40,000 nucleotides of DNA from the NCBI RefSeq assembly GCF_004799665.1, contig NZ_CP031310.1, positions 200,887-240,886 on the forward strand, in the 5' to 3' direction. The position numbers were made by a program, and so were the translations under genes. The notes below the pieces were generated by a model. It was not told the origin of the DNA and did no database searches. It saw only the letters and a list, made by a program, of their open reading frames with translations. This document shows positions 1-40,000 of this stretch, piece by piece. Source of the stretch: Halapricum salinum (GTDB lineage Archaea > Halobacteriota > Halobacteria > Halobacteriales > Haloarculaceae). Position 1 is the stretch's first letter, and every line of letters begins with the position of its first letter.

Positions 1-470
1 TTGCGTGCCTCTGTAGTGGTCAGTGGGCCCTCGCTGGCGTATTCACGGAGCAGTCGTGGGGTTGGAACGACTGTTACGTCGTCGACGACTGCATGGATAC
101 GAGCCAGGCTGTTAAACTCGTCAGTCAGAAGGCCATCGCTATCGAGTGCGTTCGCGAGTACGATCGCCGCTGTTTCTCCTTCGTCGAGCCCGTACGCCGG
201 CAACGAATCTGGCGTGTCATCGAGCGTCAGCGGTTCACTCACTGCGAAATGTTTGCTTGCCGCGAGAACGTTCGTCGCTGCCGCTGCGTGAATATCGTCG
301 TAGCCAGCCATCTCTTGAAGTTCATTTTTGACCTGAATCGGGACGGTCACCTCACAATCCGTCAGTAAGAACTGCAGGGGATCTGGATTGCTGGTGGTGT
401 CGTACGTCGCGTCCGCTTTCGGAATCGCGAGACTCACCAGTGCGCACGTGTCCGCGACGACTGTCTCCAT
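1..470 (-). CDS. vapC: PIN-domain toxin (VapC-like); 3' end lies beyond the left edge
   Basis: I translated the minus strand from the ATG (complement of 468-470): METVVADTCALVSLAIP...GLDEGETAAIVLANALDSDGLLTDEF... The frame is open down to position 3; I checked every triplet. The N-terminal Asp, the GE..AAI motif and the TDE acidic motif are typical of PIN domains. The start is 4 nt after the stop of the upstream RHH gene. It is absent from the ORF track because it is truncated by the edge. Confidence 0.7.
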   Translation of the reverse strand, partial: METVVADTCALVSLAIPKADATYDTTSNPDPLQFLLTDCEVTVPIQVKNELQEMAGYDDIHAAAATNVLAASKHFAVSEPLTLDDTPDSLPAYGLDEGETAAIVLANALDSDGLLTDEFNSLARIHAVVDDVTVVPTPRLLREYASEGPLTTTEAR

Positions 471-473
471 CGA

Positions 474-833
474 TCAGTCCTCGGGCTCGACGGTCGCTGT
501 CTCTTCGTCGTAGATATCCACGTCTTCGTCTGGCTCCCCGATCCCCAGCGGTTCGTCTTCGAGATCCTGCTTGAGCAATGCGAACGTCCGTGCTTGCTCT
601 GTCCCGACCAACGCTTCTACGAGATCGAGGTCGATCCGATCGTCGTAGTACGCCTCCGCTATCCGCTGGCGGAAGCGTTCGCTATCGGTTTCCTCTTCGA
701 TATACTTCTGTAGAGCCTCGATGATGACGTCAGTCCGATCCTTGCCTTCGATGTCCGCCAGCGCGTCAGCCTGCTCGACCAACTCCTCGGGCGAGAGGAA
801 GTGGACGCGCTTGCGCTCGGAATCTGCAGCCAT
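474..833 (-). CDS. vapB: Ribbon-helix-helix (CopG-like) antitoxin
   Basis: The 119-aa acidic ORF has an N-terminal RKRVHFLSPEELVEQADALADIEGKDRTDVIIEALQKYI segment, which fits an RHH beta-alpha-alpha pattern. It sits immediately upstream of the PIN gene and is tightly coupled to it. Confidence 0.7.
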   Translation of the reverse strand: MAADSERKRVHFLSPEELVEQADALADIEGKDRTDVIIEALQKYIEEETDSERFRQRIAEAYYDDRIDLDLVEALVGTEQARTFALLKQDLEDEPLGIGEPDEDVDIYDEETATVEPED

Positions 834-1088
834 ATGTGCATGCTATGTGCGTTGGGAAGGTAAATGTGTGCATAGCGTGTGTGTATCTCCCCTCAGAAGT
901 TCCACTCAGCCAACTAATCCAGCACTTTCCAACTTATCTATTGAGTATGCCAAGCCCTGTGACGTTCAGATACCGATTGTAGTCGAGGGTTTCAGACGGA
1001 CCCTCGTGGGGTTGAAGCGAGCGAGAGGTCGCGTTTGACGCTGGCTCCGTCGGTCTCAGACGGATCTTCCTGAGACAACGACCGTGGA

Positions 1089-2135
1089 CTAAGCCCCTGC
1101 AGACCCACCGGAGCCGCAGGTCGTCTCTGTCGACTGATTGTCCACGAGAATCGCAGTCTGGAGGCTACAGCGGTAGCCGGGCCCGTCCCGTGGAATCGTG
1201 ATCCCGACGTCAGTGTCGGGGATCTCGAACTCCAACTGGGGTTTGATGACGAAGTCGGTCTGCTCGTCGTTTCGGACGTGACTGACGAACCACTCGTCGA
1301 TGTTCTCGTTGTCCATCGAGACGGTGTAATTGACCGTCTCGGTCTCGCCCGGCGCCAGCGTGGCGTCTCGGGGGACGTTCTGCGGCGTCAGCGCGTCACC
1401 GCTGGCTGTGAACAGCGGGACGCCGTTGCCGGTCGCGTTGAGCCGGAAGCCGTCCGGGACGAGCGGGACCGGCACGTCGCCGGGATTGTGGATCTCGAAG
1501 GTCAGGGTCATGTTCGAGGTGGGTTCGGTGACCTCACCCCACTCGGCGCTGGCGTCGCGGATCTCGTAGCCCGCCGAGACCAGCCCGGCGTCGGCAGTGT
1601 AGGCCCCTTCCATGTCCGAGACGGCCGCGTCGAACGAATCGACGACAGGGCGCTGGTCTTCGAGAAGCGTCTGCTCGAACGCGGGGAAGGAGATGGTCTT
1701 GCTGAGGACGGCGCTCACGTCGGCGCTGCCGGTCGCGCGCATCTCGATCGTCTCGTCGTTCCGGACGAACGCGACCCACCAGGAGTCGAGTTTGTCGTTG
1801 TCCAGTGCCGATCTGAGCTGGATCGTACTCTTTCCTTTCGGGATCGAAATGGCGTCGCGGCTTCCCGTGACCAGCTCGACGTCGTTCATCGCGACCTGAT
1901 ACTCCGCAGAGAAGCCGCTGGAGAGGGTAACGCCGATCGGATTCGGATTGTCGACGTTCAATGTCGTGACGATTCCGGTGCTGTTCTCCGTCGTGTTCCC
2001 CCAGTCACCGGGGTCGTCGACAGTGACGCTGGGGAGACCGATGATCCCGGTGAGATACGCGATCACGAGGATGGCGATCAAGCCGACGATCAGGCCGACT
2101 GCGCCGACAGCGAGTCGTTTAATAGAGAGATCCAT
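1089..2135 (-). CDS. Membrane-anchored protein with repeated LEA_2 (LEA14/WHy-like) domains
   Basis: This is the 356-aa track ORF. I prefer the ATG at 2135 (MDLSIKRLAVGAVGLIVGLIAILVIAYL = one N-terminal TM helix). It is followed by two similar modules (...DSWWVAFVRNDETIEM... and ...DEWFVSHVRNDEQTDF...). The LEA_2 assignment is from pattern memory only. Confidence 0.55.
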   Translation of the reverse strand: MDLSIKRLAVGAVGLIVGLIAILVIAYLTGIIGLPSVTVDDPGDWGNTTENSTGIVTTLNVDNPNPIGVTLSSGFSAEYQVAMNDVELVTGSRDAISIPKGKSTIQLRSALDNDKLDSWWVAFVRNDETIEMRATGSADVSAVLSKTISFPAFEQTLLEDQRPVVDSFDAAVSDMEGAYTADAGLVSAGYEIRDASAEWGEVTEPTSNMTLTFEIHNPGDVPVPLVPDGFRLNATGNGVPLFTASGDALTPQNVPRDATLAPGETETVNYTVSMDNENIDEWFVSHVRNDEQTDFVIKPQLEFEIPDTDVGITIPRDGPGYRCSLQTAILVDNQSTETTCGSGGSAGA

Positions 2136-2277
2136 GGTACCCGGTTTTTCGGACACCAATAAAGGCCTGATGGCTAAGCATGCGCATTGTCAGCACACAT
2201 GGCCCTTTCGAGCGAAAACCCGCGGCTAGAGAATGTGAAGAAACGAGAATGTGTGTGCTCGCGTCCGCAGTCAGAGC

Positions 2278-2478
2278 CTACTCTTCGAGTCGGGTGACGT
2301 TGGTCGCGCGCGGGCCCTTGGGGGCCTGTTCGATGTCGAATTCGAGTTCCTGTCCTTCCTCAAGGTCCGGGCCGCCAACGTCTTCCATGTGGAAGAAAAC
2401 GTCCTCGTCCGCGTCCTCAGTCTCGATAAAGCCGTAACCGCCGGTGTCGTTGAAAAAATCAACCTTACCTTTCGCCAT
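2278..2478 (-). CDS. cspA: Cold-shock protein (CspA family)
   Basis: MAKGKVDFFNDTGGYGFIETEDADEDVFFHMEDVGGPDLEEGQELEFDIEQAPKGPRATNVTRLEE shows the classic CSD RNP1-like GYGFI and RNP2-like VFFH motifs. The track ORF (to 2613) has a spurious N-terminal extension; the ATG is at 2478. Confidence 0.9.
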   Translation of the reverse strand: MAKGKVDFFNDTGGYGFIETEDADEDVFFHMEDVGGPDLEEGQELEFDIEQAPKGPRATNVTRLEE

Positions 2479-2579
2479 TGCATCTACAGAATGACGGCGA
2501 GGACGCTTAAACGTTGCGTGTAGGTTCGTCTCCAACAGAGAACACCTAAACGTCACGCCAGCGAATCTCGCCCAGAACC

Positions 2580-4283
2580 ATGGCAGGCACATCGCAGGAC
2601 GGCCACGTCGCATACGTCAGTATGGAGTATGGGTTGGAAAACGGGATGAACACCTACAACGGGGGACTGGGGATCCTCGCGGGCGACGTCGTCCGCGGAT
2701 TCGCCGATTTGGACGTCGACGCCGTCGGCGTCACCCTGCTCAACGAGTACGGCCTCGGCGAGCAACAGCTCGACGAGGACGGAACCCAGCACGTCGAGCC
2801 CGCTCCCTGGCCGGTCGAAGAGTACTGTGAACCCCTCGACGCGACCGTCTCGATGACGATTGGCGGGCACGACGTGACCATCGGCGCCTGGCGCTACGAC
2901 GTCGAGTCCGAGCACGGCGGCACAGTTCCAGTCATCATGCTCGACACCGACCGAGAGGACAACGACAACTGGATCCGGGAGCTGACCCAGCGTGTCTACG
3001 CCCCCGGGAAGGACGAGGGCTTCAAACTCGCAGTGTACCTCGTCTTGGGTATCGGTGGCGTCCGAATGCTCGACGAACTGGGCTACGACGTCTCGACGTA
3101 CCACATGAACGAGGGCCATGCCAGCTTCCTCACGCTCGAACTCCTCCGACGGAACGATCTCGACGCCGAGGCCGTCCGCGAGCAGTGTGTCTTCACGACT
3201 CACACGCCCGTGGCGGCCGCCCACGACGAGTATCACTACGACCTGCTGGCTGATCTGATGGGCGACCTCGTCCCCATCGAGACGGTCAAAGAGCACAGCC
3301 CACAGGGGATGGTCCACACCACGCGGCTCGCGCTGAACCTCTCGCGGTACGTCAACGGCGTCGCCAAGCGCCACCAGGAGGTCAGCCAGGAGATGTTCCC
3401 CGAACACGCCGAACACATCGACGCGATCACCAACGGCGCACACGTCCCGACCTGGGTCGGTGACGACATCGCTGATCTGCTCGACGAGAACATCCGTGAC
3501 TGGCGGGTCTACCCGACCAAACTGCAGCACGCGACGCTCATCGAGGACGAACCGCTGTGGGAGGCCCACCAGGCACAGAAGCGCGACCTGATCGAGTACG
3601 TCCGCGAGCGCACGGGCGTCGAACTCGATGAAGACGTCCTGACGCTCGGGTTCGCTCGTCGGGCGGTCCCCTACAAGCGCGCACCGCTGCTCTTTCAGGA
3701 CAAAGAGCGCCTGCGTGAGGTCGTCGCCCGCGCCGGTGACGTCCAGATCGTCTACGCCGGCAAGGCCTTCCCCGGCGACGAACAGGGCAAAGACATCATC
3801 CGGGAGATCTACAGCCACGCCGAGGATCTGGCCGGCGAGATCACGATCACCTACCTCGAAGACTACGACATGGAGATGGGGCTGAAGCTCACCTCCGGCG
3901 TCGACGTCTGGCTCAACAACCCCCGACGGCCCCGCGAGGCCTCGGGAACGTCGGGGATGAAAGCCGCGTTCAACGGCGTCCCGCAGTTCTCGACCATCGA
4001 CGGCTGGTGGGTCGAAGGCCACATCGAGGGCGAGACCGGCTGGTCGATCGGCCCCGAGCCACACAGCCCGCGTGAACAGCGGATGAACGACGCCCAGGAG
4101 GACCTCGTGGACGCCACCGCGCTGTACGACACGCTCGAACAGGAGGTCCTGCCGACGTACTACGACGACCGCGAGGAATGGATCGGCATCATGCGCAACG
4201 CCATCGCGTTCAACGGCTCGCGATACCACGCGCGCCGGATGATGGAAGAGTACCTCGCCACGGCCTACGCACCCGAGAACTGA
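2580..4283 (+). CDS. glgP: Alpha-glucan (glycogen/maltodextrin) phosphorylase, GT35 family
   Basis: The 567-aa ORF starts VAYVSMEYGLENGMNTYNGGLGILAGD at the N-terminus and has the PLP-lysine region PRRPREASGTSGMKAAFNGVPQFSTIDGWW. Confidence 0.9.
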   Translation: MAGTSQDGHVAYVSMEYGLENGMNTYNGGLGILAGDVVRGFADLDVDAVGVTLLNEYGLGEQQLDEDGTQHVEPAPWPVEEYCEPLDATVSMTIGGHDVTIGAWRYDVESEHGGTVPVIMLDTDREDNDNWIRELTQRVYAPGKDEGFKLAVYLVLGIGGVRMLDELGYDVSTYHMNEGHASFLTLELLRRNDLDAEAVREQCVFTTHTPVAAAHDEYHYDLLADLMGDLVPIETVKEHSPQGMVHTTRLALNLSRYVNGVAKRHQEVSQEMFPEHAEHIDAITNGAHVPTWVGDDIADLLDENIRDWRVYPTKLQHATLIEDEPLWEAHQAQKRDLIEYVRERTGVELDEDVLTLGFARRAVPYKRAPLLFQDKERLREVVARAGDVQIVYAGKAFPGDEQGKDIIREIYSHAEDLAGEITITYLEDYDMEMGLKLTSGVDVWLNNPRRPREASGTSGMKAAFNGVPQFSTIDGWWVEGHIEGETGWSIGPEPHSPREQRMNDAQEDLVDATALYDTLEQEVLPTYYDDREEWIGIMRNAIAFNGSRYHARRMMEEYLATAYAPEN

Positions 4284-4374
4284 CCGCGCGCCGCGATGTC
4301 GTGACCGCGGATCGACTGGAGACCCTTTTTTGTTGGGCACAAGTCGTTTATCAACGGCCCGTCGAACAGAGAGT

Positions 4375-5439
4375 ATGAACCAGGAGGCCGTCTACGAGAC
4401 CGGGCCGCTGCTCGTAGCCGTCGTCGGTCTGGGGCTGTTCGCGGTCGCCGCGAGCCACCACCTGACCGAGGTCGGGCGGGTCGAGCAGGTTCGCGGGCCG
4501 CTGGTCGCGTTCGCACTCGACGGTCTCCCAGCGCTGGCGCTCGTGGGGGGTGGGCTGCACCTCCGAAATCAGGCGTTCGACCCGGTGAATCGATGGCGCG
4601 TGCTGCTGGCGTCAGTCGCGGGCGGGGCGATCGTCACGGGTGTCATCGGACTCGGAATACTGGTCCGTGCCCAGGAGGGGCGGCCGATCTCCGAGCCGAC
4701 GTTCCAGTTGCTCATCGGTGCGACTGCGGGCTCGATTGCCGGGTTCGTCGCCGGCTACTTCTACGCCGCCTCGCTGGAACGAACCACCAGAGCGACCAAG
4801 GCGATGAGCACGCTCTCGTTCACCAACAGCGTCCTCAGACACGACATCAAAAACGACATGACTGTCATTCGGGGCCGGGCGCGAGTCATTACCGACGCAC
4901 AGCCGGACGACGAGATCGTCGCGGAGTCGGCACAGACGATCGACACCCAGGTCGGGGAGGTGCTGGACGTCATCGACACCACGAGTGCGATCGCGGAGAC
5001 GCTATCGGACGATCCGGAGTACGAGCCCGTCGACATCGCCGAGATGGCACGGACAGTCGCCCGGAGCAAGGGGGAAGCGTTCGCCGCGACGATCACCGTC
5101 GACGCACCCGACCGGGCCGAGGTTCGCGCCAACGACGCCGTTCGAACGGTCCTCTCGAACCTCGTCGAAAACAGCGTCGAACACAACGACGCGTCCGACC
5201 CGTGCGCTCACGTCGAGGTCACGATCCATCCGGGTCACGTCTGCGTGCGCGTCCTCGACAACGGCCCCGGTGTTCCCGACGAGATGAAACCCAGATTGTT
5301 CGATCCCCGCCCCGATGACACGGGGGGCGGCGGCCTGCACGTCGTCGCCACGCTCGTGGAGAACTTCGGTGGGGAGATTCGCGTCGAGGACAACGAGCCT
5401 CGTGGCTCGGTGTTCGTCGTCGAGTTGCCCCGCGTTTGA
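4375..5439 (+). CDS. Membrane sensor histidine kinase
   Basis: There are several N-terminal TM segments, an H-box (FTNSVLRHDIKNDMTVIRG), and HATPase_c N/G boxes (SNLVENSVEHND, VLDNGPGVP, GGGGLHVV). I prefer the ATG at 4375 over the TTG at 4330. Confidence 0.85.
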   Translation: MNQEAVYETGPLLVAVVGLGLFAVAASHHLTEVGRVEQVRGPLVAFALDGLPALALVGGGLHLRNQAFDPVNRWRVLLASVAGGAIVTGVIGLGILVRAQEGRPISEPTFQLLIGATAGSIAGFVAGYFYAASLERTTRATKAMSTLSFTNSVLRHDIKNDMTVIRGRARVITDAQPDDEIVAESAQTIDTQVGEVLDVIDTTSAIAETLSDDPEYEPVDIAEMARTVARSKGEAFAATITVDAPDRAEVRANDAVRTVLSNLVENSVEHNDASDPCAHVEVTIHPGHVCVRVLDNGPGVPDEMKPRLFDPRPDDTGGGGLHVVATLVENFGGEIRVEDNEPRGSVFVVELPRV

Positions 5440-5612
5440 GCGGACACGAACGCGTTTGTAAGCGGACTGGGCCGTTGGCGAACAGATGTCGGTCACGGTC
5501 GAATCGTATCGCGACGGCGCGAGCCCCAACGTCGCTATCGTCTCCGAACCGTTCGGCGGCCGCGAGGCGCTCGTCGAGGACGTCACCGACGCCAGGAGTG
5601 CACGTTCGAGTC

Positions 5613-5654
5613 ATAGTGATTCCTGTAGCGATTTACCGCTACAGGAATCACTAT
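5613..5654. terminator. Perfect 18-bp stem / 6-nt loop hairpin between convergent genes
   Basis: The left arm atagtgattcctgtagcg (5613-5630) pairs with the right arm cgctacaggaatcactat (5637-5654), with loop atttac. The right arm ends on the first base of the deaminase stop codon (complement of 5654-5656). Confidence 0.5.
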
Positions 5655-6118
5655 CAGCCCTCGAATTCGCGGTGGACCGCCAGCCCCTCGGATTCGAGCA
5701 CGTCGCCGACCACGGGAATCTGGACTCCGAAACTGTCGAAGATAGCTTCGCAGGGCAGGCCCGTCTCGCCACCGACGGTGGCCTCGACGGCCGCTCCCGA
5801 GACGCTGTAGACGACTCCACCCAGGTCGGCGTAGACGATCCCGCTCGCGCACATCGGACACGGCTCGGTGCTGGTGTACATCACTGTCCGGGCACGCTCG
5901 GCCGCAGTCATCTCGCGTGCGGCCTCTCGCGCGAGCGTCAACTCCGGGTGGAGCGCGAGGTCGTCGTCGGTGTGTTCACGATTCTGGGCCTCGGCCACGA
6001 TTTCGCCGTCTCGGACCAGGATCGTGCCGTAGGGTCCGTCACCACGTGCGCCAGCCTCGCGGGCCAGTTCGATGGCACGCTCGACAAACGGTTCGTGATC
6101 GAAAGTAGCGAGATCCAT
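5654..6118 (-). CDS. CMP/dCMP-type zinc deaminase (nucleoside / tRNA-adenosine / guanine deaminase family)
   Basis: The 154-aa ORF has the H-x-E zinc motif (LALHPELTLA) and a PCxxC motif (TEPCPMCASGI). Confidence 0.85.
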   Translation of the reverse strand: MDLATFDHEPFVERAIELAREAGARGDGPYGTILVRDGEIVAEAQNREHTDDDLALHPELTLAREAAREMTAAERARTVMYTSTEPCPMCASGIVYADLGGVVYSVSGAAVEATVGGETGLPCEAIFDSFGVQIPVVGDVLESEGLAVHREFEG

Positions 6119-6193
6119 ATCGGTTCGTGGGTCCCACAGCCCAAATATCTCGTGACAGGAGAACTTAAGATAGTGGCGCCATCGAGCACACGT

Positions 6194-6544
6194 ATGGACA
6201 CACTCGACGATTGCTCGTTGCCTCAGCGGGTCGTCCTGCTGGGGCTTGCGACACTGGAACAGGACGACGAATCGCCGGCTCAGGTCAACGTGATCACACG
6301 CCGGGCCCAGACCGAATCCGAATCCGTCGACGACATCGGACGGCTGACCGAAGCGGAGGTCGATCGTGCGCTGAACGTTCTGGAAGCCGAAAGTATCGTC
6401 ACTGTGCCCTCGATAGACGACAGTTCGCCGGTCGGGAAGGGCCGCCCCGCCTACGAACTCGACACCGACGTCGACGTGTTACTGGACGAACTGGACGACG
6501 ACGACCGACTCACAGCCGCAGTCGACCAGGCGCGCCGATCCTGA
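6194..6544 (+). CDS. Small acidic hypothetical protein (possible winged-helix)
   Basis: Only the C-terminal third of track ORF 5486..6544 looks like real haloarchaeal protein (MDTLDDCSLPQRVVLLGLATLEQDDESPAQVNVITRRAQ...). It starts at the ATG at 6194 and is divergent from the deaminase. Confidence 0.5.
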   Translation: MDTLDDCSLPQRVVLLGLATLEQDDESPAQVNVITRRAQTESESVDDIGRLTEAEVDRALNVLEAESIVTVPSIDDSSPVGKGRPAYELDTDVDVLLDELDDDDRLTAAVDQARRS

Positions 6545-6610
6545 GCGGTGGCCTGGGCGAATAGTGAGTGTCTGCGAGAGTCTCAAGAGGCCAGAAGCGC
6601 AAGGGAGAGT

Positions 6611-7042
6611 ATGCCGCCGGAACACGTGCTGGTCCCGCTGGACGGGTCGCCGCTGGCCGAGGACGCACTCGAAGAAGCGCTCACGGCCTTCGAGTCGCGG
6701 ATCACAGTTCTGAACGTCATCACGCCGCTCGACAGTCACATGAGCGAGGGCGGCGTCGTCGAACCGGGCGAAGACCGGCTGGAAAGTGCACGCGAGCGAG
6801 CGGAGCGCCTGGCCGACCACGCCACCGATCAGGCAGCAGCGATGGATCGAACGGTCGAGACGGTCGTGGAGACGGGCGATCCGGCGGAGACGATTCTCGA
6901 TTACGTCGACGCTCACGACGTCGACCATGTCGTGATGGGGAGTCACGGCCAGGATCGCCGCGCCGTCGTCCGCCGCCTACTGGGAACGGTCGCGACGAAA
7001 GTCGTCGGCGAGGCGCCGGTGACAGTGACAGTCGTGCGGTAG
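6611..7042 (+). CDS. Universal stress protein (UspA family)
   Basis: MPPEHVLVPLDGSPLAEDALEEAL... together with the C-terminal ATP-binding motif VVMGSHGQDRRAVVRRLLGTVATKVV. The ATG is at 6611. Confidence 0.85.
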   Translation: MPPEHVLVPLDGSPLAEDALEEALTAFESRITVLNVITPLDSHMSEGGVVEPGEDRLESARERAERLADHATDQAAAMDRTVETVVETGDPAETILDYVDAHDVDHVVMGSHGQDRRAVVRRLLGTVATKVVGEAPVTVTVVR

Positions 7043-7075
7043 CGACGACACCCCCGACGGAGGGGGCGCAGGTCC

Positions 7076-7510
7076 TCAACGCTGGAGTGCAGCCCCGCAG
7101 TTGTTACAGTAGTTCGCCAGGCGGTCGTTGGTCGCGCCACACTGTGGACAGCCGACGTTCTGCTCCCACGACTCGGTTTGATTTCTGTTCCCCTGTGGCT
7201 GATCGGTGTTCCAGCTACCGCCCGTCTGTCCGCCACCGCCAGCAGTCCCACGACTTCCGGCCTGGCCGTGCGCTCCGCCCCCAGCCTGGCCACGGGTTCC
7301 GCCGCCAGCCTGTCCGTACGTCCCGCCACGCGCTCCGCCCGAGTCAGCCAGGATGAAATACAGCAAGATCCCGACCAACCCACCGACTAGGACGACCGCA
7401 GCCCAGAGGCCGGCGTCACGGCCGCGATTCTTCGCGTGGACGTAGACAAGATACGCGGGGGCGAGCCAGAATAGCAGGGCGAAGATCAGGAACGTGGCGA
7501 AGACACTCAT
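7076..7510 (-). CDS. Membrane protein with Gly/Gln-rich linker and C-terminal zinc ribbon
   Basis: It has two N-terminal TM helices, a GG(T/A)xGQAGG repeat linker, and a C-terminal CPQCGATNDRLANYCNNCG motif. Confidence 0.7.
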   Translation of the reverse strand: MSVFATFLIFALLFWLAPAYLVYVHAKNRGRDAGLWAAVVLVGGLVGILLYFILADSGGARGGTYGQAGGGTRGQAGGGAHGQAGSRGTAGGGGQTGGSWNTDQPQGNRNQTESWEQNVGCPQCGATNDRLANYCNNCGAALQR

Positions 7511-7563
7511 ACAGCCTCGGCTTCACGACACCCCGGTAACAAATTTGTGGTCGAGATCAGCGT

Positions 7564-8769
7564 TCATCTCACGCCCAGTACCGTCGAGAACGCGGCGTAG
7601 ACGCTGTATCCAATGAGAACCGAGGTGGCGAGCGTCAGCAGCCAGAACGTTACCGTGATACCGATCTTCCGTCTGGAGACGCCGGCCGACCCCGCCGCGA
7701 GTCCGCCGCCGATCACCCCCGAGATGATGATGTTGTTGAACGAGATGGGGATCCCCAGCGCGATGGCCGCCTGCGCGATGATGAACCCGGGAACGAGCGC
7801 GGCGATGGATCGGCGGACGCCGAGTTGTGCGTACTCCCGAGAGGTCGCCTGCAGGAGCCTGGGCGCGCCCATCCACGCGCCGGCGAGGATCCCGAGCGCC
7901 CCGATCGACAGCAACAACAGAACGTCGAGCTGGAGCTCCTCGACGAAGAGGTTCTGCAGCGGTCCCGTGGCGAGCCCGACCTGACTCCCACCACTGGAGA
8001 AGGCGACGATCGCGCCCAGCACCACGAGGAACGTCCGAATCCCTTTGTCGACGGAGGCCTGAGTCCGCCGACGGATCGCGACGAACCCCCCGAGCGCGAA
8101 GGCGAGGGTTACGACGATGCGGACGAGGTCGATCCCCACGACTGCAGGGAGATCGACGAGCATCGAGACGAACCCTGCCGCGGAGTTCTGCGCGACTCCT
8201 GGGGGTGCGGGAATGATACCCAACTGGATGTTGGCGACGATTCCGGCGACGACGGCCGCGAGCACCGGCACGCCGACGGTCTCGGGGATGTCGTCCCGCC
8301 GGAGGAGTGTCGCCGTCCCGTAGGCCAGACCACCGGAGACCGGCGGGACGAGGATCCAGAACGTCCCGAGGCGGCGGTAGGTGTCCATCGCGGGATCGCC
8401 ACCGAGCGAGAGGCCAACCCCGACCATCGCGCCGGTCGTCGCAAAGGCCGCCGGGACGGGATAGCCCGAGTAGACCCCGAAGCCCATGAACGCCGCGGCG
8501 GTGAGCAGTCCAGCCGTGGCCGCCAGCGGCGTGATCGAGACGCCGTTGATCAGGTCCGCGCCGACCGTCTCGGAGATGGCGCCGCCCTGCGTGACAGCAC
8601 CGAGAGCGGCGAGGATGCCGATGACGAACGCCGCCCGCATGGTCGAGATGGCGTTTGCCCCGATCGCGGGGGCGAAGGGTGGTGAATTGCTGTTGGCGCC
8701 GAGCGCCCAGGCCATCCCCAGACACGTGACAGTCGCGAGAACGACCAGCGCCCAGAAGGTCGCGGCCAC
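7564..8769 (-). CDS. Inorganic phosphate transporter, PiT (PHO4) family
   Basis: The 401-aa polytopic protein has WALGANSNSPPFAPAIGANAIS at the N-terminus and a related GxN-type repeat in the C-terminal half. The GTG start at 8769 retains the first TM helix. Confidence 0.85.
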   Translation of the reverse strand: MAATFWALVVLATVTCLGMAWALGANSNSPPFAPAIGANAISTMRAAFVIGILAALGAVTQGGAISETVGADLINGVSITPLAATAGLLTAAAFMGFGVYSGYPVPAAFATTGAMVGVGLSLGGDPAMDTYRRLGTFWILVPPVSGGLAYGTATLLRRDDIPETVGVPVLAAVVAGIVANIQLGIIPAPPGVAQNSAAGFVSMLVDLPAVVGIDLVRIVVTLAFALGGFVAIRRRTQASVDKGIRTFLVVLGAIVAFSSGGSQVGLATGPLQNLFVEELQLDVLLLLSIGALGILAGAWMGAPRLLQATSREYAQLGVRRSIAALVPGFIIAQAAIALGIPISFNNIIISGVIGGGLAAGSAGVSRRKIGITVTFWLLTLATSVLIGYSVYAAFSTVLGVR

Positions 8770-8901
8770 GTCAGGGCCACCTCTGCGGGCTGGACCACGG
8801 CCGGACCGGACGAACCTGCATACCCGCCACTACCGCGGCCGACAGGAAAAGCGTGCGGGGCGACCCCGACGGTTTTGAGGCTCGCCCTCCACCCCCCGAC
8901 T

Positions 8902-9411
8902 ATGCTCCGCCGTCTCCGTGAGACTGGCCCCGTCGGTCTCGTGCCGCTGGCGTGGACGTTCGCGATCGCCGCGCACAACGAGGTACTCGGTCTCCAGCCA
9001 GTCCGTATCGGTCACGTCGTGATGAGCGTGCTCCTGCTCCTGTTCGCCATCCTCTCCTGGCAGGACATGACCGACGGTGCACTCTTGACGTGGCGACGGG
9101 TCATCGTGGTCGGATTCCTCATCACCGCGACCGGGACCGCGGCGCTGTTCGTCGAGCCGCCAGTCGAACCCGTCCTCGCCGGCGTCGTCTGCGGCTGGCT
9201 CGTCCTCCCGGGCCTGGGGTTGCTCGACACGGGACGACGCGTCGCGGCCTACCCGCGTGTCTACTTCGCTGGTGGGACACTCAGCCTGCTCGGAGCGCTG
9301 GTATACGCAGGGGGCGTCGTCGTGGGCGAGCCGGCCGTCGTGACTGCCGGCCTGGGTGTCGGCGGCGTGGGACAGACCGCCGGCATCGTCGCCGCAGCCG
9401 TGGGATCCTGA
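8902..9411 (+). CDS. Hypothetical integral membrane protein
   Basis: It starts at the ATG at 8902 (MLRRLRETGPVGLVPLAWTFAIAAH...) and has multiple hydrophobic helices. I recognised no family. Confidence 0.45.
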   Translation: MLRRLRETGPVGLVPLAWTFAIAAHNEVLGLQPVRIGHVVMSVLLLLFAILSWQDMTDGALLTWRRVIVVGFLITATGTAALFVEPPVEPVLAGVVCGWLVLPGLGLLDTGRRVAAYPRVYFAGGTLSLLGALVYAGGVVVGEPAVVTAGLGVGGVGQTAGIVAAAVGS

Positions 9412-9483
9412 TCGCTGGCCGCCCCGGCACGCGGCGCCTGTCGCCACAAGGCACATGACGCTGGCTCCAGAATCGCCCCGTGC

Positions 9484-9627
9484 ATGCTCGACGCAGAACT
9501 CGAAGTCTGTCCCGACTGTGGAACCCTGCACATGGAAGGCGGTCCCGGTCCCCGGGACGTCGAGGAGTGCGCCAACTGCGGCGGCCACCTCTCCGAGGTC
9601 GAACTCGACGACCTGATCGGGCTCTAG
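9484..9627 (+). CDS. Small (47 aa) zinc-ribbon protein
   Basis: My own translation gives MLDAELEVCPDCGTLHMEGGPGPRDVEECANCGGHLSEVELDDLIGL*, with two CxxC pairs and an acidic tail. It falls below the 60-aa cutoff of the ORF track. Confidence 0.4.
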   Translation: MLDAELEVCPDCGTLHMEGGPGPRDVEECANCGGHLSEVELDDLIGL

Positions 9628-9717
9628 GCCCCGTAGCGACGCCGTCTCGAACACTCGAATGGAGTGTTCGGCTCGGACCTGACACGTTTATATCTCCCCA
9701 GCCAGGAATCGAGGGTA

Positions 9718-10191
9718 ATGAGCGATCTCGCTGCCTACCTTGGGTTTCTGGCGATCGCGCTGGCGACTCACGCGCTGATCGGCTACACGCTCGGGCAGTT
9801 CCTGTTCGACCGGCCCTGGGCAGGTCTCGTCGGTGGGCTGGCTGCCGATATCGATCTGCTCTTTCTGGGCATGTTCGAGTGGCCGTTCATCCATCGCGGG
9901 ATCACGCACACGCTGTTGATCGGTGGGCTGGCGACGGCCGTGGTTCTCGCCCGTGAGCGACGACTTGGGCTGGCCTTCGGCGTCGGCTACGCTTCGCAGT
10001 TACTGATCGACACGACGACTCCCAAGGGCGTCCCGCACCTCTATCCGCTCGTGGAGACGTCGTTCTACGTCGACCTCGGGACGACCGGCCACTCGCCCGG
10101 CCCGACCGTCGCGTTCTGGGTGCTCTGTCTGGGACTGCTGTGGTACTACGATCATCTCTCGATTCCTGATCGGCTCTCCCGGTCGGTGTGA
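9718..10191 (+). CDS. Membrane-bound metal-dependent hydrolase (DUF457/YdjM-like)
   Basis: MSDLAAYLGFLAIALATHALIGY...GGLAADIDLLF...HRGITHTLL matches the His/Asp pattern of the DUF457 family. A tttata box at 9687-9692, about 26 nt upstream of the ATG, suggests a leaderless mRNA. Confidence 0.7.
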   Translation: MSDLAAYLGFLAIALATHALIGYTLGQFLFDRPWAGLVGGLAADIDLLFLGMFEWPFIHRGITHTLLIGGLATAVVLARERRLGLAFGVGYASQLLIDTTTPKGVPHLYPLVETSFYVDLGTTGHSPGPTVAFWVLCLGLLWYYDHLSIPDRLSRSV

Positions 10192-10205
10192 GCACAGCAC
10201 GGAGC

Positions 10206-10628
10206 CTATTCGTCACGTGCGGCCGTGCTTTGTGGTCGATTTGTGTACCACAGCGCCCACGCGACGAGGACGGCCTGCAATGGCAGGCGCGCCCACAGCG
10301 CTGCGTCGGAGACGTTCCCGACGGGGCCAGGAAGGTCGAGCTCGTCGCTCGTCGCCATGTAGACGTTGGCCGGAAAGACCGCCACCAGCAGCGCGACGAT
10401 CCCCCACGCCGAGACGTTCCGCGTCCGCTCGAAGAGGACGCCGACGCCGAGGACGATCTCCGCTATCCCGGAGAGATAGACGAGCGCCCGTGGTCGCGGG
10501 AGTTGTGGCGGGACGATCCGTGCGAACATCGACGGGGAGAGAAAGTGCGCCACGCCCGCGAGGACGTACGCGAACCCCATCACGTACCGAAGCGGCCGTT
10601 TCGATCGGGAAACGAGGCTGGATGACAC
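10206..10628 (-). CDS. DoxX-family membrane protein
   Basis: VMGFAYVLAGVAHFLSPSMFARIVPPQLP...LSGIAEIVLGVGVLF...ALLVAVFPANVYMA. The start is either the GTG at 10628 or the ATG at 10580. Confidence 0.7.
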   Translation of the reverse strand: MSSSLVSRSKRPLRYVMGFAYVLAGVAHFLSPSMFARIVPPQLPRPRALVYLSGIAEIVLGVGVLFERTRNVSAWGIVALLVAVFPANVYMATSDELDLPGPVGNVSDAALWARLPLQAVLVAWALWYTNRPQSTAARDE

Positions 10629-10872
10629 GGTCGAAAGGTTGGGATGGGAGTGGGGTAAGCATTCGCCTCGTTAGAAGCGTCACAGACAGCCTCCCCGATC
10701 TGAGCCTCGCCGAGACATTCCGGGTGCTCGCTTCGCTGCGCTCCCGGGCTGTGACTCGTCTGCTCAAATCGGCTCGGATGGATTTCTGCTGCTCGCGGAT
10801 TGCTCGCAGCAGAAATGCCGCCTCCCGGATATATACCAAGAGTTCAAATGCCTACCCGTTCTAAATTAGAGT

Positions 10873-12132
10873 ATGCCAAGGTTGCCACCCGCGATCGAAA
10901 CACTCCACACGCGGATTGAGAATTCGGAGACCCTCGCACCAGAAGATAAGGATGTCCTCCTGAAGTTCTCTTCAGAGCTCGGGGTGCATAACTACTCTGT
11001 GGGGCGATGGTCAAAGCTCCTCCAGCACTGCACGATGATGGCTGGGGATTCGTCCAAATACTCCCCAGATGAACTACCCAAGCCAGATTTAGCAGAAATC
11101 ATCGGAGAGTCAAAGAAAGAGAAAGATGCCGCGAAGAAATACGTCAGGTGGATCAACGCGAACTATGATAACGAAGAGTCGAAACGTGACCATCGAGTCG
11201 CGCTACGAATGCTTGGTGGGCACCTAACAGAAGGTGATTACGAGGAAGAGAAACCATCAAGTGTTGAGTGGATCTCGGCTGATCTCCCGAAGGACTATGA
11301 TCCAAAGCCCGACCCGACGAAGATGTGGTGGTGGGACGATCACATTGTTCCTGTCCTGAATAACGCTAAATACGCACGCAACAAGGCAGCGGTCGCTGTA
11401 GACTGGGATGCTGGTCCACGCTCCGGGGAGTTTCGTGAACTCACTGTTGGTGACGTTAGTGACCACAAGTACGGGATGGAGATCACCGTTGATGGGAAGA
11501 AAGGTCGCCGCTCAATGGTGCTCATCTCATCAGTCCCATACCTCAAACGCTGGTTAGAGGTTCACCCTCGGGGTAACGAGCCTGATGCACCGCTTTGGTC
11601 GGACTTAGACACCGGGCGGGATGTGAGCTACAACATGAAGTTGAAGATGCTTCGAGCACCCGTCAAGCGAGCGGTTGATAACGGCGATCTCAGAAAGCCA
11701 TCGAAGATGGAATTCACGCGGATGCGGAAGTCTTCCGCGAGTTACCTCGCGCGAAAGAACGTGTCACAGAATCATATAGAGAACCATCATGGCTGGGTGA
11801 AAAACAGCGATGAAGCTCGACGATATATCGATGTGTTCCGGGAGGATACTGCTCGTGAAGTGGCCCGTGCCCATGGAGTAGACGTTTCGGAGGATGAGAT
11901 CGAGGATATCGGGCCGGTGCAGTGTCCACGTTGTCAACGCGATACGCCCAGGGGAGAAGCCCAATGTATGTGGTGTGGGCAGGCTCTGGGTCCGAAGGGT
12001 GTCGAGCGGCTCGAAGAACGGGAAGAACGACTCTTCGACTCCGCGTTGGAAGCTGATGGCGACATGAAAGAGCGAGTCAAGAGCATCCAAAGCGAGATCG
12101 AGGAACTCCGCTCATTGGGGCTTGAAATATAG
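10873..12132 (+). CDS. Tyrosine recombinase / phage-type integrase with C-terminal zinc ribbon
   Basis: In the 419-aa ORF the catalytic-domain landmarks are AGPRSGEFRELTVGDV (Arg I), FTRMRKSSASYLA, NHHGW and ARRYIDV (Tyr). The C-terminus has CPRCQRDTPRGEAQCMWCG. An atatata box lies at 10829-10835 upstream. G+C drops abruptly at this gene. Confidence 0.88.
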   Translation: MPRLPPAIETLHTRIENSETLAPEDKDVLLKFSSELGVHNYSVGRWSKLLQHCTMMAGDSSKYSPDELPKPDLAEIIGESKKEKDAAKKYVRWINANYDNEESKRDHRVALRMLGGHLTEGDYEEEKPSSVEWISADLPKDYDPKPDPTKMWWWDDHIVPVLNNAKYARNKAAVAVDWDAGPRSGEFRELTVGDVSDHKYGMEITVDGKKGRRSMVLISSVPYLKRWLEVHPRGNEPDAPLWSDLDTGRDVSYNMKLKMLRAPVKRAVDNGDLRKPSKMEFTRMRKSSASYLARKNVSQNHIENHHGWVKNSDEARRYIDVFREDTAREVARAHGVDVSEDEIEDIGPVQCPRCQRDTPRGEAQCMWCGQALGPKGVERLEEREERLFDSALEADGDMKERVKSIQSEIEELRSLGLEI

Positions 12133-12190
12133 AACATACACTTCCGGTAAAGCCCCAAGATAGAGTTAGATTCGGTCTTGTTGTCTCATC

Positions 12191-12735
12191 TCATTTTTCA
12201 GTTATAACTAGCCCCCTGTTCGTTTTCGATTTGTATCCTCTCACTGATCGAACGGAATCAATGGTGTTCCCTTTCCTCCCATCGATCCTGAGTACTATTG
12301 GCGTAGTATTCCAGAGACTGAATGGTCTCTTCATCGTCGGTGGGCCATCTCCCGGTGTTGCGGACACCAAACCCTGCTCTCTGAGAAATTCGAGGAGGGT
12401 TTGTCCGTACAATTCTTTGGACCTGTTGTTCAGTCCTTCCGCAGAGTACCGGGTATTCGCGGTGATGTATTCCCAGGATGGTTCGTGGTCGCGCGGCAGT
12501 CCATCCAGTTGAAATTGCTCGTGGAGAATCGCTGGTAACTGTTCTTCGAGTGTTTTCTGGTCGGCACGTCACCTCACTCTGAGTCGTCACCTCGTGTTCG
12601 ATCTAATTCTTCTAAGATGCGTTCGGCGTCGTAGGCGAACGGGAGATCGCTCGCTGCGATTGCCTCCAAATCATCTCGTAGGTCCTCTGCCGTGTCGATA
12701 GCCGACTGGTATGAGTCAGAAGCTTCAGAACTCAT
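12191..12735 (-). pseudogene. Frameshifted hypothetical gene (three frame segments)
   Basis: Frame A runs 12735->12574: MSSEASDSYQSAIDTAEDLRDDLEAIAASDLPFAYDAERILEELDRTRGDDSE*. Protein-like sequence then continues in a second frame (DQKTLEEQLPAILHEQFQLDGLPRDHEPSWEYITANTRYSAEGLNNRSKELYGQTLLEFLREQGLVSATPGDG) that has no start codon. It continues again in a third frame (PTDDEETIQSLEYYANSTQDRWEEREHH*, ending at 12258). Confidence 0.35.
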
Positions 12736-12860
12736 GTTGACTCTGTTCACCTCTGTTCGGTCGATTGTTGCTCAAATACATAGTAATTCTAATTTTGAGT
12801 AAGTAGTGGTTTGATTCACTGTAAGTTAAAACCTTGGAGCCCGAAGAGGAGGATAACAAC

Positions 12861-13385
12861 ATGCCGAACGACACCTCAAACACCTCTGATGACGAAACAG
12901 AGACTGTCGGGAATTTAGAGAAAACCAGCAACTCGGGCTCTGAATACCCTGATAAGAACAGTAAATCCGTAGACGCTACTGAAGATACAAAACCGGATGA
13001 TGAACCGGAAACCGAGATTGATCATCAGAAGGTCAGAGACTTCTTCCAGAAGAAAGGCGCAGTAGAAATCCTCGCTCAGCTCGCTGATGGGCCCAAGCGA
13101 TTCAGCGAAATCGATGATGCACTCGCGGTGAGCCACGGCACGGTTGCAAGTCGGCTCACCGAAGGTGCCAAAACTGGACTCTGGAAAGAGTATTTCCAAT
13201 ATCCAGATGATGGCGGGAAAATCAAGCTATACCAACTCAACCCTGAAGCTGAAGACCTCGCTGAGATCGCTCAACACAACAATATCGCTGAGACAACGGA
13301 ACGCAAACGACAGGCCACCGAACAACACGCCGATGCTGTCTCGAACTTCCAAGACGAGATCAAAACAGACGACTCTGAAACGTGA
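12861..13385 (+). CDS. Winged helix-turn-helix transcription regulator (HxlR/ArsR-like) with acidic N-terminal tail
   Basis: GAVEILAQLADGPKRFSEIDDALAVSHGTVASRLTEGAKTGLWKEY is a typical wHTH core. I prefer the ATG at 12861 to the TTG at 12834. Confidence 0.65.
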   Translation: MPNDTSNTSDDETETVGNLEKTSNSGSEYPDKNSKSVDATEDTKPDDEPETEIDHQKVRDFFQKKGAVEILAQLADGPKRFSEIDDALAVSHGTVASRLTEGAKTGLWKEYFQYPDDGGKIKLYQLNPEAEDLAEIAQHNNIAETTERKRQATEQHADAVSNFQDEIKTDDSET

Positions 13386-13620
13386 GCACCACAATCAACA
13401 CTCAAGTGGCTGTATATTTTGCTCTTGATGGATTCTGTATACTTTAGAGATGATTCCGACGTGGAGGACACTACGTTCGGTTGTTTTTACCCAATATTGA
13501 AAAATAAGACACATTATAATTTGTCGCCGACGTGAATTCTTCTCGGTCTGTGGGGGATATCGACAGACAGCGACACTCATTCTATGGGGCCATATTATAG
13601 AACCCAAGAGGCGACTTATT

Positions 13621-15795
13621 TTGCTCTTAGCAACTGTTGCGGCATCTGAATACGGGGGCAATCACTTATCACGCACCACAAGTTATGATAATCTATATTT
13701 GGTGTACGACGGCCCTCCAATCAAGCATACTGATGACTCAGCTCCTGTGCAGGCACCAGACGATGGCACCTACACAGCGCCGACTGCCTATGCACCGTTT
13801 CCAGAGAAGGATGGCGTTGATTCGGATAGACGGAAGTATGGACCGATAGAACGCCGTGGGATTGACATCCAAGTCTCTTCGCCCGTTGATGACGTTGAGA
13901 CGTTATTCCGTCGGACACACCTCACTGCGCAGTTTCATGCCGAGAATCGTGATTTCTGGAAGGATATATCAGAGTATGAGAACGATGGTGGGAAGCTCTA
14001 TGATGAGGTTGTTCTGAATCTCTGTGACGAGAAACTGGCACTTGAGGGGATTAATACGGCGGAACTTGATATCCCCGAGCGCCGGCTGAAAGCGCTCTTT
14101 CTGCGATTGGCGCGCGGGCAAAATGGGACGGAACTGCATGCGTACTTATCTGGTCCCGATCCTGTCGATTCTGTCGTTCATACACTGCTCGGGTACGAAG
14201 GGCCGGATGATATCCCCTCGTACAACGTCTTACAGCGTGAGTTCCGCGAGCTTAGCGAAGGCAACGATATAGATCTGGATGCCTTCAAAGATGCGGTTAC
14301 CAGGACTGTGTATGCTGTCTTTCGAGCGGGAGTCGTTCCACCGGACGCAATCAAGGAATCGTACAGTTTTGATGCTGTTGCGCCGCCACTAAATGAGAAG
14401 TCAGTCTCACGTGAGACGAAAAAAGAAGAACTACGAAATTGGGTGCGTCTCTTGCTGGATCACACCACCGACCCGCTAACGTTCGGCCGCACTACCGAGA
14501 AGGTTAATCACGATATGCGGGCGTTTATCGGTGCCCTCGCTACATCGGCACTATTTGACTGTGGCTTAGAAGAAATGAAAGATGTCTGTGATTGGGACTA
14601 TCCCCGAGAGAATATCCCATCGGGCGGCTGGCTACACAACTACGTCCCTGAACGAGTACCGGCCGAGTATGACTTACGCGACTTTACTCCTGACGCAGAT
14701 CCCGCTTCGATACCATCCATCGATGCACAATTCGATGCGGTACATACCCGGACGCTGGCCCTAGCGAAGGAGTTTGGATTTTGGTCACGGTCAGATCCGC
14801 TCAATATTGGCGCTGATATGTTCCGCATCGATTGGACAGGAGACTCTCTTGAAGCCACAATCGGTCGTCCACCGAAAGCTGACAACGACGCCGTTACTGA
14901 GCAGTGGACCTTTCTCGTCGCCGGTGGCATTGACACAGAGAGCCGATTTGTCCTCGGCGGTCGTTTGGTGGCGACACTATATGACTATCCGACGGCTCTT
15001 GCTGAGATTCTATCGAATACCTTCGACACCGTCGATATCGACTCTATTTTCATCGACAGCGAAATCATCGGGGGCGAACTGATCGAGACAGTCCGACGCT
15101 TCGCGGGCGACGATTGGGTCATCAGTGCGCCGGACCACACGATTATCAAAGGTTTGAGACGGTTGACGCCAAGCAACTGCATCGGATTCGCTCAGGACGT
15201 GAAGTGGAACGTAGAGCCCAAGCCAAATGTGGTCACATATCCATACAACAGTGATGATCCGGACCTCGTCGAGATCGACCCTGAGAAGGTATTAACAGAA
15301 GAGATACAACATGAAGAAGACGGCGAAAAGGTTCGCGTTCCACTTGCGACCGGAGATGAGGGGGATACCAGGGTTCAGGGTCCACTAGTTCCTGACGATG
15401 CAATACCGATGCTTACTGAAGCGTTTTCGGACCTAGCTGCACAGGACGGGGTTGGCATCAATAAACACGCCACGCATGCGACGTATCTTACGGACCGCTC
15501 CCTACGGTATCGCTCAGGGGCTGGCGTTCGAGATGAGTATATCCAGCGGTGGGCCATCGAACCGACTATCGGCCAGATTGTCCATAATTTTATGCCACAC
15601 ATCAAGGGCAAAGATCCCAAACAGCGTCTGTACGGCATGCACATCGCTATTCTGTTTTACAATTGGCACACGATGATCAATCGGTGCCTCTCACCACGCG
15701 GGCTTCGGCTTGATGTCACCGATACCCAACTCCTTCAAGCAATTCGGGACGTAGCGTTTGATCCAGTGGACTACGATGCCTTCTGGTCAGAATAG
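13621..15795 (+). CDS. Large IS4-superfamily-like DDE transposase ORF
   Basis: The 724-aa ORF has candidate DDE landmarks: ADMFRIDWTGD, IDSIFIDSEIIGGELIETVRRFAGDDWVISAP, and a Y-x2-R-x3-E signature in RDEYIQRWAIEPTIGQ. No ATG occurs in the first roughly 290 codons, so the start (TTG at 13621 or GTG near 13703) is uncertain. Confidence 0.55.
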   Translation: MLLATVAASEYGGNHLSRTTSYDNLYLVYDGPPIKHTDDSAPVQAPDDGTYTAPTAYAPFPEKDGVDSDRRKYGPIERRGIDIQVSSPVDDVETLFRRTHLTAQFHAENRDFWKDISEYENDGGKLYDEVVLNLCDEKLALEGINTAELDIPERRLKALFLRLARGQNGTELHAYLSGPDPVDSVVHTLLGYEGPDDIPSYNVLQREFRELSEGNDIDLDAFKDAVTRTVYAVFRAGVVPPDAIKESYSFDAVAPPLNEKSVSRETKKEELRNWVRLLLDHTTDPLTFGRTTEKVNHDMRAFIGALATSALFDCGLEEMKDVCDWDYPRENIPSGGWLHNYVPERVPAEYDLRDFTPDADPASIPSIDAQFDAVHTRTLALAKEFGFWSRSDPLNIGADMFRIDWTGDSLEATIGRPPKADNDAVTEQWTFLVAGGIDTESRFVLGGRLVATLYDYPTALAEILSNTFDTVDIDSIFIDSEIIGGELIETVRRFAGDDWVISAPDHTIIKGLRRLTPSNCIGFAQDVKWNVEPKPNVVTYPYNSDDPDLVEIDPEKVLTEEIQHEEDGEKVRVPLATGDEGDTRVQGPLVPDDAIPMLTEAFSDLAAQDGVGINKHATHATYLTDRSLRYRSGAGVRDEYIQRWAIEPTIGQIVHNFMPHIKGKDPKQRLYGMHIAILFYNWHTMINRCLSPRGLRLDVTDTQLLQAIRDVAFDPVDYDAFWSE

Positions 15796-15862
15796 GATGC
15801 GACAAGCCGAGAGTGGCGTACCAGAATAAGCCACTAACCTCATCTTACACGTCGAATCAACC

Positions 15863-16357
15863 ATGAGACTCCGATACTACGCTGATTCCGACATTCGTGA
15901 ACACCACGAGCACGTTCTCCAACTGTTACGGACGCTCCACGACAACCACGGTATCGTGGTGGAGATTGACCGTATCGACGAACAGCATGGGCCGATCACG
16001 GAGTTCCCCGGTGAGATGCGGGCTTCGACGCCAGAAGACATCTACGAACGCGATCTCAAACGGAACCGTGCCCTAAACCAGTCCATCGAACCGACCCCCT
16101 CGGAAGGGTTCAAACGGTACGGCAAGTTCGATATTGCCGGCAACATCGCACTCGTTGATGACGAAGGGACTGTCCAGTGGGCTTCGACGCTGCCGGGCTA
16201 TGCTGACGGCTACGGACCAGGTGTCGAGGACCGAACAGCCATGGACTTCCTCGAAGATATCGCCACGCCGCCAAGCAACCGTGTCTGTGTCGAGTGTCTC
16301 CACCTGCTGGACGGCGACGAACGCTTCTGTCCGAACTGTGGCGCAGAACTCCGGTAA
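15863..16357 (+). CDS. Hypothetical protein with C-terminal zinc ribbon
   Basis: The 164-aa acidic ORF ends in CVECLHLLDGDERFCPNCGAEL. Confidence 0.55.
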   Translation: MRLRYYADSDIREHHEHVLQLLRTLHDNHGIVVEIDRIDEQHGPITEFPGEMRASTPEDIYERDLKRNRALNQSIEPTPSEGFKRYGKFDIAGNIALVDDEGTVQWASTLPGYADGYGPGVEDRTAMDFLEDIATPPSNRVCVECLHLLDGDERFCPNCGAELR

Positions 16358-16520
16358 CGAACAGTAGTAGTCCCGCGATTCCACAGCTTCCATTGTTCCT
16401 GCGCAACTAAGGGCCTGCTTGTACGCGCCGACTGATGGGCAGCACACGCTTTGGAAACAGAATCGAAGATGTCGATCACTATTCTCTCGACATCGGTCGA
16501 TCCCACAGTTCTCGACGCAC

Positions 16521-17912
16521 CTACTGCGACGCGCTCGGGTCAACGATTTGCTCAAGATCGAACAACTGCAGGTCGTCACGATCGGCTGCCGAATCATGAA
16601 CAGACTGCGTGAATCCGTTCCGGGCGAACAACGCATACTCGTGCTCAACGCCTGTACCATCGGGCGACCATCGAATTTCCTCCGTGTGGGATTCAAGTGA
16701 GGCGAGCGCGCTGTAATCGAACGGTGCAGACGTGAACTTGCACTCACCCGTCACCATCGTCCCGTTTGCGGTGAGCCCGACGACATCCACTTCGTGTTCG
16801 TTGTACCACCAGCGTCCGATGTCGGTGAACATCGTATCGGGATAGAGGTCAGGCAAGATATCCTGACACCGAGTTTCGAATGCCGGGCTCACGAAATCCG
16901 CTAGTTCCGGTTCGATAACCGTCTCGTACGCATCGGCCCCCAATCGCTCGTACCGGTCTTCGTTCCCGTAGACGAACCGGAACCAAAACCGGAACAACGG
17001 GTCGAGAATCCGGTACCGCCCGCGCCGTGACTTCGCCTTATCTTCCGTCACCGGCACCTCCCGTTCGACTAGCCGTAGCCGCTCCAGTTTCTGCGTATAC
17101 GTCGAAATCTGCTTACTCTCGATCCCGACCGTTTGCGCGATTTCATTCGACGTCGTGTTCCCGGCCGCGATCGCCTTCAGAATAGCAAAGTACCGGTTCG
17201 GTTCAGTCAACTCAGTCCGAAGGACGTACTCCGGTTCGTCATGCAGGAATCCCTGCCGTGACAGCAGCGACTGCTGGATGACTGTTCCGAGGTCACCATC
17301 TAGGTCGATGCCGTCCAAATAGTACGGTGTCCCGCCAAACACGCCCCACGCGAACAGCAACTGTTCGGGGGTATAGCTCTCGGGAAAGAACGTCCGCACG
17401 GCAGCAAAGTCGAGCTGGCGGAGATCGATTTTCTCAGTGAATCGACCATACAGAGGACTGTTCCCGAGGAGTGTCGCCTCCTCCATCATACTAATCGAGG
17501 ATCCCACGAGCACGAGCGTCACGCCCGTGTCACGCAACTCCTGATCCCAGAGTCGCTGGATAACCGACGGAAGACTCTCGTCGGCGTCAATCAGGTACGG
17601 AAACTCGTCCAGCACGATGACTGCATCCTGGTCAGCGAGATACCCAAGCAGCGATTCCCACTCGTTCTCGATTCGGTCGATACCCGGAAACGACTCAGCC
17701 GCTACGTCCACGAACGCGTCCAGTTGGATTTGCCGGGTTGTTTCAGTCGCTTGGTACAGAACGGCGTCATCGCGGTTTGTTAGTGACTCTCGGACGAGTT
17801 CGGTTTTCCCGAGACGGCGACGTCCGAAAATCACGACCATATCAGCGTCGTCCGACTCATAGCAGTCTCGAAGCCGACTGAGTTCATCCTCCCGATCCAC
17901 GAATCGCTCCAT
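16521..17912 (-). CDS. Archaeal ATPase (Arch_ATPase, AAA-type) with DUF234-like C-terminal domain
   Basis: FVDREDELSRLRDCYES...VVIFGRRRLGKTELV is the Walker A motif and VIVLDEFPYL is the Walker B motif. A wHTH-like segment follows (NRYFAILKAIAAGNTTSNEIAQTVG), then a nuclease-like C-terminus. Confidence 0.8.
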   Translation of the reverse strand: MERFVDREDELSRLRDCYESDDADMVVIFGRRRLGKTELVRESLTNRDDAVLYQATETTRQIQLDAFVDVAAESFPGIDRIENEWESLLGYLADQDAVIVLDEFPYLIDADESLPSVIQRLWDQELRDTGVTLVLVGSSISMMEEATLLGNSPLYGRFTEKIDLRQLDFAAVRTFFPESYTPEQLLFAWGVFGGTPYYLDGIDLDGDLGTVIQQSLLSRQGFLHDEPEYVLRTELTEPNRYFAILKAIAAGNTTSNEIAQTVGIESKQISTYTQKLERLRLVEREVPVTEDKAKSRRGRYRILDPLFRFWFRFVYGNEDRYERLGADAYETVIEPELADFVSPAFETRCQDILPDLYPDTMFTDIGRWWYNEHEVDVVGLTANGTMVTGECKFTSAPFDYSALASLESHTEEIRWSPDGTGVEHEYALFARNGFTQSVHDSAADRDDLQLFDLEQIVDPSASQ

Positions 17913-17946
17913 ATCCTTTGACTGCCGCCCAGTCAGATAAAACTCT

Positions 17947-17991
17947 CGAATAGACTAACGCAGAATAGGCTAACTGAGAATTGGCTAACTG
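17947..17991. repeat. Three tandem 15-bp units (cgaatagactaacgc / agaataggctaactg / agaattggctaactg)
   Basis: Read directly from the sequence. Units 2 and 3 are 14/15 identical and unit 1 matches at 11/15. CTAAC cores fall at 17955, 17970 and 17985. The repeat lies 35-80 nt upstream of the ATPase start (17912, minus strand). Confidence 0.6.
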
Positions 17992-18087
17992 GTGATTGTC
18001 TCCATATATAATTCAGTGACAGCAGAAACAGCCCTCTATTGCCGAGGCGACTTCGAGGACGGCTGATGTCTCGAATCCAACTGGCCG

Positions 18088-18429
18088 CTACCGTGTGTCG
18101 CTTATCCGTCGTCTCGCTCGATAGTCCAGTACTTCGCTGGCATACCCGGCATCATCTCGATCACTCTCTGCAACGGTTTCGAACGCCTGGCGCGAAATTT
18201 GCTTTGTCAGTAACTCACTGTCCTCAATCTTCCAGGCAAACGGCTCAGTAGGATCTATCCCCCGCTCTTGCAACATCTCCTCGTCCACGCGTAAAGACAT
18301 CACAAGCTCGTCGCCATAGGCACGTGCCTGATTACGGCTCAACACCAAGTTATCCAGATACCCGTCACCACCTGGCGTAGGTGTCGCCCACTCGACTGTC
18401 CAGTCAGACCCGACGTGATCTGAATGCAT
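18088..18429 (-). CDS. Hypothetical protein
   Basis: The 113-aa acidic ORF has haloarchaeal-like composition. I recognised no motif. Confidence 0.45.
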   Translation of the reverse strand: MHSDHVGSDWTVEWATPTPGGDGYLDNLVLSRNQARAYGDELVMSLRVDEEMLQERGIDPTEPFAWKIEDSELLTKQISRQAFETVAESDRDDAGYASEVLDYRARRRISDTR

Positions 18430-18526
18430 GCCTCATCGTAGGTCGTGGGAGAAGAAAACCTTCGATGACGTGGTTCTCGATTGATCGCCAACTGTGCTTT
18501 TGCCACTCGAAATAGAACGTGTCGCC

Positions 18527-18868
18527 ATGTCCACAGACGAGACGTATTGTGTGCGGGAGAATACGGGAAACTCGGCCCATCCCTCCGTCGATGACGTCAT
18601 TGAGCTCGCCTTAGAACGAGCGGCCGATCACCGACCGGAACAGGACCCAGACGCCCACTTCGACCGATACGTCAGCACCGCTCTCGAAGCGCATAGCAAA
18701 TCTGCAGTTACCGAGTGTATCCGTCTCGTCCTCATTGAGGGATTCACCCAACGCTCAGCTGGCGTCAAAGCCTTTGGCGAAGACGACTACGTTCGCGGGA
18801 TTGAGGTCGGCGTTGCCAGTCGTTCCTATCTCCGGGAACTCCTTGATGAGCAAGCGACCGAGTCGTGA
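18527..18868 (+). CDS. Hypothetical protein
   Basis: It starts at the ATG at 18527 (MSTDETYCVRENTGNSAHPSVDDVIELALERAADH...). It is acidic and I recognised no family. Confidence 0.45.
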   Translation: MSTDETYCVRENTGNSAHPSVDDVIELALERAADHRPEQDPDAHFDRYVSTALEAHSKSAVTECIRLVLIEGFTQRSAGVKAFGEDDYVRGIEVGVASRSYLRELLDEQATES

Positions 18869-18906
18869 GTAGCAAGGAGGGAAACAGTCGAGAAGGTCGG
18901 TCTCTC

Positions 18907-19010
18907 AACTTTGGAGTCTCTTTGTAGACTCCAAAGTTAAGGGCGTCCAGGCCAATAGCAGTATATAAAGAGGGTATCCCGAAATGAGCAGTCCTGCAAA
19001 CTCCAAAGTT
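18907..19010. promoter_or_regulatory. Perfect 13-bp inverted repeat plus a third half-site and a TATA box at the recombinase gene start
   Basis: aactttggagtct (18907-18919) and agactccaaagtt (18926-18938) are perfect reverse complements separated by 6 nt. actccaaagtt recurs at 19000-19010. A tatataaa box lies at 18962-18969. Confidence 0.55.
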
Positions 19011-19601
19011 CGCGCGAAGGTATGGATGACACCGGACCAAGTCGAAGCACTCCGATCAGCATGCTACACCACCGGTGTAGAATACCTCCAACAGCGCAAC
19101 GAAGCGATCATCGTGTTCACGTACGATACTGGACTCCGCGTTGGAGAGCTCGTCCAGATTGACAAGACGTTGCTCCGAAACGGAAACTCGGAACTCTATC
19201 TCCCGACAGACATCCAGAAGGATTACCCGAACGAGAATTCCCCACCGCCCGTGACCCTCACACTATCGAAGGACACGGCGCGATTGCTCTCAGCATATCT
19301 TAACTCCCGCTGGAAAGACCCGCAAGCACTCTTCCCGTCTCGATCCTCTGATCGGATTTCTGAACAAGGCGTTCGGAATATGCTTCACAAGATCGCTGAG
19401 GAAGCAGGGGTTCATCCATACAAGATTGATGGCACCCAGGGTAACGCCAGTGACGTGACACCGCACACACTCCGACATAGCGTCGCCTACAGAATGATGA
19501 ACGAAGAAGACGAAAATACGCTCTACGATGTCCGGAATCGATTACGACATCGCAGTATCCAGACCACTGAACGAATCTACGATCATATGCTGAAGGTCTA
19601 A
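18984..19601 (+). CDS. Small tyrosine recombinase (XerC/D-like)
   Basis: The landmarks are YDTGLRVGELVQI (Arg I), TPHTLRHSVAYRM (H-x-x-R), LRHRSIQTTERIYDH (His and the Tyr nucleophile). An alternative start at the ATG at 19026 is possible, given where the TATA box sits. Confidence 0.82.
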   Translation: MSSPANSKVRAKVWMTPDQVEALRSACYTTGVEYLQQRNEAIIVFTYDTGLRVGELVQIDKTLLRNGNSELYLPTDIQKDYPNENSPPPVTLTLSKDTARLLSAYLNSRWKDPQALFPSRSSDRISEQGVRNMLHKIAEEAGVHPYKIDGTQGNASDVTPHTLRHSVAYRMMNEEDENTLYDVRNRLRHRSIQTTERIYDHMLKV

Positions 19602-19710
19602 TCCCGCTTGAGGACAACAATCGGCTTTCCGACGCGACTTCGAAGCGAATCTGTCTAACGAGAGGGCCACGAAGGACATCGCGGCACAGAATTCTCTCCA
19701 GCGTCCCGGA

Positions 19711-20211
19711 TTAATCGACGTACCCACGATCACGGAGAAATGCATAACGGTTCTTGTGATTGCCGAGAATCCCTTCGTGAGGAGACTCTTCAGCATACCG
19801 GCGTAGGATTTCGGGATCATCAATGGCGACGCCGTAGTAGTGATCAAACGCTGCTGTCGTCGTATCAACGAGATGCTCCCCATCAAGCAGACACCAAGCG
19901 TGCTCTATCCCGCCAACGTCGGAATCAGTCATGACTGCGAACCCTTCGACGTAGCTAAATCTCTCGTTGAACTCCCACATCCCGAGCGAATTATTGAAAC
20001 ACGACTTTTCGGCCGGGTCAGTCACTCGAATCCCGTCCGCAATGAGATCCTGGTCGTCACTATTCACGTCGTTCGAAAGGGTTACCGACCGACCAGCAAC
20101 CGTCGCATGTTCGAGTTCGCTTTGCGACACGCCTTGCCCATGATCTGAAACATATTCGTGCAATGGCGACACGTTCTCCGACGCCTCCACGTATTTTGTA
20201 GCAGCGTTCAT
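19711..20211 (-). CDS. Hypothetical protein
   Basis: Only the C-terminal 166 aa of track ORF 19711..20613 look protein-like (MNAATKYVEASENVSPLHEY...GIEHAWCLLDGEHLVDTT...). The ATG is at 20211; the upstream extension is Cys/Trp/Arg-rich junk. Confidence 0.5.
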   Translation of the reverse strand: MNAATKYVEASENVSPLHEYVSDHGQGVSQSELEHATVAGRSVTLSNDVNSDDQDLIADGIRVTDPAEKSCFNNSLGMWEFNERFSYVEGFAVMTDSDVGGIEHAWCLLDGEHLVDTTTAAFDHYYGVAIDDPEILRRYAEESPHEGILGNHKNRYAFLRDRGYVD

Positions 20212-20909
20212 CTTCCCGCACCAACGACTACAGTCGCACCACTGGGTTGACCCTGTCCTTGTTTCTGAACTTGCTCTCTTTCGAATAGCATGGTGAACAG
20301 GCGAAACCAGCATGCAGGGATAAACCCTCGTGCTCTCAGCAACACGGTCGAGAAGTCGTCCACACACTCCGTCTCCCGCTGGATTTCGACTCGCCCATTC
20401 GACGCAACACTTCCAATACTTTGCCGCAACATGCAACGAATTCTTCGTAATCCAGAGACGGTCCCATCCGCCGCGCAAACCCGACTGCTTACAAGCCGTT
20501 GCGGGCGCACTCGCAGCAACACTCAACGCGTCCAACGACGCGGATGGGTTGCAGCTAAGGGACGCCCATCGATCCCAACCGAAACGCAGGGAGGACCGAA
20601 AAAGACACGCCAATTGAGAGCAGTTGGGAGCGACTCACAGTGCGAACATATCGCCGGGGTCGTGCCAACGGCTAAAAGTCTTCGTAGACCACTGTGCCCG
20701 AAAATGGGGTGAAGAAACGGACGGGACGTCCCATTGCAATTGAAATTTCTTGCCTGTGAAATCGTGATTTCTGAATCCACGATATCGTCTTGGCGCGCCT
20801 AGAGCGTCGAATACTGAATAGAGTGGTCTGTTTTTCACGCTGGTGGGTGACTGTGGAATATCGCTTTTCCCCCGAGGTATAACTTGCTCCCAGAATTCGA
20901 TTGGAGCAT

Positions 20910-22193
20910 ATGCGCCTCATGGACTGCCGGGAGTTCCTCTCCCGGTACGCAGCTGGCGAGAGTTACAAACCATATGGCGGCCCTCTCCAAGACGGCACCA
21001 GCCCTCCATCGGCATTCAATGACCATCAGACAACCATCGGCTGGCCAGCGGACGGCCACGTTATCCCACGAGACAAGTATGAACATCGCCTTCGGGATAC
21101 CACCCCCAATAACGACGAGGTGCGTGCTACGGAGATCTTACATTTCCTTGAAGCAGAGTGGGATACCGCAGTCGGCGCATACGGGCTCGATGGTGTTACC
21201 GAATACATCCCGTTTCATACCGATGAGCAATCATACGGTATTTACGTTCCACAGCGCTGTATCCGCAGTCTAGGACATTTACTATACGGTTGGGCACGAA
21301 AACTGACCGCGGAACCGGACACCGCGCCTGAAGCAATCCATCTCGACGCCACTGCGAATGCTCACTCCCAGTCACCGTTCGAGTCTCTAACCCAAGCATT
21401 CGACCTCGCAGCGGAATTGCTCGTCCGGTACCGCTGGGCTGACCACCAACTAGAGTTACTCGCTACACATCTAGCTGACTTCACTGGTATTGACGCGTAC
21501 GACATCTACTACGACCAGAATCGGCGGCTTGACGCAGACGAAATCGCTACGCGGTACCGGTTACTCAGACAACTCGACCGTAGCACCGCGTGTCGCCGTC
21601 TCGCTCCCTCAGGCCTGTATGGCTCGTTGCTCCGCCGGATGACTGCAGCTTTCACGAACAACAACAGGAACGCTCTCTCACAGTTCAGCAGTGAGTCGCC
21701 ACAGACGCTTCACAGGCAACAGGTTAGCGTGCTCTCGTCAGCGTTCGATATCAACACCACAAGTTCCGAAGGCTTCCTTGCTGATGAACTTCCCAGCCGC
21801 CGCCTCGACCGGAGTGTTCCCACCCGAATCCAGGTGTACATCACGCGACGAGAACCTGATTCGGACTATGGCACGATCACGAATCGACCAGGAACTCGCT
21901 CGCTTGAGCTAGAACCACGCCCAATCTCTCGGACGGACGAATTTGAGCGGAGCTACCAGAAGGCCGATGGGACGCTGCAACGCGATGTTGACGATCTTGT
22001 CGAAGATATCAGAAACCGGTTCGGGCATCTGACTTGGAAGGGAATGAGCTTCGGTCCAAAAGACAAACGATACATCGATGTCACAGGGAGCAAGCGGCTT
22101 GTTGTACAAATCGACGACCAGACTAAGGAAGTAACGCTGCTAGATTTCGGGTCTCACGATTTGCCGCGCCAATACGGATTCAACAAAGTCTAA
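20910..22193 (+). CDS. Hypothetical protein with a RelE/ParE-like C-terminal segment
   Basis: The ORF is 427 aa from the ATG at 20910. The last roughly 90 aa (FERSYQKADGTLQRDVDDLVEDIRNRFGH...KDKRYIDVTGSKRLVVQIDDQTKEVTLLDFGSHD) follow the RelE/ParE helix-helix-beta-sheet pattern. This is pattern memory only. Confidence 0.5.
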   Translation: MRLMDCREFLSRYAAGESYKPYGGPLQDGTSPPSAFNDHQTTIGWPADGHVIPRDKYEHRLRDTTPNNDEVRATEILHFLEAEWDTAVGAYGLDGVTEYIPFHTDEQSYGIYVPQRCIRSLGHLLYGWARKLTAEPDTAPEAIHLDATANAHSQSPFESLTQAFDLAAELLVRYRWADHQLELLATHLADFTGIDAYDIYYDQNRRLDADEIATRYRLLRQLDRSTACRRLAPSGLYGSLLRRMTAAFTNNNRNALSQFSSESPQTLHRQQVSVLSSAFDINTTSSEGFLADELPSRRLDRSVPTRIQVYITRREPDSDYGTITNRPGTRSLELEPRPISRTDEFERSYQKADGTLQRDVDDLVEDIRNRFGHLTWKGMSFGPKDKRYIDVTGSKRLVVQIDDQTKEVTLLDFGSHDLPRQYGFNKV

Positions 22194-22462
22194 CACTTGA
22201 CTCATTCCCCGTCATTCGCACTTCCCCGGTTTGACAATCCATGCTGATCAGCACACAAAGTAACACACGCAGCCGGGTAGCTAGATGAATTCCCAGTCCT
22301 GAAACAGCCACCTGAGCCGACGTCTGAGAGACTCACCAAACGCTACAAGACCGACTCTGAACTGTCCAACTGCGCCTGAAAACCCGCGTGCCGCTAGCTG
22401 CAGACTCTCTTCTTCAAACTGTTCCACACCGGAGAGGGGAGCGGTTTCTATCGAGACACTGC

Positions 22463-23197
22463 CTACTCCGCAGCGTCTCGCCGTCGAACGGGTCCGAGTC
22501 GCGTGACCTGCTCGTCTTCGACAAGGCGTTCAAGCCCGTCTTCCGTGGGAAATCCGAACGTTGCCGTGTCGAACGCTTGCCCAGGTGCAACGGCGCGGAA
22601 GTACTTCCCCTGCGGGTAGTCGGTGAAAATCCGGCGTTGACACCCAGCTAAGTCAAACATGCCAAGGTCATACGAATATTCTTGCCGGGCGATATGTGCC
22701 GCACCGTGCCGATACCCGAGCAGCGACCGCGGCTCGAACTCCCGCATTGACTCCACCGGAAACTCATAATTCTTGAACGTTACCGGATCACCTACCGTTA
22801 ACAGACCGTTTAACGGGTCGTACTCACCGAACCGGATCGGCCCCTCCAATTCAGGTTCGAGTGCCTCCCGAACGTCGTGCATCTGCTCACGATGATCGGT
22901 GTGGAACACCCAGTGTACCACGAACCCCAGCCGTAACGCTTCCCGCGTCTTCGCTCGATACGGCTGATCAGACCCAGCAACGAACTCAATCCACCGATTC
23001 AGCCCCTCACCGCGTACGAAACAATCCGGCACCCGGTCAGCAACCTTCTTTTCAAACCGGTATTCACCTTCGAACCACGGCTTCCGTTTATCTTTTCGTC
23101 GCCGGTCTAACTCTACTTTGCCCCACAGGTGCTCGTCCGACTCCTCACCTGCAGACCGGTACCGGTCAACATCTCCCCAGATCTCGAATCCACTCAT
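22463..23197 (-). CDS. Hypothetical protein (GC-rich patch)
   Basis: The ORF is 244 aa from the ATG at 23197 (MSGFEIWGDVDRYRSAGEESDEHLWGK...). Its composition is coding-like and I recognised no family. Confidence 0.55.
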   Translation of the reverse strand: MSGFEIWGDVDRYRSAGEESDEHLWGKVELDRRRKDKRKPWFEGEYRFEKKVADRVPDCFVRGEGLNRWIEFVAGSDQPYRAKTREALRLGFVVHWVFHTDHREQMHDVREALEPELEGPIRFGEYDPLNGLLTVGDPVTFKNYEFPVESMREFEPRSLLGYRHGAAHIARQEYSYDLGMFDLAGCQRRIFTDYPQGKYFRAVAPGQAFDTATFGFPTEDGLERLVEDEQVTRLGPVRRRDAAE

Positions 23198-23642
23198 ACG
23201 TGTCTCACCTGCTGGACGGTAGTCATCCACACACCCCTCCGTTTCCACTCCAGGTTCTTCGAAAACGTAGTGCCACCACGCACACGGTGACAACCACTAC
23301 ACTCACGACACCACTGTACCCCCACACACCCCGTTTCAAGTGTTCTCCACAATCGCCACTCAGCACCGGATCGAACGCGCACCCGCCGCAGCGGCCACGC
23401 AGATTCACTCGCCCCGACGCACTGAGCGGTCGGGGAACGACGTCGAGACACCACCACGCATCCCGACGGCTGTCTCCGCCCATCAAACCCATGGTCACTC
23501 TCACTACTACTCGCAGCGCCAGGCCCACCACAGCCTGCCACACGAGCAGCCACAGCCCGACGTGACCGGTGCTCCACCACGAGCACCGCCGCTCTGCCAC
23601 GACGGCTACGCCCCCCACCACGGCACCCCCAGCCAACCGGCA

Positions 23643-24539
23643 TCACCTCCCACCCCCGAAACCGCCACCACTCTCCTCATCCGACGCACCCGCATCACCG
23701 TCATCACCCGCAGCATCGAGATCGGATGGGATTTGCGCCGTCCGAACCGCCGACGACACTGGAGCTAATTCATCCAACCCCGGGCCATCACCACCCGACC
23801 CCTTCGACTCCGCCTGGCCATCTCCAGCCTCCACTACTCGATCCGCCCCACCCTCCTGCTCTTGAGCCGTCCGCAGCGACGACGTCACCGGGTGAAGCTC
23901 ATCAAGATCCTCATGCGCATCCACATCGTCATCGACACCACCATGGCGACCACCATCAGCCGCGTGTTGGGCAGTCCTTTCAGTCACGTCATCACTCGTC
24001 GAACCAGCGTCCGACTCGGACGCACCATCATGGGTCGAACCGTCCGCCCGCACCACCGGCCGCTGCCACGGCTTACGCGCCGATTCACGATCCGCAGCGG
24101 CGAATACGTCGCTCCGCGCAATCGGACAGCGGAACCACGCCGCACCCGGTAACGGCTGTACCGTCGTCACATCCGCCGGACTCACCGCACGCGGCTGCGG
24201 GGCCAGAAAGACAGGCCACCACGACTGCGTCACAGGATCAGTACACGTCCCGATCCGGCCATCCAACACGAGCTCGCGCACACCGAGCGTAAAGAACTCC
24301 GTCGGCTCGTGCCGACACTCCGTGCATTTCACGTGCCCGATCTCGAAAGCCGGTTGCTCAACCGGCCGGAAGGCAAACACAACGACCGGTGCGCCTTCCC
24401 GCAGTTTTTCGCCGCAGACTTCACAAACCGCGGCCCCTTCCCCGAGCGCAATTTTATTCAGTTGTTTTATATCTTCAATTAATACCCGGTCGATAGCTTC
24501 TTGAGCAGGTAGCTTTGATTCTCTCATGGGTTCGCTCAC
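23643..24539 (-). CDS. Hypothetical zinc-finger protein with acidic low-complexity tail
   Basis: The N-terminal half has CEVCGEKL...HVKCTECRH. The C-terminal half is D/G/A-rich and has an internal repeat (DLDELHPVTSSLRTAQ / GLDELAPVSSAVRTAQ). Confidence 0.55.
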   Translation of the reverse strand: MSEPMRESKLPAQEAIDRVLIEDIKQLNKIALGEGAAVCEVCGEKLREGAPVVVFAFRPVEQPAFEIGHVKCTECRHEPTEFFTLGVRELVLDGRIGTCTDPVTQSWWPVFLAPQPRAVSPADVTTVQPLPGAAWFRCPIARSDVFAAADRESARKPWQRPVVRADGSTHDGASESDAGSTSDDVTERTAQHAADGGRHGGVDDDVDAHEDLDELHPVTSSLRTAQEQEGGADRVVEAGDGQAESKGSGGDGPGLDELAPVSSAVRTAQIPSDLDAAGDDGDAGASDEESGGGFGGGR

Positions 24540-24621
24540 GTCTGTGGGGAACCCGGCCCGGGTGTCTCAGCACCCAGGCATTCCTGATGATCTTAATGCC
24601 CCGAGGGGCCGGTGTCCACAT

Positions 24622-24701
24622 CCATTATGAGTTATCCTATTGGTAAATACCTTTCGGAGATCTCATAATGGTCTCTGATTAGACCGTTAGGACTAATCAG
24701 A
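24622..24701. promoter_or_regulatory. Two inverted repeats in a divergent intergenic region
   Basis: ccattatgag (24622-24631) pairs with ctcataatgg (24662-24671). tctgattag (24674-24682) pairs with ctaatcaga (24693-24701). They lie between the 24539 (-) and 24723 (+) gene starts. Confidence 0.4.
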
Positions 24702-24722
24702 ATGGAACTGAACGATTGAGTA

Positions 24723-24956
24723 ATGCCCGACCGTGACGAAGATTCTGGCCGGTATACCGGCGAGTACTCTACTGAAGATTTTCTTAATGCCATCAGTGAC
24801 AAAGAAGAGATGGCAGGGACGGGCGATATTGCCGATCATGTAGGTTGTGCCCACGACACAGCGTATAAGCGACTCCAGCAGATGGAAAAAGATGGATTAG
24901 TTTTGTCACGAAAAGTAGGGAACACTCTCCTGTGGACACGTCCCGAAGATAATTGA
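24723..24956 (+). CDS. Small winged-helix DNA-binding protein
   Basis: The 77-aa ORF reads ...MAGTGDIADHVGCAHDTAYKRLQQMEKDGLVLSRKVGNTLLWTR, a typical small haloarchaeal wHTH. Confidence 0.65.
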   Translation: MPDRDEDSGRYTGEYSTEDFLNAISDKEEMAGTGDIADHVGCAHDTAYKRLQQMEKDGLVLSRKVGNTLLWTRPEDN

Positions 24957-25136
24957 TCGCTTATCTTTTTCAAAATATGTCCTCTATCTATTCGATAATG
25001 CCTCCATCATCGCATCGTATACTCGAAGGGGTCATGCGACTCATTCACCGTTCCCAGCCCTCATTTCTGTAAAGTCCACACTTTATTATTTAAAGTACAG
25101 GCTTTGCTGTGTTCTATGGCTCCCTGAACACGATAG

Positions 25137-26666
25137 TTACACTTTGTCTGCTAATTCGAGAACAGGGATCGTTTTCTTATTCTCATCCCCATACGTCACC
25201 TCGTTATTGCTGAAATCGAAGCGGATGGGTTTGCCGAGATAGGAGGACCGCTCGATCTTGGTCAAAGCGTCCAAGTCGCCGAGCTTCCAGCATATGAACC
25301 GGTCGATATGAGTCAGTGGAGTCTCATTTTCGAAGAAATCACTAAGCTTGACCTGTAGTGCTGCGTTCTTGTATCCCTCATCGGTGTCAACGATAGCATT
25401 AACCTCTTCGTCCAATCGGAAGTCCGCTATCTCAAGGGTCTCTGGTGATCCATTAGCGCTGTACCGTTCTAATGCTGCGATGACCTCTGCCGGATTCGAC
25501 GGGGAGAGTCCACCTTGGTCTTTGGTATGCTGGAGGCGTTCTTCGAGTGAGCTTCCCTGCGACTGGATGCTGCGTTGCTTGTTCTCCAGCTTGCGACGTT
25601 CGATATAGTTCCTGTACCAAGAATCTTGACACACTTTTGTCATATACCGATTCAGTTCATCAGTGATGGACTGGTAGACGTCGCCAGACTTGTTCCGAAT
25701 CTTCTCCCGGTTAGCAGAGAGTTCGAGGTCTTGGCAGTTTGCGATGAAGAAGAAGTGGAAGAACTCGTTGTCTGCTCCGATCGCATCGTTGTAGCGTTCG
25801 ACCTTGATGTGATCTTTCGCCAGCCAGATACCGAACTGTGCTGAGTGCTTACCATAGGTCGGCAGCTTATTCCGTGCTTCCTTTCCACCGACCATCCCCA
25901 CGACTTCGATCGTTAATTCGCGGCTATCGTCAAGGGTGACGGTCAGCTCACGGGGCGGGTAATGCTTGCACATTTCTTCCGCAACGAACTCGCCCTCTGG
26001 ATCCCGGTTTTCGGGCGGGAACTGTAGGCGGTTGTCGGTCTCAATCTGATCCTGGGTATCGTCGATTGTCGGCGACAACTCAACGTTGATGTCCATCTCG
26101 TGGAAGTCGTCGCCGAAGTGCCACGCGGTGGAGCCGCCGATCGTCTTCCATTTGATGTAGTGCTCAATCTTGTTGTAGGTAAGCTTTCGTGGGTCGAAAC
26201 CCTGACCAGCACGGAACCCATGTACTTCGATTCGGGTTCGGGACGGTTCGTCGCTCTCCGTCTCTTCGATGGAGTACGTGGGTAGTTCACGGTCGTTCAG
26301 TTTCGCCCACGGCTGGTCCATCACCGACTCAATCCGCGTCCCATCTGTGACTGTCTCAACCCGAATCTTGTCGCTTTTGTAGTAGATCTTGGTACCGTGG
26401 CCCTTGTATCCGATTGCGTCGTCCTTGTTGGAGTTCCCGAGATCGAAGAACGACGACAGGTCGTCTTCATCCATTCCATGGCCATCATCCTTGATGATGA
26501 GAGTGTTCCGTCCCTCGGCATCCTGCTCGATCTTGATATCGACCTGCGTCGCGCCTGCGTCGTAGGAATTGGATAGTGCTTCTCTGATAACTTCCAACGG
26601 GTCCTCGAAGTCGCTCGCTATCTCGATGAACTCGTTGACTTCGTTGACTTGTGGTGTCTTATGCAT
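25137..26666 (-). CDS. GHKL-superfamily ATPase (HATPase_c_3 / MORC-Hsp90-like N-terminus) with a large unknown C-terminal region
   Basis: The motifs are an N-box (VIREALSNSYDAGA), a G1 box (IIKDDGHGMD) and a G2 box (IGYKGHGTKIYY). Its ATG (26666) overlaps the stop of the upstream TGT-like gene (26659) by 8 nt. Confidence 0.8.
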   Translation of the reverse strand: MHKTPQVNEVNEFIEIASDFEDPLEVIREALSNSYDAGATQVDIKIEQDAEGRNTLIIKDDGHGMDEDDLSSFFDLGNSNKDDAIGYKGHGTKIYYKSDKIRVETVTDGTRIESVMDQPWAKLNDRELPTYSIEETESDEPSRTRIEVHGFRAGQGFDPRKLTYNKIEHYIKWKTIGGSTAWHFGDDFHEMDINVELSPTIDDTQDQIETDNRLQFPPENRDPEGEFVAEEMCKHYPPRELTVTLDDSRELTIEVVGMVGGKEARNKLPTYGKHSAQFGIWLAKDHIKVERYNDAIGADNEFFHFFFIANCQDLELSANREKIRNKSGDVYQSITDELNRYMTKVCQDSWYRNYIERRKLENKQRSIQSQGSSLEERLQHTKDQGGLSPSNPAEVIAALERYSANGSPETLEIADFRLDEEVNAIVDTDEGYKNAALQVKLSDFFENETPLTHIDRFICWKLGDLDALTKIERSSYLGKPIRFDFSNNEVTYGDENKKTIPVLELADKV

Positions 26667-27918
26667 AGGTTGTATCTGTTTCCTCGAAGTATGGATTAAT
26701 CCGTTCGTTGATCAGCTGGTAGGCGAACTTGCGGAAGCCTTTCTGGTCCTTCACGGCCTCCTCTAAATACTCAGCTACCCGTTCTTTGTCTGCCTCAGCG
26801 ATCAGTTGACGGAACTTGCGAAGTTCCCTTTGCTGAACCGCGAGATTGTGGGCTGCCACCGAGCCGAGGATGTCCTTCTGATACAGGTCGTCCATCTCGT
26901 TCCGCATCCGTGCTCGGTGGAAGTCGTCGTTACAGATCCGGCATTCACAGTCGTCGAAGTTCGCTTCATCTATCGGAACTGTCTCGAACAGGTTGACGCA
27001 ATACTTCCCGTTGATCGCTTGGTGTAGGTAGGAGGCAGAATCAAAGGTATCAGCCCCGACAGCAACGAGTAGCGGCATTGCGTTCCCCGAAATTCCTAAT
27101 ACGTGTAGAGGGAGGTCGTCATACCCTCGCTGTTGCATCTCCCGCTTACAGTCGGATACTGCTTCGACGAGAACCTCAACGTTGTCTTTTCGCGGTACGA
27201 GGCTACCTAACGCAATCCCATCGAACGCTTCAGGGATTGGTTCTGCAAGTTCGTCTTCAATGAGGTCGAAGGATCGTTCGAGCATCGCTTCATAATAGCC
27301 ATGCACTGTGAGGTAACAGGCCCCGTTAACCTCGTCACGACGCTCTGCGAACCGGGCAGCGTTGGCGGCTGTTTGCTCCATCTTTTCGATCCGCTCCTCG
27401 AACTCGTCATCTGGATGGATGGGGTGGTCCAAATTGACCACGATGTCTGGTCCTAAGTCTAGCTGTATGTCTAGCGCCTTATCCTGGTCAATATCCTTCT
27501 CGAAGTCCTCACCTTCTAGGCCACCCTGCTTTAGGATTTTGTAGCCGCCGGAGTCTGCGAAGATCATCCCGTCATAGTCGCTGAAACAGTCCCACTCGCG
27601 GATCTCGTTGTCGAGATACCATTCCAGCTTCTTCTCCCGAATCCCGTAGTCGGCCAGGGAGGAAATCGAAGTCATCACACCGTTGAAAAGGTCACTGTAG
27701 TCTTCACCACCGGTGACTTCGTTGTCGTGAGCAAGGAACTCCTTGATCGTACGGTGGACCCCGCCACCAAATAGCGCGCCCTCGTTACCGCCGCCGTAGA
27801 AGTTGATCACCGGGAACAGGTGTGGGGTTTCCAGGGTACGGTCATTAATCTGGAGCTGGCCACGTCGTGCCTCGCCTGCCTCCGCAACGACATCGAATGA
27901 GGCCATACTATCAGTCAC
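26659..27918 (-). CDS. tRNA-guanine-transglycosylase-family protein without PUA domain (DpdA-like candidate)
   Basis: The N-terminus is ArcTGT-like (ARRGQLQINDRTLETPHLFPVINF). The catalytic Asp motif is IFADSGGYKIL and the second Asp region is HVLGISGNAMPLLVAVGADTFDSASYL. The zinc motif is CECRIC (CxCxxC). The start is the GTG at 27918 or the ATG at 27906; either way it is within a few nt of the upstream stop (27911). Confidence 0.82.
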   Translation of the reverse strand: MTDSMASFDVVAEAGEARRGQLQINDRTLETPHLFPVINFYGGGNEGALFGGGVHRTIKEFLAHDNEVTGGEDYSDLFNGVMTSISSLADYGIREKKLEWYLDNEIREWDCFSDYDGMIFADSGGYKILKQGGLEGEDFEKDIDQDKALDIQLDLGPDIVVNLDHPIHPDDEFEERIEKMEQTAANAARFAERRDEVNGACYLTVHGYYEAMLERSFDLIEDELAEPIPEAFDGIALGSLVPRKDNVEVLVEAVSDCKREMQQRGYDDLPLHVLGISGNAMPLLVAVGADTFDSASYLHQAINGKYCVNLFETVPIDEANFDDCECRICNDDFHRARMRNEMDDLYQKDILGSVAAHNLAVQQRELRKFRQLIAEADKERVAEYLEEAVKDQKGFRKFAYQLINERINPYFEETDTTYA

Positions 27919-28372
27919 CGTGCACTGGAATGGAACGGCCGCTGGAAACCAAGTGCTTCAGCCGCTTTCCCTTCATTCCGATACCGGTGCCTTCGATATA
28001 GTCAACGGGTACATCAACGGCAGATTCAACCCCATCGACAGCTGGAAGATAGTCCTTTCCCAGATTGATCCATACGTTGTCATACCCGTTAGTAGTGACT
28101 TTGCTGGCAATAGCGCTGACGACTTGGTCGTTCAGTTCGTCAGCACGTTCTGTGTCCATCCGACGGTCATAATATCCAATTTCCTGATCAGGTTCCACTA
28201 CTCCGTGCTCCGCGGATATAATCATAATGTCAATTCCAGACTGAAATCGACCCGTGCGCAATGCCTTCTTTATAATCCTGAAGAAGTATCCATCGTACAA
28301 ATCGAGAGCAGGAACCGGTGTATCCACCTGTTCCTTCGTTGCAGAACACGATTGGACTAATAACGACGCCAT
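27911..28372 (-). CDS. Small conserved-looking protein, DUF6884-like (function unknown)
   Basis: MASLLVQSCSATKEQVDTPVPALDLYDGYFFRIIKKAL...IMIISAEHGVVEPDQEIGYYDRRM. The SCSxxK...PA..LY.G..F...ISA.hG pattern resembles DUF6884 and the Cys-Lys region of DUF5591. This is pattern memory only. Confidence 0.5.
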   Translation of the reverse strand: MASLLVQSCSATKEQVDTPVPALDLYDGYFFRIIKKALRTGRFQSGIDIMIISAEHGVVEPDQEIGYYDRRMDTERADELNDQVVSAIASKVTTNGYDNVWINLGKDYLPAVDGVESAVDVPVDYIEGTGIGMKGKRLKHLVSSGRSIPVHGD

Positions 28373-28455
28373 ATACTCTGCTGATCGTATGAGGAGACCT
28401 TAGTTCTTGGGGATAACCACTAGATGTCTGGAGGCTGGTTGGTTACGCGTTACCG

Positions 28456-30351
28456 TCAACTGGTAAACCGACCAACGAGCTCGTCGATATTTTCACTGCG
28501 GAAATGCTCGGTCAACTGAAGAGCTCGCGGATCAGATGGGTATATTTCACCGCGGCCATACCGGTTGAACGCCGTATCGATAGCACGTCGGTAGGCTTTG
28601 TTCGTGGTGTAGGCTATAATTTGGTCAAATTTCTCACCGTACCGGGTCAGGTAACGAGCAAGTCGGTTCGCAACAAGTTCAACTTGGTCGTCATCGGCAG
28701 TCGTCAATACATACTCGTAGCTCATCACCGGGTCAGCCTCTTCGAAGTCCTCAGGTACCGGCCCGTATAGCCCTGAGATGGACACCTTATGATATCGCTC
28801 ACGGTAGTCCTCAAGCCGGGAGAGGACAGCCTGATGTGTCCGTGACTTCGAATACGGCTTCTCCTGACTACAGGGTAGAATCAGTAGTACATCTGCCTCG
28901 CTCGGCGGCTGATACTCGTCGTGCTGGAGGATATCGAAGTCATTTGGCCCGTGTTTCAGCGAGATGGTCCGTTTCTTCCGTGTCGTGTCCTCGACTCCTT
29001 CGAGGAAGCTAGATAGCTTGGTCTGGAACGTCTCGTCATCCGGTCCGGCAACTAACCCTTCGTAACCGATGTCTGCAAGTTGTTCGCGGAGCTCTGGGTT
29101 GTGTAGCTGAGCCCGCTTCAACGCTTTCTCAACGATATTCTTTCCCTGTGCGAAGTTAGCAACACGTTCGAGCAAACTCCCATCATCAATGGCGTCACGA
29201 ACTTGTTGCATCTGGCGGCTGTACAGCTCAAAGTTATGATGAGCTATCTGTGCGTAGTATTCACTCTTGAAGTGAGTCCCGTGTTCACCCTCAATAGGCT
29301 TGTTACTGATATCGGATTCCAGAAGGGCGTGCCGCATATCACCGAAGTGGATGTTCTGGCAGGCTTGACAGTTACAGGGCCATTCCTCCCAATCATCAAT
29401 TTGGTCCAAACTGACTCGTTGCCAGCTATCGGGGTGGATGAATTTCTTATTGCGGGCCGCATACTGATAGCTTCTCGAATCAAACGTATCGACGCCGAGG
29501 AGAGACAGTAGAGGACAGAGCCTTCCGCTTATGCCGAAGACGTGGAATGCGATTTCGTCGTAACGGTCCTCGGGTATCGCGTCTCTTGCCCCTTGAACGA
29601 TATCGACCAAGGTATCTGGAGAGCTGCTGAGGGGAACAAGTGAACCCAGGGCGAACCCCTCGAAGGCCTCAGCAAGTTCATCGGCGCGGTCCAGAAATTG
29701 ACTGACATACCAGTTGACATCCTCGTAGTTGTGGCCGTGTATGGCCACATACATAGACGGCGTCTCCTCCAGCTCGCGCTCGTCGAGCAACTGGAGAGTT
29801 TCAACCGCGTTATCGATACTCTTCTCCATCCGTTCAGTGGTTTCTTGCTTATTCAGGTTCTGTGGAATCGGAAAGTCCAAGGTGGCAATGATATCCGCGC
29901 CGTAGTCAATCTGCAAGTCCAAGATGCTCTCTGGATTCGTGTAGATATCCCAGTCGTTCGCACTACCGCCTTCGTCAGGCGTCTGTCCGAACTTCGTCGA
30001 GTTCATCAACTTAAATCCGCCCGAGTCGATGAATAGCGGTTGATCAAACCCGGGCTCAACGTCACTCTCCTCGAAATGCTGTTTGAGCGGCTTCTCTCGC
30101 CACTCTTCCAGATTGTCAGGGGTGAGATTGTAGTCGAGAAACGACATCGCTTGGAACATAATCCCCTGGACGCTGTCGCTCTCAAAGAGGTGCCGACGGG
30201 TATACCGCCAGATACCACCGGATTCTGTTGTCGTCCCTCCAATCAAATTTACAACAGGTAGAAGCTCGGGCGTCTGGATACAGCCGGCGGGCGTGTCTAT
30301 TTCTCCTCGGCGGCCGTATGAAGCCTTTTCAAGAGTCTTGAATGCCGACAT
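28456..30351 (-). CDS. TGT-domain protein fused to an ArcS-type (DUF5591) domain; archaeosine-synthase-like paralogue lacking a PUA domain
   Basis: The TGT core is RRGEIDTPAGCIQTPELLPVVNL, LFIDSGGFKLM, FHVFGISGRLCPLLSLLGVDTFDSRSYQ, with zinc motif CNCQAC. The C-terminal domain has LLILPCSQEKPYSKSRTHQ, which fits PC-x3-KPY-x2-S-x2-H exactly. The ATG is at 30351; the track starts one codon earlier at a TTG. Confidence 0.82.
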   Translation of the reverse strand: MSAFKTLEKASYGRRGEIDTPAGCIQTPELLPVVNLIGGTTTESGGIWRYTRRHLFESDSVQGIMFQAMSFLDYNLTPDNLEEWREKPLKQHFEESDVEPGFDQPLFIDSGGFKLMNSTKFGQTPDEGGSANDWDIYTNPESILDLQIDYGADIIATLDFPIPQNLNKQETTERMEKSIDNAVETLQLLDERELEETPSMYVAIHGHNYEDVNWYVSQFLDRADELAEAFEGFALGSLVPLSSSPDTLVDIVQGARDAIPEDRYDEIAFHVFGISGRLCPLLSLLGVDTFDSRSYQYAARNKKFIHPDSWQRVSLDQIDDWEEWPCNCQACQNIHFGDMRHALLESDISNKPIEGEHGTHFKSEYYAQIAHHNFELYSRQMQQVRDAIDDGSLLERVANFAQGKNIVEKALKRAQLHNPELREQLADIGYEGLVAGPDDETFQTKLSSFLEGVEDTTRKKRTISLKHGPNDFDILQHDEYQPPSEADVLLILPCSQEKPYSKSRTHQAVLSRLEDYRERYHKVSISGLYGPVPEDFEEADPVMSYEYVLTTADDDQVELVANRLARYLTRYGEKFDQIIAYTTNKAYRRAIDTAFNRYGRGEIYPSDPRALQLTEHFRSENIDELVGRFTS

Positions 30352-30354
30352 CAA

Positions 30355-30494
30355 ATGACCTGTGTAGTAACTCTATCGTTGCCCTCAATTAACTTCTCGT
30401 TCTCTAAATTGTCATATCTCCAATCCATCTCCGGAGTCACTATAACTTTCAGCGAGTGGTTCAAAGTTAAGTATGCCACAGATAATACCACAGT
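30355..30494. promoter_or_regulatory. AT-rich divergent promoter region between the arcS-like operon and queDEC
   Basis: This is a 140-bp intergenic spacer. agttaagtat (30465-30474) is centred about 26 nt upstream of the queD ATG, consistent with leaderless geometry. ttaatt on the minus strand (about 30386-30391) lies 32-37 nt upstream of the arcS-like ATG. Confidence 0.4.
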
Positions 30495-30962
30495 ATGGCT
30501 CAAAACCTATCTGGAGAACACTCCCTCACATCAGAGGATATCTCCGAGGCTGAGCGAACCTTACACGTCGGACGTGACCGGCCGATTCGTCTAAGTACAG
30601 GTCACCGGATTCTACACCATGACGGCAAGTGCAGCCGTCCCCATGGGCATAACTACAAAATCAGCGTCTCGATAACTGGCACCCTAACCAGCGAAGGGTG
30701 GGTCATCGATAAGGGAGACGTCACTTCTGTATTATCCGAGTGGGATCACCGATTTCTCGTGGAGAAGGGCGATCCACTGATCGAGGCTTTTGAGGACAGC
30801 GGCGAAGGCGATGCCCTAATCGTGCTCGACCAGCCCCCGACAGCCGAGGTGATGGGGATCGTTCTTGAACGACGGCTGGAGGAAACATTACCGGAGACGG
30901 TCAGTAATGTCGCAGTTGAGGTTCGAGAAACCGGTGAGCTCGCTGCCGGAGGAGCTCTATAG
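30495..30962 (+). CDS. queD: 6-carboxy-5,6,7,8-tetrahydropterin synthase (QueD)
   Basis: LSTGHRILHHDGKCSRPHGHNYKISVSITG...GWVIDKGDVTSVLSEWDHRFL shows the PTPS/QueD Cys-His-His zinc/catalytic pattern. Confidence 0.88.
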   Translation: MAQNLSGEHSLTSEDISEAERTLHVGRDRPIRLSTGHRILHHDGKCSRPHGHNYKISVSITGTLTSEGWVIDKGDVTSVLSEWDHRFLVEKGDPLIEAFEDSGEGDALIVLDQPPTAEVMGIVLERRLEETLPETVSNVAVEVRETGELAAGGAL

Positions 30963-30966
30963 AGCA

Positions 30967-31749
30967 ATGCCGGTGAATTCGGATGTTCCAACGGTTGAGG
31001 AGGGTTCTACTGGTACAGAAACGAAGGACGGGCTGCCAGTGAATGAATTGTTCTACTCGTTACAAGGCGAGGGGAAAATCGCCGGGATGCCGAGCGTGTT
31101 CGTTCGGACGAGTGGTTGCAATCTCCGGTGCTGGTTCTGTGACTCGTTCCATACCAGCTGGGATCCGACCCACGCCTGGCTCGATGTCGATGCTGTCATC
31201 AATCGTGTCACCGATTATAAGAAAGCAAACCACGTCGTCGTGACCGGCGGTGAACCATTGCTACACGACGAGACGACCAATCTGTTAGACCGCCTCAGCG
31301 ATGCTGGCTACCATACTACCGTCGAAACCAACGGTACGATCTATCACGATACTTCCATCGATCTAGTGAGTATCAGTCCCAAACTGGCGAGCAGCACCCC
31401 GACTGCGGCAAAGGACCCACAGGGCGATGGGGAATGGGCAGATCGGCACGCTGATCGACGGATCGACATAGACACTCTCTGCCAGCTGGTGGAGGCCTAT
31501 GATTTCCAGCTGAAATTTGTAGTTACAGATAGAGATGATATGGCCGAGATCAACCGGTTAGTTGATCGGCTTCGGGACGCTGCAGATGCGGTGATTCGGG
31601 ATTCAGACGTTTTGTTGATGCCGGAGGGTTCGACCCGTGAACGATTATCGGAAACCCGTGAACTGACTGCGGAGGTAGCGATGGAGTACGGATATCAATA
31701 CACGCCTCGACTTCACGTTGAGCTCTGGAACGACGCACCCGAAACATAG
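30967..31749 (+). CDS. queE: 7-carboxy-7-deazaguanine synthase (QueE, radical SAM)
   Basis: LPVNELFYSLQGEGKIAGMPSVFVRTSGCNLRCWFCDS carries the CxxxCxxC cluster. It is followed by HVVVTGGEPLL. The ATG at 30967 is 4 nt after the queD stop; the track start at 30865 overlaps queD and is rejected. Confidence 0.88.
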   Translation: MPVNSDVPTVEEGSTGTETKDGLPVNELFYSLQGEGKIAGMPSVFVRTSGCNLRCWFCDSFHTSWDPTHAWLDVDAVINRVTDYKKANHVVVTGGEPLLHDETTNLLDRLSDAGYHTTVETNGTIYHDTSIDLVSISPKLASSTPTAAKDPQGDGEWADRHADRRIDIDTLCQLVEAYDFQLKFVVTDRDDMAEINRLVDRLRDAADAVIRDSDVLLMPEGSTRERLSETRELTAEVAMEYGYQYTPRLHVELWNDAPET

Positions 31750-32477
31750 TGTCAAATTATACAGCCATGACGACTACTCAAGGAGATAGCACGGATAGCG
31801 CGGTTGTCCTTGTATCGGGCGGGATGGATAGTGCGACTGCAGCTTTTGAGGCGAAGCACAGGGGATATGACTTGTACTTCCTCCACACAACCTACGGCCA
31901 ACAAACAGCGGACAAAGAGTCAGAGTGTGCCCGAGAATTGGCCGACTATATGGATGTCACGGACTTCCTTCACATCGAAACAGACCACTTAGCTCGGATC
32001 GGTGCTTCCAGCCTTACTGACGAGAACATCGATGTGGAAGAAGTCGATCTCGATAGCGATGAGATACCGTCAAGCTACGTTCCGTTCCGGAACTCGAACC
32101 TGCTATCAATGGCCACGTCGTACGCTGAAGCAAACGACTGTGGGGCCATCTTTATTGGTGCACACAGCGAGGATTACTCCGGTTACCCGGATTGCCGCCC
32201 GGAATTCTTTGATGCGTTCCAGCAGATTATAGATATCGGGACGAAACCAGAGACGTCAATCGATTTGGTGGCACCGTTCGTGGATTGGACGAAAACAGAG
32301 ATTGCGGAGCGTGGTCTAAATCTCGGTGTTCCGTACGAGCTTACGTGGAGCTGTTACCGCAATGAGGAACCAGCCTGTGGTACTTGCGATGCATGTGCCT
32401 ACCGACTCAAAGCATTCCAAGACGTAGGAATGAAGGATCCGATTAGATATCGAGAGCGCCCTAGCTACAGTGACTGA
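31749..32477 (+). CDS. queC: 7-cyano-7-deazaguanine (preQ0) synthase (QueC)
   Basis: The PP-loop is AVVLVSGGMDSATAA. The C-terminal zinc cysteines are WSCYRNEEPACGTCDACAYR. The GTG at 31749 overlaps the queE stop by 1 nt; the alternative start is the ATG at 31767. Confidence 0.88.
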   Translation: MSNYTAMTTTQGDSTDSAVVLVSGGMDSATAAFEAKHRGYDLYFLHTTYGQQTADKESECARELADYMDVTDFLHIETDHLARIGASSLTDENIDVEEVDLDSDEIPSSYVPFRNSNLLSMATSYAEANDCGAIFIGAHSEDYSGYPDCRPEFFDAFQQIIDIGTKPETSIDLVAPFVDWTKTEIAERGLNLGVPYELTWSCYRNEEPACGTCDACAYRLKAFQDVGMKDPIRYRERPSYSD

Positions 32478-32538
32478 TAAGACGTGAAGCTGTTTAAGAG
32501 GCAAACAATTCTTATTGGTGCGTCTTAGTGCTCATATC

Positions 32539-33012
32539 ATGGGCGAATTTGCGGACGAGGTCGTTAAGCGGTTGAAAGATCATTTAGCACAGTTCTGCAC
32601 ATCTTATAAGTGGGACACTGAATACCTTATTGCAGAAACACCAGTTGACATCGCAGGAATCGATGGTGATCGGTACGTGTTAATCGAACTCGAATGGCGT
32701 CGGGCGGACCCAGCTGACAATGCCGCGAAGATTTTTCGCCATCTCAGTACGAGGGAGATTCCTGCTGACCAAGTTATAATTTTGCAGTTATTTACCAACC
32801 ATTACAATCTCATTTCGGACGGCGTCTCGTCCAAGCGAAAGAACGCGGAATTCGTGGGCAAAACTGCCGCTGGTACTATTGACTATCTCACCTACCAACC
32901 CCTTGATTTTGACATCGATCCACCAAGATCGGGTGAGGAACGCCCCAACAAGTGGGAAGAGATAACTGATGATGTATCTGCAACAATCTCGTCAATAGTT
33001 AGTTGCTCCTGA
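32539..33012 (+). CDS. Hypothetical protein appended to queDEC (weak PD-(D/E)xK-like pattern)
   Basis: The ATG is at 32539 (MGEFADEVVKRLKDH...). The segment ETPVDIAGIDGDRYVLIELEWRR loosely resembles a D...ExK nuclease core. This is a weak resemblance. Confidence 0.45.
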   Translation: MGEFADEVVKRLKDHLAQFCTSYKWDTEYLIAETPVDIAGIDGDRYVLIELEWRRADPADNAAKIFRHLSTREIPADQVIILQLFTNHYNLISDGVSSKRKNAEFVGKTAAGTIDYLTYQPLDFDIDPPRSGEERPNKWEEITDDVSATISSIVSCS

Positions 33013-33066
33013 CGATGTATTGATTAACTCCTGTGTGAGTCTCCCTGAGGAACAGTGCTATACTGG

Positions 33067-33390
33067 TCAATCGGATTGATCACCAGTAAATTGGGCTTCG
33101 TTCTTAACTCTCCCAATTGCACCGTTCAGTCCATAAATAAGTGTAGCTGCGACATCGAAAGCTTCCCTCCGCTGGAGCTTTGAGATGGGCCTTGTTACAA
33201 ACTCTTCCCCGTCGGTATTGATACCGGTGATAGGAATCACTGAATAATCGTCGTCACCCATCGTTCCATCGAGCCGAACTAAGATCGTATCATCTTCGTC
33301 ATAAACCCATTCGATATAATAGTCGTCATGGATGTGCTCAGTCCATCCTGAAGGGTAATAATCGATATGCTCGGTTTCACTTTCAGGCAT
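33067..33390 (-). CDS. Hypothetical acidic protein
   Basis: The ORF is 107 aa from the ATG at 33390 (MPESETEHIDYYPSGWTEHIHDDYYIEW...). I recognised no family. Confidence 0.4.
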   Translation of the reverse strand: MPESETEHIDYYPSGWTEHIHDDYYIEWVYDEDDTILVRLDGTMGDDDYSVIPITGINTDGEEFVTRPISKLQRREAFDVAATLIYGLNGAIGRVKNEAQFTGDQSD

Positions 33391-33393
33391 CTT

Positions 33394-33428
33394 AGTATGT
33401 AAAACAGTGATTCCAAAGTATGTAAAAC
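33394..33428. repeat. Perfect 12-bp direct repeat agtatgtaaaac x2 (23-bp period)
   Basis: The copies are at 33394-33405 and 33417-33428, immediately upstream of the 33390 (-) start. On the minus strand they read GTTTTACATACT, which is TATA-like. Confidence 0.5.
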
Positions 33429-33539
33429 CGGTCGTCTGTCCTTCTGGTGTCGGGCTTCCAAGGATCAAATGTTAGAGTGAGAAATTTATTGACGACGAAC
33501 CGGGCAACATATCTACTGAAGATCACTCATATACTTCCT

Positions 33540-33980
33540 TCAAAGCCCTAATTCGACGTCTAAATACGTAGCTACGCTTCCGTACTCATTCTCCATAATT
33601 TCACAGAGCTCACGGTTGACCGTCAGACCGCTGTGAGTGATATTTGCAGATCCTACGTACACCAATTCGGGGCCCACGACGGCTTTCGCATGTAGATCAT
33701 CTACGGTAGTCATCGAGGTGTTTCCCATACGGGAGACAAGTGAGCGCATGTAGTCGTTGTGTTGTTCGCCAGTGCGAACGTAGAAATCGACATCCGTGTT
33801 CAATTCTCTAATCGCCGCGGACAGGGAAAGTCGGCGGCTCGACAATTTATCGGTGAGTGGAAAGCGCAGTTCCACATCGCTGAGCCAGGGCGAACAGATC
33901 GCCATACGTTGGGCGTGAACGAGAGAGTACCCGATAAAGTACGATAGCCCACTAGAGGGTAAAGAAAATGCTCGTACCAT
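33540..33980 (-). CDS. Phospholipase-D-family (HKD) nuclease, DrmC/Nuc-like
   Basis: VDDLHAKAVVGPELVYVGSANITHSG fits HxK...GSxN. The N-terminal AQRMAICSPWLS is typical of PLDc_2. The start (ATG at 33980 or GTG at 33989) overlaps the helicase stop (33952) by about 29-38 nt. Confidence 0.72.
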   Translation of the reverse strand: MVRAFSLPSSGLSYFIGYSLVHAQRMAICSPWLSDVELRFPLTDKLSSRRLSLSAAIRELNTDVDFYVRTGEQHNDYMRSLVSRMGNTSMTTVDDLHAKAVVGPELVYVGSANITHSGLTVNRELCEIMENEYGSVATYLDVELGL

Positions 33981-36900
33981 CGATCTCACCTCCTGGAAGC
34001 ATCTCTCGCTCGATCATTTGAGACGCGGCATCTTCGGAGGGAACTCTTTCGATCAGCATCTCTCGGAGACTTTCAAGCAAGACGTAGCTCAAGCTTTCCG
34101 ACTGGTCGTGTGCCGATATGCACTCCGCTAAGTGTAGATTCTCGACACAACCGTCGATATCCGGAGAGAAAAACAGGGATTTCACCCGATCAAGGTCTCC
34201 AACATCGTGTGGCATTTTTCTGACCGCATCAGCAGGGAATTCATTGTTGCCCGCTACCTGCTCTTTTGAGACGGTCTGTTTGATTCGGTATGCCGTTTCG
34301 GTTGAGATGCCTTCCTCACTCGAAAGCTGCCTAGCTCGATCAATCGAGGAGAGCACTTCATCCACGATCAGATCGGCGACATCGGGGAAGATCGGAGTTT
34401 CATCCATATCACGGACGACTTCTCGAACGGTGTGTTCGTCTGGGTCTTCCGGTATTCGTTCCACGAAACCCTCCGACGCCCAGAGTCTCTCGTTGATGAC
34501 CTGTGGATTATAGCAGATATGGGTCAGCGCGTTTAGTGCCGTACCCGGATCGGTCTGGAGGTCTTCGTAAACCAGATCAACGATGCCTTGGCCACCCTGA
34601 GACCGCTCAAACACATACACCTCGTCGGCTTCGTGATCAATCCCGTAGAAGAGCATACTTGGATTGACTCCGCCAATATCGGCGACCAACTGGGTGAAAC
34701 AGTGCGCCGCTGTATGCCGAGCCACTTCATTGAGTGATAACTCATTCAGCGACTTGTAGCGACGTACTCGTTTCTTAGTCTCTTCGTCAATGTCGGACAC
34801 GAAGTCGCTCAGGTCGAAAATCAACCCTCGGGTATCGAGCGAGAAACCCAAGGGCCGATTCCCGGTCGTGATTTCCTGAGAAATCCGATCCTCGCCGGTG
34901 AATATGAACTCATTTTCATCACCAACGGGTCGTGCCGGTGTGATTTCAAGGGATACTCCCGTGAGAGTTACTTTCCCAGTAATGTCAGCGAGGGTTGCTC
35001 TCCCCCGTGTCGCTTCCTCTTGACGCCCTTCAAGTCTAGTCTCTACTTCCGGGTTAGAATGGATTTTTCCGAACGCTCTATCGTTATGACGTAAGCACCG
35101 ATCCTCTTTAAGAATCTGGAAACACTCGGGACAGTACCTGACGATATTCAGAGCGCGACCGCCGCTGAGATCTTCTATATCGTCAAGAGTGATAGAGTCC
35201 GGAGTAATCATGCCGTCGCGCCGGTCACCGGGGACGTCCTCAAAGGAGAATCTGACCCCGTCATCATCAGCAATGGTTTCGGGTAGGTAGGCTTGCAAAT
35301 GACCTGCTTCTTGTTGATACTCGCTACGGTACGGAGCATAGGTCTGAACGAGTTTGTCGATAGACTGTTCGTCGCCACTCTCATCGTCCTCCCCATAGAA
35401 CACCGTGAAGTACTTCCCAGCGTCTTGGAAGTAGTTCGGGGGAACGTACCAGACGGTGCCTTCAAGCGAACGGTGGTCAACTTTCAGGAACCGGTCATAA
35501 TAATACGCCCCTCGAAGGAGATGCTTGACGTAGTACAGGCTCTTATCGTTCTGTTCAATAGAGTTGTATTCGCCGAGCTGAGTCAGCGTCTGTCTGAGAT
35601 AGTAGATCTGTTTACGCTTCGTTGCCGTCTTATCGAGCTCCTCGCTTTCAATCGCGCGGCTGGCTGTATCAACGCGGTCAACCACCTGATCAACGGACGT
35701 CGGCAGTTCTGGAAGGTTAACAGACACGTATTCTCGGTCAACGACACGCCGGAGTCTCTCGACGTCACTCGTTATCCCGTAGAGATCAGGGATCAGATCG
35801 TCTAATGCTTCGACTTGTTCAGTAGGCGGAGTTTCAGCGAGGTTTGTGACGGAGGTTCGAAGCTCTTCTAGAGTTGATTCCAAGGCATCGAGCTGTGATT
35901 TGACCTTCTCTTCGGTACTGACATCGGAATCTTCGATTTCGTCGATTAGCACTTGTCGCTGGCTACAGAATTCCAAGAAATCAGTTCTTATCTCTGAGAC
36001 TAGAGACCGAGCCAAGTCTTCTCTTTGCATAGACTGCCCAACCTGATCCTCGATGAGATCTGAAATCTCAGGCTGTGTCACGTCCTCCCTAAGCTCGGAC
36101 AGAACCTGATCTACAGTCTCAACCGGCTCCTCTCCATGTAATGCAGGGAGCTGACTCTCACTCACGTCAATTCCGAACTCTCGGCGCAATACAGCTGCAG
36201 GTTCCGTGATGAACTCGTAGTACTGTTTGTAGCCCAGTTCTGAACAAAGGAACTGTTCGAGGAACTCTTCCTTCCGGTCAATTGACCCAGAGAACCACTC
36301 TTTCGAGACAGCTGTTGATGTTTCGTAGAACTTCTCGAACTGGTCGTGGATCCAGGCAATCACGTGATTATCCGTCTTCAATGGCGTTCGGATTTCAGAC
36401 CCGAGGAAACGGTCGGCACGATAGAACATATTCGCGTCCTGAGTGAGATCCGAGAGGAATACGACAATGTGTGAGTCGGTGTCTTCCTTCCGCGCTGCTC
36501 GTCCCGCACGCTGAATGAATGACGACAGATCCCACGGCGTCCGATACTGCGTGACGATAGTGATCTCACCGACGTCAATCCCGACCTCAAGGAAGCTCGT
36601 CGAGAGCAGCAGGTCGCTCTCGGCTGTTGCAGCAGCGTCGAACCCAGCGTCTGAGTAGACAGATTCGAAGCGAAGTGAAGATTCAATGAAGTCGCAGTCC
36701 ATCTCCTTAGCTACCCGATCCCAGTTAGAGTAATCGCTTCCAGTTCTGTGATACCGCCAGAGTTCGTTTGCTCGATCAGCGTCCTCCAGTTGCGCCCTCT
36801 TTTGGTTCACTTGGCTTATACTGTCGATGAATGAGAGGATTTTCCCGCGCTCACCGGTCTCGCTGTTCAAGAGGCTATGTCCAAGCAACATCAACTGCTG

Positions 36901-38028
36901 GATGGCCATCGATGAGACCCCAGGACCTTCCTCCGACGTTTTGAGGAAGTAGTAGTGCTCCTTGTCCTCGTGGTCCGTTCGGAAATCGGAGTCAGGCGGC
37001 GCGACTGATTCAACTCGTCCACTTGGAACGGGAAAGAGATCAGTAGCAAATCGCTGTGGATCATCGACCGTCGCGCTTGAGCCTAGCCAGAGCAGCGAAT
37101 GGTCCGTTATCGCCTCGATATTTTGTGCTATATTTGCAGTATGTGCTCCTCTGAGCCCGGTGTACAGGTGGACTTCGTCGAATACAATCGTATCGGCCCG
37201 GTCAATGATGTTGTAGTTCGGTTTGAGTGAGAATAGCTCCAGAGATTCTAACGTCGTCAGAAGAATGTCCGGTCCAGGCTGATTTTTGATATCAGTCCGA
37301 TTAAGCAGGACCTCCCGATCAGAGAAGGAGTGTGCATCATTGTTCTCGCAAACCAGGCGGTAAGTCGAACTTCCTCCTTGGTAGGTGAATGAGTGAGTTT
37401 CGTCGTCTCCACACCAGCAATCGGCGAGCTTGAATCGACGCGTGCCATGCTGATTAGCAAAAAATGCGTCTTTCCTTTCAACCTCTGATGACGTATACGG
37501 TGTGTTGCTGGTCCATACCCCAACAGAAAGGCTAGTGTCGTGCTCTGTTCTAAGGTTGTACAAGTGTTCTAGAATCCGTCCGAGTTGGTCCTGTAGGAGA
37601 GCCCGACTCGGATAGACGACGATTGCCAAGTCCTGTTGATCTTCTGCTAACAGCTGATAGAGTGGGCCGAGAAACGCTTCTGTCTTTCCAAAGCCTGTGG
37701 GTGCCGAGAAAATCGCGCCACGCGAGTTGTTGGATGACCGTCGATCCGCATCGAGGTCGCGGATCAGTTGCCAGCTTTCGACCTGAAAGTCGAGTGGCTT
37801 GAAATCGAAGAGTTCGATGATGTCAGCAACGAACTGATCGTCACCAGTGTATTTACTCGTGGCTCGTCGATCCTGTGGCCTCTGTGTGTACTTGACACCA
37901 TCCGTGATGTAAGGAGGATTGTCTTGGTCAGCATCGAATATCTGGGTGTTTGAGAGAAAACCGCGAATCAGCGGTCGGATATCATCAGGGATTCGTGAGG
38001 CATTCGAGTTCCGATCAAAGTACTTCAT
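33952..38028 (-). CDS. Large DExH-box superfamily-2 helicase with a DUF1998 (MZB)-like C-terminal domain
   Basis: The helicase motifs are I (SAPTGFGKTEAF), II (VFDEVHLY), III (GSSATV) and VI (FIQRAGRAARK). The C-terminal region has CPECFQILKEDRCLRH, RHTAAHCFTQLV...VYVFERSQGGQGIVD and DIDGCVENLHLAEC. I prefer the ATG at 38028 to the TTG at 38064. Confidence 0.82.
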   Translation of the reverse strand: MKYFDRNSNASRIPDDIRPLIRGFLSNTQIFDADQDNPPYITDGVKYTQRPQDRRATSKYTGDDQFVADIIELFDFKPLDFQVESWQLIRDLDADRRSSNNSRGAIFSAPTGFGKTEAFLGPLYQLLAEDQQDLAIVVYPSRALLQDQLGRILEHLYNLRTEHDTSLSVGVWTSNTPYTSSEVERKDAFFANQHGTRRFKLADCWCGDDETHSFTYQGGSSTYRLVCENNDAHSFSDREVLLNRTDIKNQPGPDILLTTLESLELFSLKPNYNIIDRADTIVFDEVHLYTGLRGAHTANIAQNIEAITDHSLLWLGSSATVDDPQRFATDLFPVPSGRVESVAPPDSDFRTDHEDKEHYYFLKTSEEGPGVSSMAIQQLMLLGHSLLNSETGERGKILSFIDSISQVNQKRAQLEDADRANELWRYHRTGSDYSNWDRVAKEMDCDFIESSLRFESVYSDAGFDAAATAESDLLLSTSFLEVGIDVGEITIVTQYRTPWDLSSFIQRAGRAARKEDTDSHIVVFLSDLTQDANMFYRADRFLGSEIRTPLKTDNHVIAWIHDQFEKFYETSTAVSKEWFSGSIDRKEEFLEQFLCSELGYKQYYEFITEPAAVLRREFGIDVSESQLPALHGEEPVETVDQVLSELREDVTQPEISDLIEDQVGQSMQREDLARSLVSEIRTDFLEFCSQRQVLIDEIEDSDVSTEEKVKSQLDALESTLEELRTSVTNLAETPPTEQVEALDDLIPDLYGITSDVERLRRVVDREYVSVNLPELPTSVDQVVDRVDTASRAIESEELDKTATKRKQIYYLRQTLTQLGEYNSIEQNDKSLYYVKHLLRGAYYYDRFLKVDHRSLEGTVWYVPPNYFQDAGKYFTVFYGEDDESGDEQSIDKLVQTYAPYRSEYQQEAGHLQAYLPETIADDDGVRFSFEDVPGDRRDGMITPDSITLDDIEDLSGGRALNIVRYCPECFQILKEDRCLRHNDRAFGKIHSNPEVETRLEGRQEEATRGRATLADITGKVTLTGVSLEITPARPVGDENEFIFTGEDRISQEITTGNRPLGFSLDTRGLIFDLSDFVSDIDEETKKRVRRYKSLNELSLNEVARHTAAHCFTQLVADIGGVNPSMLFYGIDHEADEVYVFERSQGGQGIVDLVYEDLQTDPGTALNALTHICYNPQVINERLWASEGFVERIPEDPDEHTVREVVRDMDETPIFPDVADLIVDEVLSSIDRARQLSSEEGISTETAYRIKQTVSKEQVAGNNEFPADAVRKMPHDVGDLDRVKSLFFSPDIDGCVENLHLAECISAHDQSESLSYVLLESLREMLIERVPSEDAASQMIEREMLPGGEIDGTSIFFTL

Positions 38029-38086
38029 GCAGTCGATTTGTTGGAGATGGACACGATGCCGCAATCAATCTTTCCACGAGAGACGA

Positions 38087-38761
38087 TCATGAGAGGGTCA
38101 CTTCGAGATAGTCTGCGAGATCGGACTCATGGAGGCGATTGAGTTCCTCTTCTGAGAGCGCTGCCAACGTTAGCCGTTCGTCGTCTAATAACCGATCAAC
38201 GAGCTCATCAAGCGGTGTATCCCGGTATGGGCCAAACAGAGCGTCCTTTGCCTCCTCTAGTGATTGACGCATAAAGTGACCGTACTCTCTGGCCTCCTCT
38301 TTCCGCTGGTCGATTTGATCCGCTTCAATCTGTGCCTCCCAGTTCCAGTTATCGAGGAGGGTATCGAGCGCATCTAACTTGTCTTGATCTACCCGCTCAA
38401 CTCGCTGGTTCAACCGAATCATGCCTCGGACAGTGTTGTGGATGTCGATTCTCGCTTGGTGAACGAAGTTGTTAACCTCCCTCCGTTGAGCTTCGACAGC
38501 TTCGCGGGTTTCGGGAAGTCGTTCTGCGAGAGCATTGTAATCGTCCTGCTCTAACAGAGATCTAGCCTCTTCGACCGCGTGTTTCGCCTCAGAGTCTATC
38601 TCAACTTCAGTCCGGAAGAAGGCTTCAGCAAGAACTCGTTCGAGAATCGTTTCCTCCATCGTTTTTGCGAGCTCGTCTAGTTCTGATTCCAGGCCTTGTC
38701 GCCGGTGCTGTTCGTAAATCGTCTCTAGCTGTTCCTGAAACGTACTGGAATTAGCTGACAT
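38087..38761 (-). CDS. Hypothetical coiled-coil protein
   Basis: The 224-aa ORF is E/R/L/A-rich and looks helical throughout. Its start overlaps the stop of the upstream gene by 11 nt. Confidence 0.55.
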   Translation of the reverse strand: MSANSSTFQEQLETIYEQHRRQGLESELDELAKTMEETILERVLAEAFFRTEVEIDSEAKHAVEEARSLLEQDDYNALAERLPETREAVEAQRREVNNFVHQARIDIHNTVRGMIRLNQRVERVDQDKLDALDTLLDNWNWEAQIEADQIDQRKEEAREYGHFMRQSLEEAKDALFGPYRDTPLDELVDRLLDDERLTLAALSEEELNRLHESDLADYLEVTLS

Positions 38762-40000
38762 AGTGATCGCTCACCTCCTTGAACCGCTCACCGAGACCTC
38801 CCCTGTGTCCACCGTTACTGCTCGCACCATCGATTGGAACAGAACGGAACCGTTTCACGACTGGTGTGGCTGCCAACTTCAGAGAGATCAGTGCTGCCTG
38901 AATCTGATCTTGGGTGTTTTCCATACGGAGAGTATCGGCAGTATCAGCGGCCTCAACAGCCTTATCGACATCTGCTTGAGAGAAGTCAACGAACTTCGTT
39001 AGCTCCTGTTGGAGATCTGGATTCACGTTATCATAGGTTCTGAGATTAGACACGAGTTCGGAAACTCGGGTCATATTGAGCGTGGAGAATTCCGAGTTGA
39101 TCTCCTCTATCAGTTCACGGTCGTAGCCGTGGTCCGCTACCTCTTCGAGAGCTTGGCGTACGTCGTACATCGTATCCGCAATCGACCGGACATAAGCCTC
39201 CTGTCCGAATCGAACGCGGCTATCTATCTCTGCGATGTATTGCCGACCGAGCATGTCGAGAACCTCGTACGGCGGGTTCCGACCCAGCCGTCTCCGGATC
39301 TTCGGAACGTCTAGACTGCCCCCGGAGACGCCCAGTAGTTTTCCCACCATAGCTTCGATGTGATCGGCGGAGTCCATCGCTGTCTTGATGTGGTCGTACT
39401 CTTCCTGCGAGAGGATCTCAGTAATCTGTTCTTCGAGATGCGGATCAACCGAGAAAGCGTCGTCCTCACTGAAGCGTTCATTAATCGCGGTCGCATCGAT
39501 GTTGCGCCACGGAGAGTCAAGCATCACCAGATGAACGTATGTAGCTAAGACGAAGTCCGTGAAGTCATAATCTGCACTCCCTTTGTAGAACACCTTCTCC
39601 CCGTTAAGATATTCCTCAATCAGCATTTGACGCCACTGTAGGGCGTAGTACATCAACTGAGTCCCACACTCTGTGAGAAGCGAATCAACGTCAGCACTCC
39701 GCGGTTCCTCTACCCGGCGGATTCCGTATTTGAGTATCTTCCGGAGGTCAGATCTTCTGAAGTCACGTCTGTCAAGCAGAATCTGATCTATTTCCGGTGA
39801 GTCATCACTCTCAACGTAGACGAATGGATCCTTCTGACTGCTAAGCCGATATTCAAGTTTGGTTCCTTCGTAAAGTTTGAACCCGTCCGTGAGATGTTCG
39901 ATAGCATCCCTGAGCCCCTGTCGGATGAAGCGGTTTGTCTTAGCGTATTCTTCTGGATTTTCGAGCCAAGAATCCACTAAGCCGTTGTGTTTCTCGATTA
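38751..40000 (-). CDS. Hypothetical protein, 5' end probably outside the window
   Basis: The track starts it at the GTG at 39977, but the frame stays open to the window edge (…IEKHNGL-VDSWLENPEEYAK…). It is at least 408 aa, acidic, and I recognised no motif. Confidence 0.55.
   Translation of the reverse strand, partial: IEKHNGLVDSWLENPEEYAKTNRFIRQGLRDAIEHLTDGFKLYEGTKLEYRLSSQKDPFVYVESDDSPEIDQILLDRRDFRRSDLRKILKYGIRRVEEPRSADVDSLLTECGTQLMYYALQWRQMLIEEYLNGEKVFYKGSADYDFTDFVLATYVHLVMLDSPWRNIDATAINERFSEDDAFSVDPHLEEQITEILSQEEYDHIKTAMDSADHIEAMVGKLLGVSGGSLDVPKIRRRLGRNPPYEVLDMLGRQYIAEIDSRVRFGQEAYVRSIADTMYDVRQALEEVADHGYDRELIEEINSEFSTLNMTRVSELVSNLRTYDNVNPDLQQELTKFVDFSQADVDKAVEAADTADTLRMENTQDQIQAALISLKLAATPVVKRFRSVPIDGASSNGGHRGGLGERFKEVSDHYVS

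Follow-up and report, generated by a model that had tools for sequence, protein, structure and literature searches.

A probable BRIGADE Type I restriction-modification locus in the salt-loving archaeon Halapricum salinum

A 40,000-nt stretch of Halapricum salinum DNA, here called the window, brings genes for preQ0 synthesis and two TGT paralogues close to helicase and nuclease genes, which raises the question of whether they form one defence system and, if so, of which family. An earlier note, made from the sequence alone, took the locus for a new archaeal system of DISARM/Druantia type with a 7-deazaguanine mark as self signal. The self mark combined with methyltransferase-free helicase/nuclease restriction is still the best-supported reading, while the family, the role given to the GHKL ATPase and the novelty had to be given up. 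We assign a probability of about 0.75 to the locus being BRIGADE Type I, a restriction-modification system related to Dpd, free of methyltransferases and carried by an integrated island of low GC content.

The island and its preQ0 and modification genes

The GC content of the window falls from ~65% to ~52% at ~11 kb, the left edge of an integrated low-GC, integrase-bearing island that carries the system. All the ORFs of the earlier note were found in their places and nearly all of its domain calls held, the exception being the DUF1998-like C-terminus of the helicase discussed below. The integrase and the genes for preQ0 and modification are the following:

10873..12132, plus strand: tyrosine integrase, at the left boundary of the island (Pfam Phage_integrase, 1.7e-8)
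25137..26666, minus strand: 509-aa ATPase of the GHKL type (MORC/MutL/Hsp90-like), encoded at the end of the modification cassette (Pfam HATPase_c_3, 9.8e-15)
26659..27918, minus strand: TGT2, stand-alone TGT-family transglycosylase, 419 aa (Pfam TGT, 7.5e-30)
27911..28372, minus strand: DUF6884 protein, 153 aa (Pfam DUF6884, 1.4e-13)
28456..30351, minus strand: TGT-DUF5591 fusion, ArcS-like, 631 aa (Pfam TGT, 1.6e-28; DUF5591, 1.7e-19)
30355..30494, no strand: intergenic spacer between the modification cassette and queDEC, 140 bp
30495..30962, plus strand: QueD, 6-carboxytetrahydropterin synthase, 155 aa (Pfam PTPS, 6.1e-19)
30907..31749, plus strand: QueE, radical-SAM 7-carboxy-7-deazaguanine synthase, 280 aa (Pfam Radical_SAM)
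31824..32477, plus strand: QueC, 7-cyano-7-deazaguanine synthase, 217 aa (Pfam QueC, 1.5e-73)
32539..33012, plus strand: p157, conserved protein that goes along with the Que/TGT genes

Packing is as tight as had been described, with overlaps of 8 bp between the GHKL and TGT2 genes, 8 bp between TGT2 and DUF6884, and 11 bp between p224 and p969 of the restriction operon. The divergent spacer indeed measures 140 bp, with 40% GC against ~52% for the island, and is presumed to be a candidate bidirectional promoter region. The Pfam families bear out the identification of queD-queE-queC, whose chemistry of preQ0 synthesis is established. QueC passes the NCBIfam equivalog TIGR00364 (172.6 bits, cutoff 150.3); the top NCBIfam match of QueD is QueD (68 bits, cutoff 89), and the top five of QueE are all QueE models, at 101 bits or less and under their cutoffs. 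No family match was obtained for p157 in Pfam, PADLOC or NCBIfam, only a weak NucS_C signal (0.099); its orthologues, 48-76% identical, lie beside QueC or TGT genes in 8 loci.

Both TGT proteins retain the DSGG(F/Y), G(V/A)DTFDS and CxCxxC motifs, in agreement with the earlier note. Aligned with P. horikoshii arcTGT (1IQ8), these motifs fall on its catalytic Asp and Zn site, and they are invariant across 14-29 orthologues. The note had also reported that neither TGT carries a PUA domain, and Pfam detected no PUA or C2 domain in them; only ~25 residues remain C-terminal to the DUF5591 domain of the fusion. Their TGT domains are nearest to the arcTGT and ArcS families, with scores under the TgtA/ArcS equivalog cutoffs of NCBIfam (123 and 113 vs 350; 126 vs 440). 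The fusion, which has more than 360 homologues and is the signature gene of the system, shows DSGGF109, GVDTFDS286 and CNCQAC326 and carries at 493 the exact ArcS catalytic motif PCSQEKPYSKSRTH (PC-x3-KPY-x2-S-x2-H), its match to NCBIfam ArcS (1.5e-36) being under cutoff. The lysine-transfer reaction of ArcS does not require tRNA architecture (PMC11298593). The alignment of TGT2 to 1IQ8 covers the two catalytic Asp residues as well as the Zn site, with D122, D290/D293 and C324/C326/C329/H357 invariant in 29 orthologues; TGT2 matches DpdA weakly (PADLOC 2.7e-6), and we regard it as a candidate DpdA analogue.

The DUF6884 protein matched PDC-M57A (5e-10) and DpdC (1.8e-4) in PADLOC, and hhalign placed its LLVQSCSxxK opposite LLxxPCSQxKPY of the DUF5591 domain (P=4.4e-4, probability 33%). 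These similarities are no more than suggestive of kinship with DpdC or the ArcS domain, and the protein is possibly a nitrile-modifying enzyme. The AF2 model of the GHKL ATPase (pLDDT 83) had Hsp90, MORC2/3/4, GyrB, MutL and TopoVI-B as top Foldseek matches, so that its predicted fold resembles that of DNA-acting clamp ATPases. Although it had been proposed as a restriction component, its gene adjoins TGT2 in 29/33 haloarchaeal loci as part of a four-gene modification cassette. Bacterial DpdA requires an ATPase partner (PMC10164549); DpdB was not found in the window or in the sequence beyond it, and the GHKL ATPase, a member of the modification cassette rather than of the restriction machinery, probably stands in for DpdB.

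The helicase/PLD operon

The minus-strand operon begins beyond the window, where it extends for ~13 kb, and its part inside comprises these genes, together with the small gene downstream of them:

33067..33390, minus strand: p107, small conserved protein, downstream of the PLD gene (gene call)
33540..33989, minus strand: small single-HKD, DpdK-like PLD nuclease, 121-149 aa according to which start codon is used (weak Pfam PLDc_2)
33952..38028, minus strand: DpdJ-like YprA-family DExH helicase, 1358 aa (Pfam DEAD/Helicase_C; PADLOC DpdJ)
38087..38761, minus strand: p224, conserved E/L/R-rich protein, its orthologues always after p969
38751..40000, minus strand: p969, 969-aa P-loop NTPase, of which the C-terminal 416 codons lie in the window

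The 1358-aa helicase has Walker A at 109, DEVH at 284 and SAT at 318, and matched DpdJ in PADLOC (3.4e-53) far better than DruE (1e-20) or DrmA (4e-12). Even with the threshold relaxed to E<=5, its supposed DUF1998-like C-terminus matched no MZB/DUF1998 model, nor was the comparison of its profile with a true MZB C-terminus significant; the domain occurs instead in a different, 1578-aa helicase just past position 40000, which has DruE as best match and is by its sequence a Druantia/ARMADA-like YprA helicase. The PLD nuclease, with H72-x-K74 and G85-S-A-N88 invariant in nine orthologues, is likewise closer to DpdK (PADLOC 8.7e-12) than to DrmC (3.4e-7). DpdJ and DpdK are the best matches in PADLOC and NCBIfam, and the assignment of the two proteins to DrmA/DruE/DrmC does not stand. 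The Dpd-family scores are far under the NCBIfam equivalog cutoffs: 171 bits (2.4e-50) vs 800 for DpdJ, 47 bits (2.2e-12) vs 100 for DpdK and 27 bits vs 200 for DpdA.

The ORF that had been given at least 408 aa is present but incomplete, being the C-terminal part of p969, a candidate DpdH/BrxC analogue judging from its Walker A (GEVGTGKS at 87), a weak DpdH match (2e-4) and weak AAA_22/nSTAND/KAP matches. Besides the rest of p969, the genes past the window encode proteins of 273 aa and 304 aa, the 1578-aa helicase and, at the head of the eight-gene operon, a ~1489-aa SF1 DNA2-like helicase (AAA_11/AAA_12). No family matches were found for p224 (Pfam, PADLOC, NCBIfam). Family matches were also lacking for p107, which was missing from the earlier ORF list and has orthologues 70-75% identical in loci L006, L010 and L012. 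The note had seen no methyltransferase gene; Pfam likewise detected none among the island's ten largest ORFs scanned within the window, nor in the 9 kb past position 40000 or the following 10 kb of a relative with 96.8% identical DNA.

Gene neighbourhoods and alternative readings

The cassette of TGT-DUF5591, DUF6884, TGT2 and GHKL genes is intact in 29 of 33 haloarchaeal genomes (viewed over +-10 kb). Co-occurrence of the two modules, which the earlier note had made a point to check, was found in 21-22/33, where the cassette has DpdJ-like and PLD genes, the YprA operon or both no more than 10 kb away, in shuffled order and orientation. The modules co-occur in many genera and also on plasmids: a Haladaptatus plasmid has DpdJ-like, PLD, DUF6884, TGT2 and GHKL genes as a single co-directional string, and in Haladaptatus the parts of the system are scattered over 25 kb. 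The distribution is patchy; the fusion occurs in two haloarchaeal plasmid records and was not found in 2.9 million viral contigs. Compact loci of TGT-DUF5591, DpdJ and DpdK exist in Cyanobacteria and Chloroflexota, the fusion being immediately beside DpdJ (5e-58, 1e-62) and DpdK in Microcoleus and Chloroflexia. The Chloroflexia locus also has a gene of the Vut_1 family, which we take to include the preQ0 transporter YhhQ. Type IV-like DUF262 genes are frequently close to the loci. In 11/33 haloarchaeal loci no DpdJ/YprA genes lie within 10 kb, so modification and restriction may be less tightly coupled here than they are in obligate R-M pairs.

These 11 loci, several of which adjoin other defence genes (DUF262/SspE-like, GajB-like, LmuB-like, PbeA-like), would also fit a free-standing TGT/DUF6884/GHKL hypermodification module that is functionally uncoupled from DpdJ/PLD/YprA, for example shielding the DNA of the island or of the host against other nucleases, and merely gathers in defence islands. 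A Nostoc fusion next to GmrSD_N+HEPN and the protection of phage DNA from restriction by 7-deazaguanines (PMC6884629) point the same way. We nevertheless hold such independence to be unlikely: the modules stay together despite rearrangement, are co-directional on the Haladaptatus plasmid and adjacent in two bacterial phyla, the +-10 kb view is narrower than the 25 kb spanned in Haladaptatus, and viral contigs lack the fusion. A DISARM/Druantia-type system with its methyltransferase swapped for a Dpd-like module and the GHKL ATPase in restriction is largely refuted as stated, and very improbable. YprA-family helicases and PLD nucleases are common to DISARM, Druantia and Dpd (bioRxiv 10.1101/2025.09.15.676423), the DrmA, DruE and DrmC models do match significantly, and the regions scanned are methyltransferase-free; but these matches are weaker than those to DpdJ and DpdK, DUF1998 was not detected in the 1358-aa helicase, homologues of DrmB, DrmD/E, DrmM and DruA-D/H were not found at the locus, the GHKL ATPase is tied to TGT2 and not to the helicases, and the combination has already been published as BRIGADE.

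Housekeeping archaeosine genes acting on tRNA (G+15), adjoining a defence operon by chance, would account for the kinship with arcTGT and ArcS and the intact ArcS motif, yet hardly for an integrase-bearing low-GC island, the patchy and plasmid-borne distribution, the missing PUA and C2 domains, the scores under the TgtA/ArcS cutoffs or a defence-gene linkage conserved in archaea and bacteria, and we give this very little credence. TGT base exchange is in principle reversible, and the TGTs might be sensors or erasers of a viral mark rather than writers, the helicase and PLD proteins attacking modified invader DNA. Haloviruses do contain 7-deazaguanines, HVTV-1 for example having dPreQ1 (PMC6884629), and the nearby Type IV-like DUF262 genes would suit this inverted logic. 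However, the cassette has a divergent partner in an operon devoted to preQ0 synthesis, which favours writing over sensing or erasing, and in Dpd, the nearest characterised relative, the mark sits on host DNA (PMC10164549), leaving the inversion scarcely probable.

Proposed mechanism and relation to known systems

As a BRIGADE Type I system, the island probably uses a 7-deazaguanine base to label its own DNA and breaks down DNA that lacks the label; we infer the DNA rather than RNA substrate, the chemistry of the mark and the restriction of unmodified DNA. QueD, QueE and QueC would make preQ0 from the supply of the host GTP cyclohydrolase, and the four-gene cassette would place the mark on DNA and elaborate it. 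TGT2 would swap guanine for preQ0 in dsDNA aided by the adjacent MORC-like GHKL ATPase, acting in place of the ParB-like DpdB of bacterial Dpd. Candidates for converting the preQ0 nitrile are the DUF5591 domain of the fusion and/or the DUF6884 protein, the product being presumably an amidine, lysine-adduct or amide (e.g. dG+, dPreQ0-Lys, dADG). The fusion may itself perform both insertion and conversion, since it keeps all the TGT catalytic residues and is found without TGT2 in bacteria. By analogy with Dpd, the eight-gene operon (SF1 DNA2-like helicase, ARMADA/Druantia-like YprA helicase with DUF1998, p304, p273, p969, p224, DpdJ-like helicase and DpdK-like PLD) would sense unmarked DNA and degrade it.

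The gene combination, which the earlier note had thought new for an archaeon, is not, because it fits the architecture of BRIGADE Type I, described from genome comparisons in 2025 and so far reported solely for halophilic archaea (Bell et al., bioRxiv 10.1101/2025.09.15.676423). The H. salinum locus matches that published architecture; with bacterial Dpd it shares DpdJ- and DpdK-like genes, whereas Dpd has the ParB-like ATPase DpdB and the locus a MORC-like GHKL ATPase.

Modification genes and the surrounding island

The ORF coordinates proposed in the earlier note all proved correct, and Pfam returned the domains read there, namely GHKL ATPase, TGT, DUF6884, TGT+DUF5591, PTPS/QueD, radical-SAM, QueC and DEAD/Helicase_C, together with a weak PLDc_2 match. 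The reading of queD-queE-queC was likewise upheld: QueC scored above its NCBIfam equivalog cutoff, and the other two proteins matched best the QueE or QueD models exclusively. Since the best NCBIfam matches of the radical-SAM protein were exclusively to QueE, this protein looks like QueE; no RaSEA model was present among the best 25 of its 33 NCBIfam matches, in a library that may hold no RaSEA model. The tight packing also stood, with overlaps of 8 bp between the GHKL and TGT2 genes and between the TGT2 and DUF6884 genes, an overlap of 11 bp between the genes of p224 and p969 (proteins named by their length in amino acids), and a divergent spacer of 140 bp with 40% GC.

Both TGT paralogues, the 631-aa TGT-DUF5591 fusion and the 419-aa TGT2, carry the expected DSGG(F/Y), G(V/A)DTFDS and CxCxxC motifs when aligned to P. 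horikoshii arcTGT (1IQ8), and their catalytic and zinc residues do not vary across the 14 and 29 orthologues of the two paralogues. As had been noted from the sequence, neither has a PUA domain; Pfam detects none, and DUF5591 lies too near the C-terminus to leave room for one. In addition to a complete TGT active site, the fusion contains the exact ArcS motif, PCSQEKPYSKSRTH at residue 493, published as PC-x3-KPY-x2-S-x2-H (PMC5699537). Both TGTs scored higher on the NCBIfam arcTGT models than on bDpdA, with TgtA scores of 123 and 113 bits (cutoff 350) and an ArcS score of 126 (cutoff 440).

Comparison of the 153-aa DUF6884 protein with the DUF5591 domain by hhalign gave P=4.4e-4 and a probability of 33%, with a common LLxxxCSxxK N-terminus and further aligned blocks; BLASTP aligned the CSxxK motif alone (E 0.46). 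The same protein showed weak PADLOC matches to DpdC (1.8e-4), its Pfam family being DUF6884 and not DUF328. These similarities are suggestive only of a relation to the ArcS-like domain or to DpdC. A single-sequence AlphaFold model of this protein was unusable (pLDDT 40). The model of the GHKL ATPase (509 aa) was confident (pLDDT 83) and resembles MORC, MutL, GyrB, TopoVI-B and Hsp90, all of which are GHKL-plus-transducer clamp ATPases.

GC content is ~65% up to ~11 kb and ~52% from there to the window end, and a tyrosine integrase gene lies at the transition, so the system sits in a large horizontally acquired haloarchaeal island. No tRNA genes, sought as an att site, were found in the window, and an Rfam search of the system region returned no match. 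The low-GC stretch between integrase and system (10873-25100) holds further cargo, which may include more defence genes; several additional ORFs of 276-430 aa in this stretch received no assignment.

Further features of the window
989-1018: orphan CRISPR direct repeat, matched by Rfam CRISPR-DR24 at 48.7 bits; degenerate copies, one or two, at 1052-1072 and 54-81
10873-12132: tyrosine integrase, at the GC transition
12834-13385: HxlR-like regulator, island cargo
13621-15795: 724-aa protein with no family match, island cargo
16521-17912: archaeal ATPase_2+DUF234 protein, island cargo
18984-19601: second integrase-like ORF, 205 aa, island cargo
23643-24539: 298-aa ORF
32539-33012: p157

No intact CRISPR array was found in the window, so the CRISPR-DR24 repeat, which lies in the high-GC core region, appears to be a decayed remnant. 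The p157 gene recurs near the cassette in 8 loci of other genera, with D37, E50, E52, R55 and K64 invariant; its assignment as a PD-(D/E)xK nuclease was rejected, a weak NucS_C match at 0.099 being the sole support. Partial matches to the 298-aa ORF (38-70% identity) were found in 7 of the compared loci (L003, L009, L016, L021, L023, L024; L032 left out). Both could be accessory components of the system.

The putative restriction operon within and beyond the window

The 1358-aa helicase, which shows Walker A, DEVH and SAT motifs, and the PLD protein had been taken for DISARM/Druantia-type proteins, an assignment that profile ranking overturned. PADLOC placed DpdJ (3.4e-53) ahead of DruE (1e-20) and DrmA (4e-12) for the helicase, and DpdK (8.7e-12) ahead of DrmC (3.4e-7) for the PLD protein; NCBIfam also ranks DpdJ and DpdK first. 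The scores are all far under the NCBIfam equivalog cutoffs (DpdJ 171 against 800, DpdK 47 against 100), thus making these proteins distant relatives of Dpd rather than canonical Dpd proteins. The DUF1998-like C-terminus claimed for the helicase had to be withdrawn, as Pfam failed to detect MZB/DUF1998 at a threshold as loose as E<=5; an hhalign comparison with an MZB-bearing C-terminus aligned CPxC and ERSQGGQG/SRQGGNG but was not significant (probability 2.7%, E 0.017). The PLD protein (121-149 aa) keeps a single HxK...GSxN motif and is too short to leave room for an extra (4HB) domain.

The ORF of at least 408 aa in the third transcription unit is the C-terminal part of the 969-aa P-loop NTPase p969, and the window cuts that unit short. 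Past 40000 the operon continues on the minus strand with a 273-aa gene, a 304-aa gene, a 1578-aa helicase gene and, at its head, an SF1B helicase gene. The 1578-aa helicase combines DEAD, Helicase_C and MZB/DUF1998 domains with many CxxC zinc modules, its best PADLOC match being DruE3 (2.6e-46), and Pfam found no C-terminal nuclease domain in it. The SF1B helicase (~1463-1489 aa) is IGHMBP2/RecD-like with AAA_11/AAA_12 domains, whereas p969 has a Walker A motif, weak AAA/STAND/KAP matches and a weak DpdH match (2e-4). No family matches were obtained for p304 and p273, DpdG was not detected in the locus proteins, and the p224 gene has a single occurrence in the public assembly collection (BBMO01000001.1, GCA_000755225.1).

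The start of the operon is revealed by a metagenomic relative (L077) that is 96.8% identical over 15.2 kb. Just upstream of the restriction operon (L077:1-5457) are a small Halo_toxin/DUF8122 gene, a dGTP triphosphohydrolase gene (NCBIfam 252 bits; 213 bits on the anti-phage dGTPase model, under its cutoff) and a HerA/DUF87 ATPase gene, which mark the island as a multi-system defence island. The absence of a methyltransferase, first remarked for the window, extends in Pfam scans to the operon past 40000 and to this upstream stretch.

The ARMADA-like YprA helicase (L001:640-5373) has a full-length homologue of 28% identity (P0350) in a Heimdallarchaeum MAG; in the listed 120 best matches no other archaeon is a non-halophile.

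Distribution and neighbourhoods

Homologues of the TGT-DUF5591 fusion number more than 360. When a single genome was scanned for each species, 33 haloarchaeal species from many genera proved to carry the fusion, and separate searches found it on plasmids of Halorubrum, Haladaptatus and Natrinema. Every Halapricum locus protein was compared by tblastn with 33 haloarchaeal loci, viewed over +-10 kb. The complete four-gene cassette (TGT-DUF5591, DUF6884, TGT2, GHKL) was present in 29/33 loci, and the GHKL gene constantly adjoins TGT2 (29/33), which makes the ATPase part of the modification module and not, as proposed earlier, of the restriction module. The co-occurrence of the two modules was borne out: in 21-22 of the 33 loci, DpdJ-like and PLD genes and/or YprA-p304-p273-p969-p224 were no more than 10 kb away, in shuffled order and orientation, a signature of functional linkage. 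No DpdJ/YprA genes were found within +-10 kb at the other 11 loci, several of which adjoin other defence genes; the coupling may therefore be non-obligate, or the partners may lie further off.

On a Haladaptatus plasmid the DpdJ-like, PLD, DUF6884, TGT2 and GHKL genes run in the same direction as a single string; all of the system is there, but neither Que genes nor an internal methyltransferase. The plasmid NZ_CP119784.1 of Haladaptatus sp. YSMS36 (L076:20001-24700) carries two divergent copies of the fusion and TGT2, with no Que genes nearby, and its preQ0 presumably comes from the pool of the host. At loci that show no DpdJ/YprA genes in the interval viewed, the cassette repeatedly has large DUF262/HEC-06/SspE-like (ParB-fold) proteins as neighbours; DpdB too is an ATPase of the SspE-like ParB fold, which makes a functional link conceivable. 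GHKL ATPase homologues with 53-55% identity (P0161 and P0163) occur in Nanohaloarchaea (Candidatus Nanohalobium), which are ectosymbionts of haloarchaea, a hint that the cassette has passed between symbiont and host.

Full-length TGT-DUF5591 fusions with 34-37% identity were also found in Cyanobacteria, Poribacteria and Chloroflexota. The Chloroflexia locus additionally carries a DUF366 gene and a gene of the Vut_1 family, to which the preQ0/preQ1 salvage transporter YhhQ belongs.

Neighbourhoods of the cassette or fusion in compared loci
L009:16181-18895: DUF262/HEC-06/SspE-like neighbour
L011:12061-15411: DUF262/HEC-06/SspE-like neighbour
L078:14819-17923: DUF262/HEC-06/SspE-like neighbour
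L038:3731-10194: Microcoleus MAG, fusion directly beside DpdJ (5e-58) and DpdK homologues
L046:9322-17215: Chloroflexia MAG, fusion directly beside DpdJ (1e-62) and DpdK homologues
L035:9956-13835: Nostoc, fusion followed by GmrSD_N and HEPN genes

No TGT2, DUF6884 or GHKL genes were present in the bacterial fusion loci examined. Gene content suggests that the fusion may be the core modification enzyme, and that TGT-DUF5591, DpdJ and DpdK may form a minimal unit common to both domains of life.

Predicted mechanism and comparison with known systems

QueD, QueE and QueC make preQ0, and TGT enzymes exchange guanine for 7-deazaguanines. In the Halapricum locus, TGT2 and the GHKL ATPase would insert preQ0 into DNA in the manner of DpdA and DpdB; the ArcS-like domain and/or DUF6884 would next turn the nitrile into an amidine, a lysine adduct or an amide, and DNA lacking the mark would be destroyed by the helicase/NTPase/PLD operon. 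Bacterial DpdA depends on DpdB, an ATPase, and dADG is formed from dPreQ0 by DpdC (PMC10164549); in most Euryarchaeota, ArcS adds lysine to the preQ0 nitrile and does not need the tRNA architecture (PMC11298593). That a non-homologous NTPase may stand in for DpdB has been proposed before, in a 2026 BREX paper. A more far-reaching reading, which we hold to be rather unlikely when its three parts are taken jointly, is that the cassette writes a hypermodified 7-deazaguanine not known from any cellular chromosome (the PUA-less TGT-ArcS fusion would make deoxyarchaeosine or an adduct of preQ0 and lysine), that a MORC-like GHKL clamp ATPase drives insertion as a non-homologous replacement of DpdB, and that the TGT-DUF5591/DpdJ/DpdK trio seen in Cyanobacteria and Chloroflexota is the minimal cross-domain ancestor of BRIGADE (Bell et al., with Koonin among the authors, bioRxiv 10.1101/2025.09.15.676423, September 2025). 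If true, the last part would contradict the description of BRIGADE as exclusively haloarchaeal.

A new DISARM or Druantia type fails on both family ranking and prior publication. DISARM shares a YprA-family helicase, a PLD nuclease and self-mark logic, but its methyltransferase, separate DrmB and DrmD/E are absent here, and the DrmA and DrmC matches are secondary, 8-40 orders of magnitude weaker than those to DpdJ and DpdK. The DruE/ArmC helicases of Druantia and ARMADA resemble the DruE3-like, MZB/DUF1998-bearing helicase past the window, yet none of their partners (DruA-D/H, DruF/G, BrxHII, PglX-like methyltransferase) was found at the locus; membership of DISARM and of Druantia was rejected on HMM ranking and missing partner genes. 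The idea that these are housekeeping archaeosine genes could appeal to the TGT core, zinc site, PC-x3-KPY-x2-S-x2-H motif and preQ0 substrate shared with arcTGT, ArcS and RaSEA; it is contradicted by TgtA and ArcS scores under their cutoffs, by the missing C2 and PUA tRNA-binding domains, by the lack of RaSEA at this locus, by a setting on a mobile island and on plasmids among defence genes, and by a defence-gene linkage conserved in two domains of life.

That the cassette is a free-standing module with independent neighbours draws on the 11 loci without visible partners and keeps a small share of the probability for that reason. The opposite logic, in which the system attacks modified viral DNA, is unlikely because a dedicated preQ0 operon is present.

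In phages and viruses, DpdA (with ArcS, Gat-QueC or QueF) places 7-deazaguanines in DNA as an anti-restriction module, and an ArcS homologue is linked to dG+ in Vibrio phage nt-1 (PMC6884629, PMC10516641); the Halapricum genes belong to a cellular genome, where restriction genes accompany them. No close relatives were found in 50,697 phage records, and none in 2.9 million IMG/VR viral contigs; a relation to phage or virus DpdA was discarded, identity to bacterial-type tgt genes in the phage records being only 21-26%.

The likeness to bacterial Dpd, reportedly described by Thiaville in 2016 as dpdA-K of Salmonella Montevideo, lies in the use of preQ0, in a TGT-family enzyme with an ATPase partner, in a step that converts the nitrile, in an island location, and in a DpdJ-like helicase, a DpdK-like PLD and possibly a DpdH-like NTPase. 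However, no locus protein matches the ParB-like DpdB, the GHKL ATPase standing in the equivalent place; DUF6884 and the ArcS-like domain replace the DUF328 protein DpdC; both TGTs are arcTGT-like in place of bDpdA (TGT2 27.3 bits against a cutoff of 200, NCBIfam NF041059); an ARMADA-like YprA helicase is added, and DpdD/E/F were not detected.

The Halapricum locus is probably a BRIGADE Type I system. It shares with the published description a halophilic archaeal host, a 7-deazaguanine biosynthetic cluster (QueD/E/C and two TGT-family genes) and a small PLD nuclease that lacks a 4HB domain and is best matched by DpdK. Of the two YprA helicases described, HMM best matches suggest the 1578-aa protein with DUF1998 as the ARMADA/Druantia-like one and the 1358-aa protein as that of the DpdJ branch, with a PADLOC v2 set that has no ARMADA model; the SF1B protein heading the operon, recognised by its helicase domains, is a candidate for the large DNA2-like SF1 helicase. 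Of the DpdG and DpdHI/BrxC homologues in the description, the second may plausibly be p969 (weak DpdH match). At the level of the published description no difference was found. The combination thought to be undescribed had thus already been described, by comparative genomics only, and the claim of novelty falls: the system is unusual but already in the literature. Among the papers searched, no account besides that of Bell et al. came up, neither the 2026 BREX paper nor a 2026 7-deazapurine genome-mining preprint describing it. On the whole, the earlier observations largely stand and their interpretation holds in spirit, apart from the helicase/PLD families, DUF1998 and the role of GHKL.

BRIGADE is so far a prediction only, which according to its authors "remains to be characterized" (bioRxiv 10.1101/2025.09.15.676423). 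Should it work as proposed, no earlier archaeal restriction-modification system would have used a 7-deazaguanine mark in place of a methyl or phosphorothioate one, and it could put an archaeosine-type base into chromosomal DNA. The locus is a complete example with its own preQ0 operon and, with all modules together in a cultivated species, a practical starting point for experiments. The main text of the preprint leaves the modification cassette, with its two TGTs, its ArcS motif, DUF6884 and the GHKL ATPase, undissected, and the TGT-DUF5591/DpdJ/DpdK unit outside haloarchaea is absent from it; it reports detection exclusively in halophilic archaea, whereas the bacterial loci suggest a compact BRIGADE/Dpd-like unit beyond them. 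The GHKL-TGT2 pairing, the intact ArcS motif and these compact bacterial relatives go somewhat beyond the published account and sharpen the hypotheses.

What the first reader, a model, noticed from the sequence alone, without database searches (positions are those of the whole stretch)
28456..30351. ArcS-signature enzyme without a PUA domain: possible archaeosine-type (or preQ0-amine adduct) chemistry on DNA
Seen: a TGT-like N-terminal domain is followed by LLILPCSQEKPYSKSRTHQ. This matches, residue for residue, the PC-x3-KPY-x2-S-x2-H motif I recall as the archaeosine synthase (ArcS) signature. The C-terminus (…AYRRAIDTAFNRYGRGEIYPSDPRALQLTEHFRSENIDELVGRFTS) shows no PUA-like segment. Established: ArcS acts on preQ0 already inserted at tRNA position 15. 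In Euryarchaeota it forms a preQ0-lysine intermediate that a radical-SAM partner (RaSEA) converts to archaeosine. The only DNA archaeosine I know of (coliphage 9g type) is made by a different, Gat-QueC-type route. Inference: this paralogue may convert DNA-borne preQ0 to G+ or to a lysine/amine adduct. No RaSEA-like gene is in the window, since the only radical-SAM gene is QueE. The end product could therefore be a new hypermodified base or could depend on the host RaSEA.
Basis: partly seen in the sequence, partly recalled or inferred. Interest (0 to 1): 0.85.

Follow-up and report, generated by a model that had tools for sequence, protein, structure and literature searches.

The report
TGT–ArcS-core fusion in a DNA-modification island
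A haloarchaeal genomic island encodes one protein that joins a complete guanine-exchange enzyme to the catalytic core of archaeosine synthase without its tRNA-binding parts; it probably marks the cell's own DNA with a 7-deazaguanine base for a restriction-type defence system, which has not been shown experimentally for any archaeal chromosome.

Summary
Window 28456..30351 (-) encodes a 631-aa protein, 100% identical to Halapricum salinum WP_161569331.1. It has a full TGT domain, a disordered linker and a C-terminal ArcS C1 domain (DUF5591) with an exact PC-x3-KPY-x2-S-x2-H motif. It has no C2 or PUA domain.

- The protein is not the housekeeping ArcS or arcTGT; its NCBIfam scores are far below both cut-offs.
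- Unlike canonical ArcS, its TGT domain keeps every catalytic and Zn residue, so it is probably the base-inserting enzyme as well.
- It lies in a low-GC, integrase-flanked island. The island also holds queD/E/C, a second TGT with a DpdC-like DUF6884 protein and a GHKL ATPase, and a DpdJ-like helicase with a DpdK-like PLD nuclease.
- The same fusion sits in comparable defence contexts in 34 further haloarchaeal species loci and in bacteria.

Best reading: the fusion is the modification arm of a Dpd-like restriction-modification island. It would insert preQ0 into DNA and convert it to an amidine (dG+ or a lysine adduct). The product is untested. I rate it a new variant of a known kind.

The parts
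28456..30351 (-). Fusion protein gene (631 aa from ATG 30351; the ORF also opens at TTG 30354): TGT domain, linker, ArcS C1 domain
29146..30315 (-). Complete TGT catalytic domain (aa 14-403). D110 in DSGG, D160, G237-P241 (GSLVP), D289/D292, C327-x-C329-x2-C332 and H373 are present. Most are invariant among 42 family members; the Zn-cysteine spacing varies between clades.
28954..29043 (-). Predicted disordered linker (aa 438-467, pLDDT below 50)
28459..28953 (-). ArcS-type C1 domain (aa 468-632; Pfam DUF5591 match at aa 479-604); no C2 or PUA follows
28834..28875 (-). Motif PCSQEKPYSKSRTH (PC-x3-KPY-x2-S-x2-H), containing the CxxxK core shared with DUF6884 (CxxxK motif per PMC11701544)
30355..30494 (.). 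140-bp intergenic region between the divergently oriented fusion gene and queD; probably a shared promoter region (inferred)
   Evidence: the same head-to-head arrangement occurs in L003, L009-L013 and L038
30495..30962 (+). queD (6-carboxytetrahydropterin synthase)
30865..31749 (+). queE (radical-SAM CDG synthase; the true start is probably downstream of the first possible start codon)
31749..32477 (+). queC (preQ0 synthase; 188.8 bits, above the TIGR00364 cut-off of 150.3)
27911..28372 (-). DUF6884 protein (153 aa) with CSxxK and SAxxG motifs; DpdC/YaaA-related, candidate modifier of DNA-borne preQ0
26659..27918 (-). Second TGT paralogue (419 aa), 30% identical to the fusion's TGT domain, catalytic residues intact, weak DpdA match
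25137..26666 (-). GHKL (HATPase_c_3) ATPase, 509 aa, ATP-binding boxes conserved; its ORF overlaps that of the second TGT by 8 bp
33952..38064 (-). DpdJ-like DEAD/ResIII helicase (1370 aa)
   Evidence: PADLOC DpdJ E 3e-53; NCBIfam DpdJ E 2e-50, below cut-off
33540..33989 (-). DpdK-like PLD-family nuclease (149 aa)
   Evidence: DpdK E 9e-12
38087..39977 (-). Two genes of unknown function (224 aa and 408 aa) upstream of the helicase; they recur next to the fusion in at least 11 other loci
32515..33468 (.). Two small genes of unknown function (165 aa on +, 133 aa on -) between queC and the nuclease; both recur in related loci
10873..12132 (+). Tyrosine integrase at the point where GC falls from about 65% to about 50%; probable left border of the island

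Best explanation
The gene encodes the modification enzyme of a horizontally mobile, Dpd-like DNA restriction-modification island.

Proposed steps:
1. preQ0 is made by the island's QueD/E/C. GTP cyclohydrolase would come from the host, because no FolE was found in the window.
2. The N-terminal TGT domain exchanges guanine in double-stranded DNA for preQ0. This is inferred from intact catalytic residues and from loci where the fusion is the only TGT.
3. The tethered ArcS-type C1 domain attacks the nitrile of DNA-borne preQ0 and converts it to an amidine. The product would be 2'-deoxyarchaeosine, or a preQ0-lysine adduct if it works like Thermococcus ArcS. This is inferred from homology to ArcS and to phage ArcS2. 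By analogy with tRNA, this step would also stop the transglycosylase from removing the base again.
4. The modified base marks self DNA. The DpdJ-like helicase and DpdK-like PLD nuclease (other helicases in other loci) attack unmarked incoming DNA. This is inferred from the bacterial Dpd system.

The adjacent operon of DUF6884, second TGT and GHKL ATPase is a second, optional module that parallels bacterial DpdC, DpdA and DpdB. It may make the amide form (dADG).

What is shown: domain content, motif conservation, gene neighbourhood and its recurrence. What is inferred: substrate, product and the restriction role.
For: Anatomy:
- TGT plus DUF5591, no PUA.
- The catalytic Asp, substrate Asp, Zn site and GSLVP segment are present, and most are invariant in 42 family members.
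- The C1 motif core (P, C, S, K, P, Y, S) is invariant.

Not housekeeping:
- NCBIfam ArcS 126 against a cut-off of 440; TgtA 113 against 350.
- Hutinet 2019, Supplementary Data 3: Haloarcula vallismortis has a dpdA (peg 1029) beside queE, folE and queC (pegs 1031-1033). It also has separate arc-tgt, arcS and queCDE genes elsewhere.

Context in the window:
- queD/E/C are divergently adjacent to the fusion.
- DpdJ-like helicase (E 3e-53), DpdK-like nuclease (E 9e-12), DpdC-like DUF6884 protein, second TGT with a weak DpdA match, and a GHKL ATPase.
- Integrase and a GC drop at the border.
- No phage hallmark genes.

Recurrence:
- 34 haloarchaeal species loci, one of them on a plasmid, and one Poribacteria bacterium. 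Three further haloarchaeal-type loci (L001-L003) came from separate look-ups.
- The DUF6884-TGT-ATPase triad accompanies the fusion in 30 of 36 haloarchaeal loci; que genes in 14.
- Loci where the fusion is the only TGT within 10 kb sit next to giant helicases, or next to a PLD-SNF2 helicase and an Eco57I-type methylase.
- In metagenome locus L071 the fusion is followed by DpdJ-like (27% identity) and DpdK-like (30%) genes and a YhhQ-type (Vut_1) transporter gene.
- The island is 93-99% identical at protein level between Halapricum, Halorubrum and Halorussus, which indicates recent transfer.

Precedent:
- nt-1 ArcS2, a C1-only protein, makes dG+ in DNA together with DpdA2. It is a top structural match of the C-domain model (E 1.8e-6, TMq 0.63).
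- Thermococcus ArcS needs no tRNA architecture and acts even on the preQ0 nucleoside. preQ0-Lys blocks reverse exchange by ArcTGT.
Against: - There are no biochemical or mass-spectrometry data for this family.
- The PUA domain is dispensable for arcTGT activity, judging by the title of Sabina and Soll 2006 in a reference list. Its absence alone does not exclude RNA substrates.
- The NCBIfam DpdA model does not hit the fusion at all and hits the second TGT only weakly (27 bits against a cut-off of 200). Both paralogues are closer to arcTGT than to any other solved TGT.
- A second intact TGT accompanies the fusion in 30 of 36 haloarchaeal loci, so which paralogue inserts the base is open.
- Published ArcS2 results are equivocal. 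nt-1 ArcS2 gave only 4-7 dG+ per 10^6 nt, and STSV2 (DpdA plus ArcS2) contains dCDG, not dG+.
- The last His of the motif is Gln in many close relatives, and one family member (P0057) lacks the Zn cysteines.
- Triad genes further than 10 kb away could not be excluded in the 'fusion-only' loci.
Confidence: 0.6

Rival explanations
1. Division of labour: the 419-aa TGT, helped by the GHKL ATPase, is the only enzyme that inserts preQ0 into DNA. The fusion's TGT domain serves only to flip out and hold the inserted base for the C1 domain, as the TGT-like N-domain is thought to do in canonical ArcS.
For: The DUF6884-TGT-ATPase triad accompanies the fusion in 30 of 36 haloarchaeal loci. The triad mirrors DpdC, DpdA and DpdB, and bacterial DpdA needs an ATPase. 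Canonical ArcS also carries a TGT-derived N-domain.
Against: The fusion keeps all TGT catalytic and Zn residues under strong conservation, whereas none of 39 canonical ArcS representatives keeps DSGG. Fusion-only loci exist in haloarchaea, in a second archaeal lineage and in bacteria.
Confidence: 0.15
2. The C1 domain acts on DNA but does not make an amidine. It hydrates or hydrolyses the nitrile to the amide (dADG) or the acid (dCDG), or it has some other role, so no archaeosine-type base is formed.
For: STSV2 encodes DpdA and an ArcS2 with an intact motif, yet its DNA holds dCDG and no dG+. The C1 fold and its CxxxK motif are shared with the YaaA/DUF6884 superfamily, to which published work assigns the nitrile hydratase DpdC. 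Hutinet 2019 already suggested that phage ArcS might act as an amidohydrolase. The final His is replaced by Gln in many relatives.
Against: The one ArcS2 tested gave dG+. The window's C1 domain is much closer to canonical ArcS C1 (92 bits) than nt-1 ArcS2 is (31 bits). A separate DpdC-like protein is already encoded next door, which would make an amide-forming C1 redundant.
Confidence: 0.15
3. The protein is a one-polypeptide arcTGT plus ArcS acting on tRNA or another RNA: a mobile back-up or variant archaeosine pathway carried by the island together with its own que genes.
For: Its best solved-structure match is arcTGT. The PUA domain is not required for arcTGT activity (reference title). ArcS accepts minimal substrates.
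Against: Scores are far below both equivalog cut-offs. C2 and PUA are both absent. Distribution is patchy and horizontally transferred, including a plasmid. The same architecture occurs in a bacterial genome (Candidatus Poribacteria) beside a PLD-SNF2 helicase and an Eco57I-type methylase; bacteria are not known to put archaeosine in tRNA (own knowledge). A related metagenome locus pairs it with DpdJ- and DpdK-like genes. It is consistently linked with helicases and nucleases. Another haloarchaeon that carries a dpdA beside que genes keeps separate arc-tgt and arcS genes.
Confidence: 0.08
4. The TGT-like enzyme attaches a 7-deazapurine to a protein rather than to a nucleic acid, as reported for Cap10 in type IV CBASS.
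For: A 2025 preprint shows that a TGT-family enzyme in a defence system can carry out nucleobase-protein conjugation.
Against: No CBASS components were identified in the window (family scans). QueC here is a bona fide preQ0 synthase, above its equivalog cut-off. The partners are Dpd-type helicase and nuclease proteins. The TGT pocket residues are those of base-exchange enzymes.
Confidence: 0.02

Closest known systems
Archaeosine synthase ArcS (alpha subunit; tRNA preQ0-15 to preQ0-Lys/G+; Euryarchaeota)
   Same: Homologous C1 domain (DUF5591) with the exact PC-x3-KPY-x2-S-x2-H motif (92 bits against a canonical C1 HMM); a TGT-derived N-terminal part; the substrate is presumably a preQ0 nitrile already in a polynucleotide.
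   Different: No C2 or PUA domain. The N-domain is a complete TGT with catalytic residues, which canonical ArcS representatives lack (DSGG 0 of 39). The score is far below the NCBIfam cut-off. No RaSEA partner is linked. It lies in a mobile defence island rather than among housekeeping genes.
ArcS2 of Vibrio phage nt-1 and Sulfolobus virus STSV2 (PMC10516641)
   Same: PUA-less ArcS C1 core encoded beside a DNA transglycosylase and preQ0 genes; a top structural match (nt-1 ArcS2, E 1.8e-6); dG+ formation on DNA has been shown for nt-1 ArcS2.
   Different: ArcS2 proteins are small stand-alone viral proteins (185-226 aa) used for counter-defence. Here the C1 domain is fused to the transglycosylase and is encoded in cellular genomes and a plasmid. 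The window's C1 belongs to its own clade (195 bits to the fusion-type HMM; viral ArcS2 score 21-47).
Bacterial Dpd restriction-modification system (DpdA/B/C with DpdD-K; Salmonella Montevideo)
   Same: TGT-family enzyme plus an ATPase plus a YaaA-superfamily nitrile modifier; preQ0 genes in the island; DpdJ-like helicase and DpdK-like PLD nuclease; mobile island with patchy distribution.
   Different: Archaeal host. The TGTs are arcTGT-like and below the DpdA cut-off. The ATPase is of GHKL type, not ParB-like DpdB. The DpdC analogue is DUF6884 rather than DUF328. No significant match to DpdD-I was found among the island ORFs scanned. An extra TGT-C1 fusion is present that has no counterpart in described Dpd clusters.
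Archaeosine tRNA-guanine transglycosylase (arcTGT/TgtA; 1IQ8)
   Same: Best solved-structure match for the catalytic domain; arcTGT-like 'G-x-V/L-V-P' segment consistent with preQ0 as substrate.
   Different: Only about 19% identity. It lacks C2 and PUA, its C1 is of the ArcS type, and it scores below the TgtA cut-off.
YaaA / DUF6884 / DpdC superfamily
   Same: The C1 model matches phage YaaA and DUF6884 proteins (E 3.5e-5 to 1.9e-3). The CxxxK motif and an S-(A/G)-x-x-G motif align.
   Different: The relationship is remote: hhalign E 0.0012 with only 19.6% probability, and HMM scores are not significant. The chemistry of DUF6884 proteins is unknown.

Membership tests
ArcS (archaeosine synthase alpha, tRNA) | C1 domain with the PC-x3-KPY-x2-S-x2-H motif | tested here: met
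   Exact motif at aa 494-507; Pfam DUF5591 E 1.7e-19; 92 bits against a canonical ArcS C1 HMM; fold match to 2q07
ArcS (archaeosine synthase alpha, tRNA) | C2 and PUA tRNA-binding domains after C1 | tested here: not met
   Only 28 residues follow the DUF5591 match; no PUA hit. Models end with the C1 domain. Canonical representatives have about 270-300 residues after the motif, against about 140 here.
ArcS (archaeosine synthase alpha, tRNA) | Score above the NCBIfam equivalog cut-off (NF040592) | tested here: not met
   126.2 bits against a cut-off of 440
ArcS (archaeosine synthase alpha, tRNA) | Radical-SAM partner RaSEA | tested here: not met
   No radical-SAM candidate other than QueE in the window or in 39 related loci, by CxxxCxxC scan. 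A host RaSEA elsewhere in the genome was not testable.
ArcS (archaeosine synthase alpha, tRNA) | Converts preQ0-tRNA to preQ0-Lys/G+ | not testable with these tools
   Needs biochemistry
ArcS2 (viral DNA archaeosine synthase) | DUF5591 core without PUA, encoded with a DNA transglycosylase and preQ0 genes | tested here: met
ArcS2 (viral DNA archaeosine synthase) | Stand-alone small protein of a virus | tested here: not met
   Here the C1 domain is fused to a 430-aa TGT domain, in a cellular island without phage hallmark genes
ArcS2 (viral DNA archaeosine synthase) | Produces dG+ from dPreQ0 in DNA | not testable with these tools
   Needs LC-MS/MS
DpdA (DNA 7-deazaguanine transglycosylase) | TGT fold with catalytic Asp residues and Zn site, lacking the tRNA-binding C2 and PUA domains | tested here: met
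DpdA (DNA 7-deazaguanine transglycosylase) | Sequence membership (NCBIfam NF041059, PADLOC DpdA) | tested here: not met
   The fusion has no DpdA hit. The 419-aa paralogue scores 27.3 bits against a cut-off of 200, and PADLOC E 2.7e-6.
DpdA (DNA 7-deazaguanine transglycosylase) | Clustered with preQ0 synthesis genes and DNA-directed helicase and nuclease genes | tested here: met
Dpd restriction-modification system | DpdB ParB-like ATPase and DpdC (DUF328) | tested here: not met
   No significant ParB-like/DpdB or DUF328 hit among the island ORFs scanned. A GHKL ATPase and a DUF6884 protein take the corresponding gene positions.
Dpd restriction-modification system | DpdD-K restriction genes | tested here: inconclusive
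   DpdJ-like (E 3e-53, but 171 bits against a cut-off of 800) and DpdK-like (E 9e-12) genes are present. No significant match to DpdD-I was found among the island ORFs scanned.
arcTGT (TgtA) | Equivalog score and the C1-C2-PUA tail | tested here: not met
   113.4 bits against a cut-off of 350; no C2 or PUA

The most novel reading that the evidence does not exclude
Haloarchaeal chromosomes, and some bacterial ones, that carry this island hold a 7-deazaguanine amidine in their own DNA. The base would be deoxyarchaeosine, so far reported only in virus DNA and in plasmids from E. coli expressing phage genes, or a preQ0-lysine adduct left unprocessed because no RaSEA is linked, which would be a new hypermodified DNA base. 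A single bifunctional 'insert-and-lock' enzyme would write it. Where the DUF6884-TGT-ATPase module is also present, the cell would use two different deazaguanine marks (amidine and amide) for self-recognition.
Probability: 0.25. Interest if true: 0.85.

Novelty: new variant of a known kind. Interest (0 to 1): 0.62.

Why it matters
1. Scope. In the papers I could search, 7-deazaguanine DNA modification is established for bacterial Dpd islands and for viruses. An archaeal cellular system has been noted only in passing, as a 'DpdA homolog' in Haloarcula vallismortis, with no experiments.

2. Testable prediction. This window shows a compact, transferable archaeal and bacterial variant whose writer fuses the transglycosylase to the ArcS catalytic core. 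It predicts an archaeosine-type base in the genomic DNA of cultured haloarchaea (Halapricum, Haloarcula, Halorubrum, Natrinema). One LC-MS/MS run would test it.

3. Open questions it bears on. What do PUA-less ArcS cores really make on DNA? The published nt-1 and STSV2 results do not add up. How does a TGT work on duplex DNA without DpdB? Are ArcS C1, DUF6884 and DpdC one superfamily of nitrile-modifying, base-flipping enzymes?

4. Practical consequences. Such marks block many restriction enzymes and would be relevant to haloarchaeal genetics and virus-host studies.

Tried and rejected
- tblastn of the full protein against phage records found only generic TGT-domain hits. A second search with the C-domain alone was needed to find viral ArcS2.
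- The search for homologous proteins with the C-domain returned only 11 fragments and no canonical ArcS. The exhaustive representative search was used instead.
- The original Dpd paper (PMC4801273) and the original ArcS paper (PMC2857094) are not held.
- Cluster look-ups gave no taxonomy for the non-halophilic family members.
- Pfam, NCBIfam, PADLOC and PHROGs gave nothing significant for nine island ORFs.
- No tRNA gene was found that could mark an integration site.
- I considered that the island is a provirus and rejected it for lack of any viral hallmark gene.
- I considered that the 165-aa ORF after queC is FolE and rejected it, as there is no GTP cyclohydrolase match.
- I could not show that H. 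vallismortis EMA11768 is the fusion protein. The 95%-identical Haloarcula protein comes from another strain, so that link rests on gene order only.
Full report
OBSERVATION

The minus-strand ORF 28456..30354 (TTG) has an ATG at 30351, which gives the 631-aa protein that NCBI annotates. The protein is 100% identical to 'tRNA-guanine transglycosylase' WP_161569331.1 of Halapricum salinum, so the window is part of that 3.45-Mb chromosome.

Pfam finds a full TGT domain at aa 14-403 (profile positions 3-353 of 357, E 1.6e-28) and DUF5591, the ArcS C1 domain, at aa 479-604 (E 1.7e-19). It finds nothing else. Window 28834..28875 (-) reads PCSQEKPYSKSRTH, an exact PC-x3-KPY-x2-S-x2-H.

An AF2 model (pLDDT 80) shows three parts: a TGT barrel with a helical extension, a disordered linker at aa 438-467, and one alpha/beta domain that runs to the C-terminus. 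Modelled alone (pLDDT 86.6), that domain has one significant PDB match. The match is AF0587 (2q07), which by my own knowledge is the C-terminal half of a split ArcS. It scores E 1e-6 over 146 alignment columns against the 270-residue target. In detail: a real ArcS C1 domain with no C2 or PUA.

WHAT THE PROTEIN IS NOT

It is not the housekeeping ArcS or arcTGT. It scores 126 bits against the ArcS equivalog (cut-off 440) and 113 bits against TgtA (cut-off 350).

It is also not simply 'ArcS minus PUA'. The alignments to Z. mobilis TGT and P. horikoshii arcTGT line up all of the following:
- the nucleophile Asp in DSGG (D110);
- the substrate Asp (D160);
- an arcTGT-like GSLVP segment;
- D289/D292;
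- the Zn motif C327-x-C-x2-C332;
- H373.

Most of these residues are invariant among 42 family members.

I searched 1.84 billion cluster representatives with the C-domain and looked at the best 150:
- 39 have this architecture, with DSGG present and C1 at the extreme C-terminus;
- 39 are canonical ArcS, with about 270-300 residues after the motif, and none of them has DSGG;
- 36 are short C1-only proteins or fragments.

The fusion's C1 forms its own clade (195 bits to a fusion-type HMM). It is still clearly homologous to canonical C1 (92 bits, E 6e-29), and more so than the experimentally tested nt-1 ArcS2 (31 bits).

NEIGHBOURHOOD

GC falls from about 65% to about 50% at a tyrosine integrase gene (10873..12132). 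A second, shorter integrase-family ORF lies at 18984..19601.

The fusion gene and queD-queE-queC are divergently arranged around a 140-bp spacer.

Downstream of the fusion, three ORFs that overlap each other by 8 bp encode:
- a DUF6884 protein (153 aa, motifs CSxxK and SAxxG);
- a second TGT (419 aa). It is 30% identical to the fusion's TGT domain (E 2e-49), its catalytic residues are intact, and it has a weak DpdA match;
- a GHKL ATPase with conserved ATP-binding boxes.

Beyond queC lie two small genes of unknown function, a DpdK-like PLD nuclease (E 9e-12), a DpdJ-like 1370-aa helicase (PADLOC E 3e-53; NCBIfam DpdJ E 2e-50, below the cut-off), and two more genes of unknown function. No phage hallmark gene was found. 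This is a defence-type island, not a recognisable provirus.

COMPARATIVE GENOMICS

A scan of one genome per GTDB species found the full-length family in 34 haloarchaeal species. One locus is on a Halorubrum plasmid. One further locus is in a Poribacteria bacterium, at 35% identity over the whole length. With three loci from separate look-ups, the set compared was 36 haloarchaeal loci plus the bacterial one.
- The DUF6884-TGT-ATPase triad is next to the fusion in 30 of 36 haloarchaeal loci, and que genes in 14.
- The DpdK-like nuclease is present in 8 of the 36 haloarchaeal loci, each also with a DpdJ-like match. Other loci carry about 1580-aa DEAD/MZB helicases or AAA_11/12 helicases instead.
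- In six haloarchaeal loci and in the bacterial one the fusion is the only TGT within 10 kb. One of these (L003) has queD-queE-folE-queC beside it. The bacterial one follows a PLD-SNF2 helicase and an Eco57I-type methylase.
- A non-halophilic metagenome contig has the fusion, a DpdJ-like gene (27% identity), a DpdK-like gene (30%) and a YhhQ-type (Vut_1) transporter gene.
- Another archaeal contig pairs a 741-aa fusion with the GHKL ATPase and an AIPR gene.
- The island is 93-99% identical at protein level in Halorubrum sp. CBA1125 and Halorussus sp. AFM4, which shows recent horizontal transfer.
- No radical-SAM candidate other than QueE occurs in any of the 40 loci.

LITERATURE

- Bacterial Dpd: DpdA with the ATPase DpdB inserts preQ0 into DNA, DpdC converts it to dADG, and DpdD-K restrict (PMC10164549).
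- Viruses: PUA-less ArcS cores were renamed ArcS2. nt-1 DpdA2 alone gave 926-1607 dPreQ0 per 10^6 nt. With ArcS2, dPreQ0 fell to 0-11 and dG+ appeared at 4-7. STSV2, with DpdA and ArcS2, contains dCDG instead (PMC10516641).
My own inference is that the nt-1 mass balance leaves room for an undetected product.
- Thermococcus ArcS transfers lysine even to the preQ0 nucleoside, and preQ0-Lys cannot be exchanged back by ArcTGT (PMC11298593).
- Hutinet 2019 lists a 'DpdA homolog' in H. vallismortis (peg 1029) beside queE, folE and queC (pegs 1031-1033), with separate arc-tgt, arcS and queCDE genes elsewhere. Host DNA was not analysed. By gene order this is probably the same kind of island, but I could not verify it.
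- Pfam's 2024 paper describes DUF6884 as a YaaA-related, DNA-binding, base-flipping fold with CxxxK and LSAxxG motifs (PMC11701544). Published work assigns DpdC to the YaaA family, DUF328 (PMC12839542).
- My C-domain model matches nt-1 ArcS2 (E 1.8e-6), and then phage YaaA and DUF6884 proteins (E 3.5e-5 to 1.9e-3). A profile-profile alignment puts C1's CSxxK and SGLYG on DUF6884's CSxxK and SAEHG, but the score is weak (E 0.0012, probability 19.6%).
- I found no paper that describes the TGT-C1 fusion.

MECHANISM

Best reading, confidence about 0.6: the fusion is the writer of a Dpd-like restriction-modification island.
1. The TGT domain swaps guanine in DNA for preQ0, made by the island's QueD/E/C.
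2. The tethered C1 domain converts the nitrile to an amidine: dG+, or a lysine adduct. By analogy with tRNA, this also locks the base in.
3. The helicase and PLD nuclease attack unmarked DNA.
4. The DUF6884-TGT-GHKL operon is an optional parallel module analogous to DpdC, DpdA and DpdB, and may make dADG.

Domain content, conservation and linkage are shown. Substrate, product and restriction role are inferred.

RIVALS
- Only the 419-aa TGT inserts the base, and the fusion's TGT domain merely presents it to C1 (0.15).
- C1 makes an amide or an acid rather than an amidine (0.15).
- The target is tRNA or another RNA (0.08).
- The enzyme conjugates the base to a protein, like Cap10 (0.02).

CAVEATS
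- The absence of PUA does not by itself exclude RNA substrates.
- The fusion is not hit by the DpdA models.
- The final His of the motif is Gln in many close relatives, and one member (P0057) has lost the Zn cysteines.

VERDICT

This is a new variant of a known kind: a Dpd-type 7-deazaguanine DNA-modification system in which the ArcS core is fused to the transglycosylase. The prediction can be tested directly by LC-MS/MS of DNA from cultured haloarchaea.

Noticed in passing
window 25137-28372 (-): The ORFs for a DUF6884 protein, a 419-aa TGT and a GHKL ATPase overlap one another by 8 bp. The three genes occur together next to the fusion in 30 of 36 haloarchaeal loci. By gene content they mirror bacterial DpdC, DpdA and DpdB, but with unrelated ATPase and hydratase-like families.
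   Followed up: partly
A1 alignment, positions 318-345 and 494-507 of the fusion protein: The Zn motif is CxCxxC in the window's clade but Cx4CxxC in the roughly 50%-identity clade, and it is missing altogether in P0057 (locus L003). The last His of the ArcS motif is Gln in many close relatives.
   Followed up: partly
L041 9953-11899 (Candidatus Poribacteria) and L071 10001-11920 (metagenome): The same TGT plus C1 architecture occurs outside archaea. In L041 it is next to a PLD-SNF2 helicase and an Eco57I-type methylase. In L071 it is next to DpdJ-like and DpdK-like genes and a Vut_1 (YhhQ-type) transporter gene.
   Followed up: partly
L009 and L010 compared with window 25137-39977: Thirteen island proteins are 74-99% identical between Halapricum, Halorubrum sp. 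CBA1125 and Halorussus sp. AFM4, with most at 93-99%. The fusion also occurs on plasmid p1 of Halorubrum xinjiangense (L038). Together these indicate recent inter-genus transfer.
   Followed up: partly
PMC10516641, Table 3 (literature): Co-expressing nt-1 ArcS2 with DpdA2 removes about 99% of dPreQ0 but yields only 4-7 dG+ per 10^6 nt, so most of the product is unaccounted for. HVTV-1 DNA grown on H. vallismortis, a host with a dpdA beside que genes, carries traces of dADG and dG+ of unexplained origin (PMC6884629).
   Followed up: no
window 32515-33012 (+): The 165-aa ORF after queC has no family match. It contains a D...ELEW-R stretch that resembles a PD-(D/E)xK nuclease motif, and it recurs in at least 8 related loci.
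   Followed up: no
window 38087-39977 (-): Two ORFs of unknown function (224 aa and 408 aa) upstream of the DpdJ-like helicase recur with the fusion in at least 11 loci, including some that lack DpdJ/K. The 408-aa protein has only a non-significant DpdH similarity (E 0.055).
   Followed up: partly
window 10873-19601: This stretch holds a 419-aa integrase at the GC break, a second 205-aa integrase-family ORF, an HxlR-type regulator, an archaeal ATPase_2/DUF234 protein and a 724-aa ORF with no significant family match (one marginal transposase hit, E 0.08). No tRNA gene or attachment repeat was identified, and the right end of the island lies beyond the window.
   Followed up: partly
L001-L003, L024, L032, L035, L037: In loci without DpdJ/K, the fusion sits beside a helicase of about 1580 aa (DEAD, Helicase_C, C-terminal MZB zinc domain). 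In L001-L003 this helicase is followed by conserved genes of about 305 aa and about 277 aa, and L001 and L003 also carry an AAA_11/12 helicase of about 1450 aa. These look like alternative effector modules.
   Followed up: no

Follow-up and report, generated by a model that had tools for sequence, protein, structure and literature searches.

Within a 40,000-nucleotide stretch of Halapricum salinum DNA, here called the window, a large helicase gene overlaps a small PLD nuclease gene. We consider it likely that the two encode the DpdJ-like/DpdK-like effector pair of a haloarchaeal Dpd-type restriction-modification system, namely a BRIGADE Type I system on a low-GC island, with a deazaguanine self-mark proposed by analogy. 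The system would apparently mark its own DNA with 7-deazaguanine in place of methyl groups, helicase and nuclease being its cutting end. HMM and structure comparison, by which the original prediction was followed up, returned DpdJ and DpdK as best families and MrfA as best structure. This kind of system has already been described: it was named BRIGADE Type I by Bell et al. in 2025, so the architecture is not new, and BRIGADE systems were still listed as uncharacterised in May 2026.

The helicase and its C-terminal module

The helicase reading frame is open over 38064-33952 on the minus strand, and translation from the ATG at 38028 yields a protein of 1358 aa (33952..38028, minus strand), which is the length of the closest homologues. 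Pfam matches to DEAD (1.5e-15), Helicase_C (1.8e-10) and ResIII (3e-8) put the helicase assignment far beyond chance. The SF2 motifs I, II, III and VI, already recognized in the original prediction, were confirmed: core residues of motif I/Walker A (APTGFGKT, aa 109-116; 37681..37704, minus strand), motif II (DEVH, aa 284-287; 37168..37179, minus strand), motif III (SAT, aa 318-320) and motif VI (QRAGRAAR, aa 506-513; 36490..36513, minus strand) do not vary among 18 family members, the invariant positions including D284, E285 and H287 as well as Q506, R507, G509, R510, A511 and R513. Furthermore, RecA1 contains a Cys-rich insertion (C204, C206, C227, H233; 37330..37419, minus strand), a putative zinc-binding module whose cysteines are retained in 15-16 of the 18 homologues and which aligns with an equivalent Cys-rich insertion in bacterial DpdJ. 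A single zinc-binding module in RecA1 is a feature of Dpd (Bell et al., bioRxiv 10.1101/2025.09.15.676423).

Among the PADLOC profiles DpdJ scored best (3.3e-53, versus 9.6e-21 for DruE and 4.2e-12 for DrmA). The NCBIfam DpdJ model (NF041067) gave 171.3 bits, which is below its 800-bit cut-off, with a match limited to aa 80-546; by hhalign the similarity to bacterial DpdJ extends over aa 19-558 (probability 100, E 3e-41). The best PDB match of the core by sequence was MrfA/YprA (3.4e-22). In a tblastn search of 72,556 plasmids the best matches outside Halobacteria were four dpdJ genes annotated by PGAP and one cyanobacterial gene annotated merely as DEAD/DEAH helicase. At the sequence level these comparisons identify the protein as an SF2 enzyme of the YprA/MrfA family and show homology to bacterial DpdJ from the N-terminal region through the two RecA domains, the zinc insertion of RecA1 included. 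The assignment to the Dpd branch is based on profiles and PGAP annotation. As the alignment starts at aa 19 of the helicase but at aa 85 of DpdJ, the N-terminus is about 65 residues shorter; a MukF-like wHTH is therefore probably absent.

A putative zinc site of the form CxxC...C..H (C966, C969, C978, H981; 35086..35133, minus strand) had been seen in the C-terminal region and proved real: each of the three cysteines is present in 51 of 56 homologues and the histidine in 52, and in the AF2 model the site falls among beta-strands, where the C-terminal module is beta-rich (OB-like). The claimed resemblance to DUF1998/MZB held at the level of fold and of profile comparison, but not by Pfam matching or by a complete cysteine set. 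A divergent MZB/DUF1998-like block at aa 1058-1159 (34552..34857, minus strand) comprises PLGF..DTRG, HTAAH and VYVFERSQGGQGIVD, the HTAAH / E..GGQG..D part being invariant or almost so among homologues. Pfam MZB/DUF1998 (PF09369; gathering score 24.2 bits) did not match the helicase and matched 3 of 18 helicase relatives, at E values of at least 0.16. By hhalign the block weakly matched that part of the partner helicase which Pfam assigns to MZB (E 0.0023), and it matched the GGxGI block of bacterial DpdJ with E 0.011.

We compared the AF2 model of aa 844-1358 (pLDDT 89.9) with the PDB by Foldseek: the sole significant match was the 'DUF1998 helicase' MrfA (6znp_A, E 1.5e-6, probability 1.0, 411 columns), with a TM-score of 0.27 that is explained by large insertions in the archaeal helicase. 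What is left of the DUF1998 cysteine cluster is the segment DIDGC1294VENLH1299LAEC1303...Q1309 (34102..34161, minus strand). C1294 occurs in 56/56 homologues, C1303 in 51/56 and H1299 in 45/56; two of the four canonical cysteines (C1294 and C1303) are left in the family, with a helical insertion of ~130 residues between them and the GGQG motif. The Dpd branch is reported to have lost the 4-Cys cluster (Bell et al., bioRxiv 10.1101/2025.09.15.676423), with which a two-of-four remnant agrees. According to the model, the last 515 residues adopt a fold like that of the MrfA 'canopy' (OB-connector-DUF1998), with a decayed four-cysteine cluster. The arrangement that characterizes YprA/MrfA proteins, an SF2 core followed by an MrfA-like canopy, is found here, the core by sequence and the C-terminus by model. 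For the last 121 aa (pLDDT 82.7 in the model) Foldseek yielded no significant PDB match, and no ALBA-like domain was detected.

The PLD gene and the seven-gene module

The PLD gene (33540..33980, minus strand) has two possible starts: the ATG at 33980 gives 146 aa and overlaps the helicase gene by 29 nt, and a GTG at 33989 gives 149 aa and an overlap of 38 nt, as originally described. A perfect Shine-Dalgarno sequence, GGAGGTGA, lies in the coding end of the helicase gene 5 nt before the ATG (33986..33993, minus strand). The GTG falls within this sequence, which makes the ATG the likely start. Judged from this arrangement, PLD translation is coupled to the helicase gene via the 29-nt overlap and the internal Shine-Dalgarno sequence. 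The HxK...GSxN signature of the HKD catalytic motif (H100-A-K102...G113-S-A-N116; 33642..33692, minus strand) was confirmed in an alignment of 24 sequences, in which H100, K102, G113, S114 and N116 are invariant; the canonical HKD Asp is replaced by P in this PLD and is D in 13 of the 24. Pfam PLDc_2 matched with 9.7e-6 and 25.9 bits, slightly under the 27-bit cut-off. The nuclease had been thought to be DrmC-like, but its nearest family is DpdK: PADLOC gave 8.7e-12 for DpdK versus 3.4e-7 for DrmC, NCBIfam DpdK (NF041068) was the top-scoring family even at 46.9 bits against a cut-off of 100, DrmC reached 17.9 bits against a cut-off of 133, and hhalign matched bacterial DpdK with a probability of 99.1 (E 1.6e-18). 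As the DpdK profile fills aa 19-135 of the 146-149-aa protein, there is no room for an N-terminal four-helix bundle. These profile matches and the conserved motif define the protein as a DpdK-type nuclease of minimal size with a single HKD motif. The PLD is dispensable in related systems (the PLD domains of DruE; DrmC for some phages), and by analogy it may not be the main effector here.

Whereas the pairing of helicase and PLD nuclease was borne out, the two genes do not form a self-contained unit as had been assumed. They are the last two genes, always at the end, of a conserved seven-gene module present in about 24 haloarchaeal genomes, in the order YprA helicase with a true DUF1998 domain, ~310-aa protein, DpdG-like protein, DpdH-like NTPase, protein in the DpdI position, DpdJ-like helicase and PLD. 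The module extends past the window end at coordinate 40000; the genes of the second helicase and of the DpdG-like protein, together with the N-terminus of the NTPase, are beyond it and were deduced from 97-98% identical loci. Next to the helicase, a 224-aa protein without a recognizable domain (38087..38761, minus strand) occupies the DpdI position directly after the DpdH-like gene in most loci; its hhalign comparison with DpdI was not significant (E 0.13). The P-loop NTPase gene (38751..40000, minus strand), whose frame is open to the window edge, contributes the C-terminal ~416 codons of a protein of ~969 aa that is found at full length in a 97% identical locus (L001:6369-9278). PADLOC DpdH matched 9 of the 41 scanned module proteins, 11 of which are NTPase homologues (best E 9.9e-14), and hhalign of the NTPase with DpdH gave a probability of 97.8 and E 8.7e-13. 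DpdH and DpdI are treated together as BrxC-like (Bell et al., bioRxiv 10.1101/2025.09.15.676423). A 273-aa module protein seen in relatives resembles DpdG weakly (hhalign E 7.6e-5). In this profile-profile comparison, for which three bacterial Dpd clusters were taken, the matches were specific by position (helicase to DpdJ, PLD to DpdK, NTPase to DpdH, 273-aa protein to DpdG), and gene order and sizes of the module match dpdG-H-I-J-K.

The second, larger helicase is encoded at L001:210-4643, at L045:10001-14737 and in some 22 further genomes. It contains a Pfam MZB match, that is a true DUF1998 domain, and an insertion of ~600 aa between RecA1 and RecA2. Its best PADLOC match is DruE3 (3.5e-41), where DruE is the nearest proxy for an ARMADA-like helicase since the PADLOC 2023 scan gave no ARMADA model, and MrfA/YprA is its best PDB match too. 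No consistent Dru matches were obtained by PADLOC for the neighbouring genes, DruC1 appearing weakly in 4 of the 41 scanned proteins (best E 0.006). The absence of a methyltransferase stood up to the search: no such domain was detected in the scanned window ORFs or within 20 kb upstream in the 97-98% identical loci L001 and L045.

Deazaguanine genes, proposed mechanism and alternatives

The deazaguanine genes lie on the far side of the PLD gene. On the plus strand, queD (30495-30962; Pfam PTPS 6e-19), queE (30865-31749; Radical_SAM 7e-15) and queC (31749-32477; QueC 1.5e-73) form a preQ0 synthesis gene set (30495..32477). The remaining genes are on the minus strand. A TGT-family transglycosylase of 419 aa (26659..27918; Pfam TGT 7.5e-30) is a candidate DNA-guanine transglycosylase and DpdA analogue, with 2.7e-6 on PADLOC DpdA, 27 bits against a cut-off of 200 on NCBIfam DpdA and an hhalign probability of 89 (E 2.3e-6). 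A GHKL (HATPase_c_3) ATPase gene (509 aa; 25137..26666; Pfam 9.8e-15) adjoins the TGT gene in every locus carrying it, with an 8-nt overlap in the window; the ATPase has no similarity to DpdB. The 153-aa DUF6884 protein (27911..28372; Pfam 1.4e-13) is of a DpdC/DpdA-associated type: it resembles PADLOC DpdC weakly (1.8e-4), its homologues also match PF03883 (YaaD/DUF328, DpdC family), and hhalign aligned it with the N-terminus of a 689-aa DpdA of Paenibacillus (E 2.5e-6). Finally, an ArcS-like paralogue of 632 aa (TGT + DUF5591; 28456..30354) scored 126 bits on NCBIfam ArcS against a cut-off of 440; it retains an intact PCX3KPYX2SX2H motif (as defined in PMC5699537), PCSQEKPYSKSRTH at aa 494, and has no PUA domain according to Pfam.

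The original prediction had linked the helicase and PLD genes to the deazaguanine genes next to them, and conservation of the neighbourhood lends this link strong support. Of 26 haloarchaeal genomes, 20 have deazaguanine genes (TGT, GHKL ATPase, DUF6884, ArcS-like, queCDE) beside the module: in 16 a TGT-type gene is present, in 4 more que genes alone. Three apparent exceptions were resolved by extending the flanks, and on a Nanohalobium contig queD/C/E, the helicase-PLD pair and GHKL-TGT-DUF6884 all lie inside 11.6 kb. Some loci would also fit a modification-independent defence of the DISARM/Druantia type, in which YprA helicases sense exposed ssDNA or DNA ends of invaders and the deazaguanine genes belong to a separate system of the same island, with for example an anti-restriction or tRNA function. 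In Halovenus amylolytica neither TGT nor que genes occur in a 44-kb span around the module, one genome has its TGT-ATPase pair 18 kb away, and the two gene sets differ from locus to locus in relative orientation and in spacing, which reaches this 18 kb. Furthermore, Druantia III-A DruE senses ssDNA without any modification, DISARM DrmAB recognizes a 5' overhang, and DruE is the best score of the partner helicase. However, adjacency in so many genomes from many genera, together with the Nanohaloarchaeal contig, is far above what island hitch-hiking would produce, four proteins of the module show specific homology to restriction proteins of Dpd and follow the Dpd order, and an ArcS-like paralogue without PUA domain argues against a tRNA function. 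We regard this explanation as unlikely.

For the preferred reading, a Dpd-type system, the proposed steps are modelled on Dpd, DISARM and Druantia. QueD, QueE and QueC would make preQ0, which the TGT paralogue would swap for guanine at specific sites of host DNA. The GHKL ATPase would drive this exchange, taking the part of bacterial DpdB, and the DUF6884 protein and/or the PUA-less ArcS paralogue may modify preQ0 further. The seven-gene module would survey DNA. Where the mark is missing, both helicases would load onto the DNA and translocate, and cutting would be done by a PLD homodimer attached to the DpdJ-like helicase. In bacterial Dpd, modification is carried out by DpdA/B/C and restriction by DpdD-K (PMC10164549); DpdK is the PLD endonuclease and DpdJ the helicase, and an unmodified plasmid is restricted >1000-fold (PMC5567051). 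Deazaguanine instead of methylation as self-mark is known from there (PMC10164549, PMC5567051), and deazaguanine-based self/non-self discrimination in the archaeal system is what we infer from it. Function cannot simply be transferred from Dpd, as equivalog cut-offs are missed widely and orthologues of DpdB, DpdD and DpdE/F are lacking.

The opposite polarity, a modification-dependent (Type IV-like) restriction in which the helicase-PLD pair attacks invader DNA carrying a foreign 7-deazaguanine derivative such as halovirus dPreQ1 and the host derivative is exempt, is very improbable. It would draw on the dPreQ1 in halovirus HVTV-1 DNA and on the 16 archaeal viruses that encode deazaguanine pathway genes (PMC6884629), and the extra ArcS-like and DUF6884 genes suggest a further-modified host derivative that could separate host from virus marks; yet no modified-base reader domain (EVE, SRA, YTH) was found in any Pfam scan of module proteins, and the bacterial homologue restricts unmodified DNA (PMC5567051).

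A tyrosine integrase (10873..12132, plus strand; Pfam Phage_integrase 1.7e-8) marks the boundary at which GC content falls from about 60-68% to about 51% in the composition profile, and the helicase/PLD system is located on this integrated low-GC island. The window is 97% identical to loci of Halorussus sp. AFM4 and Halorubrum sp. CBA1125, and all close homologues come from Halobacteria or Nanohaloarchaea. A housekeeping repair pair like MrfA/MrfB, with helicase and nuclease removing DNA adducts, is hardly credible even though MrfA/YprA is the top PDB match of both helicases by sequence and fold: the genes lie on an integrase-bounded island, are patchily distributed and also found on plasmids, belong to multi-gene, defence-type operons beside Argonaute and other defence genes, and in the YprA tree the Dpd/BRIGADE helicases sit on the defence branch, not on that of repair (Bell et al., bioRxiv 10.1101/2025.09.15.676423).

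Comparison with known systems

DrmA+DrmB, DruE and DpdJ all belong to the YprA/MrfA family (Bell et al., bioRxiv 10.1101/2025.09.15.676423). MrfA/YprA itself (PDB 6ZNP/6ZNS) is the top solved-structure match, of the core by sequence and of the C-terminal module by fold, but with 750 aa and an intact four-cysteine zinc site it acts in repair with the MrfB exonuclease and is not on a defence island. The original view of the helicase as a fused DrmAB/DruE-like motor stands as far as family and the fusion of core and DUF1998-like module are concerned; its nearest relative is DpdJ and not DrmA or DruE. It resembles DruE in being a large SF2 helicase of the YprA/MrfA-like kind that has zinc-binding modules and a region of MZB type. 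However, it matches DruE around RecA2 only, without fused C-terminal PLD domains or a long RecA1-RecA2 insertion, and the locus has no DruA-D or DruH genes; a Druantia identity was rejected for the in-window helicase. With DISARM it shares a YprA-family helicase, of the same deep clade as Dpd per Bell et al., an OB-connector-DUF1998-type module and an accessory PLD nuclease. DISARM identity was likewise rejected: DrmA and DrmB are separate proteins whereas the archaeal helicase and DUF1998-like module form one polypeptide, DrmA and DrmC scores fall far behind those of DpdJ and DpdK, the short PLD leaves no space for the N-terminal four-helix bundle of DrmC, and methyltransferase (DrmMI/DrmMII), DrmD and DrmE are missing.

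The likeness to bacterial Dpd (Thiaville et al. 2016) goes further. Homology of the helicase to DpdJ extends along some 540 residues, a stretch that takes in the pre-helicase region as well as the zinc insertion of RecA1; DpdJ agrees with the archaeal protein in Pfam architecture, likewise lacks a Pfam MZB match and has a GGxGI block in its C-terminal region; and both systems have an adjoining minimal PLD, the G-H-I-J-K gene order, and linked preQ0 genes and a TGT paralogue without methyltransferase. In contrast, identity to DpdJ is about 25% and the C-terminal 800 residues barely align, and scores stay far under the equivalog cut-offs (DpdJ 171/800, DpdK 47/100, DpdA 27/200 bits). In place of DpdE/F there is one ARMADA/Druantia-like YprA helicase together with the ~310-aa protein, DpdD and DpdB are absent with a GHKL ATPase in the place of DpdB, the TGT is arcTGT-like and not DpdA, and there is an extra ArcS-like gene; the modification trio of DpdA, DpdB (ParB-like ATPase) and DpdC (DUF328) is not present as such.

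BRIGADE Type I, reported only from halophilic archaea, is defined by matching components (Bell et al., bioRxiv 10.1101/2025.09.15.676423 / PMC12458937). All of its traits were found at the studied locus or, for the second helicase and the DpdG homologue, in relatives: the host is a halophilic archaeon, one YprA helicase is of the Dpd branch and the other ARMADA-like, the PLD nuclease is small and has no four-helix bundle, homologues of DpdG and of DpdHI/BrxC are encoded, and there is a 7-deazaguanine gene cluster; no defining feature was seen to differ. BRIGADE Type I often includes a large DNA2-like SF1 helicase-nuclease, with which the 1463-aa AAA_11/AAA_12 protein directly upstream in the 98% relative L045 may be compared. 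The preprint performs its structural dissection on a Type II representative and treats the modification genes briefly (bioRxiv 10.1101/2025.09.15.676423). To that description our analysis adds the two-of-four cysteine remnant, the CxxC..C..H site, Shine-Dalgarno-coupled PLD translation, the TGT-GHKL pairing and the ArcS-like paralogue with intact motif but without PUA domain, none of which contradicts the preprint.

The helicase and its overlapping nuclease gene

The helicase ORF runs on the minus strand from 38064 to 33952 and, read from the ATG at 38028, encodes 1358 aa, which is the length of every closest homologue. The SF2 motifs of the original prediction are present: APTGFGKT (motif I, aa 109–116), DEVH (284–287), SAT (318–320) and QRAGRAAR (506–513), with core residues invariant in 18 relatives and Pfam matches to DEAD, Helicase_C and ResIII at 1e-15 to 1e-8. 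A Cys-rich insertion in RecA1 (C204, C206, C227) is kept in 15–16 of the 18. The CxxC..C..H site read from the sequence also stood, as its residues (C966-x-x-C969...C978-x-x-H981) are retained in 51–52 of 56 homologues; it is a putative zinc module, set apart from the DUF1998 cysteines and upstream of them, within the beta-rich stretch of the C-terminal domain. The block HTAAH...E1141...G1145-G-Q-G1148..D1151 is invariant or nearly so.

The proposed resemblance of the C-terminal region to DUF1998/MZB was borne out in part. The Pfam MZB/DUF1998 model did not match the helicase and matched 3 of 18 relatives with E-values of at least 0.16; as neither the helicase nor 17 relatives gave a usable match, the case for DUF1998 is limited to the fold and to weak profile matches. 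An AlphaFold2 model of aa 844–1358 was built from 56 homologues (pLDDT 89.9, pTM 0.86), and its sole significant Foldseek match in the PDB was the 'DUF1998 helicase' MrfA (6znp_A, E 1.5e-6, probability 1.0, 411 aligned columns), with a TM-score of 0.27 that is low because of large insertions. Weak profile alignments were obtained between aa 1058–1159 and the Pfam-MZB-bearing region of the partner helicase described below (E 0.0023), and between the GGxGI block and the corresponding place in bacterial DpdJ (E 0.011). Two of the four DUF1998-defining cysteines are left, C1294 (56/56) and C1303 (51/56), and a helical insertion of ∼130 residues lies between them and the GGQG motif. This two-cysteine remnant agrees with the loss of the four-cysteine cluster reported for the Dpd branch of YprA helicases by Bell et al. 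(bioRxiv 10.1101/2025.09.15.676423). The region is thus MZB-like at the fold level, yet fails sequence-level tests of family membership. We also checked the C-terminus for an ALBA-like domain, and the last 121 aa, modelled separately, matched nothing significantly in Foldseek.

The overlapping PLD gene was confirmed. In its ORF (33989–33540, minus strand) the motif H100-x-K102...G113-S-x-N116 is invariant in 24 sequences. A phmmer search of PDB sequences with the protein returned nothing meaningful. A perfect Shine-Dalgarno sequence, GGAGGTGA, lies at 33993–33986, 5 nt upstream of an ATG at 33980, and the GTG start given by the ORF finder falls within it. Therefore the protein probably starts at this ATG and comprises 146 aa, with an overlap of 29 nt between its gene and the helicase stop. 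As judged from the gene arrangement, this is a classic case of translational coupling; annotated relatives show the identical overlap.

Relationship to Dpd and the seven-gene module

The original prediction assigned the pair to a fused DrmAB/DruE-like motor with a DrmC-like nuclease. Its family assignment was not upheld: PADLOC ranks DpdJ best for the helicase (3.3e-53), with far weaker matches to BrxH, DruE (9.6e-21) and DrmA (4.2e-12), and DpdK best for the nuclease (8.7e-12, over DrmC at 3.4e-7). The top NCBIfam families agree, at 171 of 800 bits for DpdJ and 47 of 100 bits for DpdK, so that both proteins miss the equivalog cut-offs widely. Among 72,556 plasmids searched with the helicase by tblastn, the top matches were two full-length haloarchaeal homologues, followed by four dpdJ-annotated genes (Paenibacillus, Enterobacter, Nostoc) with a few DEAD/DEAH-only helicases interspersed. 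Bacterial loci (L026–L034) were also tried as a source of DpdJ; one of them, L032, proved to hold a YjiT/STY4851-associated helicase and not Dpd.

Three bacterial Dpd clusters were taken from plasmids and compared with the module proteins, all against all, by profile alignment (hhalign). The helicase aligned with DpdJ over aa 19–558 (probability 100, E 3e-41), a span that takes in the RecA1 cysteine insertion as well as the pre-helicase region, and the nuclease with DpdK (probability 99.1, E 1.6e-18). Further matches joined the module NTPase to DpdH (probability 97.8, E 8.7e-13) and a 273-aa protein to DpdG (probability 62, E 7.6e-5). Off-diagonal comparisons stayed at noise level, save the expected helicase–helicase cross-matches, and nothing was found for the ∼310-aa and 224-aa module proteins against any bacterial Dpd protein. 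Bacterial DpdJ has the same Pfam architecture as our helicase, likewise without an MZB match.

By itself the pair is no more than the end of a larger system, which reaches past the window. What reads as a 408-aa ORF at the window edge forms the C-terminal end of a P-loop NTPase of ∼969 aa that continues past coordinate 40000, and in a 97% identical locus (L001) and ∼24 haloarchaeal genomes from one genome scan the helicase and nuclease are the final two genes of a conserved module. Its seven genes, which are either collinear or set out as two divergent operons, encode a second helicase (1460–1590 aa), a ∼310-aa protein, a DpdG-like protein of ∼275 aa, a DpdH-like NTPase, a ∼225-aa protein, the DpdJ-like helicase and the PLD nuclease. 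Carriers of the system include Halorussus sp. AFM4, Halorubrum sp. CBA1125 and Haladaptatus sp. YSMS36, the last of which has it on a plasmid. The true helicase–DUF1998 fusion is the second helicase: it clears the Pfam MZB gathering score with 31.8 bits, and PF09369 occurs in nearly all of 120 relatives among the matches listed, several bearing the name 'YprA (DUF1998 family)'. In PADLOC the second helicase matches DruE3 best (3.5e-41), and ∼600 residues separate its RecA halves. Homologues of this ARMADA-like partner with 27–32% identity are found in Asgard archaea (Promethearchaeota, Heimdallarchaeum).

The absence of a methyltransferase, also noted at the outset, was confirmed: no methyltransferase domain was detected in any window ORF scanned, and no methyltransferase was found upstream of the module in the relatives examined, where the genes beyond the second helicase were read in a 98% relative (L045). 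These encode a 1463-aa SF1 (AAA_11/AAA_12) helicase, a Halo_toxin protein, an HD protein and a HerA-like ATPase. In four further loci (L040, L041, L042, L035) the flanks contain genes that recur near the module across genera and may add to its accessory components. They encode an Exo_endo_phos nuclease, an SF1 AAA_11/AAA_12 helicase of ∼1460–1490 aa, an HHH_5 protein of ∼250–280 aa and a ∼210-aa protein that matches VWA weakly.

DISARM was rejected for the pair on the PADLOC, NCBIfam and neighbourhood scans, with DrmA and DrmC scores far below those of DpdJ and DpdK and no methyltransferase; Druantia was rejected on the same scans, with similarly inferior scores and no Dru partners. The pair is thus neither a DISARM nor a Druantia derivative but belongs to BRIGADE Type I, a haloarchaeal relative of Dpd. 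According to a May 2026 preprint, the PLD domains of Druantia III-A are dispensable, and DrmC is dispensable against some phages.

Deazaguanine genes and the island setting

Within 8 kb of the PLD gene the window contains queD, queE and queC together with genes for an ArcS-like protein, a DUF6884 protein, a 419-aa TGT paralogue and a GHKL ATPase, the last adjoining the TGT gene with an 8-nt overlap. The ArcS-like protein (TGT+DUF5591) keeps the ArcS motif PCX3KPYX2SX2H; its PUA domain is absent. A TGT/GHKL/DUF6884/ArcS-like set adjoins the module in 16 of 26 genomes, and que genes alone do so in 4 more. Three seeming exceptions (Halopenitus, Halosimplex salinum and Haloprofundus marisrubri) were resolved by extending the flanks through the second helicase; in Salinibaculum, extension revealed queD-queE-folE-queC, and a Natrinema plasmid carries the ArcS-like gene upstream and the TGT–ATPase pair 18 kb downstream. 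Independence of the pair from que/TGT genes, which the original prediction would have counted against itself, was not seen generally in the 26 genomes; the one possible case is Halovenus amylolytica, the sole genome without deazaguanine genes within a 44-kb span around the module; five others have incomplete flanks. The functional logic first proposed, a motor and nuclease linked to deazaguanine chemistry rather than methylation, was largely right (no methyltransferase, linkage in 20/26 genomes), whereas family and extent were not.

A Nanohalobium contig (L023, a MAG from a DPANN symbiont, 38–42% GC) holds queD/C/E, the helicase–nuclease pair and GHKL-TGT-DUF6884 within 11.6 kb, with the pair sandwiched between the two gene sets; the other five module genes do not fit on the contig. 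Either the system is present here in minimal form or the contig is cut; the find also shows that the system crossed between host and symbiont lineages.

No similarity between DpdB and the GHKL ATPase emerged by hhalign. The DUF6884 protein is related to the N-terminal ∼140 residues of a 689-aa Paenibacillus DpdA (E 2.5e-6), which hints at a general partner domain of DNA transglycosylases; homologues of the DUF6884 protein match the DpdC family PF03883. The plasmid pART37 of Paenibacillus sp. 37 (L037) has a Dpd region with two dpdJ genes in addition to this DpdA.

The defence region as a whole resembles a mobile island that has become integrated. A 419-aa tyrosine integrase gene (10873–12132, plus strand) is located exactly where GC content falls from ∼60–68% (1–11000) to ∼51% (11000–40000), and a second, truncated integrase gene lies at 18984–19601; no tRNA gene was detected in the window. 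A 133-aa ORF (33067–33468, minus strand) lies between the PLD gene and a 165-aa gene (32515–33012, plus strand); none of the loci retrieved has an equivalent of this ORF, not even L001 and L002 at 97% identity. The 165-aa gene is ∼75% identical to the L001/L002 versions versus 93–97% for flanking genes, and together these features suggest a small patch of recombination or insertion. In six further loci the 165-aa protein is encoded beside que or TGT genes; it has no detectable domain, and hhalign against DpdA/B/C, the sole proteins compared, gave nothing. At 22000–25000, over ORFs of 276 and 298 aa without family matches, the GC skew is strongly negative (∼−0.25) at a local GC of 0.58–0.59; a homologue of the 276-aa protein adjoins the 165-aa gene in locus L011. 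An archaeal ATPase_2 + DUF234 protein (16521–17912, minus strand) matches the PADLOC candidate system PDC-S27 (1e-43) and, weakly, CARF/CasR-type HTH domains; a CasRa-like regulator accompanies BRIGADE Type II according to Bell et al.

Several Halorubrum/Haloarcula loci contain a prokaryotic Argonaute (PDB matches to 8e-29) just downstream of the PLD/que genes, and also a second, divergent DpdJ-like helicase (29–31% identity); the coordinates of these genes are L003:17679–20009, L003:20048–24019, L009:15136–19326 and L021:18164–22309. A 776-aa ORF beside queC in L003, considered as a TGT fusion, is an Argonaute. The two genes reflect defence-island stacking, or possibly a second BRIGADE-type unit.

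Candidate DNA mark and comparison with known systems

Among cellular immune systems, those of the Dpd type are, to our knowledge, alone in marking 'self' with a 7-deazaguanine base instead of by methylation or phosphorothioation. In what we judge the most likely mechanism, drawn by analogy, the TGT paralogue would place preQ0 from QueD/E/C into host DNA, with the GHKL ATPase filling the ATP-dependent role that DpdB holds for DpdA in bacteria. The DUF6884 protein, with its kinship to the Paenibacillus DpdA N-terminus and the PF03883 matches of its homologues, may process the inserted base further, and the ArcS-like enzyme may also act on it. The seven-gene module would scan DNA and its YprA helicases engage unmarked DNA, which a homodimer of the single-HKD nuclease, delivered by the co-translated DpdJ-like helicase, would cleave.

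For the mark itself we tentatively propose, and hold to be somewhat doubtful, that the island writes an archaeosine-type base (dG+ or a preQ0-lysine adduct), not dPreQ0/dADG, into cellular haloarchaeal DNA via a GHKL-powered TGT paralogue replacing DpdA-DpdB and a PUA-less, motif-intact ArcS paralogue, and that the DpdJ-like helicase and PLD nuclease destroy DNA without it. If true, no earlier hypermodified-base restriction-modification system would have been demonstrated in an archaeal cell, and the chemistry would be unprecedented in any cellular genome. Relative to the general marking scheme above, we regard it as much less likely that the locus is a modification-independent sensor of the DISARM/Druantia kind, or a Type IV-like enzyme attacking foreign deazaguanine DNA; a repair function is likewise much less likely.

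In bacteria, DpdA/B/C produce dPreQ0 and dADG and restriction is carried out by DpdD-K (PMC10164549), of which DpdK is a PLD-family endonuclease and DpdJ a helicase; the system restricts unmodified plasmid >1000-fold (PMC5567051). In their analysis of the YprA family, Bell et al. described BRIGADE, 'detected exclusively in halophilic archaea' (bioRxiv 10.1101/2025.09.15.676423, PMC12458937), as systems that combine a 7-deazaguanine cluster with, in the usual case, two YprA helicases, a PLD protein also being typical; Type I has one ARMADA-like and one Dpd-branch helicase, and DpdG and DpdHI/BrxC are shared (PMC12458937). Every one of these features was found for the Halapricum salinum system, genes beyond the window being read from relatives, and the system is a member of this already named kind. 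As the architecture was catalogued in 2025, the discovery value is limited; a May 2026 preprint lists BRIGADE among uncharacterised YprA systems, and the remaining interest of the locus includes its unusual modification set. It offers a concrete, well-delimited example of a coupled helicase–nuclease pair with partner helicase, DpdH-like NTPase and compact modification set, and genetically tractable haloarchaea as well as known deazaguanine-modified haloviruses exist for its study. Compared with bacterial Dpd, the haloarchaeal version is leaner and set out in two clear blocks.
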